A stretch of DNA of 64,000 bases from the sequence record PQ182779.1, one strand, 5' to 3'. Made by a program: the position numbers and the translations under genes. Shown here in pieces: positions 1-64,000 of this stretch (within the stretch, counting starts at the first letter, position 1; the number at the start of each line of letters is the position of its first letter). Below the pieces are notes generated by a model. That model saw only the letters and a list, made by a program, of their open reading frames with translations, had not been told where the DNA came from and did no database searches.

Positions 1-1
1 A

Positions 2-1153
2 AACGAAGCCAAGAATTGGCAAAGTAGAATGCGTAAACTAATGCGCAACCATTTTATCGACCAATCGTTCTACGCCGATTTCAATTACGTATTACCGTAC
101 ACACTGTTTGACTTCTTCGATCTCTTTTACAAAATGCGAGAAAGAGTCGAAGGTTACGGCGACAGCTTTAGCGAGTGGTTCAAACAAGGACTACTGGCTG
201 ACAACACCGTACTGGTTACGCAAGGGGCTGAAAAACCTCAGTTCGTTTTCCGTGAGACTCAGCTCGATATCTTAGGGAACTTTGAGTTTGATACCCCACC
301 CATTGAAGATAAGGTCGATGACGGTACCGCGTACGAAATCGAGTTCAGTTATCGATTTGGTTTTGACCGCCCTATCGGCTTTATGATGAAACACCCGTTA
401 GTTATCCACAATCAAATTGTTCCGAGAACTCACCGGACTCAAACTTCGTGGTATGACGCTGACCCTCTAACGGGTCGCGGGTCAATCAGTTCGACGCGTT
501 ACCGCAAACTATTCCAGGAGCAGTATTTCTACAAGAATTTAAACAGAGGGAACATTGTCCCTTCGTTTGACGACTGGATGCCGACACAGGTGGCTGCCGA
601 TACTGCGAACCTGACCCAGTTCCTGATTCAAGTCGATACCACGAACCGGAAGAAGGTCTTGTCGCTCACGGACCTCCCTAAGATGTCTTTCGATCCGCTA
701 CTGGTCGAATACATGAAGGAAACTCGTGCGTATTTAACCAAACGTACGGGTAGTTGGGTGCATGTCGCCGTCTACCAAAATGACCGTCCTTTAGATCCTC
801 GTTCAATAACGATTGACGAAGACCTGACTATCTGGGTGGACACAGAACTTGATTTAAGGTCCCTGTATCACGTCAGAATCAGTTTATTTACTCAGTTGAT
901 GTCATTACAGCCTTTTGCTGTAGATCTTCTTAGAAAACGTCCTGAGTACCTTAAAATGGCCATTGATGGCCTTGACCCAGAGTACGGTAAGAAATATAGC
1001 TACCCGACGGCAAAACCGGGGAGATTGGTATCGAAACTGGACTACGTTGACGCCGCCCGTAATTTGGCCGTCACCGCCAGAAGATTCTACTCGCCAAAAT
1101 ACCGGTACATTCTTCTCCCGACTCAACTCAACACTTTATTCACAGTTCAATAG
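2..1153 (+). CDS. phiKZ-like virion structural protein, 5'-partial
   Basis: The frame is open from base 2 (NEAKNWQSR) through the ATG at 29, so the gene starts left of the window. First of a tightly coupled run of structural-type genes ending in a hub-like gene. Confidence 0.55.
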   Translation, partial: NEAKNWQSRMRKLMRNHFIDQSFYADFNYVLPYTLFDFFDLFYKMRERVEGYGDSFSEWFKQGLLADNTVLVTQGAEKPQFVFRETQLDILGNFEFDTPPIEDKVDDGTAYEIEFSYRFGFDRPIGFMMKHPLVIHNQIVPRTHRTQTSWYDADPLTGRGSISSTRYRKLFQEQYFYKNLNRGNIVPSFDDWMPTQVAADTANLTQFLIQVDTTNRKKVLSLTDLPKMSFDPLLVEYMKETRAYLTKRTGSWVHVAVYQNDRPLDPRSITIDEDLTIWVDTELDLRSLYHVRISLFTQLMSLQPFAVDLLRKRPEYLKMAIDGLDPEYGKKYSYPTAKPGRLVSKLDYVDAARNLAVTARRFYSPKYRYILLPTQLNTLFTVQ

Positions 1154-1164
1154 GAGCACGGTAA

Positions 1165-2538
1165 ATGTCCTTGTTTAACGAAGAAGACGATGCACCGTCA
1201 CAGCCCCTTCCCCAGTTTAAAGCGAACAAAACCCCGTATCGGGATATTGCCATCGATACCGCCTATACGCCCGTAGGAACAATCCTGACGACGATAGAAG
1301 GGAAACGTTGGCCGGTGACGTGGTACAGTCAAATTCTGAACGGCGATAACGCGCCAGCGGGCTTACAGGTTTCTCGTCTTGAAATCAACCAACAGTACAA
1401 GAAGATCAATAACCTTGAACTGAAAGTAACAGAACCTATTCAAGTCAGTCCAGAATTCCGACCAGAAATCCAGGAATTCACTGTTCGTGGTGGAGCGAAC
1501 ATGTACCCGGGCGTACGGCCAAACGTGGGAGACCTTTTCACGGCAACCCTGTTGGACGGACGTGTAGGGATTTTCCAGGTGTCAGCGCCACCGGAGCAAC
1601 GCTCTATCTACATGCAGTCCACGTACCGCATTGAATACGTCATGCGGGATTTCCTTAACGCTGATTACGCAAAGAAGCTCGTTGACAAAACGGTCGAAGA
1701 ATACTTCTTTATTCCCAGCTTCCTGGATTCCGGGATTAACCCCGTTATTTCAGATTCTGCGCATGGCGACTACCAAAGTCTGATGGAATGGCGAGAAAAG
1801 ATCCCGATGTTCCATCTCAGCAAGTTCTACGATAAGGAATACGCCACGCTGACCTTACCGGGTCAAGGACGGAATATCATTTACGATCCTTTCCTGACCA
1901 CCTTTGTAGCGGCGCTCTGGTCCCATGAAAATATCGGCTCGTTTCATGGGATGGCTTTCCTTAACGTGATGGACGGTACTATCAGAGAGATCAAAACCGT
2001 ATTCGATGCGCTATTAGATCAAGAAGATATCATGATGGATATCGTCGAGACGAAGATCCCTGCCGTCGCTTCAAACTTCTTTTTGAATGACCCGTTCTTC
2101 CGTGGCCCACAGTACATGGGTATCCCGTATGTCTGTTTCCCTAATCGGTCTGATCGGTATCGGAACAGTTGGGAGGTGAAACCGAAAGCAGTTTCGTTGA
2201 AACAAGGCTACCGTACCCGACCAAAAGTACGTTATACCCTTGAGCAGTATTTCCCGGAAGGGGTGCTCATTCCGTATTCCCAGGGATGGAACAAAGGGAT
2301 CAAAGACGTTACGATTGACGATTACTACATTTTTAGTGAAGACTTCTACGGACGTCGGACAGGGGAACTTTCCGTTCTCGAAACGTTAGTTTGGCAGGCC
2401 ATCGAAAAAGGACAAGTATCGGCACAGGACGTTATGGCGTTGTTTAACGACGCACGCAATTGGGACGACTTGAATCAGTTCTATTACTTGCCGATCCTTT
2501 ACGCGTTGATCCCTGCCGCTTTAAGAGGGTTATCGTAA
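1165..2538 (+). CDS. phiKZ-like virion (baseplate-region) structural protein, 457 aa
   Basis: AGGAG RBS at about 1153. Long ORF with a beta-rich N-terminus (PNVGDLFTATLLDGRVGIFQV). Synteny with phiKZ gp99-101-type genes is recalled, not searched. Confidence 0.6.
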   Translation: MSLFNEEDDAPSQPLPQFKANKTPYRDIAIDTAYTPVGTILTTIEGKRWPVTWYSQILNGDNAPAGLQVSRLEINQQYKKINNLELKVTEPIQVSPEFRPEIQEFTVRGGANMYPGVRPNVGDLFTATLLDGRVGIFQVSAPPEQRSIYMQSTYRIEYVMRDFLNADYAKKLVDKTVEEYFFIPSFLDSGINPVISDSAHGDYQSLMEWREKIPMFHLSKFYDKEYATLTLPGQGRNIIYDPFLTTFVAALWSHENIGSFHGMAFLNVMDGTIREIKTVFDALLDQEDIMMDIVETKIPAVASNFFLNDPFFRGPQYMGIPYVCFPNRSDRYRNSWEVKPKAVSLKQGYRTRPKVRYTLEQYFPEGVLIPYSQGWNKGIKDVTIDDYYIFSEDFYGRRTGELSVLETLVWQAIEKGQVSAQDVMALFNDARNWDDLNQFYYLPILYALIPAALRGLS

Positions 2539-3161
2539 TGACGACAACCGTGGTCATTGAAACCGCACGCACCAAACCAAAAACTGCAGGTCAAATTATT
2601 TTTGACAAAATGTTTAGCGTGAGGATGTCCGTTGTGGACGCCATGGACGAAAACGATGTTCATTCTCGCGGGATGTTTACAACCGGTTATGCGGATATTG
2701 ATGCACAGGCAGCAAAACGTCCTACCGTGGTCTGGCGAACGATTGCGGAGATGGTGGAGTTATGGCATGACGGCGTGGCGATGGAGTTGGTCAACGGTAT
2801 GGTTGATGCCGAGAAGATCAACAAAATCATACAGGAACATTTAGCGGATTGTACGCGTTGGCACCAATCGCAGCAGTACGGTCTTCGCAGAGAAGACCCA
2901 AGTGTCACACAGCAGCGTTTAGAAGATCTTCGTAAGATGGACGAATTCGCTCGCCAGATTTACAACAAAGTCCGTCAACACGGCAAAGACGATAACGTCA
3001 CTGGATTGGCTAAGGTTATCAAGAGTGCTGCACCCGCGATTGGTCTCGATCCTTTCGGTCAAAAAGCGGTGGCTCCTAAACGCAGTGCGGCGGATTACAT
3101 CCCTATCGAAGAACGTATTGATTACGACGTCCTCAAGAAACGTAAGAGGTACCGTTCATGA
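2538..3161 (+). CDS. hypothetical protein, 207 aa
   Basis: The TAATG stop/start overlap at 2536-2540 supports ATG 2538 rather than the track start 2460. ATGA overlap with the next gene. Confidence 0.7.
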   Translation: MTTTVVIETARTKPKTAGQIIFDKMFSVRMSVVDAMDENDVHSRGMFTTGYADIDAQAAKRPTVVWRTIAEMVELWHDGVAMELVNGMVDAEKINKIIQEHLADCTRWHQSQQYGLRREDPSVTQQRLEDLRKMDEFARQIYNKVRQHGKDDNVTGLAKVIKSAAPAIGLDPFGQKAVAPKRSAADYIPIEERIDYDVLKKRKRYRS

Positions 3162-4501
3162 ATACCCAATTACTTCGCCAGCAAATCATGACATTGGCGG
3201 CGAGTGGCGCCAACCCTCGTTACCAACTCCGGGCAATCTTTACGGTACAAGGCGTTCAGTACCCCGTAAAGGCTGTTATCGGGAAACGAATCCGATCGGA
3301 GTACGGTGAGCGTTTTTGTTCGAATATCACCCTTGAGATTGCCATGATTACAAAAGACTTTAACCAGCTCTTTGCAGTCAGAGACAATCTCTACCTGACA
3401 CTGTTCCAGGAACAGGTGGATGCGGTGTCCGAAGTGAAGTTCAGTAATGGCCTTACTATTCAGACGACATACCGGGCATTCTTTTCGAATAACGAAATCG
3501 CCTCATTAGGCGGGACACCCGGATTACAATCGACGCCTTATACAGACGGTTCTGATGATCTCCGAATCTTTCATGTGCAGTTAGTCGACCCGATCGCATT
3601 GAGCATGTCGGCTAAATCGGCACAGGGTGTATTCCGCTTCAGTACCGCCAGTGACGTTCTACGGGCGTATATCATTGCGAAAACGAACGAGGACAAGCAA
3701 GCGGGTCTTCCGCCGCTCTTAGGGCTGGAGATGGTTGATGCTGACGTCACCGGAGAAAGCGCGATCCGTGAACAGATTATTGTTGACCATCAAGTGAAGA
3801 TGACGAGTTTACCGCATTATCTTCAGGCGAAAGAGGGCGGGTTGTATAACCACGGTATCGGTTCGTTTATTGAGAATCAGCGCTGGTTTATTTTCCCGTT
3901 GTACAACACGCAACGGTTTACTAAAACCGAAAAACGCCTCTCGGTCTTTGTGGCGGATTCGCTAAAACTCCCCACGGCAGATTGCACGTATAAGTGGGAA
4001 GGGTCAACGTTAAAGGTCATCGCCACCGGCGGCGCAAAGACGCAAGATATCTCTGTATCCGGTAACGTGTCGTCTGGTAACGGTGTTCACTTCCAGAAAG
4101 CCAGTAATTTCTTTGAGAGTCCGGTGGTGGTTGATGGTGATAACCGCGCGGTTTACAACCGTGAAGCGGTCTCTGTCGATATCATGCGCAAGCCCCGTAG
4201 TGACGGGTTAACAATTGCTCATGTTTCAGATAATCCTATTACGGATAACCTGGCGAGAGAACAATCGCGTATCGCTGCGTACGACGGGCTGATCATGGCA
4301 GTGAAATGGGAGCGGTCTGACATCCGGTTACTTACCCCCGGAATGCCAGTTCGCGTTTACTACGACAATGGGTCAGTGACAACGATCCTTGAAGGTACAC
4401 TTATACGGGCAGAAGAACAGTGGAACACGGAAACTCCAGGACTGATGCAAAAATTACAAGTATCAGCCGCTTTACTCACCTTTTTCCTGGCGAAACCTTA
4501 A
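3158..4501 (+). CDS. putative baseplate hub protein (gp27/GpD-like; phiKZ gp101-type)
   Basis: 447 aa. The C-terminal LLTPGMPVRVYYDNG...LEGTLIRAEEQW resembles the L-x-PG-x-x-V...G barrel of GpD/gp27 hubs. Structural operon context. Confidence 0.5.
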   Translation: MNTQLLRQQIMTLAASGANPRYQLRAIFTVQGVQYPVKAVIGKRIRSEYGERFCSNITLEIAMITKDFNQLFAVRDNLYLTLFQEQVDAVSEVKFSNGLTIQTTYRAFFSNNEIASLGGTPGLQSTPYTDGSDDLRIFHVQLVDPIALSMSAKSAQGVFRFSTASDVLRAYIIAKTNEDKQAGLPPLLGLEMVDADVTGESAIREQIIVDHQVKMTSLPHYLQAKEGGLYNHGIGSFIENQRWFIFPLYNTQRFTKTEKRLSVFVADSLKLPTADCTYKWEGSTLKVIATGGAKTQDISVSGNVSSGNGVHFQKASNFFESPVVVDGDNRAVYNREAVSVDIMRKPRSDGLTIAHVSDNPITDNLAREQSRIAAYDGLIMAVKWERSDIRLLTPGMPVRVYYDNGSVTTILEGTLIRAEEQWNTETPGLMQKLQVSAALLTFFLAKP

Positions 4502-5055
4502 CCGAACTACAGGTAGAGCACAGGGTATTAAATCCAGACGAAGAATTTAATTTAAACGGGAGTGAACTCGCCCAGCTGAATAAACTCACGTCGGAACTAC
4601 AACAGCATCTTAATAAAGTCAATTGTCATCGGTTACAAATCCAGACGTTTACTGAAGCCGTACTTGAGGTGATGGACGTCCATCAGAAATCGGTTGAATT
4701 GTGGTTGCTGCGCGATGGCGGAAGAATCGTTGGGTATGCAGTCAGTTTGATTGATCAACACCCCGTCATCGACACATTGATTATCGGTCAAAAATATCGA
4801 GGACAAGGATTAGGAACTAAATTACTCCAATCGATCCGTGCGGCGAAAAAGAATCATGCAATCAAGTTAATCGTTGTGCGTAAAGACAAAGTTGCTTTAG
4901 GGTTCTATCTCGCTCAAGGTGGCTTCGTTGACTTTGATCATCTTTCGCGTTTTACACACTTAATCATTTTCCCGCCTTTGTCGTCAGACAGGAGTCTTTA
5001 TGCTTTATCCCGAGAACCAGAAATGGGTACCGAAGGTCAAGGAATGGATTACTGA
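4420..5055 (+). CDS. GNAT-family N-acetyltransferase
   Basis: Motif A IDTLIIGQKYRGQGLGTKLL and motif B VALGFYLAQGGF. The start is uncertain (4420 overlaps the upstream gene by 82 nt). Confidence 0.8.
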   Translation: MEHGNSRTDAKITSISRFTHLFPGETLTELQVEHRVLNPDEEFNLNGSELAQLNKLTSELQQHLNKVNCHRLQIQTFTEAVLEVMDVHQKSVELWLLRDGGRIVGYAVSLIDQHPVIDTLIIGQKYRGQGLGTKLLQSIRAAKKNHAIKLIVVRKDKVALGFYLAQGGFVDFDHLSRFTHLIIFPPLSSDRSLYALSREPEMGTEGQGMDY

Positions 5056-5827
5056 CTCCTTGGCCCGAACCAAGACGTACAATCAACGCCAGCTTCTCAC
5101 TATTGACGAAGTACTGAATCCGTGTTTTAGCGACCCATGGGGACACAACACGATCAATTACTCGATTTCATTAGTCGATGGCTATATCATGCCGAAGTTT
5201 CCAAAGGACGGGGTCTACGAACCTTTACTTGATCGTTACCCTATGGCTATCGAAGCCACGCAAGAAATTGTTAACTTTTTGGAGACCGTCAGTTTTGATA
5301 CCGATCAAAGCGATGAACTCATTCGTACCCATATTCAAAAACTCTTTTCATGGCTCTATGCGTGGAATACGGAGTTGGTCTGGGTAGACAAAGTTCATCC
5401 GGAAGATATCTGTGTCAAAGTGCTGTTCGGTAACGATCCGCCCACTTACGCGGAACGTGCCGCGTTAGTGAATAATGAATCCCCTGATTTCTTTTTACGC
5501 GGGAAGGATTATTATGAAATTGAAACGTGGTTAACGAAGATCGATGATTGGTCGGCTTTTGCCGTCAATCGTTTCCCGTATCAGGAAGAAAGCTTCAGTC
5601 TTTACTTCCCAGGACAAGGTTATAGTTTCGGTAAAGAACGTGCTGCATTTGAAATGCAGTCGCAGGCCAGAGGAATCGCTTTTTCTCTTTATGGGGTATT
5701 GGCGAAAGCCTTAACTGATAAATCGAAACTGACGAATCAATTCTGGTCACGGCGTTTAGCAGTATTGACCGATGCGGCAGTTTACTGCAATCCTGTTCTG
5801 TCGTATATCCTACGTTTCGACTTCTGA
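5000..5827 (+). CDS. hypothetical protein, 275 aa
   Basis: Long ORF with GGAG at about 4991, followed by a strong hairpin. Confidence 0.7.
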   Translation: MLYPENQKWVPKVKEWITDSLARTKTYNQRQLLTIDEVLNPCFSDPWGHNTINYSISLVDGYIMPKFPKDGVYEPLLDRYPMAIEATQEIVNFLETVSFDTDQSDELIRTHIQKLFSWLYAWNTELVWVDKVHPEDICVKVLFGNDPPTYAERAALVNNESPDFFLRGKDYYEIETWLTKIDDWSAFAVNRFPYQEESFSLYFPGQGYSFGKERAAFEMQSQARGIAFSLYGVLAKALTDKSKLTNQFWSRRLAVLTDAAVYCNPVLSYILRFDF

Positions 5828-5850
5828 TGAGATTAGAAACCATTTGGTTA

Positions 5851-5876
5851 CACTGGTGAGGGTTTCCTCACCAGTG
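5851..5876 (+). terminator. intrinsic terminator-like hairpin H1
   Basis: CACTGGTGAGG-GTTT-CCTCACCAGTG, then GACTTTTTATTT. Confidence 0.75.
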
Positions 5877-5908
5877 GACTTTTTATTTCTTAATGAGGAA
5901 TCACGAGA

Positions 5909-6082
5909 ATGAGCGATAATAAGGTATCTTACCATATCGACGCTGGCGGTGAGGTTGAACTCTCTCCACGTGCCTACCAGGAAACCGTGTTACAGTATCG
6001 CTTCGGTTATACCGAAGCTCAACTGGCCAATATGTCTGACAATCAAATCGCACAACGGTATGCAGAACTAACTGAAGGATAA
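5909..6082 (+). CDS. small hypothetical protein, 57 aa (not in ORF track)
   Basis: GAGG RBS at about 5895. Reads MSDNKVSYHIDAGGEVELSPRAYQETVLQYRFGYTEAQLANMSDNQIAQRYAELTEG*, with the stop 3 nt before the next ATG. Confidence 0.7.
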   Translation: MSDNKVSYHIDAGGEVELSPRAYQETVLQYRFGYTEAQLANMSDNQIAQRYAELTEG

Positions 6083-6085
6083 TCT

Positions 6086-6448
6086 ATGGCTGACTTGATT
6101 AATCTTGGCGAACGTCGTATGGAACGTATGACAACAACAGAACAGATAGAACACGTCTACCGACTCATCGATAAAATAGATCATTTCGTGATCAAGTCGG
6201 CCAGTGAAATGTTAGAACTGCTCAAATACAAACATCAACAGCAGGACAGTACCGCCGCTATCTGTCTCCATCTGATCTACGTCGGTTTCTTTACGGGAGA
6301 CGAAGGTGCGGACTATACCGGCGATGAATTACTGAAGTTGGTGGAGGATAACCTGACACGGTATAAAGGATGTCTTTACCGCAAGCTCAAACAGCAGTAC
6401 CCGTGTAACCCCGAAGTAGACAAACTGAATCCGCTAAAAAGCGTATAA
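6086..6448 (+). CDS. hypothetical protein, 120 aa
   Basis: AAGGA RBS. Coupled to the upstream small ORF and ends at the convergent hairpin. Confidence 0.7.
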   Translation: MADLINLGERRMERMTTTEQIEHVYRLIDKIDHFVIKSASEMLELLKYKHQQQDSTAAICLHLIYVGFFTGDEGADYTGDELLKLVEDNLTRYKGCLYRKLKQQYPCNPEVDKLNPLKSV

Positions 6449-6458
6449 GCTAAAAAGC

Positions 6459-6490
6459 CTCCCATGGATAGCTTTCGCTATCCATGGGAG
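6459..6490. terminator. hairpin H2 between convergent genes
   Basis: CTCCCATGGATAGC-TTTC-GCTATCCATGGGAG (14-bp stem), with TATG at 6497. Confidence 0.75.
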
Positions 6491-6530
6491 CGGCACTATG
6501 CCGTTATTGAGTGAAAAGGTTATGGATGAA

Positions 6531-8090
6531 TTAGTTGAGTACGAAATCGTTGAGTTGGTCGTTAGTTTGGAACCAAGCTGCACCCCCACCCTGTCCTGCG
6601 GTCTGGGCACCTGGTTTTTTCATCGATTGGTCTTCGGTGTAAATGTCATCAGGAATCCCAATGTCCGTAAAGCGGTAGGTACAACGTTGATCCTGAATTG
6701 GTGTGTTATCTACCCCACGGTGTTTACCGCGCCCCAAGTTTAAATACGCGACGCCATCGACAATTTGTTTTTGGATATTGACTTCAAAGTCTACTTCCTG
6801 AGCGATGGTTTTACATTCGTTATAGTAAGCTCGGTTAAGTATCTCATTAAGGAACTGCCCAGGGCGATCACGTTCGATGCTCAAGGCTTCAGTTGACAAC
6901 TGGTGAGGCGTGATAAACAGAACATGACGCATGACCATAAAGTTACGGGTGCGTTTAAACATGGCTTGTTTCTCACGTCCAGTGATTCCACCGTTATCAA
7001 AACCTTTACTGGACATCATCGCCAAATAGTCGAACGTCATGACGACAATTTCGTAACCGTCTGCTTCGAGACCTAACGTCAACGATTGCAGTGAAGAGAA
7101 AGTGAATTCATCCGGGTTAATGCGGAACATCAAGAAATGCCAACCATTCTCGGCAAACTTCTCTTTCATGAACTGTGCTGCAATATTAGGATCAATTTCG
7201 TTCTTCTTAATCTGACGCCCTAACGTCGGTTCAACACATTGCTTATACATGGTTTGCATGTTGATCGGCAGGTCGTTCTCAGACGATATCAGTACGATTG
7301 CCGGTTTCTTCGTCGGGTCTTTTAATTTAGGGATATTATAAAGTGCTGCGCCCCGAGTCATCATCATTGTCAGACCCGATTTGAAATGGTGTTGTAAACC
7401 ACCGACTAAAACCATCTCACCGCGACGACCACCCATTTGCTCACCAAACATCCGGTTGAGTCCCTGAAGACCAAACTTGATAATCTCGTCCGGAGAGATC
7501 TGATCACGAGCTCGAGTGAAGATTGCTTTCAGGGATTCTTCATCGTTGAAGTCAACGAAATCCATAACGCCTGGCGTATGTTCAGGCTTATCGCTTTTAT
7601 CGTGCGCATAACCTTCAAAATGTGTGATCATGCTTCTGGCGACTTCGTTCAGCTGAAATTCTCCGTCGCCGTAAAGCACATCTTTACTGAATTCCTGGAA
7701 GCGTTTGCGAAACTCTGCTTTACGTATGACGTCGTTTAACTCCTGAATCAGGAGACGACAATGGTTTTTGATGGCGGCTTCGTCTAAGTGTAAATCGAGT
7801 GCTCCTTCAACAATGTCGACAACGTAAGGTTCATCCGCTGCAATCATTCTGACGTTCTGTACAATGAGTTCTCTATTCTTACAAAGATCCTGACGTGACG
7901 TCATCTTAAGAATGAGAACTTGTAGCCCTTCGTAAATTTCTTTTACTCTGTCACTGTCGGTGGAGTTTTTACCGGGGTTAGCATACTGCATGATATTCTT
8001 GACGAGTGCCTTACTATCGCTTCCTGAACTAATCTGGTTTTCCCAGAACAACAGCGCCAAGGCGTTCACAATCGTCATTTTATAATTCAT
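6531..8090 (-). CDS. dnaB: DnaB-like replicative helicase (phiKZ gp118-type)
   Basis: RRGEMVLVGGLQHHFKSG (Walker A variant), ISSEN, FDYLAMM (Walker B), LFITPHQLS and GKHRG motifs. Divergent from the capsid locus, as in phiKZ-like phages. Confidence 0.85.
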   Translation of the reverse strand: MNYKMTIVNALALLFWENQISSGSDSKALVKNIMQYANPGKNSTDSDRVKEIYEGLQVLILKMTSRQDLCKNRELIVQNVRMIAADEPYVVDIVEGALDLHLDEAAIKNHCRLLIQELNDVIRKAEFRKRFQEFSKDVLYGDGEFQLNEVARSMITHFEGYAHDKSDKPEHTPGVMDFVDFNDEESLKAIFTRARDQISPDEIIKFGLQGLNRMFGEQMGGRRGEMVLVGGLQHHFKSGLTMMMTRGAALYNIPKLKDPTKKPAIVLISSENDLPINMQTMYKQCVEPTLGRQIKKNEIDPNIAAQFMKEKFAENGWHFLMFRINPDEFTFSSLQSLTLGLEADGYEIVVMTFDYLAMMSSKGFDNGGITGREKQAMFKRTRNFMVMRHVLFITPHQLSTEALSIERDRPGQFLNEILNRAYYNECKTIAQEVDFEVNIQKQIVDGVAYLNLGRGKHRGVDNTPIQDQRCTYRFTDIGIPDDIYTEDQSMKKPGAQTAGQGGGAAWFQTNDQLNDFVLN

Positions 8091-8147
8091 GGTTCCATCT
8101 CACTCAAATTTTATGTTAAAAAATATTTTTCACCCACAGGGGCCGTT

Positions 8148-8708
8148 ATGAAGATCACACCAATAAAACGTCTTCGTGTCGCGGTGGTTCCGAGTTGGTT
8201 GGATGAGGTAGTCACCGCATCCCCGGACCTCAGCTATCAAGATCTTCTTTGCTTTTCTAAATTGTTGGAGACGAAGTCTTCTATATTATCAGAGGAGCAA
8301 GTCATTATTTATGCGCTGACGCAGAATTTCGTGAATGCCTTCACGGATCGCGCTTTCGAAGATATTCCTTCTATTGCTTCGACCGATGCCAACGCACTAT
8401 TCCTCGCCGATCGCAGTAAAAAGGTTGAGAACGTGCGTATCTCTGTTAATGTGTCAGACGCTCTAGCCGAAAAGAACGAATCGCCGCTCTCATTCCAGGC
8501 AACGGGTTTGATGGCGAAAGAGTATTACTTGCCGTTACTGGTGGATTCCGATACATTAGTTCTTATAGGGAGCCGTGTCCCGGTTTTTCAGGATGAGCGT
8601 GCTTTCTTCAATGCTTTATTGGAAACCGTCGGTGGTAAATTGGAGTACGGGGAATTCAAACAATACGAATTCTTTAAACGTTACCTTCGTGTAGCGGTAT
8701 CCGGCTAA
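8148..8708 (+). CDS. hypothetical protein upstream of major capsid gene, 186 aa
   Basis: ORF with AGGGG RBS, in the position of phiKZ gp119-type genes. Confidence 0.65.
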   Translation: MKITPIKRLRVAVVPSWLDEVVTASPDLSYQDLLCFSKLLETKSSILSEEQVIIYALTQNFVNAFTDRAFEDIPSIASTDANALFLADRSKKVENVRISVNVSDALAEKNESPLSFQATGLMAKEYYLPLLVDSDTLVLIGSRVPVFQDERAFFNALLETVGGKLEYGEFKQYEFFKRYLRVAVSG

Positions 8709-8822
8709 TTGTAGTATATTATGAAACATTACTGCATTCGTGTTTATTGAATCATATGACAATTTCTTGACAGCGCTGTCGAGAGAGTTTCTAAAATAAC
8801 GTTATTAAAGGAACGTAATAAA

Positions 8823-11108
8823 ATGGCACGTCCTAAAAAAGGTCTACTGGGCGCCGGCGCTGCTGGTGCTATTAAATCACTGGTCGACAGCGTTCGCCAG
8901 TCCGTTGAAAAGAACCACACCCTGCTGCCGCAGGGCGCTGCCGCTGGTGTCATGTCTGTTGCGCTGGAAAGCTACGGTGAACTGGGCGTAAACCCGGAAG
9001 AAGTAGAATCCACCCTGGAAGCGGTCAAAGAGTCCCTGAACGACGCGGTCGATCAGATCAGCTCCATCACCGAATCTGCTGATGCAGTAGACGGCGAAGG
9101 CGAAGGCTTTGTTGACGGCGGTGAAGAACTGCGTGAACACCAGAAAGAAGTTGCGGTTGAAGCAGCTGCTGTCCTGGCGATGTCTCACAACGCACCGCGC
9201 GCTTACTACCGTGACGGTTACAGCATTCCGTCCTTTGAAAACGACGTTCGTGTTAACGAATTCGTTTCTGCGGGTGCTAACGGTTCCATCGCGACCCTGC
9301 CGGCCGGTTCCCTGCCGTCTCTGGAATCTTTCGACGAGAAAGAAACCGAAAAATGGCGCGAACACTCCTACGCGATCAACATGATCGTAGCGAAACAGCA
9401 CGAGTTCGCTGAACTGTTCTATCGCACCTATATCGTGACCCCGGACCAGGCTGGCTTCCAGCTGTCTATCCGTCGTAACATGGTGTGGGAAGGCTGGACC
9501 GGTGAAGGTCTGGGCGGCGAGAAACAAGAAATCATCAAGCGTAACATCCTGCAGGGTCTGCTGGATTACACCACTCTGGAAACCAACAGCACCGAGCTGA
9601 TCCCGGTTATCCAGTCTGGCGAAAACGACGACCAGTTCATCGCCCCGTCGGTTCTGGCTGCGCAGACCGTGAAACAGGGTAAAGACACCTTCGATACCAA
9701 CTTCCTGAAATTCAGCGAAAATGGCGAAGGCTTCAACCTGCTGATGCTGGCGCAAACGCCGTCCCGTCTGAAAAAAGGTTCCATGACCTTTACCGACTCC
9801 CTGGACAGCCGTATTGCCCTGAAACAACTGCTGGTCTCCGTCACCAAAGGCGGCACCACTGAACTGCTGGCGCTGGACGTTAACCAGAACCAGTACGCCG
9901 CGTACACCGCGACCCGCGAATACAACTTCCGTCAGATGCAGCTGAAATTCCACACCGCTATCGGTCTGGGCGATCAGACTCGTCTGGTGAACGGCGCTGA
10001 ATCCCAACTCTTCGGTTCTCTGTTCGATCAGGGTTATCGCGTTGAGCTGGACGTGAAAATCGACGGCGAAATGAACGTTGAAAACGGTAACGGCGACACC
10101 TCTCTGCGTTCTCTGCGCGTTGCTCGCGTATTCGACAAAGACGGTAAAGAAATCGCGCTGACCGATTCGCGCGTTGCTGCGGTACTGTCCGGTCTGGAAG
10201 TGAAAGGCGAAGGCTATAGCCTGGAAGCTCGTCTGACCAACATCAACCAGCTGGAAATGGGTCTGCTGATTGACTCCGACGTACAGAAACAAGGTTTCAT
10301 GATCCCGACTCTGCCGCCGCTGGTTATCGTTAAACCGGCCATGGTTGAAGACGACAAAACCTATCCGCGCCTGGAAGCTCTGACCACCGCGTATCGTATC
10401 CAGATGCGTAACAACGCCGTAACCACCCTGCTGAACCGCGCAGACACCCTGAAGTCCTATCTGGGCGTTGGCGTTCCGCACCCGATCGAGTCCAACCTGG
10501 GCCTGGAAGGTGTTGGTCAGTACTACGTGCGTCCGTACTTCAACGAAGCGACCATCGATGTTCTGAACGATCTGAACAGCCTGACCTCTGCTGCAAAACA
10601 GAGCGATATTCAGGGCCTGATCGTGTCCAAGATCAACGAAATGGTTTACACCGCAGATCAGCTGACCGGTTACACCGCTGCTCTGGAAGCTGCCTTCTCT
10701 GGCCGTTCTCCGAAGCCGCACGTAGCTATCGGTACTGACATGCGTCTGCCGCAGTACATCCAGATCAACGGCGACGACCGCACCGTGGGTATCGGTTACG
10801 ATTACACCATCGCGCGTATCTCCGATCTGCGTATGAAAGACAAGATCGTCATGACTTTCATCCTGCCGAACGAGTCTGAACCGCATCCGCTGCAGCACGG
10901 CGTTCTGGGCTTCATCCCGGAATACCTGGTTGATTTCAACATGATCCGTAACCAACGTATCGGTAAAGAAATCCGCCTGACCCCGCGCTACCGCTATTTC
11001 AACTTCCTGCCGATCATGCTGGTCATCAACGTGGTCAACCTGGAAGAAGCGATCGCACAGCGTACCGCGCTCGACGTTAACGAAACTCAGGTTGTTCCTG
11101 CGTCCTAA
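8823..11108 (+). CDS. major capsid protein precursor (phiKZ gp120-type), 761 aa
   Basis: Size, extreme codon bias, an acidic propeptide with ALE/SFE/SLE sites, the C-terminal PRYRYFNFLPIMLVINV, position between helicase and nvRNAP subunit, and a strong downstream hairpin. Confidence 0.88.
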   Translation: MARPKKGLLGAGAAGAIKSLVDSVRQSVEKNHTLLPQGAAAGVMSVALESYGELGVNPEEVESTLEAVKESLNDAVDQISSITESADAVDGEGEGFVDGGEELREHQKEVAVEAAAVLAMSHNAPRAYYRDGYSIPSFENDVRVNEFVSAGANGSIATLPAGSLPSLESFDEKETEKWREHSYAINMIVAKQHEFAELFYRTYIVTPDQAGFQLSIRRNMVWEGWTGEGLGGEKQEIIKRNILQGLLDYTTLETNSTELIPVIQSGENDDQFIAPSVLAAQTVKQGKDTFDTNFLKFSENGEGFNLLMLAQTPSRLKKGSMTFTDSLDSRIALKQLLVSVTKGGTTELLALDVNQNQYAAYTATREYNFRQMQLKFHTAIGLGDQTRLVNGAESQLFGSLFDQGYRVELDVKIDGEMNVENGNGDTSLRSLRVARVFDKDGKEIALTDSRVAAVLSGLEVKGEGYSLEARLTNINQLEMGLLIDSDVQKQGFMIPTLPPLVIVKPAMVEDDKTYPRLEALTTAYRIQMRNNAVTTLLNRADTLKSYLGVGVPHPIESNLGLEGVGQYYVRPYFNEATIDVLNDLNSLTSAAKQSDIQGLIVSKINEMVYTADQLTGYTAALEAAFSGRSPKPHVAIGTDMRLPQYIQINGDDRTVGIGYDYTIARISDLRMKDKIVMTFILPNESEPHPLQHGVLGFIPEYLVDFNMIRNQRIGKEIRLTPRYRYFNFLPIMLVINVVNLEEAIAQRTALDVNETQVVPAS

Positions 11109-11142
11109 GTTAACGCGCGTAAGTTAGTTTACTAACTCTTAG

Positions 11143-11172
11143 CCCAGTCTCCCGCTTCGGCGGGAGACTGGG
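11143..11172 (+). terminator. hairpin H3 after capsid gene
   Basis: CCCAGTCTCCCGC-TTCG-GCGGGAGACTGGG with a UUCG loop. Followed by TCTATG, with no U-tract. Confidence 0.75.
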
Positions 11173-11197
11173 TCTATGTCCGTCAAATCGAAAAATG

Positions 11198-11223
11198 TTC
11201 AGACCTATATTACCTTATTGAGA
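11198..11223 (+). promoter_or_regulatory. putative early (virion-RNAP) promoter
   Basis: TTCAGACC-TATATTAC-CTTATTGAGA. TATATTAC is the reported phiKZ early consensus. Near-identical copy at 48469. Confidence 0.65.
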
Positions 11224-11302
11224 GTGTATAGAAGGATCCTTGAGAAAGATCCAAACTGGCCGGAACGAAAGTTCCATTTCAATTCACTAACAGGAAGTAC
11301 GG

Positions 11303-12301
11303 ATGGTCTATAAGAGAGATAATCCTCGAAAAGAAAAGATGCCCCATGAGTTTCTAGTGATGGCAAATGATTACCGTACAGGGAATTGTGATTTATCCGT
11401 TACCATGGAGATCACTAACAACTATCGGTACGATCTTGCTGTACAGAAATCCGATGGGACTGACAATGTTGTATTTTCTCACGGAACGGCAAAGTTACGT
11501 GGGTATTTGATCATCCACCTTACCGTACTCTATTGCACTGATACGGTCAATATTGACGACCCGAAGAATAATTATGCTGAGGCGAGCTTCGGCCTTTATG
11601 ATGCTGTCAAAGGTAACTGCATGGTGCACTTTGACGAGGACCTACGTTGCTCGAGAAACCATTACAAATACCGTATGGTGTTCTTGATAGACGAAAGCGA
11701 TTTCGATACGTTAGGGTCGGAGATTAGCGTCCCGGGTTTAGGGATGCGGATTTCTAAAGCGTCTTTGGTTGATCGTGAAGAAACCATTCACGATATTGTC
11801 CAGGATGATATCGGGTGTAAAATCAGTAAGGTGTCAGGTATTGTCGTGAGTGCTGTCGACAAAGAACGATTTGTCGAAGGGCTTTATTATACCATCGGTA
11901 ACCAGGTATTGAAAGTCAATATCTCTCGTGCGTCTAACGAGCCCGATGGCGTCACTGTTCAAAACTACGGCAAAATTAAGGAGGGACTTCGCTTATTAGC
12001 GACTAAAAGCTTCTTTTCTTTCGAAGATGCAATATCGGGAAACAATCCGTTAGGGATTAAGTTCCATACGTCCCGAGAAGCAGCTTTGAAAGAACTTGAG
12101 ATGGAAAAGGCGTCGTTAAAGGAAGGGAAGCAAAGCGAAGATAAAGAGAAGAAAGCGAAAGTGGTCTCAGCCTGGATTAAAGCCGGCGGAGAATTTATTA
12201 AATCCATTCTACCGACTATGATGAAAGCCGGAAAATGGTTACTGTCTTTCTTGACGAAGAAGGCGGTGTTGGGTGCGACCGCGGCCGCGGTTGTGTTATA
12301 G
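11303..12301 (+). CDS. hypothetical protein, 332 aa
   Basis: AGGA RBS. Ends in a hydrophobic/amphipathic tail (KWLLSFLTKKAVLGATAAAVVL). Confidence 0.7.
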   Translation: MVYKRDNPRKEKMPHEFLVMANDYRTGNCDLSVTMEITNNYRYDLAVQKSDGTDNVVFSHGTAKLRGYLIIHLTVLYCTDTVNIDDPKNNYAEASFGLYDAVKGNCMVHFDEDLRCSRNHYKYRMVFLIDESDFDTLGSEISVPGLGMRISKASLVDREETIHDIVQDDIGCKISKVSGIVVSAVDKERFVEGLYYTIGNQVLKVNISRASNEPDGVTVQNYGKIKEGLRLLATKSFFSFEDAISGNNPLGIKFHTSREAALKELEMEKASLKEGKQSEDKEKKAKVVSAWIKAGGEFIKSILPTMMKAGKWLLSFLTKKAVLGATAAAVVL

Positions 12302-12324
12302 TTGATTGAAATAAGGATGCATGT

Positions 12325-13941
12325 GTGGCTGATATAGCATTGTTTAATGACATTGTTGAACCGTTACCCAAGTTCAACAAAGACATTGCCGGTGGATTTG
12401 CTGTTAAGGATTTAGAGGATGCCGAACAGTATATCGATCGAATTGCGCATTGTGCGGCACAGGACTTTCCTCCCGATGTCGAATACCTGGGGATGCGTAG
12501 ACTGACGCCCTACGAAGAGTCTCAGGCGATCATTAAAGGGAATGAAAAGGCGGAACGTCGCGGGGAAGTTGATATTGCGCAAACTGACGCGGTGATGTCG
12601 GAAATGAAACTGCGTTTTCAGAAAATCCACATCCTACCACGGAACATCAATATTCCGTTTGTCAGGGAAGCAGGGACGTTATGGTTAGGCGGCTCACGTG
12701 CAACAATTCATCCGATCCTGGCGGATTTGGTTTTCTCGGTAGCCGGGAATGATTTGTTCACGATCCTCTTCCGAGCGAAGTTCACTTTGAAACGGAGTAT
12801 TTACAGTGTCCTACAAGACGGCGAATCAATCCCGTCCTTTGTAGTCTACGGAAATATCTATCAAGGTAAAACAGGGAACGAAGGGAAGAAATCGTCGTTT
12901 AACTCGACGCTGGGTCATTACCTGTTCTGTAAGTATGGCGTAACGGAAACCTTTAAACGTTTCTACGACATTGACGTCGTGATCGAAGAGAACCGTCACA
13001 GCTTACGTGAGGATTACCCAGAGCAAGACTACGTGATCTTTACCACGCAAGGGTTACCGCCGCCAGAACGCCGCCGCGCAATCAGCGATTGGAAACCCAC
13101 GAACCTGGCGTTGATCATTCCGCGTGAAGCGGTGTTGAACAACATAGGTGTTCAGTTACTGGCGACGCATTTCTTCTACGTCGTCGATCGTTACCCGCAA
13201 CGCTTCAATTTGCAGTACATCGATATGCCAGACACGTGGCGCATTATCATGGGTTTTATTCTGCATCAGGGGAACGAGAACGAAGGGAAACTGCTCAACA
13301 AGGTTGATCTCCATCTTAAGTCGCTCGACTCTTACGTCGATGGCGAGACGAAGAAAAATCTTCGTCAAGAAGGGATCATGGCCAATGACCTTTACGAGTT
13401 GTTTATCCATATCCTTGAAACAATCCAGGATCGACTGAAAGACGATAATTCGGGTAACATGTGGGGGAAATATCTCCTGGTGAAACGGTATGCGTTATCG
13501 GGCATCACGGAGAGTATCTTTAACTTTACCTGGCAGTTAGAAAAAGAACAGAAAACGCTGCGACTGAAGCGGTTAACATGGAAGCTGTCTAGTTTCCTAA
13601 CCACTAACGCATTCCTCGGTATCCAACGGGGACACGGCGAACTTAACTCTGTTCAGTACCCGGGCGATAACATGATTTTCAAACACACGTGTATCGCTAT
13701 CCGTCAAGTCAATGCTGTTATCGGTAAAGGTAAGACAAAAAGTTTCAAACCTAACGAAACGGCTTACCACCTGCATTCAAGTATCATGGAATGTGGTTCA
13801 GTGTGCAACTTTGCGAAAGGTATCCCCGACGGCCGTGGACGTCTAAACGTTTACGCCCACACCGACGACGCTGGGAAATTTATTCGTAATCCGAAAAACA
13901 TTGAACTCCTCGATATGGTACAGCGGGAAATTACCGAATAA
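12325..13941 (+). CDS. non-virion RNA polymerase beta subunit, N-terminal part (phiKZ gp123-type)
   Basis: HSSIMECGSVCNFAKGIPDGRGRLNVY resembles beta region D (HxSHxGRICPxETPEG...GL). Located just after the capsid gene and downstream of an early-type promoter. Confidence 0.75.
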   Translation: MADIALFNDIVEPLPKFNKDIAGGFAVKDLEDAEQYIDRIAHCAAQDFPPDVEYLGMRRLTPYEESQAIIKGNEKAERRGEVDIAQTDAVMSEMKLRFQKIHILPRNINIPFVREAGTLWLGGSRATIHPILADLVFSVAGNDLFTILFRAKFTLKRSIYSVLQDGESIPSFVVYGNIYQGKTGNEGKKSSFNSTLGHYLFCKYGVTETFKRFYDIDVVIEENRHSLREDYPEQDYVIFTTQGLPPPERRRAISDWKPTNLALIIPREAVLNNIGVQLLATHFFYVVDRYPQRFNLQYIDMPDTWRIIMGFILHQGNENEGKLLNKVDLHLKSLDSYVDGETKKNLRQEGIMANDLYELFIHILETIQDRLKDDNSGNMWGKYLLVKRYALSGITESIFNFTWQLEKEQKTLRLKRLTWKLSSFLTTNAFLGIQRGHGELNSVQYPGDNMIFKHTCIAIRQVNAVIGKGKTKSFKPNETAYHLHSSIMECGSVCNFAKGIPDGRGRLNVYAHTDDAGKFIRNPKNIELLDMVQREITE

Positions 13942-13983
13942 ACCATTTTAAATAATTAACTAATCTCGCAGGAGTAATTCTAC

Positions 13984-16203
13984 ATGTATAACCGTCGTCG
14001 TAATGAGATGGATTTTAACGATCGCAACCTGGCTGCTTTCCTGGATGAACGCATCAGCGAACTGTCCCGTGACGATCCGTTCTTCGAATACCTTGACGAT
14101 GCGATTCGTCGCAGTCGTCAGACCCGTGAAAACTTAATCAACTTCGTTTTCGACTCCATGGAAATGTTAGTTGACCTCCGTAAAGAACCAGATGACCTTT
14201 GGGAAGGAGCAATTGAACTCGCCTCATTCTTTGCCGGGGCACTGATCAAAGAAGACCGTAGTGTCGATATCCCCGATCGCCGTACAGAAGACGACATGCT
14301 GTTTTTGGCTGACAATGCTAATAAACTGCGTCGTGCACTGGAAGAGTATGCGGAAGAAGCTGATCGTGGTCGTCGCTTTGGTGACCGTGGACGCGACGAC
14401 CGTCGTGGTGGTTTTGGTCGTAGCAGTGGCGGCTTCGGTCGTGGACGCGAAGAAGAGCGTCGTGGGCGTTATGAAGGCCGTGGTCGTGATGAACGCAGAG
14501 GTCGTTACGAAGATCGTGATGATCGTGGACGGAGTTCCGGTGGTTTCGGTTCTCGTCCAGGTCGTTACGAAAGCGCTATCCCTACTCGTGGTCGTGCCGA
14601 CTCTCGTCGGGAACCTGCGGTAGATATTAATGCTGCCCGTAACAATCGCCGTCGTGTTAACCCGTATGTCGCCACCGCCCGTATGCGCGAACAAGCAAAC
14701 GGGAATGAAGTGAATCGTGACGAACGTGACGATTTCGAAATGCCAGACCCACGCACCGCGAACGCCGCGCCGGCGTACGAGCGAGTAGAGCCGCATGAAG
14801 TCACTCGTCCCGCTTCATTCAGTAAAAAGAAAGCCGCGGCGGCTGAACCTGCACCGGGTTACTCATCAAAAGGTAACCGCTTAGCGAATCGTCCTATTAC
14901 CCGTGAAGACATTGAATCGGGTCTGATCAAATTAGACGATTACGAAGTGGTCATGTCTATCCCGCTCCATCCGAACGAAGCGAATAACCACCGCCCAATC
15001 GCATGGGAAGTGGACTCTGTTCGCCCTGTATGGGACATCACCAGTGACGGTTATCGTTACATGGCGTTTGAACCGTTAACCGCTGAAGAGGTAAAAGAAG
15101 TGGATCGTAAAATTCACGAACTGAACGTCATCGGCGCAAAAGAAGCCGATAATCGTTACCACCCGAAAAACGCCGAGATCCGTAAAGCGATCGCCGGCCC
15201 ACGTTTTAACGTGAAAGCTAACCGCGAACTTCGTGACCAGGACCGTCAGGAGTACGAAGCCGTGGTTGCCAGTATCAAGGAAGAAAACAGCGCACTGCCG
15301 CCGGAAGAACAGAAGGTGGTTCCTGAAGCCCCGAACGCGGGAACAATCTCGTTCGAGAATATTCTCCGTTCAGATGAAACGGTGAAGGGGTTCGGTCTGG
15401 GTCATATCCGTATGCAGGAAATGTCTCGTACCGAAGAAATGACCAACGATCAGAACGGTCACCTGCACACCAACTTCAATGCGTTCCAAACCGCCGCGGA
15501 ATCCTACGAGCCGATTTACACTTGCGCTACGCCGGAAGAAGCACGGTTCACGCTGCGTCAACTGGAGATGACGGGCCTCAACTTCAATGACAATATTGAA
15601 CTGAGCTATATTCAGGATATCCACGATAACCTGAAGCGTGTCATCGATCGCGTTCCTGTTGCGCTGGTAGTGGCTGCGAAACGCCATATCGTCGAACTGG
15701 TGAACTCTATCTTCCGTCTGGAAATGGGTTGCGGTCTGCGCATTGAAAGCTTTGAAGATCTGGCGACGTTGGCGGATGACGTCACTAAAGCACGTGGCGC
15801 TGAGTTTGCGAAGAAACTGGCTGGCGCGTTCTCGTTCCACCTGGCTAACTTCCAAATGTTTAAGTTGGGTTCAGGGATTATTGGTGCCGGTGTCAACGAA
15901 ACCACCGATGCGCGTACCATCTATGTGGTAAAACGTATCAATATGGTTATCGCCCCGATGCTGGTTAACGACCTGAAACTGAGAATCAGTGCTGATGCTC
16001 AGCCGGGTGAAATCTTCTTCGTGTCCCAAGAAACCTCACCTAAACTGCATAACGCGCTGAAAGCCATGAACTTTAATGCCGGTAGCGATATCGCGTGCCT
16101 GAACTATATCTGGTTCGCCGATAACAGCTGGTTAGAAGTCCGCAAAGATTATCAGGATGCTAAATCCGATAGCTTTGTACTGGCTCTGCGTCGTCAAGAC
16201 TAA
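13984..16203 (+). CDS. hypothetical protein, 739 aa, with RG/RD-rich low-complexity region
   Basis: GGAG RBS 9 nt upstream. Helical N-terminus, an R/G/D/E tract at 14362-14610, and a folded-looking C-terminal half. Confidence 0.75.
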   Translation: MYNRRRNEMDFNDRNLAAFLDERISELSRDDPFFEYLDDAIRRSRQTRENLINFVFDSMEMLVDLRKEPDDLWEGAIELASFFAGALIKEDRSVDIPDRRTEDDMLFLADNANKLRRALEEYAEEADRGRRFGDRGRDDRRGGFGRSSGGFGRGREEERRGRYEGRGRDERRGRYEDRDDRGRSSGGFGSRPGRYESAIPTRGRADSRREPAVDINAARNNRRRVNPYVATARMREQANGNEVNRDERDDFEMPDPRTANAAPAYERVEPHEVTRPASFSKKKAAAAEPAPGYSSKGNRLANRPITREDIESGLIKLDDYEVVMSIPLHPNEANNHRPIAWEVDSVRPVWDITSDGYRYMAFEPLTAEEVKEVDRKIHELNVIGAKEADNRYHPKNAEIRKAIAGPRFNVKANRELRDQDRQEYEAVVASIKEENSALPPEEQKVVPEAPNAGTISFENILRSDETVKGFGLGHIRMQEMSRTEEMTNDQNGHLHTNFNAFQTAAESYEPIYTCATPEEARFTLRQLEMTGLNFNDNIELSYIQDIHDNLKRVIDRVPVALVVAAKRHIVELVNSIFRLEMGCGLRIESFEDLATLADDVTKARGAEFAKKLAGAFSFHLANFQMFKLGSGIIGAGVNETTDARTIYVVKRINMVIAPMLVNDLKLRISADAQPGEIFFVSQETSPKLHNALKAMNFNAGSDIACLNYIWFADNSWLEVRKDYQDAKSDSFVLALRRQD

Positions 16204-16213
16204 TCGGTAATAA

Positions 16214-16277
16214 CCCTCCCACAGAGAGCGAAAGCTCTCTGTGGGAGGGAAGAGGGTTTATGCCCTCTTTTTTTTTT
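16214..16277. terminator. tandem hairpin H4 between convergent genes
   Basis: CCCTCCCACAGAGAGC-GAAA-GCTCTCTGTGGGAGGG, then AAGAGGG-TTTATG-CCCTCTT and a T run. Confidence 0.8.
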
Positions 16278-19074
16278 ATTCAGGTCCGTTTGTTTCTTCT
16301 GGTGTAGCGAAAGGATCTGCTTCCTCTTCAGTGGAAGTTTCTCCTCCTCCTTCTAACTCGTCCGTGGCGAAAGGATCTTCCTCGGTATCTTCGAAGGAAC
16401 CGAAGTCGCCACCACCAAAGGCGTCACCGCCACCGGAATCGTTGTTGTCCCAATCATTTCCGGAACTGTCATTGTCCCAACCGCCGCCAGCGTCATTATT
16501 GGCTGTAAGGATCTCATGCTGTTTCGGGTTCTCTACTTCCATCCGTTTCAGTAACGCGTCACGGGTGGCCGCCAATGCCGAGCTGAAATCGCCAAAGTTA
16601 TGCAGCATATTGACAATGTCGGTAGTAAAGACTTTGATCATATCCAGCGATGGATCTTCTTCCGTGACCGGCGACAGGATCTTCACAAAACCCATATCGA
16701 AGCCTTGACTCTGTAACCAGTCGCGTTTCAGGTACGCTGTCATGTGTGCCCTGAGCATATCGATCTTAGATTGATCTTCCGGTGCAAATGCCCCCAGAAG
16801 TTCGCTTGAGATGTAACAGTCGACAATGTCGTCAATCATATCTTTCACTTTGTCGAATTCTTCTTTTTGTTTCTCAATCCGGTTATTTTCCGGACGAGGT
16901 AACTCAAGGTAGAATGCGTCAAAATAAGCGTCGATCGCATCGAGGTATTTTAAATCTTCCGGGATTTGACTTTCTTTATCGAGACGATATTCTTCAGGGA
17001 GCTTATCATTGTTCTCGGCAAAGATCTTCTGAATACGCCCGATTAAAACACCATCCGAGTTCACGTATGATCTGACGAGCTTCTTCCCATGCTTACAGGT
17101 GTCGTCTTGAATCATCATGATACGTTTAGCGTAGAGCTGGTTAGACGTCCAACGGGTGATAGCAAAGTCTGCCTCGTCAGTCATGTCCACCATCGCCGGT
17201 GTAACAAAGAGACCCATATACTGTTGACGACGAAGATCATTGGTAAAGTTCTCGTCAATGATCTGTTTCTGAGATTGGTACTCATTAATGTCCACAGTGG
17301 TATTCGGGATACGTGGGTTACCCTGTACCTCAATCGTCGTCCCCATCATTCTGAGTACGCGGAACATTTCCGCCGAAGAACTGACATCCGTAGGAGTAAC
17401 GGTGCTGGTCATTCGTTGATACTCATCAATCAAGATCGCATAAGCTTTCTCGGGGTCAGGTGTACGCGGGTCGATGTTCATCGTTACTTTGGTTCTCCCT
17501 ACCGCATTCTTCACGCCCGCCATAAAGTTAGCGAAGGTGGTCATGGCTCGCAGTGCAGAGACCTGTTTGATGTCATCAAGCAACGATTTCCCCATCCCGT
17601 TACTGTCGTAGTCGTAAGCGAAATACGCGACTTGTTCAGCAGGGACAAAGACGAGGTTAGTACGTTGGTTCGCAAACTGACGAAACATCATGATACGCAT
17701 GATATCTTCGTTCCAAGCCATCTTCACGTTACGACCGATCAAACCGTTTTTAATACGGTTGAGGATGTTTTCCTCTAAGACCTGGTTATAGACGCGAATA
17801 CGTTCTTCCGCCGCCATTTTGTCGGTATCCATACAGATACCGTTCTGCGCAATGCGGGTTTGCTGGATTAAACTGGAGGTCATGTCCAGTTGTTGCTGAG
17901 CACCCATTGTACCGATCTGACCATTAGTGGCTGCCTGGTTCAGTTCATCGGTTAAGTTGATCGGGTTACCCAGCTCATCCAGGACAATGACGTAACCGAT
18001 GTGGTTTCGCTCATCGCCTTTCGGGTAACACGGAATCACCGATTCTGAGGGGCACTTAATGACCAGCGGATGACCGATACTGCTTCTGCTGGCTTCTGAG
18101 GCCGCAGGAATAACTTTAACAGGGTTAACGCTAGTTTGACCAGACCGTGAGTTGTAAAGCGTTCTCGCGACCGTCGAGACGTTGTTATGACCGTTTCTTG
18201 ACCGGTACGCCTCCATCCCTGCTCCGCTACGTCCGTAGCGGTATTTGTTTCTCAAACGCTCTTCATTAATCTGGTTACGGATATGGCTCAAACCCATAAT
18301 TCCGAGGTTATCGGTGATGGTGGCACTGTCATTAATACGAACCTGATTAGGGTTCATAACCGGCATGGAGAACATGCTTTCTAAAGACGGTGCCGGCGCA
18401 CTACTGCGAATGTTCTTTTTACCTTTATTCGCATCACGGATTTCCTGATCGGTAATTCCTGGGTCACCTAAGATGCCGACAGATTTTAAGGTTCCGTCAA
18501 CGAAATGCGTTTTCAGTTTTTCGTTGAAACTTTCCGTGGCCAGATAACTACCGACTTCGCGAAGGTTGATGATGTCATCGATAACAGCTTCCGGGACAAT
18601 TACACCGACCCACGCACCTGTTTCAAATAACGCCTCTCCGATGATCTCAGGGAGTTTATCGCGTAAGGGGTAGTATGACTCAAAATGATCCCGTATGACC
18701 TCTGTGACTTGATTGAGGACGCTTGGTGGGATCTCTGACGCATCAGTTTTAAATCCTAACTCCCCTTGGGTCATATCGACCGGAGAAAGGGTAGTGGAAA
18801 CAATCATCTGTTTAATCAATTTAATGTCGGGCGCTAAAGAGATGATTGTTTCTGCGTCCAGGTTCTTTCTGGCGCGACGACTGACGAGACGGTCGAAAAT
18901 CGTTGGGTCGGGAACATCGACACCATTTCCAGGTGTAGTCGTACGATGTACCGCATCCTGAACCAGTTTCGACATAATTGCCGTAGCCGAAGGGGTGCGT
19001 TGGAGCCAATCCTGTGGACGACTGGAAACTTTGATCCCGGTAGGATTCACCGTTTTCTTTTCGTAACTATTCAT
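16276..19074 (-). CDS. portal protein (phiKZ gp129-type), 932 aa
   Basis: GKSLLDDIKQVSALRAMTTFANFMAGVKNAVGRTKVTMNIDPRTPDPEK matches the T4-type portal segment (G-x-S-x-L...A...R-x-x-x-x-I-D). Size and divergent position fit. Confidence 0.75.
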   Translation of the reverse strand: MNSYEKKTVNPTGIKVSSRPQDWLQRTPSATAIMSKLVQDAVHRTTTPGNGVDVPDPTIFDRLVSRRARKNLDAETIISLAPDIKLIKQMIVSTTLSPVDMTQGELGFKTDASEIPPSVLNQVTEVIRDHFESYYPLRDKLPEIIGEALFETGAWVGVIVPEAVIDDIINLREVGSYLATESFNEKLKTHFVDGTLKSVGILGDPGITDQEIRDANKGKKNIRSSAPAPSLESMFSMPVMNPNQVRINDSATITDNLGIMGLSHIRNQINEERLRNKYRYGRSGAGMEAYRSRNGHNNVSTVARTLYNSRSGQTSVNPVKVIPAASEASRSSIGHPLVIKCPSESVIPCYPKGDERNHIGYVIVLDELGNPINLTDELNQAATNGQIGTMGAQQQLDMTSSLIQQTRIAQNGICMDTDKMAAEERIRVYNQVLEENILNRIKNGLIGRNVKMAWNEDIMRIMMFRQFANQRTNLVFVPAEQVAYFAYDYDSNGMGKSLLDDIKQVSALRAMTTFANFMAGVKNAVGRTKVTMNIDPRTPDPEKAYAILIDEYQRMTSTVTPTDVSSSAEMFRVLRMMGTTIEVQGNPRIPNTTVDINEYQSQKQIIDENFTNDLRRQQYMGLFVTPAMVDMTDEADFAITRWTSNQLYAKRIMMIQDDTCKHGKKLVRSYVNSDGVLIGRIQKIFAENNDKLPEEYRLDKESQIPEDLKYLDAIDAYFDAFYLELPRPENNRIEKQKEEFDKVKDMIDDIVDCYISSELLGAFAPEDQSKIDMLRAHMTAYLKRDWLQSQGFDMGFVKILSPVTEEDPSLDMIKVFTTDIVNMLHNFGDFSSALAATRDALLKRMEVENPKQHEILTANNDAGGGWDNDSSGNDWDNNDSGGGDAFGGGDFGSFEDTEEDPFATDELEGGGETSTEEEADPFATPEETNGPE

Positions 19075-19138
19075 AAATTCAGAATCCTTCTCTCACTCTG
19101 AAAAGGGGAATCGATTGTTCTATTGAGGAGACTGCTCG

Positions 19139-21583
19139 GTGGATACCACGCAGAAGTTATATTTAGATAGCGTTATGGCATTGGCACAGACATTGACGAT
19201 TAAATTTCCTGCCGCCGCCACGATGCGTAACGAATACCTTTCACTTATCGGGTATAACGTCGACCCAAGTGCACCTAGCACATGGGCGTACTATATGAAT
19301 CTGGCAGGACAATACCATGCCAGCGATACCCCAATGACGGTTGTTTCTTTAGATACACTCGAGACGATCGAGTTCACATATGATAACTTACTATTACACC
19401 GCGCCACGCGTAAAGCCTACGCGTACGGGACAAGTTATTATCAGAATCTGCTCTCCCGTTACCCTAATCAAGAAACGCTGATACGTGGGATTCTCAACCC
19501 GGTTCCCATGGAGACGATTCTGAGCGCGAAGAGTTGGGAAATCCTCTATTACGATTCAGAGCACGTTGAGTCACAAGAGGTGTATTTAATCAGCGACCTG
19601 CAAGAGTGGATTAATAATTTTACCAACCGCTGGTACATGCCGCTCCCTGCTCGTGTACAACTGCAATATCCGGCGACCTTTTTCGGTTTAATGTTTTCTC
19701 ACCTCCCTGGCGAAATTATTAATATCCGAAATCGGTACGTAAGAACGCCCCAAGTGCACAGTTATCATCTTTGGTGTTATCTGGGGTCGCATGGCCGACT
19801 CAATAAATTCAAAGACTACACGAGTCTCAAACAGGCGCTGTATCTGTACCGTAACATTGAATACATCGAGGCGCACGCCGGGAAAACCAGTACCTTTGTT
19901 GATCTTATCGCGAATATCCTGACGGAGCGACGTATCCCGCTCACCGCGTACGAATTACAACAAGATACGTCAAGTATCGGCGAAGGGATTTACAGCACTG
20001 GTACCGTGGCTAAGATCCCGCAGAATACCTTGGCTGAATCTGTCAGCGGTATTCAGTATATCACGATCGAAGACGCGTTAGAGAATGAAGTCGACTCTGC
20101 AAAAGATAATGCCGATTATCTTGAGACGCAAAAATCTACCGTGCCGGATATGGTTAAAAACGCGATCACCAACATACTCCCCACGAAAGTACTCGAATCG
20201 GTTATGGTCGACCAGTCTGATGCCATGCCGCGGAAGCTGACCGATACGTTATTAACGGAATGGATCTACCTCGCCTCTCACGGAAAGTACACTGCCAATA
20301 TTATCTTAACTGACCCTATTTCGCAGGAAGCGATGTCAATGTCAGTGAAGGAGGCATTGGTACTTTGGGTCTACGCGGTGATGCAGCAGTTTGAAATAAC
20401 GCTCACGGACATCCCTAAACTGACCGCTTTCTTCGCGCAACGTATTCCAAGTCCAACGTTCTCAGAGCTGCGTAAAGCAACGCAGAAAACGTACGTGACA
20501 GAACTCGGGATACAAGTGGCAATGACAGAGACGACCTCAGTAAGTACGATCATCTCTACGGAAGCCTTTTATTCCACGGCAGTCGCTATACAAGGGAACT
20601 TGTCAGCCCACCGGATGATGTATACGTCAATGGAAGATCTTTACCAACGTGGTGAATGGGAAGTCCTCTGTCGGAAATTCTATTGCGACGAACCTTGTAC
20701 ACTGGTCGATCAGCCGACAACATACGCGACGTGGTTTAAAGAAAAGAACTGGACATTGTCCATGTCAACCCCGCAGGAATGGTCAGATTTTGCACTGAGT
20801 ATATTCACTATTGCGACGGGTTCAGATCTTCGGTCGACAATCAGTATCTCGGATATTCACAGCGCAATGATCGGGATCATGACTCAACTTTCTTCTTACG
20901 GCGTTCAGTACGTCCACAAAACGATCGCTGCTCCGGGTATCGTTTTAGACAACCTGGCAGTCCGTTACGGTAAAGTGGAAAGTAAGGGGTACGGTAAAGT
21001 TCAGCTGCCTTCGCGTGTAGAGGTCATTGGTCAAAAACAGAAAGGAAAAAGTAGTACGGTGATCCCGCCGTTTAAAGCGATTGATCTCAATGTTAAAGAG
21101 ATCTACGCTAACTACTATTACCGACTGGATTGGGGTATCGGATTACTTTGCGATACAGCGATCAAAACGATTCATCGAATCCCGATTGCCGAGGTACGCT
21201 TTAAAGGAAGTCTGACAGAAGATATCGCTACTGACGTGAAGAACACCGAGCTCAATGGGTTGTGGCTGTACCATGTCGATTACCGTCCTCTTGACGACAT
21301 CATTAAAACATTGGCGCTCCCCGGTCTTTGGGTTTACCCGCCGGAAGCCGACGACCTGCTTCAAACGGAAGTTCTCGTTCGAAATCTGGACGGTCTCTGG
21401 GTGAAAAAAATCGAACGTGATCCTGAGATTGTTTTAGGGGAAACGACTCTCGACGGTATATGGGTAAGGAAGATCCCGCGTGTTCAGTTGTGGCAAGTTA
21501 TGCCAGATAGACTCTTGGGGTTCACTGAGCCGCTGTTACTCGATGAGTTTTTCCCGACGTCGGTTTTATTGCCTTTCGAATAA
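19139..21583 (+). CDS. virion structural (baseplate wedge-like) protein (phiKZ gp128-type), 814 aa
   Basis: GTG start with GAGGAG RBS. Contains WAYYMNLAGQYH and YLYRNIEYIEAHAGK motifs. Divergent from the portal gene. Confidence 0.6.
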   Translation: MDTTQKLYLDSVMALAQTLTIKFPAAATMRNEYLSLIGYNVDPSAPSTWAYYMNLAGQYHASDTPMTVVSLDTLETIEFTYDNLLLHRATRKAYAYGTSYYQNLLSRYPNQETLIRGILNPVPMETILSAKSWEILYYDSEHVESQEVYLISDLQEWINNFTNRWYMPLPARVQLQYPATFFGLMFSHLPGEIINIRNRYVRTPQVHSYHLWCYLGSHGRLNKFKDYTSLKQALYLYRNIEYIEAHAGKTSTFVDLIANILTERRIPLTAYELQQDTSSIGEGIYSTGTVAKIPQNTLAESVSGIQYITIEDALENEVDSAKDNADYLETQKSTVPDMVKNAITNILPTKVLESVMVDQSDAMPRKLTDTLLTEWIYLASHGKYTANIILTDPISQEAMSMSVKEALVLWVYAVMQQFEITLTDIPKLTAFFAQRIPSPTFSELRKATQKTYVTELGIQVAMTETTSVSTIISTEAFYSTAVAIQGNLSAHRMMYTSMEDLYQRGEWEVLCRKFYCDEPCTLVDQPTTYATWFKEKNWTLSMSTPQEWSDFALSIFTIATGSDLRSTISISDIHSAMIGIMTQLSSYGVQYVHKTIAAPGIVLDNLAVRYGKVESKGYGKVQLPSRVEVIGQKQKGKSSTVIPPFKAIDLNVKEIYANYYYRLDWGIGLLCDTAIKTIHRIPIAEVRFKGSLTEDIATDVKNTELNGLWLYHVDYRPLDDIIKTLALPGLWVYPPEADDLLQTEVLVRNLDGLWVKKIERDPEIVLGETTLDGIWVRKIPRVQLWQVMPDRLLGFTEPLLLDEFFPTSVLLPFE

Positions 21584-21599
21584 AAAGATTGTGCTACGG

Positions 21600-21637
21600 A
21601 AAAGGCGGGTCACCGCCTTTTTTGTTATGACATAACA
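21600..21637 (+). terminator. hairpin H5 plus adjacent palindrome
   Basis: AAAAGGCGG-GTCA-CCGCCTTTT, then TGTTATG-A-CATAACA. Confidence 0.65.
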
Positions 21638-21657
21638 GTTTTCACTTGGAGTCTATA

Positions 21658-22500
21658 ATGGCCACACCGAACGGTTACTACAATAAACCCACCGACGAAC
21701 TCGTCTTTGATTTGATCAAAGAAGCGAACCCAGAAAGCGACTTTACGCAAGATCAGGTCCGCCTGACCAATTTTACCGAAAATACAAACGGGGATCCCAA
21801 GCGCAACACCGCGGGTAAACTTGTTGCGATCTTAGGGATGGGCCGCGAAGGGGAAATTGCCCTGACCTGGAACCGTCCAGATATCGCTGAAATCTTTGCT
21901 GAAGTTGACGTTTATGTCTCTGCCAGCAACAAGTTTAAGAAATCCGATCTGTTAGCGGAGATCAATCTTAACTTTGGTTTTCAATTAGCCGCAGAAGATA
22001 TTTACGACGAAGTACTCAACCTCAGTATTGTTCCGACCGTGACCCAGATTCGTATTCGCCCAACCTGTCCGGCGTTTACGGGGATTCTGGAAGTCAACAT
22101 CGGCGATCCGAAAAAGGCCATCGATACGGTTATTCGGAACAAAGACCTCGACGGTTTGGCTTACCCGACAAACCAGTCGGTGAAGATTCAGGGTCCGCTC
22201 TACCTCTATGCTCAGGATTACACTTACGACGCCGATAACATGCAGCGGTTTGGTTACGGTGATTTGATCGAGGGGGAACTCCTCACTATCCTCAACCGTA
22301 AGTCTCCAGAAGCCTGGATTAATACCCCAACACCCGCCGCATGGAACATGGCTGGCGCCACCGTGTACTTTAACGGACTAACAACCTCTGCTCCCGTTTA
22401 CGTCAACACTAACTACGAGCGTTGCGTCGTGATCCATTTAGACAGTACCTTATGTACTAATGTTGCAGGACATTTAATTCTGCACTACAATTTAAGTTGA
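21658..22500 (+). CDS. tail/baseplate-associated structural protein, 280 aa
   Basis: GGAG lies inside the track's TTG start, so ATG 21658 is preferred. Paralogous to the 22520 and 24104 genes and carries DLDGLAYP. Confidence 0.6.
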   Translation: MATPNGYYNKPTDELVFDLIKEANPESDFTQDQVRLTNFTENTNGDPKRNTAGKLVAILGMGREGEIALTWNRPDIAEIFAEVDVYVSASNKFKKSDLLAEINLNFGFQLAAEDIYDEVLNLSIVPTVTQIRIRPTCPAFTGILEVNIGDPKKAIDTVIRNKDLDGLAYPTNQSVKIQGPLYLYAQDYTYDADNMQRFGYGDLIEGELLTILNRKSPEAWINTPTPAAWNMAGATVYFNGLTTSAPVYVNTNYERCVVIHLDSTLCTNVAGHLILHYNLS

Positions 22501-22519
22501 TCAAAGAGGAAAATAGACG

Positions 22520-23056
22520 ATGGCGGTCTCATTAGATTTAACGAAAACCCCCAAAGCGGCCTTCTATGATTTATTGACTAAATCAACTACCGCTCTCCCT
22601 GACGGTGAAGCATTCACTGACGCCGATTTGACCGCGTCCAATATCACCGCCGTTTCTGGACGTGAAGATGGCGCGAACACATCAGTACTGTTAACCCCGG
22701 TGGCCAGTTCAACGCTGGTTTACGGTGAAGCGAAAACGGTGTATTACCTCCGTAAAGATATCGCGGGTTACGCTATTGAAAAGGCGATCACTGATGACCT
22801 GGCTAATTGGGACGAAGCTGATGCCGCCGCCAGTGCGTTAGCGTACCTGGTCGATAAGTTTTCCTCTTCAATGGTAGCGAGTGACATTGTCGTCGACGCG
22901 CCGGTGACCAATGAAGATAGTACCGTTTCCGTTAAAGTGACGATGGCTGAAAACCACCTGACTCTTTTCGGTACGATCACTCTGACCATCACTGCCGCTG
23001 AAACGCGAATGAACACCACCAACATCCCTGATACTCAGGATGGCTTTGGTAGCTAA
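22520..23056 (+). CDS. structural protein, 178 aa, paralog of neighbours
   Basis: GAGGA RBS. T/A/D-rich beta-type composition, with an N-terminus that aligns by eye with 21658 and 24104. Confidence 0.6.
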   Translation: MAVSLDLTKTPKAAFYDLLTKSTTALPDGEAFTDADLTASNITAVSGREDGANTSVLLTPVASSTLVYGEAKTVYYLRKDIAGYAIEKAITDDLANWDEADAAASALAYLVDKFSSSMVASDIVVDAPVTNEDSTVSVKVTMAENHLTLFGTITLTITAAETRMNTTNIPDTQDGFGS

Positions 23057-23072
23057 ATAAGAAAAAGATACG

Positions 23073-23099
23073 GAAGGAGAGCGCTAAGCGCTCTCCTTC
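23073..23099 (+). terminator. hairpin H6
   Basis: GAAGGAGAGCGC-TAA-GCGCTCTCCTTC, then GCTTTTTATG. Confidence 0.75.
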
Positions 23100-23172
23100 G
23101 CTTTTTATGACATTCGCCGTCCTGAGTCGGCGTACCTTCTTCTCGATTGAATTTTTCGCATAGGACTTAAAC

Positions 23173-24090
23173 ATGAGTGCCAGCACAAATACGAATCTCA
23201 TCGCCCGGACGGCGTTAAGCGGACTGCTCCAGACCCATCTGTTAGCGGGCCTGCCGTTGACTGCATTAAAGTACACCACGCTAAACGAAAGACTCGCGGT
23301 AAATAGCGATGCCCAAATTGCTACCACTGATCGTCCTACGTTTGCTTACTACTGTATCGGTGATAAAGGACATTATAACGTCCCGACCGCCGATAACGAA
23401 ATCATTATCGAACCTGCGCAACACACCGCCGCTGACTTTGGGCCGTTCAACATGATCCCATTTGTCATGCGTCTGGAAACCAATGATCTCTCTGTTGCTG
23501 AACGGGCGAACTACGGTCTCCGTAAATTAGAGAATTTGAACGGCGTAAACTACTTTTCTTACTATTTGAAAAAGGTTGATCTCTCTGCTGCGAAACCGAC
23601 CTTGCGCCATACCGTTGTAGTGGACGGGGAAGCAACCACTACCGAATTTGTCCCGAACTCATCGAACCTGTTCCCGACTCGCCCAACGCTGACCTCTGCC
23701 CAGGCGACCACAACGAACTCTGAGTACCTGACTGCCAGTATGGAAGTTGACGTACCTTTCGACGAGAACGATGTTGCAGAACTGAATAATGTCGCCAGCA
23801 TTCTCTACGGTTCACAGAAGCGTGCGATTATCTCGGAGATCGGTTTGGTTTCCGCTATCCAGCGTACCGTACAAGCGGTGGGTCCGGGCGGCGCGCAAAT
23901 CAACATGAATGAAGCGATCTACGCCCAGGTATTGACCTGGCTGTCGACGTATCGCCAGCTGTCCTTCGATAACCAAGGCTTTGTGATCACGCTGGAAATG
24001 GGCGCTAACGAACCGATGCTGACCTCAAATAGCGTAGCGACCCTTTCTACAACATCCAGCATTACGGCCACTATCCGTTCACTGGCTTAA
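23173..24090 (+). CDS. virion structural protein (phiKZ gp139-type), 305 aa
   Basis: AGGA RBS. Contains TTLNERL, YYCIGDKGH, PFVMRLETNDLS and AIISEIGLVS motifs recalled for this family. Confidence 0.55.
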   Translation: MSASTNTNLIARTALSGLLQTHLLAGLPLTALKYTTLNERLAVNSDAQIATTDRPTFAYYCIGDKGHYNVPTADNEIIIEPAQHTAADFGPFNMIPFVMRLETNDLSVAERANYGLRKLENLNGVNYFSYYLKKVDLSAAKPTLRHTVVVDGEATTTEFVPNSSNLFPTRPTLTSAQATTTNSEYLTASMEVDVPFDENDVAELNNVASILYGSQKRAIISEIGLVSAIQRTVQAVGPGGAQINMNEAIYAQVLTWLSTYRQLSFDNQGFVITLEMGANEPMLTSNSVATLSTTSSITATIRSLA

Positions 24091-24103
24091 TAGGAGGTGA
24101 CCA

Positions 24104-25249
24104 ATGAGTACCGTTTTTGGTTACCCTACGATTGAAGCAGAAATTGTTGGTCTCATCAACAAAGCTAACGCGGATCACGGCGCGTCGTTCACGGTTGATA
24201 CGTTATCAATCGAAAGGGGCGAATACGATAGTTTCGAGGCACGTCAGAAGTTCATCGTTAAAGACACCTCGGGCAAGTATTACGGTGTCCGCGATGATAT
24301 CTCGTTGTTTAAACGTAACTTCCAAACGTTGTTCAAAGGGATTGAATTACACGTTCAGGCAGGCTCAGGGTTAAATAACCGGAAAATTCTCGCGTCGCTC
24401 TGTGAAACGTATGGTCTACCACCATTTGAGGACAGCGATTTCGCCGCCGGCTTGTTGGATCTGAACACTGATGCCGGAGATGAAGAAATCTTCATCTCGT
24501 GGCCGATTGCAGAAACCAGCTGGAGTTGGACAGGTTCTGTCGAGTTTTACCTCCGTAATACGAAAACTTCTCTCAGCAGCATTATTACCGATAATCTGGA
24601 TGCCTTCAAAGGCAATAGTTTCTCGGGTATTACGTGGTCAATTCGTCAGACGGCGATGGAAGGGTTATACTACCCGTCGATCTTTGATCTTGACAAGGTG
24701 ATCGTTGAAACCGATCTGAACGGTCTGGAGTACCCAGGAAGTCAGGACCTCAATACGTTAATCACGGTTACAGAACTTAATGGCCTTGAGTACCCAAGTG
24801 ACATCGCTCTAAATAATTTCACTTCCGAACTCAATGGCTTGGAATACCCGCCGGTGATTGACCTGAGCAGCCTGCGCACGGGTGCGTTGGTAGGATTTGA
24901 TTATCCGACTGGTGTCGGTACCAATCGTTACTCGGCCTTGGTCTTGACTCGTCCTCTGGATTTCTCGGATTATCAGAATGCGATTCAGCAGTTCCGTGTA
25001 GGCAGTGAAATCACGGACGCTAGTCTGGTTAAAGCAATTGTGAACATGATTGCCGCTAACTGGGCTACGATGAATACCGAAGCGAACAAAGCGAAATTGA
25101 CCACCGCGTTCACTAACGCCAGAGTCACCTCGATCACGCGTAAACGGTCTATTCATGGCTGGACAGAGACAGTCAATGTGACGCCGTCTACGGTGTCGTT
25201 TGTTGTCGGTCAGGCTTCACTGCGTTACGATATCGAAACCGAAGAATAA
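24104..25249 (+). CDS. tail-associated structural protein with tandem LNGLEYP repeats, 381 aa
   Basis: AGGAGG RBS. About 5 repeats of roughly 20 aa at 24640-24910. Confidence 0.65.
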   Translation: MSTVFGYPTIEAEIVGLINKANADHGASFTVDTLSIERGEYDSFEARQKFIVKDTSGKYYGVRDDISLFKRNFQTLFKGIELHVQAGSGLNNRKILASLCETYGLPPFEDSDFAAGLLDLNTDAGDEEIFISWPIAETSWSWTGSVEFYLRNTKTSLSSIITDNLDAFKGNSFSGITWSIRQTAMEGLYYPSIFDLDKVIVETDLNGLEYPGSQDLNTLITVTELNGLEYPSDIALNNFTSELNGLEYPPVIDLSSLRTGALVGFDYPTGVGTNRYSALVLTRPLDFSDYQNAIQQFRVGSEITDASLVKAIVNMIAANWATMNTEANKAKLTTAFTNARVTSITRKRSIHGWTETVNVTPSTVSFVVGQASLRYDIETEE

Positions 25250-25256
25250 CAGACAA

Positions 25257-25284
25257 AAGAAAGGGGGCTTCGGTCCCCTTTCTT
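25257..25284 (+). terminator. hairpin H7
   Basis: AAGAAAGGGGGC-TTCG-GTCCCCTTTCTT, then ATTTT. Confidence 0.75.
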
Positions 25285-25331
25285 ATTTTATAGACCATGT
25301 ATTTATTTTGAAATAGTGTTAAGGAACGACA

Positions 25332-25913
25332 ATGAATGACCAATTTTTTAGAATCATGGGTATCGACCCAGGGAGTCGTTGTTTTGGGATTTCGATTTTA
25401 GATTACGATCTCGATACCGGGAAAGTTTACCTCCGCCACGCTGAGACTTTCCACGCTGATCGCTTCTTAACTGACGTTAGTCCGGAATTGGTCTTAGGGG
25501 ACCGAGGTGCGCGACATGCAAAGTGCAGAGAGTTCCTTATCGAACGTTTGCATTACTTTAACCCTGTCTTAGTCTCTTGCGAATCGGCGTTCATGAAATT
25601 GAAATTTGTCTCTGCTTTCCAGTCTCTGGTAGAAGGGATTGTGATGGCCCGTGAGGCAGTCTGGGATTTTAAAAATACATTACCGTTATTTTTAGTTGAT
25701 CCACCCACGGCAAAAAAGGCGGTTGGTGCACCAGGTAAAGGCGGGGACAAAGAAGCCGTTCGTAAAGCGGTGAAAAAATTGATTGCAGAAAAGACGTTGT
25801 ATGTTGATAGCGAATTAGATATCGATGAACTCGATGAACACAGCATCGATTCAATCGCCATCGGGTATTGGTTGTTCCTTAAATGGAAACGGGAATTAAC
25901 GGGTATAATTTAA
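25332..25913 (+). CDS. ruvC: RuvC-like Holliday junction resolvase
   Basis: RIMGIDPGSRCFGISILD, VSCESAF, KKAVGAPGKGGDKEAV and DEHSIDSIAIG supply the RuvC acidic catalytic set. Confidence 0.9.
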   Translation: MNDQFFRIMGIDPGSRCFGISILDYDLDTGKVYLRHAETFHADRFLTDVSPELVLGDRGARHAKCREFLIERLHYFNPVLVSCESAFMKLKFVSAFQSLVEGIVMAREAVWDFKNTLPLFLVDPPTAKKAVGAPGKGGDKEAVRKAVKKLIAEKTLYVDSELDIDELDEHSIDSIAIGYWLFLKWKRELTGII

Positions 25914-25923
25914 GAAGGTAAAC

Positions 25924-26544
25924 ATGGCAAGAGCAAAACTATTGATCATTGAAGGACTCGATGGCGCAGGGAAAACAGAAGCAGTCTCATTACTCCGACA
26001 GGCGTTGAAAGAACGTGGTGAATCTGTCGTGGTGTTTCGTGAGCCTGGCGGCAATGTCCCTGCAGAAAAAATCCGCGAATTAACACAGTCGTCAGATCGC
26101 CCGTCTTCCCCCGCTGCTCGTGCTCTGTTGTTCGTCTCGGCACGTAAAGAGATCTTCGACAGTCAAGTTAACTTTGCTCTGGAGGGTGGACATACCGTTA
26201 TTCTTGACCGCTCATGGCCTTCGACTTTCGCCTATAGCCCGAAAGAAGAATGGGATTGGATTTTCAATCTCCACGAAGGATTAGGACTCTTCGATCACCA
26301 CCACTCAATTTTTTTCTTGGATATCGATTACGCCACCCACGTTGCTCGGTTAGGGCGTCGCAAAAAAGATGTCATCGAAGAAGAATTGGCGACCCAATTT
26401 GATTTCTACCGTGACCGTTACTTAACGGTTTTGAATGACCTTGCGCCAGAGGCTAACGGAAAGGTCGCTCTCATTGATGCCACCCGTCCGTTGTCCGAGG
26501 TCTTTCTTCAACTGATGGCAAGTTATGATGAGGTCTATCAATGA
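25924..26544 (+). CDS. tmk: thymidylate (dTMP) kinase
   Basis: IIEGLDGAGKT P-loop, FREPGG and VILDRSWPST. Confidence 0.92.
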   Translation: MARAKLLIIEGLDGAGKTEAVSLLRQALKERGESVVVFREPGGNVPAEKIRELTQSSDRPSSPAARALLFVSARKEIFDSQVNFALEGGHTVILDRSWPSTFAYSPKEEWDWIFNLHEGLGLFDHHHSIFFLDIDYATHVARLGRRKKDVIEEELATQFDFYRDRYLTVLNDLAPEANGKVALIDATRPLSEVFLQLMASYDEVYQ

Positions 26545-27137
26545 CATTAAATGAACTCCTGTCACTCCCTGACGATACCGTCCTGGGTAATTACGTTGAT
26601 AAGGATGATATCTCGCTTGCGGATCGCGCGCATCTTTTTGCGCCCGCTATTCACCCAGAAACCGCCACCGTGAAAGACCTGCGGGAATACCTGGACAGTC
26701 ATCCCGATGACGATAACAAGACAATATGGTTAGAAATGGAAATCGCACCTTTACCGGAACAAGGAAAAGAAGAGCCTGTTAATGACCAAACAGATAAGAC
26801 GGTACCCGGTATTCATCCAGAAGTGATTGGTGCGATCGCTAAACCGGATAAATACGAAGTCAGGTCACGGCGTTTGGTTGGTGCTATGTTCGCAATGGTA
26901 CTGGCCTTCACTATTTTGATCTTCACCTCAGTAGTGGCCGTGGTGTGTATCGATAGAAAAGAACTCCCCTCGGCGACGTTAGCAGGGATCATTATCTTAC
27001 CGACGATGATGGTGACGTGGTATTACATGGGCATCATTAACCGAGAGCGCCGAGATATCCTTTCGGCAGTGGTAGGCGATAAGATCAACAGCAGTGTAGT
27101 AGCAGACGTTATCACCGCGTTACGTAGCAGACGATAA
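26541..27137 (+). CDS. two-TM membrane protein, holin candidate
   Basis: Hydrophobic segments LVGAMFAMVLAFTILIFTSVVAVVCI and LAGIIILPTMMVTWYYMGII, a basic C-terminus, and adjacency to the spanin genes. Confidence 0.5.
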   Translation: MTLNELLSLPDDTVLGNYVDKDDISLADRAHLFAPAIHPETATVKDLREYLDSHPDDDNKTIWLEMEIAPLPEQGKEEPVNDQTDKTVPGIHPEVIGAIAKPDKYEVRSRRLVGAMFAMVLAFTILIFTSVVAVVCIDRKELPSATLAGIIILPTMMVTWYYMGIINRERRDILSAVVGDKINSSVVADVITALRSRR

Positions 27138-27143
27138 AATATA

Positions 27144-27172
27144 AAAGGTAGAGGGTTTGACCCTCTACCTTT
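27144..27172. terminator. bidirectional hairpin H8
   Basis: AAAGGTAGAGGG-TTTGA-CCCTCTACCTTT, with A-rich and T-rich flanks between convergent genes. Confidence 0.8.
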
Positions 27173-27175
27173 ATT

Positions 27176-27775
27176 TTATTTTGTCTTACTATCAAGTTGG
27201 GCGGCGTTAAGGTAAACTTCCACGAGTTCCTGGTATTTTACAAACGCCCCTTTATACTGAACGATGACCTGCTGCGCAGCGTTTAATCGCACGGCGCATT
27301 GATCTGCTCTAAAGGCTTCCCCTTTAAGAAATTGCACATTCTCAGCTGGAAGTTTGGCGTAATAGGTTCCATCACTTCCTCCCGAACTTCCGGGAGTTTG
27401 ACTTCCGGTACCTTGAGCGTTACCGATGTGTTTTTGGTCGGTACGTACTCTTTCGACGCGCAACCACACATCACCAATACCATCAAGCTTAGACTGAGTA
27501 TTTTTAATCGCTTTTTGTTGTTCATCGAATTTACCATTGATTGAAGACAAGTTATTATCCAATTCGTTTTGTAACACGCCCATGTGCTCATCAAGCGACT
27601 GTTGCAAATTCTTTTGGATGGTTTGCGTCATTTGGTTCGTGACGTCGGCGATTGTTTCAGTGATCTTTTTCTGTGCGTATTCCCCGGCTTTAAATACACC
27701 GTAGATAAAGAGCAAAATAGAGAGAATGACCAGAAGCCACCTAACTAACTTGTTGTTGAAAAATGAAGTCCACAT
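27176..27775 (-). CDS. Rz: Rz-like inner-membrane spanin (i-spanin), 199 aa
   Basis: N-terminal TM (LVRWLLVILSILLFIYGVF), coiled coil, a G/S linker, and a C-terminal helix EAFRADQCAVRLNAAQ. Contains a nested lipoprotein ORF. Confidence 0.8.
   Translation of the reverse strand: MWTSFFNNKLVRWLLVILSILLFIYGVFKAGEYAQKKITETIADVTNQMTQTIQKNLQQSLDEHMGVLQNELDNNLSSINGKFDEQQKAIKNTQSKLDGIGDVWLRVERVRTDQKHIGNAQGTGSQTPGSSGGSDGTYYAKLPAENVQFLKGEAFRADQCAVRLNAAQQVIVQYKGAFVKYQELVEVYLNAAQLDSKTK
27283..27525 (-). CDS. Rz1: Rz1-like outer-membrane lipoprotein spanin (o-spanin), nested in Rz, 80 aa
   Basis: MNNKKRLK-ILSLSLMVLV-MCG/C signal peptide with the lipobox Cys at 27460-27462. Pro-rich mature part with two further Cys. 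Lies fully inside the i-spanin gene in another frame. Confidence 0.8.
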   Translation of the reverse strand: MNNKKRLKILSLSLMVLVMCGCASKEYVPTKNTSVTLKVPEVKLPEVREEVMEPITPNFQLRMCNFLKGKPLEQINAPCD

Positions 27776-27777
27776 AC

Positions 27778-29022
27778 TCAGGCCACCTTTTTAATCAAGA
27801 GAAACCGCGCTTCAGAAGAGAACGTCGGTCTATACCCGTAACGTTGGTTCTGAACCAATTGACGTTCATTCATCGGAATAGTTTCGTAAAACCAACGACT
27901 GACCAACGAATGCGGGAGACGAAGTGCATAGAACCCATCTTGTTTCCACAAGGTATACTCCGCCAGATACCCGTTACCGATCTGTGCCGGAAGGTCAGGT
28001 AAAGTCTCGCCCGGTGAGAGATAAGTCCCGTCAATCAATGTCCGTTTCAAACTGAGGTATTCTTTCTCGAGGTTCACGCTGTCGATCACTACCAGGAAAG
28101 AATAAACCGAAGTCATAAACGCTTTGATCACTGCGTCAGTGATGAACTGATTTGCAACCACCTGTTCTGTTTCATTCTCATCTTTAGAAAGCGGAATGTC
28201 ACTGTAGTCCAAATATTGGTGCGTTTCAAAAAAGTGGTTGATCAGGTTGATATTCTGCATATGGACTTGGATACGGGTTTCCCCAGTAACAGAGACTTCT
28301 TTATCGAGAAGATACAGTTTCCCCGCTACTACCAGACCAACGGTTTTCCCGGTCAGCGCCACCGGAGAACGTAAGTAAAACCCTTTAGCTAATGGTAACG
28401 CTTCCCCACCGCCCTGAATCATACTCGCCGAAATTGGGAAAGTCTCTACTTTCCCAATTGAACTAAAATCCAGAATCCCTACACGTAAGTCGTTAAACTT
28501 GGACGCAAACTTACCAGCGTGGTTCAGTGTAATCCCTTCGCCATCAATCGGCCATGCTCGGAAACAGAGTCCGTTGACTGTCCAAAGAGATTGGTCAACA
28601 ATGGTACTGTAATCGGTAATCCCGTCCCGTTGCACCAGAAGGTCAATACGTTGATCTGGTAACAGGTTTTCGTCGGTACTGAAATTAGCGTTAGTCCCTT
28701 TAAAGGTGAACTTGTACGCCATTGCATTCAGAAAGCGAACGTAACTGTCACCGCGTTGACCACGAGGGTCGTCTTCCACCAAAGTCAGACCAGATGCTAA
28801 TTCAAGGTATTGATTTAACGTGGCGACAGAATCGCGCACCGACACCGGGAGACTATAGAGATCCAGCCACCCGTTCTTCTCGTTAGTCGCGTCGAAGAGG
28901 TAAACCAGAACATTGCTGTACAAAGTGAAGATGGTAATCAGTCGTACTTCACCCAGTGCCTTTTCTTCCCAATCATTAAAACTGCCTTTCGTTCGTGTTT
29001 GTGCCTGAATAAGCTGATACAT
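27778..29022 (-). CDS. virion structural protein, 414 aa
   Basis: An AAAGGA RBS precedes ATG 29022 (MYQLIQAQ), so the track start 29076 is too long. Divergent from the tail fibre genes. Confidence 0.6.
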   Translation of the reverse strand: MYQLIQAQTRTKGSFNDWEEKALGEVRLITIFTLYSNVLVYLFDATNEKNGWLDLYSLPVSVRDSVATLNQYLELASGLTLVEDDPRGQRGDSYVRFLNAMAYKFTFKGTNANFSTDENLLPDQRIDLLVQRDGITDYSTIVDQSLWTVNGLCFRAWPIDGEGITLNHAGKFASKFNDLRVGILDFSSIGKVETFPISASMIQGGGEALPLAKGFYLRSPVALTGKTVGLVVAGKLYLLDKEVSVTGETRIQVHMQNINLINHFFETHQYLDYSDIPLSKDENETEQVVANQFITDAVIKAFMTSVYSFLVVIDSVNLEKEYLSLKRTLIDGTYLSPGETLPDLPAQIGNGYLAEYTLWKQDGFYALRLPHSLVSRWFYETIPMNERQLVQNQRYGYRPTFSSEARFLLIKKVA

Positions 29023-29087
29023 GTCCGGTCCTTTTTGATGAGTATTGGTATGTTGATCCATCGGCCGATGGTACATTGAGGATAATC

Positions 29088-31319
29088 ATGAGCGACGAAA
29101 TTGTATTCCCATATGACTTCGATCCTTATCAAGAGAATGAAAGTAACCAGATCTCAGGTGAGGCTCATACGATAACAGCAGCTAACGGAACCGACTTTAA
29201 CTTTATTGTCCCGCGTTACGCGCCGTTTTTCCGTCGCGGCTTTGTCTGCCGCAATACGACCACCGGCGTCACCTTACGTCCTGACGTCGATTATTTCTTT
29301 GGTTTCCGTTTCGACCAAATTACGGTTTCTGGAAGTCAGTTACCGGTCTACGGTGCGATTGTCTTTAACGATAAATCACTCAGCGCCAATATCGAAATTG
29401 AATACCACACCCTAGGGGGAGAATTCTGTTTAGACGAGAGTAAAATTCTCCAGCTCATGGCGAACAAAGCGCAAGACCCGCGTTCCTTGCAATGGGGTGC
29501 CGTGGTTGATCTCCCAACGGAATTCCCGACTATCGCCCACCGTCATGACGTTGATGACATGACGGGCTTCAGCGAAGTGATTTCTGCGATCTATTCGCTT
29601 TCTGATGCACAATCTGCCGGCTTTAATAAAGCCATGCAATCTTTGCTAGAACACATTGCCGACCACAACAACCCACACAAAATCACATTGGCCGATTTGG
29701 GTATTGACGATCTGGGTAATCTGGTTCCGGCGAATAAAGAGCAGGCAGAAGGCGGTACAGATAATACGTACTACATGACGTCTTTAAGAACGTCACAGCA
29801 ATTCCAGGCAATTTACTTGCCGTTACTGGAAGCACACGAGAACGACGACAGTAACCCGCACAAGGTGAATAAAGCCCAAGTTGGGTTAGATCTGGTACAA
29901 AACTACCGTGTTGCGAACACCCTCGAATCTTCGGCAGGGGTAGCGGATAACCTGTACCTGACCCCGTCGGGCGGCAGGATTCTGGCAAACGCGCTGGTTC
30001 CGGGTATCATGGAGTTCCACACCACGAACACCAATAACCCGCATGGCGTCACTAAAGCACAAGTGGGCTTGGGGAATGTCCCTAACTACACCACAGCAAC
30101 GGAAGAAGAAGCGTTAGCGGGTGTGAGTAAAACGACTTTACTGACCCCGTATCTGGCCAACCTGATGTTGACAAACTCAACTGACCAACCGCTGGCAGCG
30201 CACTTACTGGATAAAAATAATCCGCACAGTGTGACCGCGGCGCAAGTCGGGTTAGGTAACGTTCAGAACTACGGAACGGCAACGAACGACCAAACCGTTT
30301 TAGGGACTGCCGCCAACCTCTATACCACTCCAGCGGGAATTGCGTATTGGTGGACCAATGCTGCGAAAATTTATGTCGACCAAGCGATTGAACAAGGGAC
30401 TAACTTAACGGCAGCGGATGTAGGCTTAGGAAATGTGGTTAATGCCGGCTTTGCCTCAAGTGCAGAGAACGCCGCCGGTACCGTCACTCAGAAATACGTC
30501 GATCCCGCAGGTGTGGTGACGGCTATTAAGAACAATGTAATCGTTCGTGATTATTCCTGCCAGCCGAGTTATATCGCTAAACTCACGACCGGGTTCCCGG
30601 CCGGCGGGCTACTCGATGCGGCGGTAACGTATTCAACGGGGATTAACAAAACGTGGGATGCTACCCTGCGTACGTTGACTTCTCCGTTACAGGCCGCGGA
30701 TAAAGTATCGGCATTGTTGATTGCGGCGCCTTCTACTTACTCCCAGAAAGGGTATGTCGATGTGGCGACGGGTACTTCAGTACCTGGGTTTATTTTCGGT
30801 TACTATCAAGACACTAGCGGTAATGACAATTACGCCGGTATCTTCTTTAAAAACGGTGCGGTCTATCTCGGTACGTATATCGCCGGTACTTGGACCAAAG
30901 GAAGTGACGTTGCAATCGCGGCGTTAACGGGTTCCTCTATTCAGGTTACCTGTACGAAATCCGGGACCAATATGTCCGTGACCGTAGCCTCTACGACCGT
31001 CACGGTTGACGTGAGTTCGGTGACCTTCAGTTCATCCGCTTTTGCGAACATGGGTGGGTTTATCGTCAATGGTAAAGATTCGCTGATCTTTACGCCTACT
31101 ACCTTCGGTGGTTTGGTTTATAGTATTGTCGATGTGATCTCTCGTCAAAGTTATAAATATTCCGGTTCCGCTTGGGCGATCGACGAAACCGCTGACATGA
31201 CTACGTTGGACACCGATCTGCGCGTAGGACGTACTATTTGTAACTTAGGGTCCAAAGAAGTTTTCATGCCTTTACCCAATAATCAATTTGCGGTCCTGAA
31301 TCCACCGACTTCCCTTTAA
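29088..31319 (+). CDS. tail fibre-like protein with NPHxVTxAQVGLGNV repeats (phiKZ gp145/146-type), 743 aa
   Basis: GAGGA RBS before ATG 29088. Four H-x5-NPH repeats plus a partial fifth, and a beta-rich C-terminal domain. Confidence 0.75.
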   Translation: MSDEIVFPYDFDPYQENESNQISGEAHTITAANGTDFNFIVPRYAPFFRRGFVCRNTTTGVTLRPDVDYFFGFRFDQITVSGSQLPVYGAIVFNDKSLSANIEIEYHTLGGEFCLDESKILQLMANKAQDPRSLQWGAVVDLPTEFPTIAHRHDVDDMTGFSEVISAIYSLSDAQSAGFNKAMQSLLEHIADHNNPHKITLADLGIDDLGNLVPANKEQAEGGTDNTYYMTSLRTSQQFQAIYLPLLEAHENDDSNPHKVNKAQVGLDLVQNYRVANTLESSAGVADNLYLTPSGGRILANALVPGIMEFHTTNTNNPHGVTKAQVGLGNVPNYTTATEEEALAGVSKTTLLTPYLANLMLTNSTDQPLAAHLLDKNNPHSVTAAQVGLGNVQNYGTATNDQTVLGTAANLYTTPAGIAYWWTNAAKIYVDQAIEQGTNLTAADVGLGNVVNAGFASSAENAAGTVTQKYVDPAGVVTAIKNNVIVRDYSCQPSYIAKLTTGFPAGGLLDAAVTYSTGINKTWDATLRTLTSPLQAADKVSALLIAAPSTYSQKGYVDVATGTSVPGFIFGYYQDTSGNDNYAGIFFKNGAVYLGTYIAGTWTKGSDVAIAALTGSSIQVTCTKSGTNMSVTVASTTVTVDVSSVTFSSSAFANMGGFIVNGKDSLIFTPTTFGGLVYSIVDVISRQSYKYSGSAWAIDETADMTTLDTDLRVGRTICNLGSKEVFMPLPNNQFAVLNPPTSL

Positions 31320-31331
31320 GCGAGGTTTAAA

Positions 31332-32687
31332 ATGACAGTAAGTACGGCAGCTTTGAAATACCCGCTTGATCGGACAGGCGCCGCAGCGAGTAATAAAATT
31401 ATCAACGAGGCACGTACGGTAGGGCGCGAAGTTTATCGCGCCATTGCGCCTTACGCTGGCGCATTCTTTACCAAGAGCATGGTTGTGGTCGATCAGGCCA
31501 CGGGCGCAGTGTTGACCCTGAATACCGATTATAAAATCCTTTATCCGTATCAAGAAGCGGAATTGGAAATCGGTAAACCTATTTGTACGATCGTACAGAT
31601 TCTCAACGCTAACGTGACCGCAGTCTATCTGACTTACCAATGTGTAGGGGGTCCCTACACCACTGCCCGCGATGTCCTTGTTCAGTTGATCTCTGATCTA
31701 CAGCAGGACAACCGTGCGGTGACGTGGGACGCCATTCTCGGTAAACCGATTGAGTTTAACCCGTCTAAACACCTTCACTCCGCGACTGACCTTTACGGTC
31801 TTGAGTACGTGGTGTTGGCCTTAGAAGAATTGGTTCAGGCGGCCTATACCGGTGACGTTTCTTCGCATGATGTTCTTTACAACTACATCGACCGTATCAA
31901 AGCGTACCTCGACGATAATCTCGATGCCCTGCACCAGACCGATACAGATCTTTACGCAGAAATTGAGCGTTTAGATAATCGGATTGACGGGGTGATTAAC
32001 AGCATCAATGGTGTTCAAACGAATTTGACCACGCATATCGACGATGTTAGCAATCCCCATAAAGTTACCAAGGCACAAGTGGGGCTGGGGGCAGTTGAGA
32101 ACTATCGTCCCGCGACGCAGGATGAGGCGGAAGCTGGCACAGCACTGAACGTGATTATGACCCCTTTACGCGGGATCCAACAGATCACTAAGTACATTGC
32201 GACCAACGTCACTCCAACCATAACGAGCCACGTACAAAACACCAGTAACCCGCATAACACCACTGCCGCCCAAGTCGGGTTAGGTAACGTGACGAATAAC
32301 GCGCAGGTAATTCGTGGCGGCGGTACCAATATGCTAACTAACACGATTCGTATTGGGTGGGACGGTACGCAGATTTTAGCGCAAGTTGACAACACCTCAA
32401 TGGGCCGCGTACATACCACGAACCAACCTGATCCGAATATTGCCTCGCACGCGAATAATAAGTCCAACCCCCACAGCGTTACTAAGGCGCAAGTCGGGTT
32501 AGGAAACGTTCCGAACTGGCGAGAAGCTACCGATCAGGAAAACTATGACGGCAACCACGGTAGCGTCTTTGCCACGCCATACAGTATTCGACGTTACACA
32601 GACGGTTACCGTACGTTCTCTTACAGCACCCCGCCTGGTAGTACATCGGGTTACCGCGAAGGCCACATCTGGTATAAACTTTTCTAA
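31332..32687 (+). CDS. tail fibre protein with three NPH repeats, 451 aa
   Basis: GAGG RBS. The N-terminus is paralogous to 29088 (APYAGAFF vs VPRYAPFF). Ends in the GHIWYK motif. Confidence 0.75.
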   Translation: MTVSTAALKYPLDRTGAAASNKIINEARTVGREVYRAIAPYAGAFFTKSMVVVDQATGAVLTLNTDYKILYPYQEAELEIGKPICTIVQILNANVTAVYLTYQCVGGPYTTARDVLVQLISDLQQDNRAVTWDAILGKPIEFNPSKHLHSATDLYGLEYVVLALEELVQAAYTGDVSSHDVLYNYIDRIKAYLDDNLDALHQTDTDLYAEIERLDNRIDGVINSINGVQTNLTTHIDDVSNPHKVTKAQVGLGAVENYRPATQDEAEAGTALNVIMTPLRGIQQITKYIATNVTPTITSHVQNTSNPHNTTAAQVGLGNVTNNAQVIRGGGTNMLTNTIRIGWDGTQILAQVDNTSMGRVHTTNQPDPNIASHANNKSNPHSVTKAQVGLGNVPNWREATDQENYDGNHGSVFATPYSIRRYTDGYRTFSYSTPPGSTSGYREGHIWYKLF

Positions 32688-32700
32688 GGGAGTAGAGTAA

Positions 32701-33231
32701 ATGCGTAGTTACCCTAGATTAGTCAATGGTGGCGGCTGGCGTGGTGTTGATCTTCCGTGGATCGTTAACGGCGGAAGTTGGCATCGTGTTGATAATGCCT
32801 GGGTAGTTAATGGCGGTGTGTGGCAACCACTGTGGGATAAGATCGATCTTCCGCAGAGTTTCTGGAACAGCACGCACGAAGGTGGACGAAGCGGTTCTAT
32901 CGGCGGGGTTCTTTGGGGTAACTCGGTTTACTCCACGTATTGGGATCTCCCGACAGCGAAGCGAGTCGTGGGCGTGGTCATCGACATTACCCTCGATGGT
33001 AACCAGGGCGGATGGCACGGTTCTGGAGGTAAATACGGTGCGAACCAAACTCGACCGGGTGATTGGTCCTGGGATGCCCCGTCGGGTTCCGGGGTAAAAC
33101 GTTCCCCTGTTTTACCGTGTTCATTCGCGGCCGGTGAAAGAATCACAGTCTGGGCATACGGCGGTGGATCTGACAAAGGTGACGGAAAGAACTTGCGTAA
33201 TATTACATTAGTGGATGTGATTTACGGTTGA
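32701..33231 (+). CDS. putative fibre-tip adhesin / receptor-binding protein, 176 aa
   Basis: Three VNGGxW repeats at the N-terminus, then Gly/Trp-rich loops. Lies directly after a fibre gene. Confidence 0.55.
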   Translation: MRSYPRLVNGGGWRGVDLPWIVNGGSWHRVDNAWVVNGGVWQPLWDKIDLPQSFWNSTHEGGRSGSIGGVLWGNSVYSTYWDLPTAKRVVGVVIDITLDGNQGGWHGSGGKYGANQTRPGDWSWDAPSGSGVKRSPVLPCSFAAGERITVWAYGGGSDKGDGKNLRNITLVDVIYG

Positions 33232-33237
33232 CATCAC

Positions 33238-33265
33238 AGACTGGAGGACTTTCGTCCTCCAGTCT
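33238..33265. terminator. hairpin H9 between convergent genes
   Basis: AGACTGGAGGAC-TTTC-GTCCTCCAGTCT, then CCTTTTATG. Confidence 0.75.
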
Positions 33266-33269
33266 CCTT

Positions 33270-34259
33270 TTATGCTGTTGGTACCGGTGCTCCCGATTCG
33301 TCGTTACCTCTTTCCACGCCTTTGTGCGGGTGTTTAACCAGACTCACGCCCGCGGCAATAACGTCCACGGTGGTGGTCACAGTACCTTTCAACGTTGCAT
33401 CGTAGTTACTGTCTGTCGTTTCTTGACTGATCGGTCCGTTTAATTGGATAGCGCCGTTTAAGGCAATAATCGGCGCGGTTGTATCAAACCGCTCCCCGGC
33501 AGTCAACGCGATCCTTTTTCCTGCCTCTACTTCCAAATTCTCCGTCGCTTCAATCAGAATATTTTCCGCTTGCATGATGATTTTTTCTTTACCGACCAGA
33601 ATCAAATCCTCTAAGCAAAAGACGCCAATTTTCTTGTCGCTCATTTCCACCATTGATCCTGAGCTGTTTCGGGTACGAATAAGCTTCTCTTTAGTCTCAA
33701 GATAAAACTCGTTCCCTTCATCGTCACCAAGACTAATCGCACCCCCCGCCCCATTCAAAGTGATATGGTATTTACTGATCTCGCCATTGGCTTTTGAGGT
33801 GGTGATATTGATCGCGCCGGTATGACCGGAGATTTCAATCATGTAATGGGTGTCAGGACTAGGGACACCTGCTTCTCGATTCGCAGAGACCAACAGCCGT
33901 TTGGTTTCGAGTCGTCTGGCAACCGCACCGTCACCGCGCTCACGCCAGTAGTAGGTATTCATGTCTGCGTAACGAATCAGTTCTACTACCTCGCCACGCT
34001 GAACATCAGGGGCAGTACTCCAACTGCTGTCCACTGGTCGCCACTGAGCTTCGATCGCGGTGTCGGTCACCGCAGTAGCTTCAATCTTTTTCCCCGAAGC
34101 ATCGACGCTCTCAACAGTAAGTTTCTGTAACTGGCTTTGTACGTCCCCTTGCATCCACGGTGTCTTCTGGTGAGCCCAGACTAAAATGTTGTTTTGTCCT
34201 AGGGGTTTATTCTCGGCAACGATGCCAAACGTCCTCTCGACGATATCGTGGTTGTTCAT
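33270..34259 (-). CDS. baseplate central spike / puncturing protein (gp5/GpV-like; phiKZ gp164-type), 329 aa
   Basis: OB-fold-like N-terminus (APDVQRGEVVELIRYADMNTYYW), beta-helix-like repeats, and a C-terminal SLVKHPHKGV (HxH tip). Confidence 0.8.
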   Translation of the reverse strand: MNNHDIVERTFGIVAENKPLGQNNILVWAHQKTPWMQGDVQSQLQKLTVESVDASGKKIEATAVTDTAIEAQWRPVDSSWSTAPDVQRGEVVELIRYADMNTYYWRERGDGAVARRLETKRLLVSANREAGVPSPDTHYMIEISGHTGAINITTSKANGEISKYHITLNGAGGAISLGDDEGNEFYLETKEKLIRTRNSSGSMVEMSDKKIGVFCLEDLILVGKEKIIMQAENILIEATENLEVEAGKRIALTAGERFDTTAPIIALNGAIQLNGPISQETTDSNYDATLKGTVTTTVDVIAAGVSLVKHPHKGVERGNDESGAPVPTA

Positions 34260-34330
34260 TAAGTCCCCTTATTATTTTTCACTTTTCCGGCTATTGTAAT
34301 AGAGTCCACTTTTTGTTACGGTACGAATAA

Positions 34331-36802
34331 ATGATCAAAGTGATTGAAACCGAAATTTCTCATAACAAGCGCCTGCGATCCGGGTTGATTGAGCGTATCC
34401 TTTACAAACCAAAAAGTCCTTATCAAATTATCATCGGCCCCAACGGTTTTGGGAAATCTGCACTCTTAGACGAAATCACGGCTTTCCCTTCTGCGTCTAA
34501 CATGTTCGATAAAAATGGTTTCTCTCGCCTTTTGTTAGAAACTGATCACGGGTTAATTGAAACGAAAACCATTGTCGGCAGTGATGTTAAACACGAGTTT
34601 TGGTTGAACGGGGAAAACCTGAACGATGGCGGAACTTCTACCGTTCAAAAAGATCTAGTGCAGAAATATCTGGCGGTTGATAAACTCTCCGCGATGATCC
34701 AGGCAGGACAGTTCTCATTCTCTGGTGCCGGCGCGGCAAAACGCCAGGAAGTATTAACCGCCTTGGCCGATTCCGATATGTCGTTCGCTAACTCATTATT
34801 CGGTAAAGCCAGAAAGAAACTGTCACACTCTATCGGCGCAGTTAATGCGCTAGAGGAGTCGTTAGCAGAAAAAGAAACCCAACGAATGTCTGACGACGAG
34901 AGAACCACTCTTACCGCTCGTCTGACGGAATACCAAAGTATCGTTACTGAGGTATTAAAGGATTACAATGAGGAGCAAAACCGCAGTCAAGACTCCGCCG
35001 GAATCCAGTACCAGTGGCAACAATTGCCCCAACAAATAAAAGAAACCTTAAAACAATTACCAGATACCCCGTTAAACGCCACCAATCGCTCTCTATGGCT
35101 TGAAAAGATCAATAAGCTAAAAGAGTATGTCTTTGGTTTAGAAACGCGTAAGAAGGCATTACAGGAAGAATATGACGAACTGGAACTGATACTAAAACGG
35201 AATGCCGATGCCAGTGAAGAAAACTTAGCACGGTTGCGTAACGAAGTGAATCATTGGGATCGGCAATTTCAACAGGCGTCACTGGAAAAGCTCTACGCCC
35301 CAGAAATGGTCATCGAAGAGACCACTCTGGAAATGGCGTTAGAACAACTCGCCATGATCTTCCCGGAGTGGTCAAAAACCCTGACGGAAATTCAACCTGA
35401 CCCAGAAGGACGGTTTACTCGACAAGGCTACGAAATACTCTTGAATAACCGCCAGCGTTTCCAGGAGCATTACAATAGCCTCTCTGCTAAGTACGCGCAA
35501 ACGTTAGAGCAGATTGACCACATCAATCAAGGGAAAGAAGTTCAGTGTCCACAATGTCGTTTTCAGTTTATCCCTGGAGTATCTTCGGACTCACGCCCGC
35601 GGTTAACTAAGCAGGCAGAGGAACTCAAGGAGAGCATGATACAGGGTGAAAAGGCCATTGCCGAAAACCAACGGAACATTGAAGAGGTTGAACAGTGGTT
35701 GTCCCAGTACCGTAATTTGATAGGACTGCGGAACCAAGCCCCTGCCGCCAAAGGTCTTTTTGCTCAATTGGATAAACAAGTCACGTTAAAAGACGAACCG
35801 TTACGAGCCGTCCAGGTGATGTTGTTACTCAAAGAAGACCTGGAAAAACACCTTGAGGTATATCGGGCAAAAAATAAATTACGGGAAGCGCAATTAGTGC
35901 TTTCGCAATTACAAGAGAACGTCGTCACCGGGATTGATGGAGTCAGGGTACGTTTCGTCAAAGTTAAAGAAACGCTGGAGGACATCTATAGCGAATTAGC
36001 GCGTTCTAAAGAGGAAGGAAAACTCTACGAAAGAGGGTTGAATCTGGCTGACCAATATACCAACGCTGTCGAGGCAGTCACGGGTAACTACGAAAAACTG
36101 GTCAAGGATACTGTCAGTGGTATTCAATACTTATTCAACGAAACCCGCTTACTACTCATTCAGGACTTACAGGGTCACATCGGTACATTGACCAAAACCC
36201 TTAACGATGCCAAAACGTTGGAAGACCAGATTAACGATACCCGGAAACAACTGGAGAAACAAAAAGAGAAAGTGGACTGTTACCGTCTGTTGGTCGGGAC
36301 ACTGTCACCGAAGTCAGGGGCAGTGGCTGAGCAGATGAACGAATTTATCAAAGTCTTTATTGGTCAGGTCAACGAAGTCATTGCGGATATCTGGACGCAT
36401 TCGATGGAACTGTTAATCGGGAAGCCAAACGACAGTGATCTGTCGTACGAGTTCCCGTTACGTCTCCATGACTCCGACGATTACATTGTACCGGATATGC
36501 GGACTGGGTCAGACGGTCAACAGAAGATCATTGATTTCGCGTTTCAGATCACAGCGATGCTCTACCTGAACCTGAACAATGTCCCACTCTGCTTAGACGA
36601 AGTTGACCGCCCTCTTTCGCCTGAGCACAAAGCGAGACTGATGCAGTTCATTACACGCGGTGTTGAGAACGGGCGATTCTCACAAGTGTTTTTGATTTCG
36701 CATCACGCAGTATCGCATGGCGCTTTGCCTTTCTCGGACATCATTGACTTTGATTTCCGTCACCCTAAAGACGGTGTCAACGCCGTGGCTGAATTTTACT
36801 GA
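34331..36802 (+). CDS. sbcC: SbcC/Rad50-like SMC ATPase (phiKZ gp165-type)
   Basis: Walker A IIIGPNGFGKS, long coiled coils with a central CPQC zinc hook, GSDGQ signature, LCLDEVD Walker B and FLISHH. Confidence 0.9.
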   Translation: MIKVIETEISHNKRLRSGLIERILYKPKSPYQIIIGPNGFGKSALLDEITAFPSASNMFDKNGFSRLLLETDHGLIETKTIVGSDVKHEFWLNGENLNDGGTSTVQKDLVQKYLAVDKLSAMIQAGQFSFSGAGAAKRQEVLTALADSDMSFANSLFGKARKKLSHSIGAVNALEESLAEKETQRMSDDERTTLTARLTEYQSIVTEVLKDYNEEQNRSQDSAGIQYQWQQLPQQIKETLKQLPDTPLNATNRSLWLEKINKLKEYVFGLETRKKALQEEYDELELILKRNADASEENLARLRNEVNHWDRQFQQASLEKLYAPEMVIEETTLEMALEQLAMIFPEWSKTLTEIQPDPEGRFTRQGYEILLNNRQRFQEHYNSLSAKYAQTLEQIDHINQGKEVQCPQCRFQFIPGVSSDSRPRLTKQAEELKESMIQGEKAIAENQRNIEEVEQWLSQYRNLIGLRNQAPAAKGLFAQLDKQVTLKDEPLRAVQVMLLLKEDLEKHLEVYRAKNKLREAQLVLSQLQENVVTGIDGVRVRFVKVKETLEDIYSELARSKEEGKLYERGLNLADQYTNAVEAVTGNYEKLVKDTVSGIQYLFNETRLLLIQDLQGHIGTLTKTLNDAKTLEDQINDTRKQLEKQKEKVDCYRLLVGTLSPKSGAVAEQMNEFIKVFIGQVNEVIADIWTHSMELLIGKPNDSDLSYEFPLRLHDSDDYIVPDMRTGSDGQQKIIDFAFQITAMLYLNLNNVPLCLDEVDRPLSPEHKARLMQFITRGVENGRFSQVFLISHHAVSHGALPFSDIIDFDFRHPKDGVNAVAEFY

Positions 36803-36803
36803 A

Positions 36804-36838
36804 CATAAACGGACTGGTCTTTTCCAGTCCGCTTTATG
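36804..36838. terminator. hairpin H10 with CATA...TATG flanks
   Basis: CATAAA-CGGACTGG-TCTTTT-CCAGTCCG-C-TTTATG. Confidence 0.7.
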
Positions 36839-36840
36839 CA

Positions 36841-36858
36841 TATATCACTCTAGTGTAA
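36841..36858 (+). promoter_or_regulatory. putative early promoter
   Basis: TATATCAC-TCT-AGTGTAA, 44 nt upstream of ATG 36885. Same core as 48477. Confidence 0.5.
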
Positions 36859-36884
36859 TTACCCCAACTAAAGGAGTTGCAATC

Positions 36885-37526
36885 ATGCAAAACATTTCGA
36901 AAATGACAGACCGTTTAACCAGTTACGGGAAGCCGACACGTACCGGTGAAATTGCGATCCAACATCAGACCGTGTTCATTCGTACCGCAGCGTTAGGTGA
37001 CGATGATCTGGTCGACAATAACTACTCGGGTTTTTCCGATGCCCGACTCACTGATATCCTTCATTCTGCACCGTTCCAGGTAGCCGTCAACAACATCGCG
37101 CAATGTTTCGAAGACAACGTCGCCAATGTCGACGAGCAATTCTTCCCGGTCATTGATTTCAATGCGGGTTACGAAAAGCTCCGTCAGACAGTCGTTAAAA
37201 CGCTGCCTGAAATTTCAGATTTGCGCATTGAAATTCGCCAGGCGCAGGTCTTCTCTCAGAACGTCTATTATTTCGTGAAGAATAAAAAGGACGTAACCGA
37301 GTTTGAAGACCAGTTTCGCCAGATGTTGGCGGAAAACGATCTCCCGGCAGAAACGGTCAATCTGATCTTTACCTGTCATACCTCGACCACACTCAGTCAG
37401 ATGTATGAGGTCATGACGATCCTCAGTATTCTGCTGCGTGAGACCGCAAAAGAAGCCATGTTTGTACCGGGCCGGGTTATCGGTAACTTCAGTCAAATCA
37501 CGCGAGATAACCGCTATGCGCTTTAA
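36885..37526 (+). CDS. hypothetical protein, 213 aa
   Basis: An AAGGAG RBS before ATG 36885 (MQNISK). The track start 36717 overlaps sbcC and the hairpin. Confidence 0.7.
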   Translation: MQNISKMTDRLTSYGKPTRTGEIAIQHQTVFIRTAALGDDDLVDNNYSGFSDARLTDILHSAPFQVAVNNIAQCFEDNVANVDEQFFPVIDFNAGYEKLRQTVVKTLPEISDLRIEIRQAQVFSQNVYYFVKNKKDVTEFEDQFRQMLAENDLPAETVNLIFTCHTSTTLSQMYEVMTILSILLRETAKEAMFVPGRVIGNFSQITRDNRYAL

Positions 37527-37839
37527 GGAATCTGAAGCCGGAGAAATCCTGCTGGCGTTAGAAAGAACCCGTGAAAGTCGCGCCGCTGAAAATCTACCTT
37601 ATATCCAGGTCATTCGTGCGGAAGTCAGAGGTTACGACGAGACCGTTAAAACCTTAGCGGCGAAGAAAGTCGTTAAGTTCCTGGGGTATACGCCGATGAT
37701 TATCCCAGAGCTCGTCAACCTCACGGAGAAGCTCGAACAGCCTAATCCCTTCCCAATCTACATTGGGAACGAAACGCTCTTTGAGAGCGATCTGAATACG
37801 GTTATCAATGATTTGGAAGAAACTAATGAACGAGGTTGA
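37516..37839 (+). CDS. hypothetical protein, 107 aa
   Basis: ATG 37516 (MRFKESE) overlaps the end of the upstream gene. Confidence 0.6.
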   Translation: MRFKESEAGEILLALERTRESRAAENLPYIQVIRAEVRGYDETVKTLAAKKVVKFLGYTPMIIPELVNLTEKLEQPNPFPIYIGNETLFESDLNTVINDLEETNERG

Positions 37840-37843
37840 CTAA

Positions 37844-38083
37844 ATGGGTTTTTTAGAAATGATGAAAGAACGCCAAACATTAAAACGAGAACTTCAAGTT
37901 CTGCGTGAAAATCGTAAACCAGAAGATGTAATCACCGTTGTCAGAAAACGTTTGGTTCTTTCCGGTAACGACTATGCGTTAGTTAAACAAGAAGTTCAAA
38001 CGACCCATCAAGAAATGGAGTTAGAAAATAAAATCCTCAGAATAAAATTGATCCTGAACGGATTGACTGGACTGAGTTATTAA
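37844..38083 (+). CDS. small hypothetical coiled-coil protein, 79 aa
   Basis: GAGG RBS and operon position. Confidence 0.6.
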   Translation: MGFLEMMKERQTLKRELQVLRENRKPEDVITVVRKRLVLSGNDYALVKQEVQTTHQEMELENKILRIKLILNGLTGLSY

Positions 38084-38182
38084 TTATCCTCTCCGTCAAT
38101 TTCAAGTTTTAAACCGCTCGGTTATCTTTTGAACAAACCATAACACACATGTGACTATTAACACGTATACAGGAAACTGAAC

Positions 38183-38437
38183 ATGAAAGTAACTCTGAAC
38201 GAAACTACCGCTGAAAAGATCAATGCACTGACCACCGATACCGTCTCTGCCGAAACGGTCATTGACATGGCAGTCGATTCGCTGACCTGGGTTAAGTCTT
38301 CACTTGACCAGGGTAAAAGCGTCATGGCTGCAAAAGCCTCTGACGACGGTTGGGTAGAAGAAGAGTTCTACCCGGCAACCGAAGTCCTGAACGAACTCTA
38401 TCGCCCGTCCACCGACGAAGCGCCTGACGCAGAGTAA
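38183..38437 (+). CDS. small acidic hypothetical protein, possible ribbon-helix-helix fold, 84 aa
   Basis: AGGA RBS and host-optimised codons. MKVTLNETTAEKINAL...SAETVIDMAV follows a strand-helix-helix pattern. Confidence 0.6.
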   Translation: MKVTLNETTAEKINALTTDTVSAETVIDMAVDSLTWVKSSLDQGKSVMAAKASDDGWVEEEFYPATEVLNELYRPSTDEAPDAE

Positions 38438-38453
38438 TTCTGCGTATTAGGAA

Positions 38454-38497
38454 CATAAGCTCTCTCCTCCGCAGAAGCGGAGGAGAGAGTCTCTATG
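38454..38497. terminator. hairpin H11 with CATA...TATG flanks, convergent junction
   Basis: CATAAG-CTCTCTCCTCCGC-AGAA-GCGGAGGAGAGAG-TCTC-TATG. Confidence 0.75.
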
Positions 38498-38507
38498 CTT
38501 CTTTTTT

Positions 38508-39107
38508 TTATTTTGCTGCCAATAACGCCTGAATCTTGATACGTAACTCAGCGTTCTCTTTTTGCAGCGCCAAGTTCTGCGCGTAGGTCGACGTACGATT
38601 GGTGATAGCTGACAGTCTCGCTGCTTCGATCGCGTCCGCCTCTTCCGTACTGATCGCTTCAATCGTGGCCAGTTGATCTACGTAGATCTCAGGAACAACG
38701 CCGATCGTGTCAGAGATCAGGTTGCCCATCTGTTCTTTCAAGAACGAGTAATCGAGGTCTAAACGCATCGGCCCCAAAGACGCAGAGAGGATCACCTGTC
38801 CCCAGTTCGACATCCCGATCCCCGGGAAAGTTTCAATGTAGGTATCGGGAACCGTAATGACGCTACCAGAGGACGAATACAGTACACACATCGCCGCGCC
38901 AGCAGACAGGTCTGCGTTATAGTCAGACTCCGTGAGGCCCTTAGGAGAATAGTAGACGTTAAAGATATCAATCCCTTCCGCTACCATCTCGGTAAAGAAA
39001 CGAATAGCGGTACATTGATAAATTAACGACTGACTGGCGGTCCACGGTTGTATTAATGACCATTTCCCTTTCAACCCTAAGGCAGGGGTGTTACGTGTCT
39101 TAGCCAT
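38508..39107 (-). CDS. virion structural protein, 199 aa
   Basis: AAGGA RBS and coupling to the upstream 433-aa gene. Contains TPALGLKGKWSLIQPW and a C-terminal coiled coil. Confidence 0.55.
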   Translation of the reverse strand: MAKTRNTPALGLKGKWSLIQPWTASQSLIYQCTAIRFFTEMVAEGIDIFNVYYSPKGLTESDYNADLSAGAAMCVLYSSSGSVITVPDTYIETFPGIGMSNWGQVILSASLGPMRLDLDYSFLKEQMGNLISDTIGVVPEIYVDQLATIEAISTEEADAIEAARLSAITNRTSTYAQNLALQKENAELRIKIQALLAAK

Positions 39108-39112
39108 TCGTT

Positions 39113-40414
39113 TTAATCCTTACTGAAACCGTTTTTCACCGGAACCAGATACTGAACGGTATTGACCGTCATGGTGATGTAAACCACCCCGTTGCGCGTA
39201 GCACGAGTGTACCCTGTCGGCAGGATAGAAGTAGCCGTTGCTGTTTCTGCAATCTTCAGAAGCGCAATCAAGCTGATAATGAAGTTTCGGGTCGCTTCTG
39301 GAATCTTACCGAATTCAGAGCTGGTTGGTGCGATTGCTGCATAGCGCGGCCAGAGTTCGGAGAAGACGTAGGAAACGTTATAGTTCCTTACGTGACCACA
39401 AACCAAGAGCTGAAGGTTCTGGTACGTGTTAAATGCAATTTCCCCAGCGTCAATGACATGCTGTTGTTCATAGTCCGCCATGTACTTATCGGTATAAGTC
39501 AGGAAATCCTTATACGGTAACACCGGGGAATAGAGCGCGGTAGTATCCAGCTGATTAGGGAGAGAGATTCTGTCCCAAACCGGCACCACGTAATATTCAG
39601 TCGGTGTAAAGAGATCTGGTAAGACAATCTCCCACGTGTCAGTACCTGCCGTGCTGTTCCCTAGGATATGTTCACGAATCGCGTTTTTGATGTAATCAAG
39701 GTTCTTACCGGCAGACCCGTAGATCACGACGTTGATCGGAATTTGCAACGTGACTTCGTCGTTATCTTTTGCCACCCACGTAAAGTAGCCGGTCCAGATA
39801 TCCGTCTGCGGGTTCTGGCCGATAGCGTTCGTGATGCGTGCGGTGTTACTCACCGGGGTAATAGCTTTGATCGCCGCCACCGCAGCGTCAGAATCACCAA
39901 CCAACAGATCAATGTCATCAAACGGCATTACGACGCTAAGTTCATAAAGCGGATATTCCACCAGGAAATTATCGATCGCGTACCAGACAAACAGTTCGTT
40001 CTCTTCCCCAGAGTTACTAAAGGACATTTGGAGACTAGAAGGAAAATTATATGATCCATTGTTGACAATTGCCCCAACTGATTTTACAGTGAGGTAATCC
40101 GAAAACTGCGCATTCAGGTTCTGAAGTAGTGCAGCGGTGTCTGTGGTGATCAGACCGTTAATGCTTCGCTGATAGAGCCACTGTGAGACTTCCAGGATCT
40201 GCGTGTAGTAAGTCAACCCTAGATTACTTTTGGTACCGTCGCGGGTGACAGACAGCGTCTTTAAAATGACATCGGTGTAATCGGCAACAGAATATGTCCC
40301 TACGTCTGTGCTGTAGGTTTCACCGTGGGTGGTCAGTTCACCTACTTTTGCAGTCTGTCCCACTGCGTTATTGATAAAATTTTTAATAGTTACAAAACTA
40401 TACACATTCAACAT
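39113..40414 (-). CDS. virion structural protein (phiKZ gp157-type), 433 aa
   Basis: GGAG RBS. Contains GELTTHGETYS and PDLFTPTEYYVVPVWD motifs. Divergent from the RNase H operon. Confidence 0.55.
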   Translation of the reverse strand: MLNVYSFVTIKNFINNAVGQTAKVGELTTHGETYSTDVGTYSVADYTDVILKTLSVTRDGTKSNLGLTYYTQILEVSQWLYQRSINGLITTDTAALLQNLNAQFSDYLTVKSVGAIVNNGSYNFPSSLQMSFSNSGEENELFVWYAIDNFLVEYPLYELSVVMPFDDIDLLVGDSDAAVAAIKAITPVSNTARITNAIGQNPQTDIWTGYFTWVAKDNDEVTLQIPINVVIYGSAGKNLDYIKNAIREHILGNSTAGTDTWEIVLPDLFTPTEYYVVPVWDRISLPNQLDTTALYSPVLPYKDFLTYTDKYMADYEQQHVIDAGEIAFNTYQNLQLLVCGHVRNYNVSYVFSELWPRYAAIAPTSSEFGKIPEATRNFIISLIALLKIAETATATSILPTGYTRATRNGVVYITMTVNTVQYLVPVKNGFSKD

Positions 40415-40473
40415 TGTTTCTACTCCATAATTATTATTAAACAGGAAAAGAACCTGTCAGCGGAGGTACCGCC

Positions 40474-40899
40474 GTGAATTACTTTTTCTTGCGTTTTTTA
40501 CCGTACTTGTATTATTTCATACGGGAGCAATACCGTTTGGATAATACCAGAGAACCACCACCGAAAAGGAAGCGTTACTTCTATCGTACGATAATAACCA
40601 TTTTAATTTTCACTCTTGGTTTGTCGTCAACGGTAGGTTATGTCAAATACCGTGAATTATATCGTAATTATAATGCCGCGTTAAAACGTCTTTCCGATGC
40701 CAGTAATCAGCCGGTATCAGGAATCAGTCGCGATCGTTATGAAGCCGATATTCATACGTTGACCATGGAAAAATTTGGCTGGGAAAATGACGCCCGTCTG
40801 GAACTCTCTGAACTCCAGAGAATTTGCACCAAGACGCCCAGTGCGTGCGACGCCCAAAGCCATCACATCATTGAGGAATTTCAACGCCGTCACCCTTGA
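40474..40899 (+). CDS. single-TM membrane protein, 141 aa
   Basis: GTG start with GGAGG RBS. A basic stretch PPPKRKRYFYR, then the TM TIITILIFTLGLSSTVGYV. Confidence 0.65.
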   Translation: MNYFFLRFLPYLYYFIREQYRLDNTREPPPKRKRYFYRTIITILIFTLGLSSTVGYVKYRELYRNYNAALKRLSDASNQPVSGISRDRYEADIHTLTMEKFGWENDARLELSELQRICTKTPSACDAQSHHIIEEFQRRHP

Positions 40900-40955
40900 T
40901 TTCTTACGCGACGCTTTATTCTTCTGAACATACTTTGAAACAGGAACTTCTGAAC

Positions 40956-42554
40956 ATGAAGATTGAGCAACCGTGGGAAGGTGAATTCCCAGAACCGGGC
41001 AGTTTTAATCTTGTTTTATTCTGCGACGGCGGAAGTAATACCCAAACGTTACTTTCTGGCTGGGGTATTCACGGATATTCGTACCCGGTTGCGGACAAGA
41101 AAGAAGCGAAGATTAAAAAGGCTAAGGGTGCGTTTACTAACATCGGTTATGTCGACGGTAGACAACACCGGTGTAAAGATGTCGTCACTAAGGCAGATGA
41201 AGAGACGGGCTTCACTGGGCAGGTAGATAAAAACTATCTTATCTTACACGCCGATGAAAATAAAACGGTGAAGCCTGTCAACCCCATCAGCTTTATTGAT
41301 GCATACGGTGGTCAGTACAAAACCAGTAATAACTTTACTGAGTTAATGGGGATGTTAAACAGTCTCACAATTGTCAAAGAAAAGAGCCCAAAAGAGTCTG
41401 TTATCTTTGCGGACTCGAAATATGTTTTAGAAGGGTTACTTTTCTATCGTGTTAATTGGGAAAGAAACGGTTGGTTAACTGCTGATCGTCGACCTGTCCA
41501 AAACAAAGATCTTTGGCAATTGCTCTGTTCTCTCTTCGACAGTATTGTTGAGGAAGGGAAAACCAGAATGTTATTTGGGTATATCCCAGGTCACGCTGGT
41601 TATACAGGGAATGAACGTGCTGATTACAACGCCAACCGCGGAATGATTCTGGAACGCGATGAACCTGGTAAAACCGTTTATCTCATTTCAGACCGTAAAG
41701 GATACGTACAAAACACCAAAACCAGTAATCGCTTACTGGAACAACGTTGGTGGTATGCGTTAACTGACCGGACACATTACAAAGTTGACTATGACGATCG
41801 CTACGTTTATTTCTTCGGGAACCACGGTAACGACACCGAAGTCGACATGATCGGTAAGGCCACTGCCACTGCTAAAGTAGCCATCCTCTTCGCTAAGGAA
41901 AAAGAACCTGTCCTGGAATTACTCGGAGAGTTTCTGAAGAGCCGGTACTACGACGGCACTCAGATCATGACGCTGGGTCATCTTGAAAATATCCTTAACG
42001 CAGATCGATACGTCAGTCTGATACAGGACAAACGTTCTGTCTTATGGGACGACGCCGAGAAGAGCACTATCCGGTCTCCGGATAAAGTTGCGCTTATTGA
42101 GGAGCTGAGACCGACCTTTTTAGGTTTCCGTCTGTTGACGCGGTTTGAGACACTTCTGACCATGTTAGGATACGGGTTTACAGGCAAGGGAAAAACGACG
42201 ATCACGGATATCACTTCATACTGTGTGAAGACGACCCAAGAAGGGAAAAAGAAACCTGTCACAAAACCCACTGAGGCCATGGACCCGCCGAACAAGGCAA
42301 TTTCTGTTACAGCCAATTACCAACTGGCTGACGGGACAACAGGGAAAGCCACAATCAAATTAAAAATAGGACAAGATATCCCGTTAAGGAATACGGTCAA
42401 CGCGTTGGGTTCTGAAGACCTCAGAATACGCGTCATCACATGGCCAGATGGCACGCGTGCTTTCCGTTACGCCACGTTAATGGAAGTGGACGGTGACACG
42501 CTGTTTACTGCGTCGCTCAATTCTAACCTTTTTGAGATCACGGGTAAACTATGA
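40956..42554 (+). CDS. rnhA: ribonuclease HI with C-terminal extension (phiKZ gp155-type)
   Basis: LFCDGG, TSNNFTELMG, IFADSKYV and GHAGYTGNERADYNA give the complete RNase HI D/E/D/H/D set. The start may be TTG 40896 or ATG 40956. Confidence 0.9.
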   Translation: MKIEQPWEGEFPEPGSFNLVLFCDGGSNTQTLLSGWGIHGYSYPVADKKEAKIKKAKGAFTNIGYVDGRQHRCKDVVTKADEETGFTGQVDKNYLILHADENKTVKPVNPISFIDAYGGQYKTSNNFTELMGMLNSLTIVKEKSPKESVIFADSKYVLEGLLFYRVNWERNGWLTADRRPVQNKDLWQLLCSLFDSIVEEGKTRMLFGYIPGHAGYTGNERADYNANRGMILERDEPGKTVYLISDRKGYVQNTKTSNRLLEQRWWYALTDRTHYKVDYDDRYVYFFGNHGNDTEVDMIGKATATAKVAILFAKEKEPVLELLGEFLKSRYYDGTQIMTLGHLENILNADRYVSLIQDKRSVLWDDAEKSTIRSPDKVALIEELRPTFLGFRLLTRFETLLTMLGYGFTGKGKTTITDITSYCVKTTQEGKKKPVTKPTEAMDPPNKAISVTANYQLADGTTGKATIKLKIGQDIPLRNTVNALGSEDLRIRVITWPDGTRAFRYATLMEVDGDTLFTASLNSNLFEITGKL

Positions 42555-42928
42555 TCAAAATACTTTTAGCGGTCTTCGGACCTAAACTCTTTACGACGAA
42601 AGGTAGGCGTGTTTTAATATTGGGTTCTTTTTACACGCTACTCTCTGGTCGTTCGGGTGGATGTCAACGTTTAGCTTCGAGTATGAATCGTCGCTTAAAC
42701 TTGACAACGGATTCCAAAGGATTATTGCTAGGTACGATTCTCCCTGAGATTCTTTGGGATGAAAAACAGTGCGAAGCGATTAGAACCTTACCGCACGAAA
42801 AGGTCGCTAATTACTTCGAAGAGATGATCCCCCACTGGTTAAAAGAAGGCGTGGAGGATGGCGAGTTCACACTTCGTCAGGAACTGAAAAATATTGTCAA
42901 CATGCATTCGTTGTCGGCAGTGTCATAA
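42551..42928 (+). CDS. hypothetical protein, 125 aa
   Basis: ATGA overlap with the rnhA stop. Ends at hairpin H12. Confidence 0.65.
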   Translation: MIKILLAVFGPKLFTTKGRRVLILGSFYTLLSGRSGGCQRLASSMNRRLNLTTDSKGLLLGTILPEILWDEKQCEAIRTLPHEKVANYFEEMIPHWLKEGVEDGEFTLRQELKNIVNMHSLSAVS

Positions 42929-42931
42929 AGT

Positions 42932-42969
42932 GAGAATGGGAGAGGGTTGACCTCTCCCATTCTCTTATG
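42932..42969. terminator. hairpin H12, convergent junction
   Basis: GAGAATGGGAGAGG-GTTGA-CCTCTCCCATTCTC, then TTATG. Confidence 0.75.
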
Positions 42970-42970
42970 T

Positions 42971-43843
42971 TTATTTTGCTAAAGCAATCAGTTTCTCAGC
43001 AGTTTCATCCATTGCCGTCCGTTGGGATTCAACGTAGGTGTAAGTCGCTGCGTAAAGCTCCGCCATTTTCGCCATCTGGAAAACGACCTCGGTCAGATCG
43101 TTAATGGTCTTAGCATTAAGACGATAGGGTAAGTTACTGTCCTTGATTTGTTTAGACAGAGTTTCCAACATCTCTGCACAGCGATCAACGGTGCCTTTCA
43201 CGAGGTCCAAATTACCCTTATGAAGTGCGGTAGAAATCTCTTGGGTCTTAGCGTAAACCTTAACCGTATCACCGTTACGTTCGGTACATTCACCGTAAGC
43301 GCGAAGGTTAGTTTTCACATTCCCTTTCAGATAAGCGGTCAACGACTGAATGTGAGAATCAATGTCAATTTGACTGATACGATTCACTGTCCCTACGGTA
43401 GTGAATTTTTCTGGGTCAGTAATGGCGACTGCCAGGAATTTTTCAAACGGATTCAGGTAATCGTCGTAAAAGTCCACGGAAAATTTCACCGGGAGTCTCC
43501 ATGAATCTAGCAGTTCCAGCCAGGTACCAGATAAACCCGGAACCACTTGTACACGCTGACCGGTGATATCCGCGTACAGTATAGAATCCAGTGCTTTTTC
43601 CAGTTTGATCTGTTGACTGGTTTTAGGTTTCGCGCTGTCTTTAAAATCGCTCAGTTTATCAACTGGACTGCTAAAGCGCCCCGCAATTTTATTCAGGAAC
43701 CCAGCAAAGCGATCGACGACACCCATCGCTGCCCGTTGGATAGAGAGCGCTTCGTTACTGGGCGTGGAGTGGACAGGGATTTCTTTGGTCATTGCAATAA
43801 TGGCATTTTTTTCAGCGTTCAAATATTCCATTGAGAATGGCAT
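42971..43843 (-). CDS. virion (head) protein (phiKZ gp153-type), 290 aa
   Basis: Helical protein with an SNE/A candidate protease site near the N-terminus. Divergent from uvsX. Confidence 0.5.
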   Translation of the reverse strand: MPFSMEYLNAEKNAIIAMTKEIPVHSTPSNEALSIQRAAMGVVDRFAGFLNKIAGRFSSPVDKLSDFKDSAKPKTSQQIKLEKALDSILYADITGQRVQVVPGLSGTWLELLDSWRLPVKFSVDFYDDYLNPFEKFLAVAITDPEKFTTVGTVNRISQIDIDSHIQSLTAYLKGNVKTNLRAYGECTERNGDTVKVYAKTQEISTALHKGNLDLVKGTVDRCAEMLETLSKQIKDSNLPYRLNAKTINDLTEVVFQMAKMAELYAATYTYVESQRTAMDETAEKLIALAK

Positions 43844-43949
43844 GATCTATACCTTATGTAGTCAGTAATCTAAAGAGCGTTAACATAAAATTAAATACCT
43901 TCCTTAATTGTAATGAAGACAATTCATAAAACAGAACCAAGGATTATCA

Positions 43950-45365
43950 ATGAGCGGATTTTCACTGAGCCCGGCGGGTGTCATGAGCGAAGATAAGAAA
44001 GCCGATGCCTCTACCCCTAAACTGAACACCAACTGTTTGTTTGATCATTTCTCTGGTCGTTACGTCGAAGGCGAAGCCGGGGAAATGTATTTAAACGGTG
44101 GGGTGGCGAATATCAACGCCGTCGTAGGCGAGAACAACCAGTTTAAATCGACCCTGGCTGATTTCATGATGTTACAGCCTCAGGAACTGTACTACGATGC
44201 CGTCAACAGCTTTTTCTACGAGACCGAAGGCTCTAAAGATATTGAAGGTTTAGGGTACCGTGCTGCCAGAATGCCGCGTATCACCGAACACGGCCTCGAA
44301 GAGAATGAAAAGTTTCTCTTCACTAACATGTTAAAAATGTCCGGGAACGACTATTGGGACGTCCGTAAAAAATACGGCGAAATGAAAGTCGATAAGAAAA
44401 CGAAAGTCCCTATGTTGACCACTCCGTTCCCTAACCATGACGGACAGCTGATCAAGATGTATCCGCCAACCATGGAAGAAATCGATTCCTGGTCAATGAT
44501 GTCTTTTGACGCCATTGAAGAAAAATTTGGCGATAACGAAATCGGCTCGAAAGACAACAACATGATCTTCATGAACGACGGGCGTTACAAAACCCAGATC
44601 ATGATGCAGATGCCGGGGCTCAATGGCCGCCATTCGTTCTATTCCATGTTAACTGCCCATATCGGGGCGAAAGCGAATATGGACCCGAATGCGCCTCCGC
44701 ACAAAATCATGGCCGACCTCCAGTCCGGTAAGACGATCAAGAACGCCACCGAAAAATTCACCTTTATTCCGAATAACATGTGGTTTGTTCACGGTCGTTC
44801 TCCGCTAACTGACGGCTCGCGTCTTCCGCTTTACGGTCGCGGTGAAATGGGATCGAAGGAAGACAAAGACCTCGTTAAAGTGCGTTGTATGAACCTGCGC
44901 GGTAAATATGGTCAATCCGGTGCACCGTTTGAGCTGGTCTTCTCTCAGGCAGAAGGCTTACTCGTTCACTTAACTCAGCTACACTACCTGCGCGAAACGA
45001 ATAAGTATTACGGGATGGGTAGTAATACAACTAACCTCTCTCTGGCGATCTACCCGGAAGTATCTTTCACGCGTAACGCCGTCCGTGACAAAATCGACGA
45101 CGACTATAAACTGCGCCGTGCGTTAGAGCTGACCTCTGGTCTGTGTCAGATTCGTAACTTCATGTGGAAACTGGAAGGTTATGCGATGACCCCGCCAGAG
45201 ATCTTCGAAAAGATCAAAGAGCAAGGTTACGATTGGGACGAGCTGTTAGGGGAAACTCGCGGCCATTGGCAGTTCAAGGAAATCAAAGAAGAGAAACATT
45301 TCCTGAGCAGCTATGACCTGATCAGAATTGCAATGGGTAAATACAAACCTTACTGGAAACAGTAA
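43950..45365 (+). CDS. uvsX: UvsX/RecA-like recombinase (phiKZ gp152-type)
   Basis: INAVVGENNQFKST (Walker A variant), FFYETEGS, EEIDSWS (Walker B), LTAHIG and NLRGKYGQSG. Confidence 0.8.
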   Translation: MSGFSLSPAGVMSEDKKADASTPKLNTNCLFDHFSGRYVEGEAGEMYLNGGVANINAVVGENNQFKSTLADFMMLQPQELYYDAVNSFFYETEGSKDIEGLGYRAARMPRITEHGLEENEKFLFTNMLKMSGNDYWDVRKKYGEMKVDKKTKVPMLTTPFPNHDGQLIKMYPPTMEEIDSWSMMSFDAIEEKFGDNEIGSKDNNMIFMNDGRYKTQIMMQMPGLNGRHSFYSMLTAHIGAKANMDPNAPPHKIMADLQSGKTIKNATEKFTFIPNNMWFVHGRSPLTDGSRLPLYGRGEMGSKEDKDLVKVRCMNLRGKYGQSGAPFELVFSQAEGLLVHLTQLHYLRETNKYYGMGSNTTNLSLAIYPEVSFTRNAVRDKIDDDYKLRRALELTSGLCQIRNFMWKLEGYAMTPPEIFEKIKEQGYDWDELLGETRGHWQFKEIKEEKHFLSSYDLIRIAMGKYKPYWKQ

Positions 45366-45385
45366 TGTAGCTATCGAGGTGTAAC

Positions 45386-45673
45386 ATGGTACGTCAAGAA
45401 GCACGTTTTCACATGACCATGTTACTGTCGCAGTACTCGCACGGCGTGGCGAATTTGTTTGATCGCAAATTTAATCACGAAGAGCGAGTACGCTCCAGTA
45501 ATCGGGTCGAGATGCAAGAGATCAATGCGTTCTGGGAGAAGGAACTAAAAACCATCTCTCCGAGAGCGTCTCGTAATGTTCTACAGATTTCAACCGATAA
45601 CGGCATCGATGCCTGGCTATCGGATTTCTCAGACCGTGTCCTCCCAGATATTATTTTCCGTTGGGGTAAATAA
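45386..45673 (+). CDS. hypothetical protein, 95 aa
   Basis: GAGG RBS and TAATG coupling to the next gene. Confidence 0.65.
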   Translation: MVRQEARFHMTMLLSQYSHGVANLFDRKFNHEERVRSSNRVEMQEINAFWEKELKTISPRASRNVLQISTDNGIDAWLSDFSDRVLPDIIFRWGK

Positions 45674-46158
45674 TGGCACGGTTCAAGGTGATGGTTTCGG
45701 GTTGCCGTCATTACCGCAACTATTACCAGTTTGCAAAACATATGGATAAACTCACGTCTCGGTTCCCCCCAGAAGAAATTGTCATTCTGGAAGGCGGTGC
45801 TAACGGGACGGATTACCTGGCGTTCCTATATGCATTACGGAGAGGACTCCGTTGTTTAACCTTCCCAGCAGATTGGGACGGAAAGGGGAAAGGCGCAGGA
45901 TTTATTCGTAATGCCGAAATGATGGCAGTGGCTACACACTGTGTAACGTTCTGGGATGGGGAATCTAAGGGGACAGGTGACGTGGTTCGCCGGATATCCG
46001 AATACCGCGTTTCCCATCGCAGTATCACTATTCCTAAAGAGGTTAAAAATGAAAAACCGCGTCGCCGCCACAGCGGTTTGCGTAAGGCTGATGGAAGAAC
46101 TCTTTCCCGGATCAGGAAACGCCATGCAAATTGGCAAAGATCTGGAAGCACTGAGTGA
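45673..46158 (+). CDS. SLOG-family protein (YspA/DUF2493-like)
   Basis: KVMVSGCRHY, EGGANGTDYLA, FPADWDGKGKGAGFIRNAEM and FWDGESKGT are diagnostic SLOG motifs. Confidence 0.85.
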   Translation: MARFKVMVSGCRHYRNYYQFAKHMDKLTSRFPPEEIVILEGGANGTDYLAFLYALRRGLRCLTFPADWDGKGKGAGFIRNAEMMAVATHCVTFWDGESKGTGDVVRRISEYRVSHRSITIPKEVKNEKPRRRHSGLRKADGRTLSRIRKRHANWQRSGSTE

Positions 46159-46720
46159 CGAAGAGTTTGACGGCATCATGGAAGGTATCCGCCAAGGAAA
46201 ACCCATGATCTCCGCTACCTTACCTAACCTAACGTCACCGATCTACGACAACGCCCATCTTAAGGCCGTGGCAAAACGCTGGGGTGTGGAATTCTTCCAG
46301 TACCTTGAAATGGAAGACCCGGAAACGAAAAAGGTCTTTACTACGCCTGTTCGCTATATGGTCATTCGTGAGGGCGTTATTCGCTTACAGCAGATGATCG
46401 AAGATAAGCAGAGTATCCCCGACGATAATACACACGTGGATGATCTCACTGGCCAGGTGACGGGCCCGTCGAAAGGCTCACGTATTTCCTTCCCGGAACT
46501 CAACAACATTGAATCCCTGGGCGGTAATGTATTAATCCGCGAACTGATCTCGGTACGTGGGGGCGACGAAGGCGCTAACCAGAAACTGGAAACTGATATT
46601 TCACTTACCGGTGAAGGAACTGTGGCAAACGCCAAAGAATGGGGTACAGGCGTTACCGCCACGAAAAACTTCGCCACGCTCCTGCGTACCGCTCACCTCG
46701 ACACCACGTTGGATAAATAG
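46049..46720 (+). CDS. virion RNA polymerase beta subunit, C-terminal part (phiKZ gp149-type), 223 aa
   Basis: GAGG RBS before ATG 46049. DDLTGQVTGPSKGSRISFPELNNIESLG parallels the beta motif GGQRFGEMEVWALEAYG. Confidence 0.78.
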   Translation: MKNRVAATAVCVRLMEELFPGSGNAMQIGKDLEALSDEEFDGIMEGIRQGKPMISATLPNLTSPIYDNAHLKAVAKRWGVEFFQYLEMEDPETKKVFTTPVRYMVIREGVIRLQQMIEDKQSIPDDNTHVDDLTGQVTGPSKGSRISFPELNNIESLGGNVLIRELISVRGGDEGANQKLETDISLTGEGTVANAKEWGTGVTATKNFATLLRTAHLDTTLDK

Positions 46721-46722
46721 CC

Positions 46723-47199
46723 ATGATCAAAGAAGAAATTGAAATTCTCTCTGGCCAGGCGCATCAGTTCACACTGGCTTTTAAGAACGACCTGAAAGAC
46801 CCAACCGACATCGATGTCTTTACCGGGTTTGTATCGCAATATTATTCCGTAACTGCGCAACCGTTACTGGTTACCCGTGATCAGTTAATCTCGGTTCAAA
46901 ATGAGATTCATTCCCGGGATATACTGGTTAACTACGTATTTGGTTTACGGTTCTTTGCATTGAGCCCATTCACGCGTAAAGAACTCAGTCAGATCATTGA
47001 CTCGTTTGCTAACGCGTCAGCGAATCGACCGACGCAGTCAGAAATACAAGACCTTTCTGTTGTCCCTAATGACGCTCAGATGTGGACTGTGAAGTTTAAC
47101 GAAATTCTCTCGCTCTACGAGGCGAACACGTGGATTATTCCATTGATGTCCCTTGGGTTTGTTTACCCGAGTTTCACTGAACTGGGTGAACAGGGATGA
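46723..47199 (+). CDS. hypothetical protein, 158 aa
   Basis: Starts 2 nt after the RNAP subunit stop. Confidence 0.65.
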   Translation: MIKEEIEILSGQAHQFTLAFKNDLKDPTDIDVFTGFVSQYYSVTAQPLLVTRDQLISVQNEIHSRDILVNYVFGLRFFALSPFTRKELSQIIDSFANASANRPTQSEIQDLSVVPNDAQMWTVKFNEILSLYEANTWIIPLMSLGFVYPSFTELGEQG

Positions 47200-47897
47200 G
47201 ACCGCTACGTATCCATCTCAGATTAGACGATCTACTCGATACTCGAATGTCGGTGGCGCTGAGTCTTAATTTTGACAAAGCCGTTAACATGATCGCCAAG
47301 GGTTATGGCCGCCGCCGTGGTGATTGGGTAATTTGGGAAGGTCTGGGTATTACCGAAGAGGCATGGAGAAAGGCTTATCGGGGACGTGATTCCGAGATCC
47401 TGAAGAAATCGGTCAGATCGAAATTGATCGGGGTCATTAAGGAAATTATTGAAGGGTCGGAGCAAGGTCCACGTATCTCGCCTACAGACCTCAACGTTTC
47501 CGTGACGGTAAACGAATATCCATATCGACTCACCAATAACGTCAGGGAGTCACTGTCCAAGGCCATCAAAACGTTCCTTCACCCGCAGACCAAAATAGAT
47601 TGGGTGAGAAAAAGCGATAAACAACTGACCCCGCAATCTGTGGCCAGTGATTTTACGCATTTTATTCATTACGATATTATTGGCTGGCTGGAGGAGCATA
47701 TCGAGACACAGGAGTCGGTCAATCTTCTTAATACAGAATTGATTGGTCCAGCGTTATTCCAGACCAAACCGAACGTTGAAGATTTTGCGTATTTTAAAGA
47801 TCTTCTTGATGACGTTCACCAATTGTCTGAACAATATGTCTCCCCTTCCTGGACGATCAGGTTTATCAGTGTTGAATATTTCAATGCCCCCTTTTGA
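47196..47897 (+). CDS. hypothetical protein, possible HAD-like fold, 233 aa
   Basis: ATGA overlap. The N-terminal LRLDDLLDTR resembles HAD motif I. Confidence 0.6.
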   Translation: MRPLRIHLRLDDLLDTRMSVALSLNFDKAVNMIAKGYGRRRGDWVIWEGLGITEEAWRKAYRGRDSEILKKSVRSKLIGVIKEIIEGSEQGPRISPTDLNVSVTVNEYPYRLTNNVRESLSKAIKTFLHPQTKIDWVRKSDKQLTPQSVASDFTHFIHYDIIGWLEEHIETQESVNLLNTELIGPALFQTKPNVEDFAYFKDLLDDVHQLSEQYVSPSWTIRFISVEYFNAPF

Positions 47898-47901
47898 TTA
47901 T

Positions 47902-47933
47902 AGACAGAGAGGGATTCCCCTCTCTGTCTTATG
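47902..47933. terminator. hairpin H13, convergent junction
   Basis: AGACAGAGAGGG-ATTC-CCCTCTCTGTCT, immediately followed by TATG. Confidence 0.75.
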
Positions 47934-47935
47934 CG

Positions 47936-48451
47936 TTATTCATCTTCTTTCATCCGTTCGAAGAATTCTTCACTGCTTTCTTCCCGGCGCGTCAGTTCCA
48001 GTTCTGATTCATTGATATCAGGGAACTGAGCCCTGACGTCACGATTGAAAACGGAAGGGTCGCGTTTCGGTTTCTCTGCCAACATTTTTTCCATCGGTGC
48101 CCCGTTGGTGCTACGACTCACTTCCATACTGAAGCGTTCCAGCATTTTAGCCACGTTATTAATGTTTGCGGCGGTCTCTTCTTTCTTGGCTGAGATTTTC
48201 TTCTTGCCTAGTTCCTGACGGTCAATACCATCTAACGCATCTTTCAGGATGCTCATCTGGTCTTTGTCATTAACTGGAACCTTCCCGCCTTTGATAATCT
48301 CATTGACAATCAACGCACGGACATTCTGGGTAAAATCCAAACGATCATCGCTGTCTTGCGGCATTCCGTCGGCAGGTCTGGCGCTCAGGACTTCACCTTC
48401 TTTTTCTTCCGGAATAGGTTCAAACTCTTCGACTTGCTCATACGCGGCCAT
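47936..48451 (-). CDS. hypothetical helical protein, 171 aa
   Basis: GGAG lies within the track's first codons, so ATG 48451 (MAAYEQ) is preferred. Confidence 0.65.
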   Translation of the reverse strand: MAAYEQVEEFEPIPEEKEGEVLSARPADGMPQDSDDRLDFTQNVRALIVNEIIKGGKVPVNDKDQMSILKDALDGIDRQELGKKKISAKKEETAANINNVAKMLERFSMEVSRSTNGAPMEKMLAEKPKRDPSVFNRDVRAQFPDINESELELTRREESSEEFFERMKEDE

Positions 48452-48468
48452 GTTAAACTCCATTATTT

Positions 48469-48494
48469 TTCAAGACTATATCACCTTATTGAGA
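48469..48494 (+). promoter_or_regulatory. putative early promoter
   Basis: TTCAAGAC-TATATCAC-CTTATTGAGA, near-identical to 11198-11223. Confidence 0.65.
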
Positions 48495-48576
48495 AAGGTT
48501 TAAATCTGTTTAAAAAGATGCTGACTTCACTTCTATGTAAAGTAAAATCATTTCATAATCAATAACAGGAGGAGTT

Positions 48577-49092
48577 GTGCTTTCGTTCTTCCGCCGCCAG
48601 AAATTAGACCCTGTTAAAGCCGCCCTTAAATTAATCAACAAAGGAGAGAAATATGCCGTTACTCGTGACAACATTGAAACCCTCTATACCGCTATGGCCA
48701 AGCTCCGTGAAAGTGTCCCTAACGACGTAGCTTACCGAGAGCAGTATGTAGATCTTTACCGACCATTGAAAGAGTTCACTGATACCGTTAACCGAATAAA
48801 CGAAATCCTTAGTGAGCATCAGGCCGTTGTAGAGAACTACAATCTGAAACAAGCACTCACGCGCTATAAGCTCGACGAGTGGTTAGTTGACCACGAAAAA
48901 CGCCGCGCTGATTATTATGCGTTTATTGATGTGTTAATCCCTTCCGTTGTCGAACATTTGCTTTTGCTCGACCAACTGAAAAAAGGGATGAATAAAAATC
49001 AATATCAAGGGATGCTTCTTTCTCTCTATACGGTGCACTGTGATATGTTGTCTATCGCCGAGGTACACCTACGTTATTTTAGTCAACGTTAA
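48577..49092 (+). CDS. hypothetical protein, 171 aa
   Basis: GTG start with AGGAGGAG RBS, downstream of the early-type promoter. Confidence 0.7.
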   Translation: MLSFFRRQKLDPVKAALKLINKGEKYAVTRDNIETLYTAMAKLRESVPNDVAYREQYVDLYRPLKEFTDTVNRINEILSEHQAVVENYNLKQALTRYKLDEWLVDHEKRRADYYAFIDVLIPSVVEHLLLLDQLKKGMNKNQYQGMLLSLYTVHCDMLSIAEVHLRYFSQR

Positions 49093-49105
49093 AAAGGTCT
49101 ACTCC

Positions 49106-49861
49106 ATGATCAAAAGCCGAGGAATCCCAGCCCGATTTCGTTTGGCAGAAGAGTTGCGACGTAACCGTGTAAATGAACACACCGGGCCCATGAACCTGTT
49201 ATCGCTAATGTTCAGAGAAGTCAGAAATGACCTGAACATTTCGTCGTTATTTTGGAATAATCGGTTATCGCAATACGTTAAAGATCCACGGAACAATGTC
49301 GTACAGACGAGCCGTGGAAAATCGACAGAACGCAGTAATCTTAACCGTGAGCTGGCAAAGCAAGAGATGACGCTGCATAACTTCATTCGTGGGATGCGAG
49401 TAATTCGCCCCATTAATCTGAAGTTTATTCTTCTCCTCGAACATCGTGACGGAACACGAACTTCTCATATCGACGAGATTGACGAAGAAGACCTATACAC
49501 GGAATATCATAACGAGAAATTCCCAACACGGTATAATGTCCTCCATCGTTTGTTCAGTGACATTAAACGTCAAATCATCAAAGACGAGGCCGATTGGGCG
49601 GAACGTGTTAATCGTTATGTCAATGACCCGTTAAACGGTTTTGTTGAACGTAACCGGCAGAGTACGGAACGGTCTAACCTGAACCGTGGGATACGGAATG
49701 CGGATATGTCCATTAAGGTCTTTACGAAGGCGTTAAAGGTCATTGACCCGTTACGTGTTTATCTGATGTTAGAACTGACGTTCCCGGACGATGTCGTTAC
49801 ATTCCATGAAGTCAGAATGGACGGCCGGTTCTTGAACGTTGCTGATGACCCGGACGAGTAG
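49106..49861 (+). CDS. hypothetical protein made of two tandem homologous domains, 251 aa
   Basis: AAGG RBS before ATG 49106. STERSNLNR occurs twice, about 113 aa apart. Confidence 0.7.
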   Translation: MIKSRGIPARFRLAEELRRNRVNEHTGPMNLLSLMFREVRNDLNISSLFWNNRLSQYVKDPRNNVVQTSRGKSTERSNLNRELAKQEMTLHNFIRGMRVIRPINLKFILLLEHRDGTRTSHIDEIDEEDLYTEYHNEKFPTRYNVLHRLFSDIKRQIIKDEADWAERVNRYVNDPLNGFVERNRQSTERSNLNRGIRNADMSIKVFTKALKVIDPLRVYLMLELTFPDDVVTFHEVRMDGRFLNVADDPDE

Positions 49862-49870
49862 TCGAGAATA

Positions 49871-49907
49871 AAAGAAGAGTGGGGTCTTTACCCCACTCTT
49901 CTTTATG
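49871..49907 (+). terminator. hairpin H14
   Basis: AAAGAAGAGTGGGG-TCTTTA-CCCCACTCTTCTTT, running into TATG. Confidence 0.75.
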
Positions 49908-49943
49908 CACCTTCACTCTTTTATTTTTTGGAGCGCTCCCGCT

Positions 49944-50237
49944 ATGTCCGGAACAAATTCTACCGCTGTAAAAAATTTACTTAAAACGATCGAAGAGGAC
50001 ATTGAAAATTTTTTCAAGGAAGACCGTCACTCGGAAGCGGATGCAGTGTATTTTCTAGAGCAGTTGAATAACCGTATTTTTAGCACCATTTTCACCAAAG
50101 AAGAAAAGATAGAATTCGTCGCCATTGCCGCCAGTCATTTCTACAGCCACGGTTTAACCCGATACCGTAACAGGACACCAAAAACCCTTTGGGAGAAGAT
50201 TCGCTTTATTTTTAGTAAGGAGGACATATGGCGTTAG
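49944..50237 (+). CDS. hypothetical protein, 97 aa
   Basis: GGAG RBS at about 49930 before ATG 49944 (MSGTNST). Confidence 0.6.
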   Translation: MSGTNSTAVKNLLKTIEEDIENFFKEDRHSEADAVYFLEQLNNRIFSTIFTKEEKIEFVAIAASHFYSHGLTRYRNRTPKTLWEKIRFIFSKEDIWR

Positions 50238-51295
50238 GCGTCAGTAATTACGTTAAGACCTTAAGTAACTCAGCGCAAACTGCTAAGGCTGCCGCGCAAA
50301 CCCAAAGCTCATTAGTGGCAACGGGTGTTAAGGATTCGATGGTGGCCCTAGATGGTTACGGAAAGGAAACGAAAACCGTATTGAGTAACATGAAGAATAT
50401 GGTTTTAGGGAAACTCGCTGAAACAAAGAATTATCTTTTAAACACCACTATCGGTGATTTAGGGTCGTTGAATGACCTGCTCACTCAAGCCAGCGCAGTA
50501 AAGAAAGATATCAGCGAATATACCAGTCAGCTGAGTAACGAGATTGGTCAAAGTATCAGTACCGTCAAAGGGATCTCTGATGAGGTTATCAATGGTGCTA
50601 CCAGTACGCTTCAGGAAATTAACAGCACCGTCGATAGTACCTTTAGCGATATCAATGGCGCGGTTACCCAGTTGACCTCTGCCGGGGATATCCTGAACGC
50701 GAATAATCTGATCAGTAGTGTTAATACCTTATTGGCCAATGCGGATATGACCTTTCAGAATTTGGAAGACAAACTGTCGATGACGGCACTGAAATCTTCT
50801 ATTCTCCAGCAGGCTTCATTTCTCGGACTCTCTAACGTTGTCTCCGCTGTCTACAGTAGCGATTCCTCTAATCCGACACTGACCGCGGCAATGGGCGACA
50901 GTCTACCGACGGTGTTGGCTTCTGGGAACCTGTCAATGGTCAAGGCGATGGTAGAAAGTTTAGGCGGTGTCTACATCTTGCAGAAAGCCCCTGATGCCGT
51001 ACAACAGATTCTCCAGAACTATCGTTTTGGTAAAGTCATTGACGCGAACCAGTACAGTACTTACGCGACAGAGTTAGTCTCGGTCTTATCCTCCATTGAC
51101 CCACGTTGGAATGCTTCGCAGTTCACTCCTACAGGACATCGTCTGAGTGTCTTCCGGAATATTTCCACCAATGCGAAAACGGTACTGAATACATTACCGG
51201 AATACGCGTATCAGATTGCAGTGGTTCAGCACTTTACAGAGAACACTGTGGTTGGATTAGCAAAACAACAATACACGTTTATCGCACTTGCATAA
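50228..51295 (+). CDS. virion structural protein, S/T/A/N-rich helical (phiKZ gp174-type), 355 aa
   Basis: AAGGAGG RBS. Heptad-like N-terminal half and the LSSIDPRW motif. Sits near the tail genes. Confidence 0.5.
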   Translation: MALGVSNYVKTLSNSAQTAKAAAQTQSSLVATGVKDSMVALDGYGKETKTVLSNMKNMVLGKLAETKNYLLNTTIGDLGSLNDLLTQASAVKKDISEYTSQLSNEIGQSISTVKGISDEVINGATSTLQEINSTVDSTFSDINGAVTQLTSAGDILNANNLISSVNTLLANADMTFQNLEDKLSMTALKSSILQQASFLGLSNVVSAVYSSDSSNPTLTAAMGDSLPTVLASGNLSMVKAMVESLGGVYILQKAPDAVQQILQNYRFGKVIDANQYSTYATELVSVLSSIDPRWNASQFTPTGHRLSVFRNISTNAKTVLNTLPEYAYQIAVVQHFTENTVVGLAKQQYTFIALA

Positions 51296-51299
51296 AACA

Positions 51300-51327
51300 G
51301 TAGAGAGGGCTTAATTGCCCTCTCTAC
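51300..51327 (+). terminator. hairpin H15
   Basis: GTAGAGAGGGC-TTAATT-GCCCTCTCTAC. Confidence 0.7.
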
Positions 51328-51386
51328 TCTATTTACACAGCACCGTTTATTGATGTAGAAAATATCTTTTCGATAAGGATGATGAG

Positions 51387-52190
51387 ATGCCTGCTGTTAA
51401 AAACCAGCCCGTATATCTTTACAACGGCGTTAAACGCACTGTCCCGGAAATCGTGGAGATTACGGGTATGAAAAGAATCACGGTTTACCAGAGAATAAAG
51501 AGAGCGTTGGTAAAAACTCCCGGTATGAAGGATGTCGGACCCCTCTTCGTAAATTTAGTGGGGTACAAGAAAAGACTTTATCCTGTATTGAGTGAAGTCC
51601 TTACGTTAAGTGAGATTGTTGAACGGTACCGGTTAGATTACAGGAAAACACAATCTTCTTTATTCCGAGGAGATAGTGTTCTTACCGTATTGGAACGCCG
51701 AGCTAAAAAGAGTCGACCAGAAATTATACACCCGAAGACCCGCGCAAAATTGAGAGCAAGTTTCACAAGGATAAAGAACCGCAGCGGGAAATCGTTGACT
51801 CTTCCAGTTCATTGGACTTCGTACAGAAAGGCGTTTGACGAAATAGGTTATCCTAGAGAAGAAACTGATTTCTTGTGGATTGAAAAAACAGATGAGCCCC
51901 TCAATGCAATGAGTTGTTACTGGGCACCCGCTGAAAGACGCGCTGACTATACGCGGTACACAACGCAACCAGGGAGAATAGCAACCATCAACGTTGAGTG
52001 GGAAGGTCAGCACGTCTCTGTTGCAGAACTCGCCAGAGAAAAGGCAATCCCTTATAGTACGTTACTTTATCGAGTGAAGAAAGGTTGGCCGAAAGAGGAC
52101 TGGTTTAATCCAATAGACGAGAGTTGTCAACGACTCGCTCCGCGGGTAGCAAAACGTACCGTGAGTACGTTAAAATTAGAAACAGTATAA
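51387..52190 (+). CDS. HNH-endonuclease-like protein with three HTH-type DNA-binding repeats; catalytic motif degenerate
   Basis: Repeats YNGVKRTVPEIVEITGMKRITVYQRI, LTLSEIVERYRLDY and WEGQHVSVAELAREKAIPYSTLLYRVKKGW. Central WTSYRKAFDEIGYP...SCYWAP. Confidence 0.6.
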   Translation: MPAVKNQPVYLYNGVKRTVPEIVEITGMKRITVYQRIKRALVKTPGMKDVGPLFVNLVGYKKRLYPVLSEVLTLSEIVERYRLDYRKTQSSLFRGDSVLTVLERRAKKSRPEIIHPKTRAKLRASFTRIKNRSGKSLTLPVHWTSYRKAFDEIGYPREETDFLWIEKTDEPLNAMSCYWAPAERRADYTRYTTQPGRIATINVEWEGQHVSVAELAREKAIPYSTLLYRVKKGWPKEDWFNPIDESCQRLAPRVAKRTVSTLKLETV

Positions 52191-52224
52191 AAAAGAGAGG
52201 GTGAAAACCCTCTCTTTTTTTTTT
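52191..52224. terminator. bidirectional hairpin H16
   Basis: AAAAGAGAGGGT-GAAA-ACCCTCTCTTTT with a long T run, between convergent genes. Confidence 0.8.
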
Positions 52225-52232
52225 GTTTACTT

Positions 52233-54377
52233 TTACAAGCCACGGTCAGTTTTACTGAGCGCAGAAAGTATTTGCCCGCCCATATTACCGCTGAAGATGG
52301 TATTGGCCAGGTTAGAGTACGAGAAGAATCTATCGAAACTGTTCACTACCCTGTTCCAGTTACGCTTGAAGCGCGGTAACATGTAAATCTGGTCATGGAG
52401 ACCCAGACTGGATAATACGTTAGTGTACATTTCAAACGACGAATCTTGCGGGAACAGCAGCCGGTTCCATGTAGTTGGGTCAAAGTTACGTAGACCAAAT
52501 GCCTCGTTAAGGTTCATGGCCGCCACTGACGAAAGGTCAGTGATCGTTAACCTGACATCAATCCCGAGGTATTCCCCGTTTTTCGTCCAAGGCATATTCG
52601 AGGTTGCACGAGTAATATCGATGGCCGTGATCATCCCCAAAGGAATCGAACAACGACCCTGGCAATAAAACTCACCGATGAAAGGTGCTGTATACGAACC
52701 AGTCCCCGTTGCCCTTGGTAACGCCCCCACTAACATTGTGATCAACGGAAGGATTTCGCACTGGAAGCGATTGAAGTTATCTCCCGCCCATGCTCGTAAC
52801 GGAATTGTTAGCGACATCTGGTTAAAACTCGCAGAAGAACTGTCGTAATGTTTAGGAATATCGACAAAGGCGTTCCCTGCAATAGCGCCAACACCCGAGA
52901 TATGAAGAGAATCCATAATCCCGCCCGCTATGTCTTTCACTGTGTTAACGATCTCTTGCATCCCTGGAATACCAAGGAAATTCCCTTCTGCCATACTGAA
53001 ACGCATACTGGCCGCTCTGGAAGAAGTGCTGTTGATTGTCGACTGGAGATCGGACTCGCGTACACTGTTTGAGAAAGATTCACTGGCCGACTCACGTCCA
53101 TCGATTCGAAGGGTTAGCCATTGAGAACCATCGCGCTGCGCCGCTTTAAAGGTCGCATAAGCACGACCAATGACCTCATCAGTGAAATAGTCTTTGACGC
53201 TTTCGTACGCTTGTTCAATAACACCTTTCTGCGCTTCATTAGTTCCGTTATCAGCCACGGGACTAATCGCATTACCGTTGGCATCGGTCGTTGTCGCTGT
53301 GGATTGCTGAGCGGTGTTAACCTCGGCATTGCTGGCTTCATTCCCCGCCGTAGCAGGTGATTCAGTGAGACGTCCGTCTGGGTCTTTCAGATAAGCGTTA
53401 AGGAACTCTTCAGTGGTCGCGTAAGTTTTCTTTTTGGCCTTGTTCAGTGATGCCGTTGCACCTCCGCCAGTCATCCACGCGTAGATACTTGACATCACGC
53501 CATTACCGTTACTCTGGTTTTGTGCGGCAATTTCATTAATTGCCTCATGCCACGCGTTAGCGTATGCCTGCGCCCGTGTCGCTGTCGCGTAGATATCGAT
53601 ACCGGTTAAACCGTCAGCACGGAAAAGTTCCGGTACCATCTGGTCATAAACCGACTTCTCTCTGGCGCCAATCTCAAACGCTGTTTTTGTTGCTTGTTCG
53701 ATAGACTCCACACCAGGGTCACCAGATTCCGACATCGGTGTGGTACCGTTTAAACTCGCACCTTCTGTAAGTTTAAGCCATGAATCCGTAGTAGGCTTTG
53801 CTGCGAGATCAAGGTTGGAGGCAATGTTGTTGGCAAAGTCGTTGACGTATTTCCAGTACAGGCCCATCGTCGGTTTAAGATAATAGAATTTCGTACTGAC
53901 CGTTCCGGTAAACCATTTGATGGCGGTGAACGTCATGATAAACGGAACAAGTCGAACAGAGAACGCCCAGCCGATCGCCCGGCCAATTAAATTCCCTACA
54001 CCGGATGCCCGTCCAGTACGAACCAAACGCGCATCGTCGGAGCTGTAGAAGTTACCGAAGAAACTCGCCAGACTGTTATAGTTCGGTACACCAAATCGCA
54101 TGTGGAGTAAAACTGAGTTGTCATCAATGTTTTCAGAATACCACGCACCTTGGCCCTCGCCGATTTCAACATAACGGTCTAAGACAGGGTCTGAAAAGAG
54201 ACAGGGTTGGGGTGGTGCATTCAATGCCCAGTTTCCGCCCAACGTAGTATCGGTGTATTTAAAATAGGCGCTGGAGTGGTTACGGTAATAAATGTCGTCA
54301 TCATCAACCGCATCGGCAGGAAGTAAGAATGCCTGACGCGTCCAGCTATCGTCAGTTACTGTATCTAATGTCGCCAT
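52233..54377 (-). CDS. baseplate/tail-tube initiator-like virion protein (phiKZ gp182-type), 714 aa
   Basis: Directly downstream of the tape-measure gene. YKYTDTTLGGNWALNAPPQ, HMRFGVPNYNSL and GRCSIPLGMITAIDITRA resemble tube-initiator folds. Confidence 0.6.
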   Translation of the reverse strand: MATLDTVTDDSWTRQAFLLPADAVDDDDIYYRNHSSAYFKYTDTTLGGNWALNAPPQPCLFSDPVLDRYVEIGEGQGAWYSENIDDNSVLLHMRFGVPNYNSLASFFGNFYSSDDARLVRTGRASGVGNLIGRAIGWAFSVRLVPFIMTFTAIKWFTGTVSTKFYYLKPTMGLYWKYVNDFANNIASNLDLAAKPTTDSWLKLTEGASLNGTTPMSESGDPGVESIEQATKTAFEIGAREKSVYDQMVPELFRADGLTGIDIYATATRAQAYANAWHEAINEIAAQNQSNGNGVMSSIYAWMTGGGATASLNKAKKKTYATTEEFLNAYLKDPDGRLTESPATAGNEASNAEVNTAQQSTATTTDANGNAISPVADNGTNEAQKGVIEQAYESVKDYFTDEVIGRAYATFKAAQRDGSQWLTLRIDGRESASESFSNSVRESDLQSTINSTSSRAASMRFSMAEGNFLGIPGMQEIVNTVKDIAGGIMDSLHISGVGAIAGNAFVDIPKHYDSSSASFNQMSLTIPLRAWAGDNFNRFQCEILPLITMLVGALPRATGTGSYTAPFIGEFYCQGRCSIPLGMITAIDITRATSNMPWTKNGEYLGIDVRLTITDLSSVAAMNLNEAFGLRNFDPTTWNRLLFPQDSSFEMYTNVLSSLGLHDQIYMLPRFKRNWNRVVNSFDRFFSYSNLANTIFSGNMGGQILSALSKTDRGL

Positions 54378-54397
54378 TTCTGTTCCTTTAAAAATAA

Positions 54398-54415
54398 GGG
54401 GAGATTTCTCTCCCC
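54398..54415 (-). terminator. short hairpin H17
   Basis: GGGGAGA-TTTC-TCTCCCC, with a T-rich run on the minus strand downstream. Confidence 0.45.
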
Positions 54416-54422
54416 AATTTAG

Positions 54423-57400
54423 TTAACGAAAGTTCTGCGAGATACTCGTATCGAACGGTTCAAAAGGTTGTTTCCCTCGACTCCCCGTACTGATATCTTT
54501 CCCTCTTAATTCGCTGCTGTTAGGATTGGTCTTAGGGGAAGAATTATTTTCCCCACCGGTTACCGGCACCCCTTTCTCCAGAAGACCTTTGATCAACTTC
54601 AACGTACTGTCCATAGATTTCTGCGTCTCAAGCTGTTCATTCAACGTGTCGGCCCATGTACTTGTCGTACTCGCCGTTTCAGCTGATTGTTTTCTGGATG
54701 CTGCCACAGCAATGCGATTAGCTTCCGCAGTGTTCTCGCGCTGTACTGCCTGCTGAGCCAATGCTTTAGCGTCACGACTGTCCGTGGTACGGGTCGTTGC
54801 CGGCGTGACCGTATCGGTCCCCCTTGTCGTGACAGACGTACTTGTCGTACTACCGACAGGCATCTCACCTTTCGCCGGATTGCTGACGATAGTGTTTGAT
54901 CCCGTCGATGGTGCAACAGGCGGGGTTGTCTCTGTCTCTTTCGGGGCACTGGTACTGACCGCATCACTTCCCCCACCCGGAACGGCTGGTCCAGCCTTCC
55001 CTGTCATCCCGTTCGCCAGCTGAGCGTACTGCCCACCATTTCTGGAGAGATAACCACCAAGACTCGCTACAAGGTCACCCGTCGTCCTGACGTTCTTAAA
55101 GATCTCAGGGTTCGCTCTCGCAACTTTATAATAGTTATCACCCATCGCCGATTGAATCGGTGTGTTGGTCGGTACACGCAGTACGTTCCTTGCACCCCCT
55201 GGCCCTAAGAAGTGCGCCATATAGATATCAGTGGTCGTCAATGGTCTACCAATGTCACCGATGATCTTCGCGTTCTGTTTCATGTATTCCGCCGTGGCCA
55301 ATAACGACGCACGTGGGTCATACTGAGACGTATTCGGGTTCACACCGTATTTCTTAACAAGAGTAGGGAGAATCTCTTTCCAGGTTCCATCAAGGAACTG
55401 ACCGAGTCCTGCTGCTGAGGAGTTCCCGTTCTTCGCCCGAAGCTCAAAGCGAGATTCCTGCGCCACCATTGCCGCCAATGAACCGGCATCAACGCCGACC
55501 ATCTTAGCCACTGCTGCAATCGAATCTTTCACGTTATCCCAACCGTCTCCTTTCGGATCAGGGATATCATTAATCGACCCGCCGGTACCTTCACCGGAAT
55601 GCAGTAAGTTGGTATCCGTGAAACTGCTACCCGCTTCCGAACGTTCAAAGGAGGTTCCCATTGAACCCACACGTTGACCGTAAACACCGACACCGTTAGC
55701 GCCAGTAGCACGTCCCCGCGTATCGGCAGTTAACGCACGGTTATCGCTATAAAGGTCAGCAATCTTGTTACCCAGTGACGAGTTACGAAGCGCTTTACCA
55801 TCAAAGGTCATCTTGGCGATTTCCGCTTCTGTCTTCACTTTCTCTTGGTAAACTTCCTTTTTCCCTTCGAGACGTAATGCATCCAGGTTAGACTGAATAA
55901 CACTGCTGTCCGTGTTTGAGAAGCGGTTAGGCCACGGTGATGCTTTAATGGTCCAGACAGAGACTTTCCCGCCATTGACCTCGGTCGTCGCGCTGTTCAT
56001 GAAGTTTGCAATCTTCAGGAGATCGCTCGCGTTCAGTTTCTTCCATGCGACCATCGGCGAACTATTAGGCGCGATGAAATTGCTTTCAGAACAGAAGTTC
56101 AAGAAGACAGGTAGGAAACGTTTCGTGAACCAGAATAGCCACTGTGCCTTTTCATTGGCGTTATTACTGTTAATACCGAATTGACCGTTCCAGTTAGCGA
56201 AGAACTGTTCGCTGTTCCCTGTCCAGAGGGCTACTCCTTTATCGCCGTATCGAATGAATTTCAACGCCTCAGTCTCTAATGCGAGTAAGGCGTTAACGTC
56301 CCCTTTCAACAGCTCGCGTAAACCGTAAAGTTTAACACGTATCGAGGTCAGGTCATCAATGCGGTTCCCCATCTCGATCAATTCATCCTTGCGCTTATCG
56401 CCGGTCAGGGAAGTTAGCCCTTTCCGGGTATCGCCCGGTGAATAGTAGAGATCGGTTGTTGGATTTACTGTCCGGTTAGCATTATTGGCTTGTGCTTCCT
56501 GTGCCTTTTTGTTCAGTAACTCGATTCCCTTCGGTTGCTTCACGTCTGAAGTAGTGACCAGTTTCTTCTCGCCCGAGGCGATCGCCTTTTTCTCTGCTTC
56601 CGCAAACTCTGCGATGACCTGGTCACGGAAACCGGCAACAAACCGATCACCTGTTACTGAAGACATATTAGGGAATGGCGAGTCAGAGACCAGATAAGGA
56701 GATTCTTTTCCACCGGATGCAATGAAGGTGGCTTTGGCGAAGTCCCCTCGTTGACTCGGTTTCAGGAATTCACTCTCGGTGATTTTAGCTTTAGGGTCCA
56801 TCCGATAAAGTGTTTCAACGTTACGGGTAAAGACCGGAACGAAACGCATCTGATACCACCGTGTCCAACGCTGTACACTACGCTGGTCAGTGATCTCAAC
56901 ATCAAAGGCACTCAGTAACTCTTGGAAAGGTAACGAACCAATCTTGAGTTTCCCTTGCCCTGAGATCTGACTGTTTTTCAGAACCGCTTCTTCTAATGCA
57001 AGTACTTTACCCGCCCGGTCACTGTCTTTCGGGTTGACGCCGTACTGTGCTGCACGGTAGTTTCTCAGCGATGTCATTCTGTTCTTGTAGGCTTGGTATC
57101 CTTTATAAATCAGATAACCTACACCCGCAGCTACCGCCGCTGTGACCAGAACAGGCGCAGAGAGTAATGACCCTGCCGCTACCGCAGCGCCCCTTGCTAA
57201 CATTCCGACTCCGCTAAATAACCCTCTTCCTAAGAAGCCCGCAACCCCTAGCGCCCCTTTCCCGACTTTCTTCAGTACGTTACCGGTTCTACGTAGCAGA
57301 CCGCCTCTCCTACCTCCTGAGCCTGCTACATCCCCTGCCAAATCCCCAGCAGCATCTAACGCTTTCGCACCGCTTATCCAGCGAGGAAGTTCTTTGATCC

Positions 57401-60400
57401 ATTTCCAGAAATTCCCGAATCCGGTTGCAATTTTCCCGACAATGGCACCAACTCCCGTGATAGCGGCCCAGATCAGTTTACCCCAACCACCCCCTTCCTT
57501 CGCCGCTTTCTCAGCGTGTTCAGGTTTGGTCTCTTCCGGTTTCTTTTTCTGAAGACGCTGCCACCAACTTCCGGTACGATTCTTGAGTTTCTCGAACCCG
57601 CCCGTTAAGCGATTCTTGATACCCGAAACACTACCTGTTTCGGTATCGAGGCCGTCAAGTGGATCTTTCCCGGTGAACTGATTAACTAAGAGTCGATAGA
57701 TACGTTTTAGCCATGGTGTCGACCCGCCAGAGAATCCTATCCCTGTATTCAAGCCCCTATTTAAAACACCGCCTACTGCACTCAAACCGTTAGAAGCTAA
57801 ATTAATCGCACCGTTTTTCAGTCCATTTAAAATCTTAAACGGGGTTGTAAGTAAACCACCCACCCCGCGGAGACCGTTGCCGATCATCCCCGTAAGTTTA
57901 GCCAGTCCAGTACGAACGCTACGGCCATTCTTATCAACCAATCCTTTAGCAGCATCCTCAGCAGAAAGTACAGGTGTCATGGTTCTGGTGCGAGGGTCAA
58001 TCACCCCGACGTCACCGTCAATATCGGAAAGTTTCTTGATGACTTTCCCAGTACGCATCGAGAAATATTCCCCATTCGCCAACTTACTGGCGTAGAGACG
58101 CGGTTTCATTTCTCCGAGCACGTAAATATCTGGTAAGCGACCGAATAAGGAAAAGAGACCTTTCCCTAATCCGCCTGCAGCACCTTTGAGTAAATGATAA
58201 GGGGTAAACCTTCCGTTTAATAGACTCCCCACCGCACCGAGTACTTTGTTAAAGGATGTCTTAATGCGGTTTCCTGCGGCGTTAAACAAACCCCGTCTCG
58301 CTTCGTCGTCGGTCAGGACCTGAGTGTTATTTACCACGTCCCAGACTGCGCCCCGTACGTCAGAAAGTTTCTTGATAACCTTCCCGGTGGCTTGGTCAAC
58401 GTAACGACCCGCTGCCAGTCCTTCTTTTTCAATGACTTTCTTTAAACCCTGTGCCGTCGCGATATAGCCGTCTTGAACTTTCTCAAACGCCTGCATCCCG
58501 AAACCTAAGACTTTATTCAGGCCAAAGGTACCGATCGTCATGGCTGCATTGAAAGCCGGGCGACGTACTCGCTTAAAGATCTCCCCTGCTGCTTTAAGCG
58601 GTAAACCGCCAAGATCCCACATCCCTTTCACACCACGACGAATACCGCCGATACCCGCACGGAGCCCGCGTTTAGCCCAGTTCCGTGAGAAACGACGACG
58701 CCCGCCTTGATCGCCAGTATCACCGCCTTGACCACCGCCACCTCCTCCGTTGAGACAACACCCTTCCAGCGCGGTAAGCTGTGCCTCTATTCTGGCCATT
58801 TGCTCATCCCAGAACAACTGAGAGTGTTTCATGGACTCAAGGATTCTATCGGTTTGTTCCGCTAACGCCGTCCCGAAAGAATTTTGTTGGTTCCCGTTAA
58901 GATTAAAGTTAACCGAATTCGGGTTGGTCCAATCTTGTCCGAAGCGACGGAGTTCAGTGATAGGCGGGGTACCCGGCGGTGGGTTACGAGGACGATGTGG
59001 ACCCATGTCGTTAGGGTTAGTCGAGTCGTTGTTACCCGGTGAAGGTTTACCAGATACGCGTGAACCGTAATAGTCTGGGTTAACTTCCCAATTACCGTTC
59101 TTAAAGACCACTGCGCCTTCTGAGATCAGTTCTTCAAGGTTACCGGTTTGCGCTAACGCATGGGCACGATTAAAGATACCCTGCGTTTGGTTAGAGGCGT
59201 AGTTATACTGACCGGCATCGATATTAAGGTTAACGTTTGAAGAAGAGAACGGGTTAAGCGACCATTCACTTTTCTCGTTCAGTTTCAGTCCATAACGTTT
59301 CGCCATCAGTCCTTGCCAAAGGCGTTGGTCGTCACGGGATAACCCTGAGATTTTCTCATTAGCTAGGGCTGCCGGGTTAAAGGCTTTCGAGGTTCTTGCC
59401 CTTGTCATCAGGTGATCAGAAATTTTACCTTTAGCGTCGGGAGATAACCGGTTGTTGTTATCGATGTTCTCGATAAGACGATTAATATTCTCACGCTGTG
59501 AATTGATATCGGTGTCTTTAATCAACGCCTGACGCGTCGACGCCACCGATTCATTAAAGGAGGTAAAAATGCCCTTCTGACGGTTGAAAACCGTGCGCTG
59601 CGTGTTATTATCGCCCGTCCTGAGGACGTCGATACTATGTAAGATTCGGGACAGGTACCCGGACATCTCTTCCATATAGCTGAGTTTACGCTCGTCTACA
59701 GTCGAGATTTTTTCTCCGTTCCCCAATCCTCCGGCGCGAACTACGCCTTCGTCACGGTAACCGCCACGTAAGGTGTCTTTAACAAAGTTCTCGATGGGAT
59801 TATACCATTTCCCGTAACGGTAACCGGAATTTCCCCAATCTGACGCTAAACGTTCTTTGTTGTTAAAGAGGTAGTTGACGCCCTGGAATGTACCGTCCAA
59901 TCGACGTAGTGAAGGCGCACTTTTATTAATGCGTTTTCCGATACGTTTACCGATTTGTAACGCACCCCAGTTCCCTGCTGCCCCTGCTAAAAACTCCTCC
60001 GGGGTGACACCCATTGACGCTAGTAATTCCCGTTGCGCCTCGAGCTGTTCGAGAGAATCGTTGGCCATTGAAAAACCCATAGTGAGTTTTTGCATTCTGT
60101 CGTTAATGGCTTGTTTCGCACGGTCTTTGAACTGGTTACGATAATTACTGGTCCAGTCGTACATTGACTGTTGGATGCGACCAAAGATTTTCTCGCGGCC
60201 CATTCGAAGGAATTCTTCCGAACGGTGCTGTTTTACTACGTCAGGTAACGCGGTGTTTTCGACAACGCTTCTGAGCAGGTTGGAGGTTTCAACCGCAGAC
60301 TTCTGTGCCACGTCTAAATGGGCACGCGAAACCATCAGCTGTCGAATTTGAAGCTCCATACTTTTCTTTTGAAATGCACGCTGTGCACCAAACTGATAAG

Positions 60401-61007
60401 CGGTCTGCTTCGCCAGGAGATTCTGAATACTCGCAATGGCCGTACCCAGTTTTATTTTATACTGCTGATCCGTCAGTTTCTCAGTCAGTTCCTCAGGGCT
60501 CATCTGCTTCGGTTTGTCGTCGTCTTGATTGAAGACTTGAGCTAACGACTGGAGTACCGCTGCGTCTTCAATATTGAGCGCCGCCATTTGAGAACCTGAT
60601 TTATCTGTCCCGTTGTTTCTCGTCAGAAACGCATCGATCTTTTTCTGATACGGTGTAGGAACAAGACGGTTGACGGTACGACCCAACGCTTTCATTTCTC
60701 GCAGCATCGGGGCGGCATCTTTACGGACGTCAGCGTAAAGCGATCGAACGTCGATTAAACCTTTATCAACGTTATCTAAGGTTGTAGTGAAAGAACGCGG
60801 CATGGCCTCTTTCAGGATGGTTTTCGCCATCTGACTGGTAAAGGTCGTTTTCCCCATCTCACGGAGAACGGTCTTTCCTGCCTTTTTTACAGCCTCGCGT
60901 TTACCGCTTCCGTCTTTCGCACCTTGAGGTTCTTTGTCCATGCCCCAATTATCTTCGAGATCAAAATCGTCAAAACGATCCAGATCTATTTTTTCTCTTT
61001 TGGCCAT
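54423..61007 (-). CDS. tail tape-measure protein with lytic transglycosylase domain (phiKZ gp181-type), 2194 aa
   Basis: LAAMVAQESRFELRAKNGNSSAAGLGQFLDGTW (catalytic Glu at 55455-55457) and IYMAHFLGPGGA are SLT motifs. Very long helical, G/A/L-rich body. Confidence 0.88.
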   Translation of the reverse strand: MAKREKIDLDRFDDFDLEDNWGMDKEPQGAKDGSGKREAVKKAGKTVLREMGKTTFTSQMAKTILKEAMPRSFTTTLDNVDKGLIDVRSLYADVRKDAAPMLREMKALGRTVNRLVPTPYQKKIDAFLTRNNGTDKSGSQMAALNIEDAAVLQSLAQVFNQDDDKPKQMSPEELTEKLTDQQYKIKLGTAIASIQNLLAKQTAYQFGAQRAFQKKSMELQIRQLMVSRAHLDVAQKSAVETSNLLRSVVENTALPDVVKQHRSEEFLRMGREKIFGRIQQSMYDWTSNYRNQFKDRAKQAINDRMQKLTMGFSMANDSLEQLEAQRELLASMGVTPEEFLAGAAGNWGALQIGKRIGKRINKSAPSLRRLDGTFQGVNYLFNNKERLASDWGNSGYRYGKWYNPIENFVKDTLRGGYRDEGVVRAGGLGNGEKISTVDERKLSYMEEMSGYLSRILHSIDVLRTGDNNTQRTVFNRQKGIFTSFNESVASTRQALIKDTDINSQRENINRLIENIDNNNRLSPDAKGKISDHLMTRARTSKAFNPAALANEKISGLSRDDQRLWQGLMAKRYGLKLNEKSEWSLNPFSSSNVNLNIDAGQYNYASNQTQGIFNRAHALAQTGNLEELISEGAVVFKNGNWEVNPDYYGSRVSGKPSPGNNDSTNPNDMGPHRPRNPPPGTPPITELRRFGQDWTNPNSVNFNLNGNQQNSFGTALAEQTDRILESMKHSQLFWDEQMARIEAQLTALEGCCLNGGGGGGQGGDTGDQGGRRRFSRNWAKRGLRAGIGGIRRGVKGMWDLGGLPLKAAGEIFKRVRRPAFNAAMTIGTFGLNKVLGFGMQAFEKVQDGYIATAQGLKKVIEKEGLAAGRYVDQATGKVIKKLSDVRGAVWDVVNNTQVLTDDEARRGLFNAAGNRIKTSFNKVLGAVGSLLNGRFTPYHLLKGAAGGLGKGLFSLFGRLPDIYVLGEMKPRLYASKLANGEYFSMRTGKVIKKLSDIDGDVGVIDPRTRTMTPVLSAEDAAKGLVDKNGRSVRTGLAKLTGMIGNGLRGVGGLLTTPFKILNGLKNGAINLASNGLSAVGGVLNRGLNTGIGFSGGSTPWLKRIYRLLVNQFTGKDPLDGLDTETGSVSGIKNRLTGGFEKLKNRTGSWWQRLQKKKPEETKPEHAEKAAKEGGGWGKLIWAAITGVGAIVGKIATGFGNFWKWIKELPRWISGAKALDAAGDLAGDVAGSGGRRGGLLRRTGNVLKKVGKGALGVAGFLGRGLFSGVGMLARGAAVAAGSLLSAPVLVTAAVAAGVGYLIYKGYQAYKNRMTSLRNYRAAQYGVNPKDSDRAGKVLALEEAVLKNSQISGQGKLKIGSLPFQELLSAFDVEITDQRSVQRWTRWYQMRFVPVFTRNVETLYRMDPKAKITESEFLKPSQRGDFAKATFIASGGKESPYLVSDSPFPNMSSVTGDRFVAGFRDQVIAEFAEAEKKAIASGEKKLVTTSDVKQPKGIELLNKKAQEAQANNANRTVNPTTDLYYSPGDTRKGLTSLTGDKRKDELIEMGNRIDDLTSIRVKLYGLRELLKGDVNALLALETEALKFIRYGDKGVALWTGNSEQFFANWNGQFGINSNNANEKAQWLFWFTKRFLPVFLNFCSESNFIAPNSSPMVAWKKLNASDLLKIANFMNSATTEVNGGKVSVWTIKASPWPNRFSNTDSSVIQSNLDALRLEGKKEVYQEKVKTEAEIAKMTFDGKALRNSSLGNKIADLYSDNRALTADTRGRATGANGVGVYGQRVGSMGTSFERSEAGSSFTDTNLLHSGEGTGGSINDIPDPKGDGWDNVKDSIAAVAKMVGVDAGSLAAMVAQESRFELRAKNGNSSAAGLGQFLDGTWKEILPTLVKKYGVNPNTSQYDPRASLLATAEYMKQNAKIIGDIGRPLTTTDIYMAHFLGPGGARNVLRVPTNTPIQSAMGDNYYKVARANPEIFKNVRTTGDLVASLGGYLSRNGGQYAQLANGMTGKAGPAVPGGGSDAVSTSAPKETETTPPVAPSTGSNTIVSNPAKGEMPVGSTTSTSVTTRGTDTVTPATTRTTDSRDAKALAQQAVQRENTAEANRIAVAASRKQSAETASTTSTWADTLNEQLETQKSMDSTLKLIKGLLEKGVPVTGGENNSSPKTNPNSSELRGKDISTGSRGKQPFEPFDTSISQNFR

Positions 61008-61051
61008 TTTGTTCCCTTAAAAGGTTAATCGTCTGTTAACAGGATTAGACA

Positions 61052-62683
61052 ATGCGTACTAACGATATCCCATTCAATATCTTCCTCATGGATTTAACCC
61101 CTCAACTGATACGGAGTATGCGGCCGACCAGTACGACCGAAATCTTTGAAACCGGTACCCGTAATTTCCATAAGGACGGTTTATTCTCAGTAGAAACATT
61201 CGGTCCCTTAGGTTCACCTGAACGCGATGGGCGTTTCAGTTATATCGAACTCCATACCCGTGTTTTTCACCCGCTCGTTTATAAACGACTCGGTTCATTA
61301 AAACGTCTTTATTTGGATATTCTGGAAGGGCGACGTTATGCCGTCTTTAACACAGAAACCTTCGATTTCGAACCCAGCAACGAAATGGAGGGCGAAACCG
61401 GCTTCTCCTTTTTTGTACGTCATTTCCCCGATTTGAAATTAGAAGAAGGCGATTCCGAACTCCGTAATCTCCGCGTGAAGCTCATCAACAAAAATAAAGA
61501 CAAAGCGCTGACTGATAAAGTCCTGGTCATGCCGGCAGGTCTGCGTGATCTGATGGTAGAAACCTCAGGGCGTACGAGTGAAGACGAAATCAACAAATTC
61601 TATCGTTCTATCATCTCAATCTCCAACAGTCTGGAGATGGGTCGTGAGCCTTCTGAAGACCCTTTAATCAATAACAGTCGTTTACAATTACAACGACAGT
61701 TCAACGAGATATTCGAAAGTATCTTTAACATGATTAAAGGAAAGAAAGGTTTTGCTGCTGCGAAATGGGCGTCACGTAAAATCATTAACGGTACAGCGAA
61801 CGTTATTTCGCCAATGAAGATCACAGGGACTCGAATTGGTGAAACGAATACACCAGGGATTAACCACGTTCAGTTAGGGCTCTACCAGACCATCAAAGCG
61901 GTCCTTCCTAAGACACGCTATTTCTTACGCTCAGGTTGGCTAGGTGAAGTTTTCTCGGGTAACAGCGAAGATGAAATCCGTTTGACGAACCCCAAAACTC
62001 TCCGTGCTGAATACGTACAACCCTCTCCGGAAGCCGTTGAACGTTGGACAACCCGTGACGGTTTAGATGCCCAGATCACCCGCTATAAAACCCCGGCCTT
62101 CAGAAATAAACCAATTTTAATAGACGGTTATTATTTAGGACTGCTCTATTGGGGTGAAGAAGGGTTCCGGTTCTTCGCTGATATCAACGAACTCCCAGCG
62201 GGTTTCGATAAGCGGTTTGTTAGCCCGATTAACATGACCTCGCTTTATTACCTGTCCGGGTATCGTGAATGGGGTAAGTTAGCAGGCGTAGTGACTCGTT
62301 ACCCTGTTACAGGACAAGGGTCGACTTTCATAGCAAACATTTACTGCAAACCGACTATTGTTTCTAGCGTAAAAGCTGAACTCGGCCACGACTGGCGGAG
62401 ACTGGGTGACGATTTCATTTGTTTCGAATTCCCTGATCAAAGCAAATCGGTAGAGTACGTTAACTCTATGGGGATAGGCGTCAGTTATCTCTCTCCATTG
62501 GGTGCCGACTTCGATGGCGACCGTTGTACCTTTACAGCGATCTATGCCTCGGATTCTATTGCTGAATACGAAATGCTAAAAGGTCGTAAAGAATGGTTCC
62601 TCTCTTCCCGCGGTACTCTCTCTAAGAGCGCGGATGTCGATAACGTACAATTAGTCTTACGTAACATTACTGGTGAAGCTTAA
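61052..62683 (+). CDS. virion RNA polymerase beta' subunit, N-terminal part (phiKZ gp180-type)
   Basis: DGLFSVETFG, VLVMPAGLRD, IKGKKGF and LGADFDGD (catalytic Mg-binding motif, 62501-62521). Confidence 0.9.
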   Translation: MRTNDIPFNIFLMDLTPQLIRSMRPTSTTEIFETGTRNFHKDGLFSVETFGPLGSPERDGRFSYIELHTRVFHPLVYKRLGSLKRLYLDILEGRRYAVFNTETFDFEPSNEMEGETGFSFFVRHFPDLKLEEGDSELRNLRVKLINKNKDKALTDKVLVMPAGLRDLMVETSGRTSEDEINKFYRSIISISNSLEMGREPSEDPLINNSRLQLQRQFNEIFESIFNMIKGKKGFAAAKWASRKIINGTANVISPMKITGTRIGETNTPGINHVQLGLYQTIKAVLPKTRYFLRSGWLGEVFSGNSEDEIRLTNPKTLRAEYVQPSPEAVERWTTRDGLDAQITRYKTPAFRNKPILIDGYYLGLLYWGEEGFRFFADINELPAGFDKRFVSPINMTSLYYLSGYREWGKLAGVVTRYPVTGQGSTFIANIYCKPTIVSSVKAELGHDWRRLGDDFICFEFPDQSKSVEYVNSMGIGVSYLSPLGADFDGDRCTFTAIYASDSIAEYEMLKGRKEWFLSSRGTLSKSADVDNVQLVLRNITGEA

Positions 62684-62698
62684 AGGAGTTTCTCTGCA

Positions 62699-64000
62699 AT
62701 GAGTAATATTCAATACCAGCAATTTTACATGTCCTACGGGACACGTAATAAAACGCGACTGGCTAACCCAAGAGCGTTCAATGTCGAGAACTTTATTCTC
62801 CCTAAGAATAGCATCGTCCATTATCTTCCCAGTAATGCCACTGACTTAGGTCCTGACGAGACGTTCTTCGCAATCCAAAAAGAAAGGCTACGTCCCTACG
62901 CCGATAACGTTACGGAAATGACACTCTTTAACGGCAGCCCTCGTCGGAAAGGAGCGTTCAATGTTGCTAACCTAAAACGGACGTGGTTGCAAAAGCGCCG
63001 TGGTTTCCGTCGAGTTACCGATATCGCCAGAGCATTAGACGACCGTAACGCTGCAATTATCGCCAACTATTCGCTCATCCCCATGCAGTGGCGTTACCTG
63101 CCGTTACCGATGGCCCGATTCTGGCGTTTCCAAAACCTGCTCGCTACGTTATACGGACAGGCTAAGTTCTACGCTGAACATTCTGACCGCCATCAGTTTA
63201 TTCTGGTCAATGTCCCGGATGAACTCCCAACGAAGATGCAGTTAAACATTTCAGTTGAGGACGCGGGTATCCCTATCCTCAATGCGTATCAGAATCAGCT
63301 CCGGGCACGTCCCGCTGCTCTCTCGTACGCGGATGTCTTCGATCTCCATATGCCAGGGTTATCGAGTGAGTTACCAGCTGACGTGGCACGAGAGGCGTTT
63401 GATGAATCAGCGCTGGGCTTTGAAAGCGACGACAGTTTCATTGCGGCGTCCGGTGTTTCACTGGAAGAGATGAACCGTATTCGTCTCGGGTATTTCCAGA
63501 ATGACGATGCACTCTTTATTCAAGACCTCTGGCAGTGGCTTGCTGAGAAACGGGAAAACTCGCTGTTGAACATGATCCCGGTTGAGCATTACAGCAAGAT
63601 TAATTTCGTCTTTATGCGAATGGGGAAATTCACGGTTCTGAATCTGGGCCTGCTTCACCAATGGACCAAATCAGAAACTAACCCGAAAGGCGATGCTTAC
63701 GCACAGATCTCCCGATTGATGCTACAGCACATCACTGCGCTGAAATTGTTGACCGGTGTGCAGGAACAGGTCACCATCGAAGAAACTATCCCGGATGAGA
63801 ATACCGGGGAAAGTGAAATCCTCGAGATCACCGGTGACGCGGAAGAAACGGTTGTGGTGGAAACAACGGAAACAGAAACCCAAGAAAACAACCCAGAAGA
63901 ACCCGTCGTTAAAACCACCACAGTCAAAGCGCTCAGGGAAAAGATTAACCAAGGGAAACCCGGTCTTCGTACGCAGTTAGTTGATGCCTTTAAGAGCGTC
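62699..64000 (+). CDS. large virion RNA polymerase beta subunit (phiKZ gp178-type), 3'-partial; absent from ORF track
   Basis: AAAGGAG RBS. I translated an open frame from ATG 62699 to the window end (MSNIQYQQFYMSYGTRN...FILPKNSIVHYLP...DLWQWL). It directly follows the beta' gene. Confidence 0.78.
   Translation, partial: MSNIQYQQFYMSYGTRNKTRLANPRAFNVENFILPKNSIVHYLPSNATDLGPDETFFAIQKERLRPYADNVTEMTLFNGSPRRKGAFNVANLKRTWLQKRRGFRRVTDIARALDDRNAAIIANYSLIPMQWRYLPLPMARFWRFQNLLATLYGQAKFYAEHSDRHQFILVNVPDELPTKMQLNISVEDAGIPILNAYQNQLRARPAALSYADVFDLHMPGLSSELPADVAREAFDESALGFESDDSFIAASGVSLEEMNRIRLGYFQNDDALFIQDLWQWLAEKRENSLLNMIPVEHYSKINFVFMRMGKFTVLNLGLLHQWTKSETNPKGDAYAQISRLMLQHITALKLLTGVQEQVTIEETIPDENTGESEILEITGDAEETVVVETTETETQENNPEEPVVKTTTVKALREKINQGKPGLRTQLVDAFKSV

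Follow-up and report, generated by a model that had tools for sequence, protein, structure and literature searches.

What does a TATG tetramer do when it directly follows a strong hairpin at the end of a gene, where a U-tract would be expected? The question was raised by a 64,000-nucleotide stretch of sequence record PQ182779.1 (the window), which belongs to the Klebsiella jumbo phage vB_kp_MJ359 (MJ359). This phage is phiKZ-like, forms a nucleus and encodes multisubunit RNA polymerases of its own. The initial annotation had proposed three functions for the element: a sequence-specific terminator for the phage RNA polymerases, an RNA-processing site, or a terminator-promoter module producing antisense RNA. 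Our analysis suggests that the stems are probably phiKZ-type transcription terminators with either a U-rich or a short Y-UAUG-Y tail, and that in a TATGAC subset the motif serves the following gene as its late promoter. The combination of a hairpin and TTATG is not new, as a 2024 study reported it for phiKZ, and the MJ359 hairpin-TATG would thus represent a terminator already mapped in a relative, mixed with a few late promoters behind terminators.

Hairpins with stems of at least 7 bp and dG ≤ -10 kcal/mol were located across the 300,816 nt MJ359 genome, which gave 103 intergenic hairpins and 124 hairpin flanks no more than 120 nt from a gene end (“sense” flanks). Stable GC-rich stem-loops were found downstream of gene ends, and about half of the hairpins have ordinary T-runs. 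Between positions 5851 and 54415 of the window this independent search revealed 18 strong intergenic hairpins, where the first reading had 17, and all 11 TATG copies previously placed behind stems were confirmed. On the + strand, TATG starts -1 to 9 nt past the stem at 11 of the 18 hairpins, whereas 5000 mononucleotide shuffles of the window flanks averaged 1.28 such hairpins and never exceeded 6. TATG after stems was also well above chance genome-wide, being present in 30/124 gene-end flanks (~24%) when 3.9 were expected from the intergenic 4-mer frequency and 8.0 from flank shuffles (z = 8.3; none of 2000 shuffles reached 30). In hairpins inside genes it was present in 7/156 flanks. The offset of TATG from the stem peaks at 0–8 nt and falls to zero at 12–17 nt.

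The wider sequence context of the tetramer was also distinctive. TTAT, which lies directly 3' of the stem, is the most significant 4-mer in these flanks relative to the intergenic background, occurring in 53/124 flanks versus 31.3 in shuffles (z = 4.9). The base after TAT is T in 43 cases, G in 30, A in 15 and C in 7; G and T predominate at this position, and G is over-represented 2.4-fold relative to its frequency in the flanks (13%). A pyrimidine precedes TATG in 21/21 scorable flanks and follows it in 22/23, giving the motif Y-TATG-Y. Flanks in which TATG is not followed by AC differ from the remainder in two respects: a T-run of at least 4 was observed in 10% of them versus 48% of other flanks (p = 0.001), and their stems are stronger (median dG -22.8 versus -19.1, p = 0.0008). 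The TATG class mostly lacks the U-tract of a canonical terminator (5 or more T in 8 nt, or an unbroken run of 4 or more).

Several hairpins in the window (numbered H1 to H17) illustrate this class. H2 (hairpin 6459-6490, element 6449..6500, both strands) lies at the convergent junction of gp162 (+) and a DnaB-like helicase gene (-); its + flank has TATG at 6497-6500 and no T-run, and its minus flank is a canonical T-run. H3 (11143-11172, element 11143..11178, +) follows the major head protein gene, with TATG at 11175-11178, no T-run, and then an early-promoter-like motif at 11206. In H13 (47902-47929, element 47902..47933), at the convergent junction of gp200 (+) and gp201 (-), TATG at 47930-47933 abuts the stem without a gap; the counterpart in phage FBKp24 is TTATC. 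H14 (49871-49904, element 49871..49907, +) lies at the tandem junction gp203>gp204, with TATG at 49904-49907, and likewise lacks a U-run; its flank is conserved in FBKp24 and its stem has compensatory changes. A consensus terminator scan did not call the + flanks of these four hairpins (6459, 11143, 47902 and 49871). The initial annotation had reported that H2, H3, H11, H12 and H13 have no U-run at all, which holds for 6459, 11143 and 47902 but not for H12, as the hairpin at 42932 has a T-rich tail (at least 5 T in 8 nt). H12 (42932-42964, element 42924..42969, both strands) separates the convergent gp193 (+) and gp194 (-), and has TATG at 42966-42969 (+) and at 42927-42924 (minus), both conserved in FBKp24. 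At the similar junction of gp188 (+) and gp189 (-), H11 (38460-38489, element 38454..38507, both strands) has TATG at 38494-38497 (+) and 38457-38454 (minus), neither of which is conserved.

Other copies have a different setting. At the convergent junction of gp168 (+) and gp169 (-), H4 is a double hairpin (16214-16249 and 16250-16269, element 16214..16279) followed by a T10 run, and TATG 16259 sits in the loop of its second, small hairpin. H9 (33238-33265, element 33238..33274) lies where gp182 (+) converges on a baseplate gene (-), and its TATG (33271-33274) was confirmed to overlap the stop codon of the minus-strand gene. H10 (36810-36831, element 36804..36857, +) is located past an SbcC-like gene; its TATG at 36835-36838 overlaps an early-promoter-like motif at 36841, and that motif is conserved in FBKp24, whereas the TATG is not. 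The copies of H4 and H9 are also not conserved there. Overall, the hairpin-TATG set is mixed, consisting of probable TATGAC late promoters, Y-TATG-Y terminator tails and a few incidental copies.

The distribution of TATG between strands and junctions was informative as to its function. Its density in sense flanks just past hairpins was 40.3 per kb at convergent junctions and 18.7 per kb at tandem junctions, compared to 10.8 in antisense flanks, 3.5–5.0 on promoter strands away from hairpins and 1.5–2.0 in background sequence. Convergent flanks differed from hairpin-free promoter strands with an odds ratio of 11.9 (p = 2e-8). The tetramer thus tracks the hairpins of the transcribed strand rather than the genes that lie downstream, and the earlier point that a promoter for a downstream gene does not explain the convergent junctions is borne out by the density being highest there. 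The enrichment in antisense flanks is modest (p = 0.001); it fits bidirectional or palindromic elements, whereas a model confined purely to one strand would not predict it.

The closest match to this anatomy is in phiKZ, for which 61 terminators have been mapped experimentally, with a common stem-loop followed by TTAT(G/T) and a full motif of TTAT-K-YYGT (Putzeys 2024, PMC10914365). Motif A of phage 201phi2-1 is a comparable terminator motif (PMC11512511). As in MJ359, the motif in these phages comprises a GC-rich stem-loop at a gene end, TTAT at once, then G or T and pyrimidines, with copies on both strands where genes converge; these phages, too, are nucleus-forming jumbo phages with two multisubunit polymerases. 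When phiKZ was analyzed with the same pipeline, TATG was found in 33/66 flanks (z = 12.5), again on both strands at convergent junctions, and the base after TAT was G in 35 cases, T in 20, A in 11 and C in 3. There are also differences between the phages. TATG is present in 50% of flanks in phiKZ versus ~24% in MJ359, its spacing to the stem is looser in MJ359 (0–8 nt versus 0–2 nt), and the YYGT tail is weak, with Y(1-3)GT following TATG in 5/23 MJ359 flanks versus 13/32 in phiKZ. Antisense flanks, which in phiKZ are enriched equally to sense flanks, are less so in MJ359. The polarity of the 5' arm is reversed, being purine-rich in MJ359 and C-rich in phiKZ (mean purine fraction 0.71 versus 0.33; AGAGG in 38 MJ359 arms, CCCTC in 28 phiKZ arms), so that the C-rich 5' arm and G-rich 3' arm of the phiKZ type are not seen in MJ359. 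The terminator-linked role in the initial annotation fits with the phiKZ 3' ends, which share the stem-loop and TTAT(G/T); its specificity for phage polymerases is not supported, as discussed below.

Based on these likenesses, we infer that 3' ends form at the MJ359 stems, and we hypothesize that they do so as follows. Behind a stable RNA hairpin at the end of a gene there would be an ordinary U-rich run or, in about a quarter of cases, a short A/U-rich tail with the consensus Y-UAUG-Y in place of the U-run. As at ordinary intrinsic terminators, the hairpin would form while the last ~8 nt of RNA are paired in a weak hybrid of mostly A/U, and release would follow a few nucleotides beyond the stem, with the short tail compensated by the strong stem. 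Polymerase-specific reading of TATG would not be required. Where TATGAC lies upstream of structural genes (21626, 23106), the late promoter of the next gene would be situated directly behind the terminator. Canonical Rho-independent terminators resemble this arrangement in their stable gene-end hairpin, in release a few nucleotides past the stem, in the ordinary T-runs of about half of the hairpins, and in that related phage elements work with host polymerase. The TATG class differs from them in its scarcity of T-runs and stronger stems, and in that a defined, G-bearing tetramer replaces part of the U-tract. The excess of G after UAU is not explained by a plain weak-hybrid model.

Conservation is partial. 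Comparison of MJ359 with FBKp24 showed that stem pairing is kept via compensatory changes, while the G of TATG is lost at 6/11 orthologous FBKp24 sites, often in Y-TATG-Y copies. This loss argues against a strict need for the G and indicates that, beyond the TATGAC class, the exact tetramer is under weak selection.

A possible but rather doubtful alternative is that TATG is read by the non-virion polymerase. The elongating enzyme would recognize non-template TATG via the beta-lobe pocket used at late promoters, pause just as the hairpin forms, release the RNA and perhaps restart at the G. Pausing or termination by T7 RNA polymerase at its class II signal occurs at a short specific sequence during elongation and needs no hairpin, and in sigma-70-dependent promoter-proximal pausing a promoter-like element is re-read in the non-template strand; both are precedents for such behavior. 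The window does encode a homologue (12325..13941, +) of the beta-like subunit phiKZ gp123, whose lobe pocket binds non-template TATG. The two proteins are 28% identical, and nine of 14 pocket residues are either identical (S144, F151, K158, H331, S334 and Q466) or conservatively replaced (H185Y, N186Q and Y406W), and five differ. The specific enrichment of G after UAU and the TATG flanks without U-runs would also be accounted for. However, a published reporter assay showed that 201phi2-1 terminators of the same kind, several of them bearing the conserved motifs, stop host RNA polymerase at least as effectively as lambda T0, which leaves a terminator specific to phage polymerases unsupported. 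A necessary link to a TATG-reading polymerase is unsupported as well, since phage SPN3US has the same bias of TATG to promoter strands but TATG-type flanks at 0/39 hairpins. Furthermore, one phiKZ 3' end is out of register with the promoter complex: public RNA data place it 8 nt past a stem of this kind in a phiKZ-like contig and 2 nt past the G of TATG, where a nanopore cDNA contig with a poly(T) end and an adapter-bearing Illumina contig both stop. This single end was read from assembled contigs rather than raw reads, and may have been produced by exonuclease trimming. The reporter assay, SPN3US and the position of this end together disfavor sequence recognition by the polymerase, as does the frequent loss of the G in FBKp24, and the phiKZ polymerase structure paper does not mention pausing.

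We consider it unlikely that all TATG copies behind hairpins are working middle or late promoters, with those at convergent junctions giving antisense RNA against the facing gene. In phiKZ, TATG with a start at its G is necessary for late transcription, and no other intergenic 4-mer in MJ359 is as strongly biased to promoter strands. TATGAC behaves as such a promoter should: most of its 18 intergenic copies lie 11–121 nt upstream of the next same-strand gene, chiefly structural genes, and the motif is conserved in FBKp24. These copies are probably late promoters. Examples are H5 (21600-21621, element 21600..21631, +), in which a T-run is followed by TATGAC at 21626-21631, conserved in FBKp24 and 32 nt upstream of the virion gene gp171, and H6 (23073-23099, element 23073..23111, +), with a T-run and then TATGAC at 23106-23111, 67 nt upstream of gp173, in a flank identical to FBKp24 at 20/20 nt compared. 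Ten of the 18 copies have no hairpin in the 40 nt upstream, and one of these, a candidate late promoter at 8755..8760 (+), 68 nt upstream of the gene for the major head protein, suggests that TATG(AC) also works independently of a hairpin. The 11 copies at convergent junctions do not lie shortly upstream of a structural gene on the same strand. Most copies next to hairpins, above all the convergent ones, lack a gene that they could drive; their presence depends on the hairpin and on the strand of the upstream gene, and they keep a tight spacing to the stem that a promoter does not need. In addition, TATG alone is insufficient for promoter activity, and conservation of the convergent copies in FBKp24 is poor. 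phiKZ has dozens of such sites but yielded just four antisense RNAs with a start site, which gives no support to antisense modules as the rule. The proposed terminator-promoter module holds for the TATGAC copies at 21626 and 23106, which read in the sense direction.

RNA processing, in which 3' ends would arise by endonuclease cleavage, or by exonuclease trimming to a protective hairpin, with UAUG as part of a nuclease site, is improbable. Strong hairpins without U-runs typically block exonucleases, and mapped 3' ends alone cannot tell termination from trimming, but terminator-trap assays show true transcriptional stops for related elements. Moreover, no nuclease consensus appears to fit Y-UAUG-Y past pyrimidine-rich 3' arms, and the stems fall short of the length that RNase III requires. 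Passive origin of TATG in T/A-rich tails (51% T, 20% A in MJ359) is refuted by the shuffles and window counts, by the lack of enrichment of TATC and TTTG in MJ359 gene-end flanks, and by SPN3US, whose flanks lack TATG despite the same G+C content and T-rich tails.

The remaining hairpins in the window lack TATG on the + strand. H1 (5851-5876, element 5851..5890, +), at the tandem junction gp160>gp161, has a canonical T-rich tail. H8 (27144-27172, element 27144..27185, both strands), at the convergent junction of gp177 (+) and a spanin gene (-), has a T/A-rich tail on each strand, and H16 (52189-52220, element 52189..52232, both strands), between the convergent gp206 (+) and gp207 (-), has A and T runs and is of the canonical, bidirectional terminator type. 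The tail of H7 (25257-25284, element 25257..25300, +) is ATTTTATAGAC, and FBKp24 has TATGG at the corresponding place; the CTATTT tail of H15 (51299-51328, element 51299..51340, +) is conserved in FBKp24. H17 (54398-54415, element 54384..54415, minus) lies between two minus-strand genes and has the minus-strand tail TTATTTTT.

The AGAGGG/CCCTCT core noted earlier holds as a compositional preference, with at least 70% purine in 69% of 124 scored gene-end hairpin arms and with GAGAGG, AGAGAG and AGAGGG in 22, 20 and 16 of the 103 hairpin 5' arms, respectively, but not as a repeated element, as near-identical hairpin copies are rare. Mirror CATA copies upstream of stems had been described as not being stop codons; the copy at 38454-38457 is intergenic, whereas that at 42924-42927 (the minus-strand TATG of H12) overlaps the TAA stop of gp193, the gene upstream of the hairpin. 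A third mirror CATA was observed at 36804-36807, in H10.

The window matched positions 124001-188000 of Klebsiella phage vB_kp_MJ359 (PQ182779.1) at 100% identity. This phage, MJ359, has a genome of 300.8 kb and is a nucleus-forming phiKZ-like phage, since it encodes a nuclear shell protein, the tubulin PhuZ and numerous split beta-type subunits of RNA polymerase; FBKp24 and Centimanus are relatives with ~74% identity. Genes outside the window were taken from ORF-based calls, which within the window shared 50 stop positions with the annotation (56 annotated genes versus 54 calls).

The whole genome was searched for stems of 7 or more pairs with loops of 3-9 nt and a dG no higher than -10. There were 181 such hairpins, of which 103 were intergenic and 18 lay between 5851 and 54415. 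The initial annotation had described gene-end hairpins in this interval in which TATG takes the place of the U-tract, and all 11 of its TATG coordinates proved correct in the sequence. On the + strand of the interval, TATG began -1 to 9 nt past the stem in 11 of the 18 hairpins, compared with a mean of 1.28 and a maximum of 6 when each flank (the short stretch directly 3' of the stem) was shuffled. The excess held genome-wide: TATG was present in 30 of 124 sense flanks, those downstream of a same-strand gene, against 8.0 from flank shuffles (z = 8.3) and 3.9 predicted from intergenic 4-mer frequencies. TTAT (53/124) and CTAT were also enriched in these 124 flanks, and TATC, TTTG and AATG were not. 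Hairpins inside genes had TATG in 7 of 156 flanks. Offsets from the stem peaked at 0-8 nt and afterwards fell to zero.

Several details of the earlier description needed amendment. The TATG at 16259 is inside a hairpin loop, and the hairpin at 42932, said to have no U-run, has a T-rich tail. At 42924 the mirror CATA overlaps a stop codon. At 33271 the TTA-TG is made by the stop codon of the facing gene, as had been cautioned; no other site has this origin except the mirror copy at 42924. Start codons missed by the annotation (T + ATG) were also rejected as a source, as start-codon overlaps were left out of the densities given below and a hairpin gives no room for a ribosome-binding site. Three stretches were scanned for host sigma-70 promoters beside hairpins; two were at shuffle level and the third had a modest excess.

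When every intergenic position was assigned to a strand-context class, TATG density was highest on the sense strand just past hairpins, at 40.3 per kb for convergent and 18.7 per kb for tandem junctions. It was 10.8 per kb on the antisense strand just past hairpins, 3.5-5.0 per kb on promoter-competent strands distant from hairpins and 1.5-2.0 per kb in the background. These densities indicate that it is the hairpin on the transcribed strand, and not the downstream gene, that attracts TATG. The local consensus was Y-TATG-Y. T-runs of at least 4 were found in 10% of the TATG flanks that were not TATGAC versus 48% of other flanks, and the stems preceding the former were stronger, as would be expected if the tetramer tail replaces the U-run.

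The element resembles terminators already described in Pseudomonas phages. In phiKZ, 133 termination regions were mapped by ONT-cappable-seq (Putzeys 2024, PMC10914365) and 61 predicted intrinsic terminators were reported to have a common stem-loop followed by TTAT (consensus ...GGGRRGG-BY-TTAT-K-YYGT); a closely similar motif is known from 201phi2-1 (PMC11512511). With the same pipeline, 33 of 66 flanks in phiKZ 1-150 kb had TATG (z = 12.5), at offsets of 0-2. Hairpins at convergent junctions had it on both strands, and antisense flanks were as enriched as sense flanks. In public RNA runs, a poly(T)-ended nanopore cDNA contig and an adapter-ended Illumina contig stopped, at the contig level, at the same base of a phiKZ-like contig, 8 nt past a stem of this kind and 2 nt beyond the G. 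An apparent "start" from the strand-switch primer at L013 2849 was a mispriming artefact, as the primer 3' end matches the genome there. Based on the match to the phiKZ and 201phi2-1 motif, the MJ359 element belongs to this described terminator class, rediscovered in a distant Klebsiella relative. The motif is thereby extended beyond Pseudomonas phages, which is of use for annotating transcription units in Klebsiella jumbo phages considered for therapy, and as a source of compact, predicted strong terminators for synthetic biology.

The two versions are not identical. Relative to phiKZ, the tetramer in MJ359 is less frequent, its spacing to the stem is looser and the YYGT tail is weak. Stems are polypurine/polypyrimidine in both, 5'-GAGAGG...CCUCUC-3' in the whole MJ359 genome and 5'-CCCUCC...GGAGGG-3' in phiKZ 1-150 kb, with arm polarity reversed such that 5' arms are purine-rich in MJ359 and C-rich in phiKZ. 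As the polarity is identical on both DNA strands, this is a real difference between the lineages. The hairpins at 36804-36838, 38454-38497 and 42924-42969 are preceded by CATA(A) and followed by (T)TATG. Pairing between these flanks can extend the stem with an A/U-rich helix that a C-G pair closes. Flanking palindromes of this sort are common around phiKZ stems, even those at tandem junctions.

A second class of TATG was distinguishable. TATGAC was found in 10 of 31 flanks, 9 of these at tandem junctions upstream of structural genes. Most of its 18 intergenic copies genome-wide are 11-121 nt upstream of the next same-strand gene, these genes including the major head protein, tail sheath, tail fibres and spikes, and for 10 of the 18 the 40 nt upstream are free of hairpins. 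TATG was also the top strand-biased 4-mer on promoter-competent intergenic strands of MJ359. Among sense-flank TATGs compared with FBKp24, both window TATGAC sites were kept, surroundings included, and 3 of the remaining 9 were retained. The lost sites have TTATC, TGTG or T-rich sequence instead, and their stems persist via compensatory changes. One example of such turnover is the gp174>gp175 junction (25285-25300), where the terminator tail is otherwise conserved and MJ359 has TATAGAC versus TATGGA in FBKp24 (reverse strand near 40641). We read TATGAC as a candidate late promoter and assign Y-TATG-Y to a predicted terminator tail, two elements that are separable despite their common core.

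That late start site and terminator tail both use TATG, a tetramer bound by the polymerase core itself, raises the question of why, which we did not find raised in the literature consulted on these phages. One answer, close to the phage-RNAP-specific terminator suggested initially, is that the non-virion polymerase would read hairpin-side TATG during elongation via the promoter pocket of its beta-like subunit. A single four-base element would then mark the late start site and also act as a pause/release or stop-and-restart signal in place of the U-tract, making termination in such phages partly sequence-specific and tying the unexplained late-promoter specificity to terminator architecture. 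This idea is attractive in that a lobe pocket of the phiKZ beta-like subunit gp123 does bind non-template TATG, for which it requires an open strand, and the window encodes a gp123 homologue with the pocket partly conserved. Four results make this reading unlikely: 201phi2-1 terminators stop the host polymerase in vivo, the phiKZ 3' end is out of register with the promoter complex, the G turns over between relatives, and SPN3US shares the promoter-strand bias without the terminators. In 1-100 kb of this nucleus-forming Salmonella phage, equal to MJ359 in G+C, TATG is the top strand-biased 4-mer of promoter strands, yet terminators have plain T-runs and none of 39 hairpin flanks were TATG-type. 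SPN3US thus breaks any cross-phage correlation of a TATG-reading polymerase with TATG terminators, shows the two uses to be separable, and marks the terminator motif as lineage-specific. TATG-type flanks were likewise few in the negative controls (AR9, 2/42; T4, 0/6).

It is considerably less probable that the 3' ends arise from RNA processing or trimming; 3'-end data alone cannot tell this from termination, but terminator-trap results with 201phi2-1 elements favour real termination. Promoter modules producing antisense RNA, another initial suggestion, are not the rule, since the antisense RNAs with a start site reported in phiKZ number only four. N4-like hairpin promoters or cruciform-assisted melting were set aside, TATGAC at 8755 having no hairpin and the phiKZ late promoter P119L no obvious one upstream (judged by eye), and a REP- or MITE-like mobile palindrome was rejected because, with the exception of a few near-identical pairs, low-complexity purine cores are all that the hairpins have in common.

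The genome's only clear duplicated hairpin pair is outside the window, at genome positions 37113-37140 and 57500-57527, where two terminator hairpins separated by 20 kb have the same 28-nt sequence, loop included. A separate, strongly conserved motif, tttNaaNNc-TATAT(C/T)AC-NN-TAtTGAA, has ~21 intergenic copies genome-wide, all on the + strand. Its four window matches (11206-11222, 36841-36857, 48477-48493 and a weaker one at 33199) compare with 0.13 expected. It is located upstream of the nuclear shell gene, the genes for non-virion polymerase subunits and numerous small genes, and is probably the early promoter for the virion polymerase. Sequence near-identical to 36000-44000 (80-89% of sampled words) was present in unrelated metagenomes, whose sources were fertilizer, food fermentation, gut, wastewater, plants and surfaces, and the phage lineage is therefore either widespread or a common contaminant. 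Lastly, the annotated HNH endonuclease gene at 51387-52190 encodes 267 aa, of which the N-terminal 114 residues are 75% identical to a 114-aa FBKp24 protein; the C-terminal 153 residues are missing from the FBKp24 gene, indicating domain gain or loss between these relatives.

Follow-up and report, generated by a model that had tools for sequence, protein, structure and literature searches.

A very probable JADA orthologue of Klebsiella phage vB_kp_MJ359 carrying an arginine-rich, lysine-free interdomain linker

JADA betrays nucleus-forming jumbo phages to the Avs5 immune system; it received its name in 2026, as the trigger of that defence, and its structure has been deposited as PDB 9RP3 (PMC12931631). 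It is an early, highly abundant intracellular protein, reported to be essential, and forms foci at the lipid-bounded early-infection vesicle (PMC12931631). The domains of Pa36 JADA span residues 1-170, 170-270 and 270-721, and the C-domain both forms a homodimer and is the part recognised by Avs5 (PMC12931631). Knockdown of phiKZ124 strongly alters phage transcription, and knockdown of phiKZ gp122 also disturbs it (PMC12571901). The phiKZ124 phenotype could include effects on the adjoining polymerase gene, and the published data fit a role of JADA in early gene expression.

Two further systems provide a frame for disordered regions of this kind. In the same phage family, ChmC (PhiPA3 gp61 / phiKZ gp67 / Goslar gp176) provides the documented precedent for disorder-dependent condensates: in vitro, it needs its disordered N/G-rich tail to form them with RNA (PMC11077065). 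Mixed-charge domains built on Arg, unlike those built on Lys, condense both in vitro and in cells (Greig et al., 10.1101/771592).

The window analysed here is a stretch of 64,000 nucleotides from Klebsiella phage vB_kp_MJ359 (MJ359), a phiKZ-like (Chimalliviridae) jumbo phage (record PQ182779.1). One of its products, kpMJ359_168, would, like ChmC, be a non-virion protein of a chimallivirus and combine a folded, oligomeric core with a disordered region of low complexity. ChmC differs in its Whirly fold, its tetrameric state and its demonstrated RNA binding, and has no homology to kpMJ359_168; in ChmC the disorder lies at the C-terminus, as an N/G-rich tail and then an S/D/E-rich one, whereas in the MJ359 protein it is an internal Arg-rich linker.

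Family membership and genomic neighbourhood

The ORF at 13984-16203 very probably encodes a highly divergent orthologue of JADA (Pa36 gp316 / phiKZ gp124), a judgement that covers identity and architecture jointly and draws on sequence comparison and a predicted structure. Gene position, domain layout, a profile-profile match and a Foldseek match all point to membership. A 19-sequence profile matched 9rp3_A (Gp316/JADA) with E=3.6e-10, and hhalign against a phiKZ/Phabio/201phi2-1/Psa21/LucasX/Ralstonia set (also described as Pseudomonas/Xanthomonas/Ralstonia sequences) gave 99.3% and E=5.4e-20, the sequence alignment to the established JADA set covering the last ~180 residues only. When an AF2 model, a prediction and not a solved structure, was used as the Foldseek query, 9rp3_A was returned with E=8.1e-13, probability 1.00 and a target-normalised TM of 0.63 over 429 aligned columns, and the second-best PDB entry had E=0.94. 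Matches in BFVD were all uncharacterised proteins of 514-874 aa, the named ones coming from jumbo or uncultured phages, and the PCH45 and EaH1 members touch phrog_15010, which is the phiKZ124 family. Identity in the structural alignment to JADA relatives (9RP3) is 12-13%, and it is from relatives at this distance that the timing, essentiality, dimerisation and localisation of JADA are extrapolated to MJ359.

The homology was visible only with the 19-sequence profile and not by more direct comparison: pairwise BLASTP against phiKZ gp124 was not significant (E=0.92), and a profile of the five closest sequences returned zero PDB matches even at E=10. Pfam, PHROGs and NCBIfam yielded zero family assignments for the ORF, an NCBIfam match to CowN (E=0.069) being dismissed as far below its cutoff. 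A word-indexed protein search recovered five close relatives only, a viral-contig scan with the alignment of close relatives returned MJ359 itself and FBKp24 only, and in public sequencing runs the sequence was found mostly in metagenomes, with no infection time course of the phage among them. For the N-domain, homology to that of JADA is putative: hhalign gave a probability of 2% and E=0.02, HMMER and hhalign picking roughly the same helices, and an ESM Atlas search gave scores of 0.55 or lower throughout, below the noise level. A Klebsiella protein that could not be assigned by Pfam, PHROGs or pairwise BLAST would thus join the JADA family and extend it far beyond Pseudomonas phages, which helps in judging whether therapy-relevant Klebsiella phages carry the same immune-exposed protein. 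The first-pass annotation had recognised no described function; the family is now named and has a described role as immune trigger.

The protein shares with the JADA set a gene located directly after, and on the same strand as, that of the gp123-type nvRNAP subunit, a similar length (656-852 aa across the set), and the succession of an N-domain, a long disordered linker and an acidic C-domain of ~450 aa, of which the fold and the last ~180 residues are detectably homologous. Its domain borders in the AF2 model lie at 7-128, 130-288 and 290-739. The C-domain is mixed alpha/beta and confidently predicted (residues 290-739), and the linker, about 160 residues long, contains one low-confidence predicted helix at residues 227-240 (pLDDT 57). 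The predicted model, together with residue charges, shows a layout in which a basic linker separates an acidic helical N-domain from an acidic JADA-fold C-domain, and the whole protein is acidic, with a net charge of -17. The difference from Pseudomonas JADA lies in the linker, which is uncharged and Q/N/G/P/M-rich there and Arg-rich and mixed-charge in MJ359.

Table 1. Features of the JADA locus in the window (positions of the 64,000-nt stretch)
Feature	Position	Strand	Remarks
Conserved 22-nt block	11203..11224	+	Follows the major-capsid terminator; promoter candidate for a three-gene unit (gp122-like / nvRNAP beta / JADA)
332-aa gene, positional equivalent of phiKZ gp122	11303..12301	+	Position kept in all relatives; weak PHROG 7727 match
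nvRNAP beta-type subunit, orthologue of phiKZ gp123	12325..13941	+	PHROG 2943, E=1.6e-155
Shine-Dalgarno AGGAG	13970..13974	+	9 nt before the ATG of 13984..16203; read directly from the sequence
Very probable JADA orthologue kpMJ359_168, 739 aa	13984..16203	+	Annotated as hypothetical protein; family by profile, hhalign, Foldseek and BFVD
N-terminal helical domain, residues 7-128	14002..14367	+	AF2 pLDDT 81-93, five helices; net charge about -13
Arg/Gly/Asp/Glu/Ser tract, residues 127-209 (83 aa)	14362..14610	+	In frame of ORF 13984-16203; Arg-rich, Lys-free, mixed-charge core of the linker
Disordered interdomain linker, residues about 129-290	14368..14853	+	AF2 pLDDT <50 over 130-229, 240-254 and 256-288
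18-nt tandem repeat	14461..14505	+	2.5 copies; encodes R-G-R-[Y/D]-E-x hexapeptides; holds the single tri-RG motif (residues 160-173)
Motif A-Y-E-R-V-E-P, residues 264-270	14773..14793	+	In the low-confidence linker; possible docking motif
C-terminal JADA-fold domain, residues 291-739	14854..16200	+	Net charge -15; predicted from Foldseek, HMM profile and hhalign matches to JADA
Terminator: two adjacent perfect hairpins, then a T-run	16214..16277	+	Between the convergent JADA and portal genes

The gene sits directly behind that of an nvRNAP subunit, as the first-pass annotation had described, and does so in every relative examined. The upstream product aligns over its full length with PHIKZ123 (BLASTP, 28% identity, E=1e-65), and the two genes, on the same strand, are separated by a 42-nt gap. 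The order capsid / gp122-like / nvRNAP beta / JADA is kept in 15 related phages, in most of which the portal (gp129-like) gene lies only a few genes beyond JADA. The conserved 22-nt block upstream is identical in MJ359 and FBKp24, with diverging flanks, and overlaps the 3' end of a promoter annotated in the FBKp24 record; we infer a promoter role for it. The strings TATATTAC and CTATATTAC, taken from this block, showed no enrichment elsewhere in the window, and a sigma-70 scan was taken as irrelevant to phiKZ-like phages. The paired hairpins downstream (-48.5 kcal/mol, z=-8.2) were not flagged by a simple consensus scan for terminators. Lying between the conserved block and this strong terminator, the JADA gene is probably co-transcribed with the nvRNAP beta gene.

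Composition of the Arg-rich tract

The tract singled out by the first-pass annotation is real: recomputation reproduced its composition and motif counts, and the AF2 model places it, disordered, between the helical N-domain and the folded C-terminal half. It forms the Arg-rich core of a linker about twice its length. Its residues include R27, G20, D9, S7, E7, F4 and Y3 (93% in total), with zero Lys and a net charge of +11, and it contains RG nine times, GR 12 times, GRSSGGFG twice and GRYE three times. Given the composition of the ORFs in the window (R 5.6%, G 6.9%), so many Arg would arise with a binomial probability of 4e-14 and so many Gly with one of 7e-7, and the richest 60-aa window of the tract holds 38 R+G, compared with 29 in the next-best ORF. 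The tract is unique of its kind among the ORFs of the window. Its 27 Arg, seven aromatic and 16 acidic residues are interleaved, the aromatic residues being scattered along its whole length, and its charges are more evenly mixed than in 99.8% of shuffles.

At the DNA level, degenerate direct repeats of 13-26 nt accompany the tandem repeat listed in Table 1. Overlapping ORFs at 14224-14796 (-) and 14261-14623 (+) cover the tract region and are interpreted as shadow frames of the CGT/GGT-rich repeats, since it is ORF 13984-16203 (+) that has homologues and a confident model.

One compositional likeness is to the Arg-enriched mixed-charge domains of U1-70K, CPSF6 and NELF-E (Greig et al.), which are likewise disordered, use Arg to the exclusion of Lys, and have well-mixed, interleaved charges with a slightly positive net. 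These domains are defined over a 60-aa window by a charged fraction of at least 0.7 and a positive-to-negative ratio of 1:0.7-1.3 with Arg as the basic residue. The best 60-aa window of the tract has a ratio of 1:0.76 (21 Arg, zero Lys, 16 acidic residues), within that range, but its charged fraction peaks at 0.62, short of 0.7, since the charge is diluted by Gly, Ser and aromatic residues; a phage protein in bacterial cytoplasm is also a different setting. Among 33 family sequences, only P0015 combines a charged fraction of 0.70 with the required ratio, P0018 reaching 0.70 with a ratio outside the range.

RGG/RG regions, as reportedly defined by Thandapani et al. in 2013, are marked by clustered di-/tri-RGG or tri-RG repeats. 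The tract shares with those of FUS, LAF-1, DDX4 and SERBP1 its clustered RG dipeptides, its Gly/Ser/aromatic spacers (GRSSGGFG, RGRYEG) and one tri-RG motif. However, it has two di-RG motifs, one RGG and zero di-/tri-RGG, its acidic content is high, the protein is without an RRM or helicase domain, and the RG density is not kept in orthologues.

The linker across relatives

An Arg-rich, Lys-free, mixed-charge linker is present in 23 of 29 non-redundant relatives, distributed over several deep clades, so that the Arg-rich tract, for which the first-pass annotation had suggested a check of composition in homologues, is found in close and distant members alike. In each Arg-rich member, 80 aa at the same position contain 18-29 Arg but at most one Lys, compared with 5% Lys elsewhere in the window's ORFs, and the composition is kept even though full-length identity to kpMJ359_168 drops to about 20%. 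The linker sequence itself is indel-rich and cannot be aligned across relatives; among close homologues there are 20-27 gap columns in the tract versus 0-7 in either folded domain. These comparisons show a composition conserved over the long term without conservation of sequence. The 'disordered linker' of JADA is therefore not featureless, having long kept its Arg, with almost no Lys, alongside acidic, Gly/Ser and aromatic residues.

Linker chemistry varies between lineages. Arg-rich mixed-charge linkers occur in Klebsiella, Serratia, Erwinia, Salmonella and Ralstonia phages, an RGG/YG-like linker in one Xanthomonas phage, and uncharged, prion-like Q/N/G/P/Y linkers, in which no di-/tri-RG motifs were found, in the Pseudomonas and Goslar orthologues. 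The uncharged linkers look more like the cohesive low-complexity types of eukaryotes than like plain Pro/Glu/Lys/Ser spacers, and these other lineages thus substitute low-complexity chemistries known from eukaryotic condensates. The RG motif noted by the first-pass annotation is not the conserved feature: Arg-rich orthologues have anywhere from 2 to 28 RG+GR per 80 aa, di-RGG motifs are confined to EaH1 and P0021, and tri-RGG occurs in no member. Because the Pseudomonas and Goslar orthologues carry uncharged linkers, the conserved property is a low-complexity linker and not the RG motif, and the MJ359 tract is a new linker variant of the recently named JADA family. The N-terminal part and linker together have a net charge of -6 to +2 in most members (-12 in SPLA10). 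The linker as charge compensation for the acidic C-domain was set aside, the C-domain being equally acidic in orthologues with uncharged linkers, and so was linker variation as escape from Avs5, recognition mapping to the C-domain (PMC12931631).

Candidate roles of the linker

Overall, the observations are best explained, with moderate confidence, by the tract being the core of a JADA linker that acts as cohesive multivalent stickers. Dimerisation of the C-domain would present two long low-complexity linkers, and in the MJ359 lineage these would be cohesive stickers whose Arg residues contact acidic, aromatic and phosphate groups. Weak contacts of this kind might concentrate JADA where early phage transcription takes place, and the linkers could also touch nascent RNA or DNA non-specifically; the uncharged Q/N/G/P/Y linkers of the Pseudomonas and Goslar orthologues might do the same job by other chemistry. 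Taken on its own, a cohesive or nucleic-acid-contacting role of the linker is tentative. Against cohesion, JADA foci were seen with an orthologue that has an uncharged linker, and the Arg-rich chemistry is thus not needed for vesicle foci; in addition, the net charge of the protein and its unusually well-mixed charges favour an expanded soluble chain over strong self-coacervation.

Such a chain would suit a passive flexible tether, which need only be long, soluble and unfolded for the N-domain and the dimeric C-domain to reach separate partners, the Arg/Asp/Glu/Gly/Ser composition then being one of several neutral solutions without a binding or condensing role. This reading, which we regard as fairly unlikely, accommodates the wholly different linker chemistries of the clades (Arg-rich mixed-charge, RGG/YG-like, uncharged Q/N/G/P), the unalignable, indel-rich sequence, the better-than-chance charge mixing expected of an expanded polyampholyte, and, in most members, a net charge near zero over N-terminal part and linker combined. 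A neutral spacer should, however, tolerate Lys, of which deeply diverged members have 0-1 per 80 aa beside their 18-29 Arg, and neither the aromatic residues spread through the tract nor the likeness of the uncharged flavours to cohesive low-complexity types, as opposed to Pro/Glu/Lys/Ser spacers, is what a mere spacer would predict. A dedicated RG/RGG-type region that binds phage mRNA and scaffolds its handling or export, as the first-pass annotation proposed, seems distinctly improbable. It draws on the 19 RG/GR dipeptides in 80 aa and the tri-RG motif, on scores of the low-complexity segment of the family profile against Arg-rich regions of DHX8 and SERBP1, and on a gene that adjoins, and is probably co-transcribed with, that of an RNA polymerase subunit. 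The scores against DHX8 and SERBP1, however, reflect composition only, acidic residues are interleaved in the tract of a net negative protein, RG motifs vary as described above, and a role associated with mRNA export in the phage family is already filled by ChmC (PMC11077065). Because the experimentally studied orthologues have uncharged Q/N/G/P linkers, RG-mediated RNA binding cannot be the core mechanism of the family.

Two readings place the tract in contact with other partners. Binding of its Arg and aromatic residues (27 and seven) to anionic phospholipids could keep the protein on the surface of the early-infection vesicle, the lipid-bounded structure at which JADA is found (PMC12931631), but the orthologue localised there has an uncharged linker, as seen for phiKZ (PMC12931631), 16 acidic residues are interleaved in the MJ359 tract, and no amphipathic helix is predicted within residues 127-209 of the AF2 model, which makes a membrane tether very improbable. 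Still less probable is a head protein that would be packaged and condense DNA like a protamine, or be injected, a reading suggested by an Arg-rich tract and a position between capsid and portal genes. JADA is early, highly abundant and intracellular (PMC12931631), kpMJ359_168 is net acidic, and the phiKZ, 201phi2-1, Phabio and FBKp24 records carry no virion mark for the gene but do mark its neighbours, which agrees with the first-pass annotation, where a virion structural component had been named as contrary to the proposal.

The same annotation had linked the protein to transcription in a phage nucleus. The link to transcription finds support in the Pseudomonas orthologue, which is early and abundant and whose knockdown leads to transcription defects, whereas the reported localisation is the early-infection vesicle and not the phage nucleus. 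An extension of the sticker reading, unlikely in our estimation, is that JADA is a dimeric scaffold whose linker nucleates a condensate, a phage 'transcription body', at the early-infection vesicle around the emerging polymerase and mRNA, and, as part of the same reading, that the scaffold was kept during evolution and the linker's cohesive chemistry exchanged from one lineage to another. If true, this would provide a bacterial-virus counterpart of the low-complexity domains in eukaryotic speckles and stress granules and a molecular function for an essential protein. The linker bears on the organisation of phage transcription early on, at the infection vesicle.

Outside the tract, the linker contains a short conserved string, AYERVEP, in which E266 and V268 are at least 90% conserved among 19 family members. 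AYE(R/Q)VEP is found across the entire Klebsiella/Serratia clade, and similar L/A-Y-D-V/E-P strings occur in the linkers of phiKZ, Phabio, 201phi2-1 and Goslar; these may be equivalent across clades, and the string is a possible docking motif.

Assignment of kpMJ359_168 to the JADA family

The 739-residue product of kpMJ359_168, from Klebsiella phage vB_kp_MJ359, finds no match in the curated Pfam, PHROGs, and NCBIfam libraries, and pairwise BLASTP against phiKZ gp124 falls short of significance, which accounts for its label 'hypothetical' in the record. By tblastn, FBKp24 and Centimanus encode full-length relatives (68% identity), and jumbo phages of Serratia (Moabite, 2050HW, Totoro, PCH45), Pectobacterium, and Salmonella (SPLA10) encode relatives of the C-terminal half at 21-30% identity; all share the gene order around the ORF. 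Of 1.84 billion representatives searched exhaustively with a profile, only 17 proteins came back, 15 of them full-length (686-794 aa); the other two, a fragment of 63 aa and a weak, repetitive match to a 1603-aa protein, were excluded. Weak links run from the most distant members to same-position genes of Erwinia PhiEaH1, Ralstonia RSF1, and Pseudomonas Phabio. The Phabio protein, gp191, is clearly homologous to phiKZ gp124, 201phi2-1 gp204, and PhiPA3 gp140/141, and matches PDB 9RP3 chain A ('Gp316/JADA') with E=5e-104.

A 19-sequence profile of the ORF family matches 9rp3_A (E=3.6e-10). An hhalign comparison with a phiKZ-side alignment (two Ralstonia proteins plus those of phiKZ, Phabio, 201phi2-1, Psa21, and LucasX) reaches 99.3% probability (E=5.4e-20), the match covering the final ~180 residues. 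The AlphaFold2 model aligns with 9rp3_A/B in Foldseek (E=8.1e-13, probability 1.00, TM 0.63 normalised to target, 429 columns), with no other PDB entry better than E=0.9. The phiKZ124 family phrog_15010 is touched by the PCH45 and EaH1 members, and BFVD matches are all uncharacterised proteins of 514-874 aa, the named ones from jumbo or uncultured phages. On these four tests (profile, hhalign, Foldseek of a predicted model, and the phrog_15010 link) the protein is assigned to the JADA family, homology of the N-domain being unproven; its JADA identity and predicted architecture are, jointly, very probably correct. It thus belongs to a known, recently named family and is not a new system. The positional orthologue in E. 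coli phage Goslar, gp38, is recovered by hhalign at 83% (E=8.5e-6) and has no PHROG family match. Goslar gp38 (L017:7236-9794, - strand) is longer, at 852 aa, with a Gln/Tyr/Pro-rich N-terminal extension and a Gln/Tyr/Pro/Met-rich linker.

JADA of phage Pa36 directly activates three P. aeruginosa Avs5 clades, for which its C-domain suffices; cryo-EM showed a C-terminal dimer that is rigid and has an acidic base, in which the N-domain and a lengthy region described as disordered or flexible are not visible; a JADA-mScarlet fusion forms foci at early-infection vesicles; and the gene lies 'invariantly' downstream of a non-virion RNA polymerase (nvRNAP) subunit gene (PMC12931631). An antisense screen found strong effects on phage transcription at 30 min for only a few knockdowns, phiKZ122 and phiKZ124 among them, and gp124 was classed there as non-core (PMC12571901). 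According to a secondary citation, the host binding partner of gp124 is reportedly DnaX or FtsZ (PMC11849849). The main text of the JADA paper is silent on linker composition and names no Klebsiella, Serratia, or Erwinia hosts (Erwinia occurs in a reference title only), and an Arg-rich JADA linker and lineage-specific switching of linker chemistry are, as far as could be checked, undescribed.

Composition and conservation of the interdomain linker

The Arg/Gly-rich tract at 14362-14610 (+) translates to residues 127-209 and contains 27 Arg, 20 Gly, 9 Asp, 7 Ser, 7 Glu, 4 Phe, 3 Tyr, and no Lys, with nine RG dipeptides, two GRSSGGFG, and three GRYE, matching the make-up of the 83-aa tract given in the first-pass annotation. 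Measured against the composition of the window's own ORFs, that many Arg would arise with binomial probability 4e-14, and the tract's richest 60-aa window holds 38 R+G versus 29 in the next-best of all window ORFs. That second segment, residues ~754-813 of a 2194-aa tail protein (54423-61007, -; PHROG 3201, transglycosylase region), pairs a poly-Gly stretch with a short Arg cluster behind it. The DNA of the tract carries 2.5 copies of an 18-nt unit at 14461-14505 and degenerate direct repeats of 13-26 nt, and part of the tract is therefore a product of internal duplication. Open frames over the tract at 14224-14796 (-; Thr/Val-rich, 190 aa) and 14261-14623 (+; Val-rich, 120 aa) were rejected as genes and read as by-products of the CGT/GGT-rich repeats.

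The AlphaFold2 model, built with 19 homologues (mean pLDDT 75), has a confident helical N-domain (residues 7-128) and a confident alpha/beta C-domain (residues 290-739), in agreement with the earlier placement of the tract between a helical N-domain and a folded C-terminal half. Residues 130-288 fall below pLDDT 50, save for a helix predicted with low confidence at 227-240; the tract is thus the Arg-rich core of a predicted disordered linker about twice its length. Charge is -13 in the N-domain, +11 in the tract, and -15 in the C-domain, and the tract's charges are more evenly mixed than in 99.8% of shuffles.

All members from Klebsiella, Serratia, Erwinia, Salmonella, and Ralstonia phages and related metagenomes carry an Arg-rich mixed-charge tract at ~residues 105-200, with 18-29 Arg, 0-1 Lys, and 10-24 acidic residues per 80; Gly, Ser, and aromatics vary. 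The tract is unalignable between clades, and among close relatives has 20-27 gap columns versus 0-7 in either folded domain. In these members the conserved feature is Arg, never Lys, mixed with acid; the RG motif is not conserved (RG+GR counts of 2 to 28). Two distant members have a blocky charge pattern, unlike MJ359. Nor is the tract universal: linkers are uncharged and Q/N/G/P/S/M/Y-rich in the Pseudomonas orthologues (phiKZ, Phabio, 201phi2-1, Psa21), uncharged and Q/Y/P-rich in Goslar gp38, and of Gly/Arg/Gln/Tyr, RGG/YG type in Xanthomonas phage LucasX.

On an unrooted C-domain tree, which leaves out five near-duplicates (P0001, P0002, P0012, P0014, P0016), Arg-rich linkers occur in 23 of 29 non-redundant members over several deep clades. 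The uncharged Pseudomonas group forms a single well-supported clade, sister to an Arg-rich Ralstonia pair; Goslar sits on a very long branch and its placement is unreliable. Every member has an acidic C-domain (-17 to -27), and in most the N-terminal part together with the linker is close to neutral (-6 to +2; -12 in SPLA10). Within the low-confidence linker, AYERVEP (14773-14793, +; residues 264-270) is nearly invariant in the Klebsiella/Serratia clade, and a loose pattern search found similar L/A-Y-D-V/E-P strings in the linkers of phiKZ gp124, Phabio gp191, 201phi2-1 gp204, and Goslar gp38. AYERVEP may be a docking motif.

Possible roles of the linker

The Arg-rich linker is a concrete, testable sequence feature in a functionally unassigned family, and the favoured reading, still with less than an even chance of being correct, is that it acts as a multivalent, cohesive linker. 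Two low-complexity arms would project from the dimeric C-domain, and their arginines could contact acidic, aromatic, and phosphate groups weakly; these contacts would help to concentrate the abundant early JADA protein at the early transcription site, and the linker might touch nascent RNA or DNA. Cohesion is favoured because the Arg-over-Lys bias is long held, the other linker flavours resemble cohesive low-complexity types, and ChmC, an RNA-binding protein of the same phage family, provides a precedent: its RNA condensates require an N/G-rich disordered tail (PMC11077065). In eukaryotic mixed-charge domains, a preference for Arg over Lys marks off the sequences that condense from those that do not (Greig et al., 10.1101/771592).

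Against cohesion, localisation is known from an orthologue whose linker is uncharged, the MJ359 protein is net acidic with well-mixed charges, and the tract, although it may work like an Arg-enriched mixed-charge domain, is formally not one (charged fraction 0.62 versus 0.7) and has a single RGG. A passive tether, in which the linker has no cohesive role, is rather unlikely. Dedicated RG-type RNA binding is less probable again; the tract is only marginally an RG-motif region. The tract is unlikely to be a membrane tether, the vesicle-associated foci coming from that uncharged orthologue. A virion role, which the first pass had named as grounds for refutation, is also unlikely: JADA orthologues carry no virion flag in the phiKZ, 201phi2-1, Phabio, and FBKp24 records, whereas their neighbours do.

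Organisation and distribution of the locus

The position behind the nvRNAP gene noted in the first pass was borne out by the match of that gene to phiKZ gp123, and the gp122-like, nvRNAP beta, and JADA genes appear to form a three-gene unit.

Features of the JADA locus in the window
Feature	Coordinates	Strand	Remarks
Major capsid protein gene, phiKZ-type	8823-11108		Pfam PF25620, E=2e-218
GC-rich hairpin (capsid terminator), then 22-nt block	11141-11224		3' of capsid gene
gp122-like gene, 332 aa	11303-12301	+	Between capsid and nvRNAP genes; no assigned role
nvRNAP subunit gene	12325-13941		PHROG 2943, E=1.6e-155; phiKZ gp123, 28% identity, E=1e-65
AGGAG			9 nt ahead of JADA ATG
JADA ORF, kpMJ359_168	13984-16203	+	'hypothetical protein' in record
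Back-to-back perfect hairpins (16-bp + 8-bp), then ten T's	16214-16277		-48.5 kcal/mol, z=-8.2
Portal/virion gene, gp129-type, 932 aa			3' of JADA ORF, convergent with it

MJ359 and FBKp24 share the 22-nt block (11203-11224) without change, and it overlaps the 3' end of a promoter annotated in the FBKp24 record; its core, TATATTAC, has no second copy in the window. The paired hairpins and T-run lie between the convergent JADA and portal genes and were missed by a simple terminator scan. Residues ~860-932 of the portal/gp129-like protein (16279-16497, -) form an acidic Gly/Asp/Glu/Phe/Trp-rich low-complexity tail with two copies of DPFAT, encoded tail-to-tail with the JADA gene and opposite in charge to the JADA linker; an interaction between the two is pure speculation.

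The DNA of the ORF is 100% identical in vB_kp_MJ359 (PQ182779.1) and at least 99% identical in nine more Klebsiella-host records. Several records of at least 99% identity (MN871447-MN871453), most without annotation, are titled 'Serratia phage Kp...' with Klebsiella pneumoniae in the host field. Near-identical ORF sequence (0.77-0.85 of sampled words) occurs in public runs from fertilizer, gut, wastewater, food-fermentation, plant, and surface metagenomes, and the MJ359 phage lineage appears environmentally widespread.

Follow-up and report, generated by a model that had tools for sequence, protein, structure and literature searches.

A predicted two-component spanin with embedded genes in the Klebsiella jumbo phage vB_kp_MJ359

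Described spanins and the MJ359 locus

Two-component spanins with an embedded gene form a class that reportedly goes back to Summer in 2007. In this class an i-spanin with one N-terminal TMD and a largely helical or coiled-coil periplasmic domain, broken by a linker, is paired with an o-spanin that bears a lipobox, an invariant Cys and no Asp at +2. Location in or beside a lysis cassette is usual for spanins, but not obligatory. In lambda, the o-spanin gene Rz1 is found entirely inside the i-spanin gene Rz, in the +1 frame and with its start at about 0.4 of the gene length (L), and both genes belong to the S-R-Rz/Rz1 cassette. Embedded spanins have a modal start at 0.4-0.5 L and a modal end at 0.9-1.0 L (Kongari et al. 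2018, PMC6139136). Of 528 two-component systems, 196 had no annotation for the o-spanin, which is a known failure of gene callers, and 507 offer at least one periplasmic Cys for intermolecular disulfides (PMC6139136). Spanins outside lysis cassettes are known, such as T4 pseT.3/pseT.2, and the T4 spanins were assayed by complementation of a lambda Rz-am Rz1-am lysogen, using pRE transactivation and Mg2+ (PMC6139136). The nucleus-forming jumbo phage phiKZ has the two-component spanins gp141/gp141.1, whose overlapped genes are contiguous with those of the holin gp142, the regulator gp143 and the endolysin gp144. Its outer gene had been annotated as 'Rz-like spanin', while the o-spanin had been missed or given a wrong start; the function of the pair was shown by lambda Rz-am Rz1-am complementation (Manohar et al. 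2026, PMC12894885). Finally, a pair of Serratia phage Moabite (CPT_Moabite_142/143; QDB71172/QDB71173) was published in 2019 as i-spanin and o-spanin, an assignment made by prediction (Price et al., PMC6639629).

The window analyzed here is a stretch of 64,000 nucleotides from the Klebsiella jumbo phage vB_kp_MJ359 (PQ182779.1, bases 124001-188000). The host given in the records is Klebsiella pneumoniae, consistent with the Gram-negative host deduced in a preliminary description of this DNA. That description had also proposed an embedded spanin pair similar to lambda Rz/Rz1. The proposal, in which the function is a predicted one, is supported by the anatomy of both proteins, by selection on the two frames, by the orthologous pair in Moabite and by remote homology to Rz and Rz1. 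We consider it very probable that the locus encodes a two-component spanin whose genes are embedded in the manner of lambda Rz/Rz1. Its features are listed in Table 1. The inner gene runs from nt 251 to nt 493 of the outer gene (600 nt) and is wholly enclosed in it, in the +1 frame as in lambda. Compared with the embedded pairs of PMC6139136, its start at 0.42 L is typical, while its end at 0.82 L comes earlier than in about 70% of them.

Table 1. Features of the MJ359 spanin locus (positions in the window)
Feature	Position	Strand	Basis or remark
i-spanin gene	27176..27775	-	ORF, 199 aa + stop; 'Rz-like spanin' in PQ182779.1
Embedded o-spanin gene	27283..27525	-	+1 frame of the i-spanin gene, 80 aa + stop; absent from the annotation of the source record
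o-spanin signal peptide, residues 1-21	27463..27525	-	Pattern match and hydropathy
o-spanin Cys22 codon, predicted lipidation site	27460..27462	-	Gly-Cys invariant in 10-sequence alignment
i-spanin membrane anchor, about residues 10-28	27692..27748	-	Kyte-Doolittle; helical in AF2 model
i-spanin Gly/Ser-rich flexible linker, residues 108-137	27365..27454	-	Sequence; without regular structure in AF2 model
i-spanin distal helix, residues 144-192	27200..27346	-	Invariant columns; similarity to Alexa Rz
Non-coding 'shadow' extension, TTG 27594 to ATG 27525	27526..27594	-	Not conserved
Hairpin with 13-bp stem, T-runs on both strands	27144..27172		Bidirectional terminator
Upstream gene, homologue of phiKZ virion protein gp130	27778..29022	-	BLASTP E 2e-22

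The outer gene already bears the name "Rz-like spanin" in GenBank (PQ182779.1). The inner gene is annotated neither in this record nor in any other Klebsiella-phage record, where the outer gene alone is listed. The expectation that automated annotation would miss the embedded pair was right, with the qualification that the outer gene already carries a spanin name. Moabite is the one phage with an annotation for the inner gene, and its manually curated o-spanin is also the sole homologue of the inner protein to have been called in a collection of 5.8 billion proteins.

The pair is surrounded by virion and nucleotide-metabolism genes. Just 2 nt separate the stop codon of the gp130-like gene from the i-spanin ATG, and this tight junction is present in all relatives; the spanins are therefore probably carried on a late structural transcript. 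On the other side, the hairpin is common to the spanin gene and to a convergent gene (26541-27137), and a terminator is annotated at the equivalent position in Moabite. The Moabite pair occupies the same syntenic slot, the order being gp130-like virion gene, i-spanin with embedded +1 o-spanin, and terminator, with a convergent membrane protein gene and tmk. Unlike the lambda genes, the window pair is outside any lysis cassette, and no holin, regulator and endolysin genes follow it as they do in phiKZ. Neither a holin nor an endolysin was found in the 64 kb of the window, and the annotation of the whole 300-kb record lists none. A gp144-like transglycosylase (kpMJ359_062) is encoded about 112 kb from the spanin pair. 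This shows that the lysis genes of the MJ359 clade are dispersed, unlike those of the phiKZ-style cassette.

Two other candidates for lysis functions were weighed. kpMJ359_046 was rejected as the endolysin, having no significant similarity to phiKZ gp144, while kpMJ359_062 does match it. The convergent gene 26541-27137 (kpMJ359_177) encodes a conserved two-TMD protein. It was considered as a holin of the phiKZ gp142 type, and it is only a weak lead, with no sequence similarity to gp142. A Foldseek comparison of its product model with BFVD returned its own family alone, and in PhiEaH1 and Goslar the homologue is not adjacent to a spanin.

Anatomy and relationships of the two proteins

The i-spanin has one strong hydrophobic segment, at residues 8-34, and none elsewhere (Kyte-Doolittle 19-residue mean up to 2.45). 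It is predicted to be an inner-membrane protein with a single N-terminal TMD. In the AF2 model, helices at residues 9-98 and 144-192 flank an unstructured stretch (108-137). The model has a mean pLDDT of 57, which is low, and was used for secondary structure alone for this reason; pLDDT is highest (70-77) at the membrane anchor and falls below 50 for residues 114-134. The distal helix harbors the invariant motif FLKGEA-RADQC-AV and the single Cys of the protein, Cys160, which is invariant among relatives. Coiled-coil families of Pfam were matched below threshold only. The outer gene had been described as encoding a TM segment, a coiled coil, a Gly/Ser linker and a Cys-containing helix. The TM segment, the linker and the Cys are borne out; the helices are predicted in the low-pLDDT model, and the coiled coil corresponds to these sub-threshold matches.

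The inner protein was noticed in a 103-aa shadow ORF with a TTG start (27283-27594, minus strand), of which Met24 is ATG 27525. From this ATG the product has 80 aa, with the N-terminus MNNKKRLKILSLSLMVLVMCGC. The ORF coordinates, the sequences, the position of Met24 and the product length given in the preliminary description all hold on re-check. The n-region is basic (K4, K5, R6, K8) and is followed by a hydrophobic core and by the lipobox V-M-C-G. In the lipobox VMCG/C of the precursor, Cys22 is the predicted lipidated residue; a PROSITE PS51257-style pattern matches there and hydropathy agrees, in line with the signal peptide II proposed earlier. By hydropathy, this signal peptide is the sole hydrophobic segment of the 80-aa product, unlike in a unimolecular spanin of the T1 gp11 type, which combines a lipoprotein signal with a C-terminal TMD. 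The mature o-spanin counts 59 residues, among them Ala at +2, 7 Pro (12%) and two more Cys. Its length and its two extra Cys are thus as first described, but it is Pro-rich only moderately, with less than half the share of lambda Rz1 (25%). Ala occupies +2 in the window and in 10 of 11 sequences, and Glu is found in one metagenome relative. Since this residue is Ala and not Asp, sorting of the o-spanin to the outer membrane is predicted. Gly-Cys is invariant across 10 aligned sequences, lambda Rz1 included. The Cys at lipobox position -2 of MJ359 is unusual; all other lineages have Ser except the metagenome contig L018 (Tyr), and the canonical A-M-S-G precedes the lipobox Cys in relatives. Cys64 and Cys79 are conserved within the jumbo-phage clade. 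One Cys in the i-spanin with two in the o-spanin is a common combination when compared with PMC6139136. Read in the o-spanin frame, the DNA of the i-spanin linker encodes the Pro/Glu/Val-rich middle of the lipoprotein.

No match at threshold to Pfam or NCBIfam spanin models was obtained for either protein. With PF03245 (Phage_lysis, Rz; gathering threshold 25.4 bits), the window and Moabite i-spanins gave no match at E <= 1, and the PhiEaH1 relative reached 14.1 bits, below the threshold. With PF06085 (Rz1 lipoprotein; gathering threshold 27.9 bits), none of eight o-spanins matched at E <= 10. PHROG matches were found for the i-spanin (phrog_37839, 4e-39; phrog_2466 'Rz-like spanin', 1e-5) and for the o-spanin (phrog_3198 'Rz-like spanin', 6e-4).

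The Moabite pair is orthologous to that of the window, although host genus and phage genus differ. The o-spanins are 62% identical and the i-spanins 41%, with just 24% in the N-terminal halves of the latter. The two pairs agree in where the lipobox lies, in the three Cys and in their C-terminal motifs; the Moabite lipobox is the canonical A-M-S-G-C, versus V-M-C-G-C in the window. With lambda, the i-spanin would have in common the predicted succession of TMD, helix, linker and helix, but there is no detectable similarity to Rz, and hhalign of the i-spanin profile found nothing (probability 0.3%). The o-spanin profile matched lambda Rz1 with a probability of 90.9% (hhalign, E 1e-6), partly via the signal peptide. 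The two o-spanins, both small lipoproteins with Pro residues, have the Gly-Cys lipobox and a [VI]M[EQ]P..P[ND][FW]Q motif (also given as [VI]MQP..P-D/N-W/F-Q) in common. Periplasmic Cys are present in both pairs. However, mature Rz1 has 40 aa and one Cys, whereas the mature window o-spanin is longer, with two Cys and fewer Pro, and Rz has two Cys where the window i-spanin has one.

The closest link to the curated Rz family is through Acinetobacter phage vB_AbaP_Alexa (MT375042.1, orf016), a 40-kb podophage with its Rz in a classical holin-lysozyme-Rz cassette. Alexa Rz passes PF03245 at 39.8 bits, and the tie of the window to this family is only transitive, via Alexa Rz. Over 47 residues of linker and distal helix, the i-spanin is 55% identical to Alexa Rz, but the N-terminal two thirds are unrelated. 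By tblastn, the window o-spanin matched an unannotated embedded +1 ORF of the Alexa 'Rz lysis protein' gene (36.5% identity, E 6e-5), whose product is without the two C-terminal Cys. By these alignments the MJ359 pair is a remote relative of Rz/Rz1. Toward phiKZ, another nucleus-forming jumbo phage with a two-component spanin, no similarity was found for the pair (i-spanin versus gp141, BLASTP E 36), and profile comparison was also blank.

Purifying selection on both reading frames

Dual-frame conservation in relatives had been suggested as a check of the inner gene. The +1 frame is open, with a signal peptide and a lipobox, in 9 distinct sequences of about 6 lineages (Siatvirus-like, FBKp24/Centimanus, Moabitevirus group and metagenome contigs L016-L018), and no stops were found in this frame in any relative examined. 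The i-spanins of these relatives are 39-68% identical to that of the window. The +2 frame is closed in all 9 sequences. The chance that both sequences of a pair would be stop-free is 0.002-0.017 per pair.

Between MJ359 and FBKp24, outer-frame third-position identity is 0.35 before the overlap, 0.90 inside and 0.18 after it, and the fraction of conserved residues encoded by the same codon follows with 0.30, 0.94 and 0.20 (Fisher p = 3e-16). Over 7 lineages, the third-position signal goes up after ATG 27525 and is at background in the bin directly past the stop at 27283. Furthermore, identity in the +1 frame is 0.59-0.84, versus 0.26-0.33 expected from selection on the outer protein alone (z = 7.8-10.6). 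Within the overlap, the most variable class of sites is position 3 of the inner frame. Conservation is higher for the inner protein than for the outer one (85% versus 68% identity, and 62% versus 41%). In a set of 10 near-identical phages, the o-spanin does not differ at all (100% identity) and the i-spanin varies; the i-spanin substitutions in the overlap, I117V and G152R, are both silent in the inner frame. A test on the single sequence was also performed by permuting synonymous codons of the outer gene. The 80-codon stretch was stop-free in 13% of the trials and an SPII-like ORF arose in 2.4%, which is moderate evidence against chance. This test is too weak to decide, so the comparative tests were used instead, and across the sequences compared their evidence against chance is decisive. 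The comparisons show purifying selection on both frames. The overlap is an unusually clean case of dual-frame selection, in which synonymous-site conservation steps down at the inner stop codon.

Alternative readings and predicted function

Three other explanations of the locus were considered. That the inner ORF is a non-coding shadow, kept open and conserved only because the outer protein, or else an RNA or DNA element, is constrained, would agree with the stop-free permutations, with the fact that no gene caller calls it and with the lack of a clear Shine-Dalgarno sequence before it. Such constraint does not account for +1-frame identity 8-11 SD above the outer-protein expectation, for substitutions in the overlap that follow inner-frame periodicity, for a signal peptide and lipobox that persist despite sequence change, for synonymous suppression that stops with the inner gene, or for amino-acid changes of the outer frame that are silent in the inner one in close strains, and we regard this explanation as extremely improbable. 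Given a coding inner frame, the o-spanin of the spanin pair could start elsewhere, at ATG 27537 (MVNSM..., 84 aa), which is in frame 4 codons upstream of 27525 and also present in the metagenome relative L018, or at TTG 27594. At ATG 27525 the Shine-Dalgarno pairing is weak, with -2.8 kcal/mol (no better than at 43% of the gene's positions), a good one is missing at ATG 27537 as well, and the energy before the o-spanin start is indistinguishable from background in every lineage examined; translation signals therefore neither back nor exclude 27525. The relatives speak more clearly. In FBKp24 and Centimanus the +1 frame is open just 4 codons upstream of the 27525-equivalent ATG, where the codon equivalent to 27537 encodes Thr and directly follows a stop. 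The upstream extension differs in length and sequence among the other lineages, being unrelated to that of MJ359 in the Moabite group and L016/L017. The sole start common to the relatives is the Met equivalent to 27525, which gives a signal peptide of 20-21 residues, while with a start at 27594 the lipobox would be preceded by 44 residues, of which several are charged. Sequence comparison thus supports ATG 27525 over TTG 27594 as the o-spanin start, and another start is improbable.

Both genes could also be real without being a spanin, the inner lipoprotein serving, for example, in superinfection exclusion or receptor masking and the outer product being an unrelated membrane protein. T5 Llp and Cor-type proteins are examples of such lipoproteins. 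The position of the pair amid virion and nucleotide-metabolism genes is compatible with this reading, as are the failure of both proteins to reach the spanin Pfam models and the predicted status of spanin function in the MJ359/Moabite family. It is nevertheless very unlikely. Remote homology links the pair to lambda Rz1 and to Alexa Rz and its embedded Rz1, which belong to a canonical holin-lysozyme-Rz cassette; a type II membrane protein of helix-linker-helix form with a nested lipoprotein is the defining anatomy of spanins; co-conservation is strongest in both C-terminal parts, as expected of interacting partners; and spanins such as T4 pseT.3/pseT.2 are known outside cassettes (PMC6139136).

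We therefore infer a spanin function for the MJ359-family pair, which would be ordinary in kind, a lambda-style outer-membrane lysis device as far as can be predicted. For complex formation, disulfides, membrane fusion and timing, the scheme follows the literature on lambda, T7, T4 and phiKZ. The N-terminal helix of the 199-aa i-spanin would anchor it in the inner membrane, with a helix-linker-helix rod reaching into the periplasm. Ribosomes starting at the internal ATG 27525 in the +1 frame would produce the 80-aa prolipoprotein, to be processed at Cys22 by the lipoprotein-modification pathway together with signal peptidase II. As the +2 residue is Ala, the 59-aa o-spanin would then be carried by the Lol system to the outer membrane, into its inner leaflet. 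The two proteins may bind each other through their C-terminal parts, for which the same DNA codes, so that the complex spans the periplasm, probably stabilized by disulfides via i-spanin Cys160 and o-spanin Cys64 and Cys79. When the endolysin clears the peptidoglycan at the end of infection, the complexes would collapse and the inner and outer membranes would fuse, completing lysis of the Klebsiella host.

We offer a broader reading as tentative and rather unlikely. The Enterobacterales nucleus-forming jumbo phages (MJ359/FBKp24/Moabite/PhiEaH1 group) would lack the contiguous cassette of the phiKZ type and would have acquired an unrelated embedded spanin of the Rz/Rz1 type, transcriptionally fused to a virion gene, with the other lysis functions scattered. 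Their endolysin would be the gp144-like transglycosylase, with a signal- or signal-anchor-release (SAR)-like N-terminus in place of the cell-wall-binding domain, and the two-TMD protein of gene 26541-27137 would be the missing holin or pinholin.

The known concept of how spanins work is left unchanged by the MJ359 pair. Its main value is a correction of annotation, since an 80-aa lysis gene is missing from GenBank for MJ359 and all related Klebsiella jumbo phages. For the use of Klebsiella jumbo phages in therapy or as a source of lysis proteins, the set of lysis genes is thereby partly completed. The pair is also present, with micro-diversity, in contigs from public sequencing runs of metagenomic DNA, or probably DNA.

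Spanin locus of vB_kp_MJ359

Over the 801 bases around the spanin locus, the window matches Klebsiella phage vB_kp_MJ359 (PQ182779.1, 300,816 bp) at 100% identity, position 1 of the window being record position 124001. Nine other Klebsiella pneumoniae jumbo-phage records share 97.8-99.8% identity at the locus, and FBKp24 and Centimanus 85.5%, covering only part of the region. Since a nuclear shell protein, PhuZ tubulin and split RNA polymerase subunits are annotated in PQ182779.1, vB_kp_MJ359 is a nucleus-forming jumbo phage with a Gram-negative host; the Gram-negative host deduced in the preliminary description agrees with these records, which are of Klebsiella pneumoniae phages.

The outer gene already carries a spanin annotation in PQ182779.1. 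Its product, a type II membrane helix-linker-helix protein, has a single N-terminal hydrophobic segment, a Gly/Ser-rich segment (108-137) and its sole Cys at 160. A low-confidence AF2 model from an 8-sequence alignment (pLDDT 57) has a continuous helix at 9-98, an unstructured 108-137 and a helix at 144-192.

Nested in the +1 frame of this gene is a putative o-spanin, a small lipoprotein predicted to be sorted to the outer membrane. It begins at codon 24 of a TTG-started shadow ORF (ATG 27525) and has four basic residues among its first eight, then a hydrophobic core and V-M-C-G-C. Under a PS51257-style lipobox pattern the modified residue is Cys22, which gives a mature protein of 59 aa with Ala at +2, seven Pro and two more Cys. 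The ORF, the start at Met24, the mature length and the two extra Cys had all been given in the preliminary description, and all hold. Cys20 was rejected as the lipid site by the same pattern, as Met would occupy -1; the position is also variable, being Ser in all other lineages but L018, a metagenome contig, where it is Tyr.

The upstream extension of the shadow ORF is not conserved among relatives. In FBKp24 the +1 frame opens 4 codons ahead of the equivalent of ATG 27525, and in other lineages the upstream sequence is unrelated. ATG 27537 is present in the window and L018 and is a Thr codon in FBKp24. This leaves 27525 as the start common to all lineages. Ahead of it, convincing Shine-Dalgarno pairing is missing in every lineage examined, a caveat on o-spanin expression level and mechanism, not on coding.

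The inner gene is unannotated in PQ182779.1 and in all related Klebsiella phage records, as had been expected of automated annotation, and is thus a genuine annotation gap in these phages.

Features of the spanin locus and of related genes (window coordinates unless a record is named; L022 is PQ182779.1)
Feature	Position	Strand	Description
i-spanin ORF	27176-27775	-	199 aa
Shadow ORF	27283-27594	-	TTG start, 103 aa, +1 frame of i-spanin ORF
o-spanin	27283-27525	-	80 aa
Hairpin in overlap	27379-27396		6-bp stem, G+C-rich
kpMJ359_177	26541-27137	+	conserved 198-aa 'hypothetical protein', convergent with spanin gene
gp130-like ORF	27778-29076	-	possible start 29076 (432 aa); GenBank start 29022 (414 aa)
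kpMJ359_062	L022:38558-39238		'transglycosylase', outside window
kpMJ359_046	L022:20960-21604		'transglycosylase', outside window
Moabite o-spanin	L004:3215-3454		
Alexa +1 lipoprotein ORF	L019:1516-1716		lipobox M-S-G-C, in annotated 'Rz lysis protein'; unannotated
PhiEaH1 +1 lipoprotein ORF	L020:1507-1737		lipobox M-L-G-C, in 'hypothetical protein'; unannotated

The hairpin inside the overlap (CTCCCG...CGGGAG) was scored as terminator-like on the + strand, antisense to the spanin genes. It falls where the o-spanin has a tandem P-E-V-K/R repeat and the i-spanin has G-S-S-G-G, and is probably a side effect of the repeat.

Selection on the inner frame

Judged on the window sequence alone, the case for coding over chance is only moderate: under synonymous-codon permutation of the outer gene the 80-codon stretch was stop-free in 13% of trials (single sequence), and an ORF with a signal-peptidase-II-like signal arose in 2.4%. 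We compared Siatvirus-like phages, FBKp24, Centimanus, six Moabitevirus genomes and three metagenome contigs (L016, L017 and L018) recovered via the i-spanin, with i-spanins 39-68% identical to that of the window. Dual-frame conservation, which the preliminary description had proposed as a check, was found throughout: in all relatives examined the +1 frame is open, with a Met-basic-hydrophobic-lipobox signal at its start and a shared C-terminal motif at its end, and the +2 frame is closed in every one.

When MJ359 is compared with FBKp24, the outer frame's third codon positions have an identity of 0.35 ahead of the overlap, 0.90 in the overlap itself and 0.18 past its end. Where a residue with degenerate codons is conserved, the two phages share its codon in 30%, 94% and 20% of cases in these three regions (58/62 vs 18/69, Fisher p = 3e-16). 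In bins taken over seven lineages, third-position identity climbs from about 0.33 to 0.92 along the overlap and falls to 0.39 in the bin starting at the inner stop codon. When both outer proteins were fixed and synonymous codons redrawn from local codon usage, both sequences were stop-free in 0.2-1.7% of draws per pair, and +1-frame identity was 26-33%, against an observed 59-84% (z = 7.8-10.6). The inner frame's third position is the most variable inside the overlap, and of the two proteins the inner is the better conserved. In ten near-identical phages the o-spanin is invariant and the i-spanin varies at I117V and G152R, neither of which alters the inner protein.

Metagenomic contigs of divergent relatives with at least 80% likeness align only from 27287/27288 to about 27477-27545, so nucleotide similarity ends abruptly at the inner stop codon; in these public assemblies the break point lies one codon inside it. 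Within the spanin locus, no DNA is more conserved than the overlap. Taken across relatives, the evidence that the inner frame is more than a chance opening is decisive.

Relation to known spanins

The nested +1 lipoprotein, the inner start at 0.42 of the outer gene's length and the evidence for dual coding support the interpretation as an embedded two-component spanin like lambda Rz/Rz1, the architecture recognised in the preliminary description, whose observation is confirmed. Among 677 phages, 182 embedded two-component systems have been catalogued, and the o-spanin was unannotated in 196 two-component systems (Kongari et al., PMC6139136). The pair is not new in kind: the architecture is textbook, and Serratia phage Moabite has syntenic orthologues, annotated as i-spanin and o-spanin and mentioned in its genome announcement.

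Neither protein matched the Pfam Rz or Rz1 models, and no similarity was found between the i-spanin and lambda Rz or phiKZ gp141. PHROGs gave phrog_37839 (unknown function, 4e-39) and weak 'Rz-like spanin' families (1e-5 and 6e-4). The o-spanin found by tblastn the +1 ORF of Acinetobacter phage Alexa (E 6e-5); Alexa Rz, a bona fide PF03245 member in a holin-lysozyme-Rz cassette, is 55% identical over 47 residues to the i-spanin linker and distal helix. The o-spanin profile aligned with lambda Rz1 (hhalign probability 91%), sharing a Gly-Cys lipobox and a [VI]M[EQ]P..P[ND][FW]Q motif. These matches form a remote homology link to Rz/Rz1, although curated models miss both proteins. Erwinia phage PhiEaH1 has a similar embedded pair after a virion gene.

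In Moabite, the C-terminal I-N-A-P-C motif of the o-spanin differs from that of all other members in having Leu in place of Pro, and the i-spanin has Tyr after an invariant Cys-Ala-Val, where the Klebsiella clade has Arg; the two may be one linked change in shared DNA.

Lysis genes and gene neighbourhood

PQ182779.1 as a whole has neither an annotated endolysin nor an annotated holin. The putative transglycosylase kpMJ359_062, about 112 kb from the spanin genes, shares 31% identity with the catalytic part of phiKZ endolysin gp144 (E 1e-27), so the lysis genes are dispersed, unlike in phiKZ, where the contiguous 141-144 cassette was demonstrated to be functional in recent work (PMC12894885). 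Where gp144 has its N-terminal cell-wall-binding domain, kpMJ359_062 carries an uncharged hydrophobic stretch that ends in A-T-A-S; it looks like a signal peptide or signal-anchor-release domain, and the endolysin may thus be exported without a canonical holin. The second transglycosylase, kpMJ359_046, adjoins the tail-sheath gene, matches large baseplate-hub and tail PHROG families in their C-terminal parts and has no match to gp144; a virion-associated lysin domain is the likelier identity, rather than the endolysin.

Lysis would follow the standard spanin pathway, its gene- and motif-level steps being observed here and the remainder taken by analogy from lambda, T4 and phiKZ. The i-spanin would reside in the inner membrane, and the o-spanin would be lipidated at Cys22 and carried by Lol to the outer membrane. 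The partners would bind via their co-encoded C-terminal parts, stabilised by disulfides, and fuse both membranes after the endolysin clears the peptidoglycan.

kpMJ359_177, whose start overlaps the tmk stop, has an acidic soluble N-terminal part of about 108 aa, two hydrophobic helices (roughly 109-140 and 148-166) and a tail, WYYMGIINRERRDILSAVVGDKINSS, that hardly varies. It could be the holin or pinholin of this clade, Moabite's authors having found none. It showed no similarity to phiKZ holin gp142, and Foldseek matches were confined to its own family; in PhiEaH1 and Goslar its homologue does not adjoin a spanin.

A bidirectional hairpin terminator with a 13-bp stem lies 4 nt beyond the end of the spanin gene and is common to it and kpMJ359_177. 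Upstream lies a gene homologous to that of phiKZ virion protein gp130 (E 2e-22), its stop 2 nt before the i-spanin ATG, and the spanins would be expressed late, together with structural genes. The gp130 alignment begins at the shorter start of this ORF.
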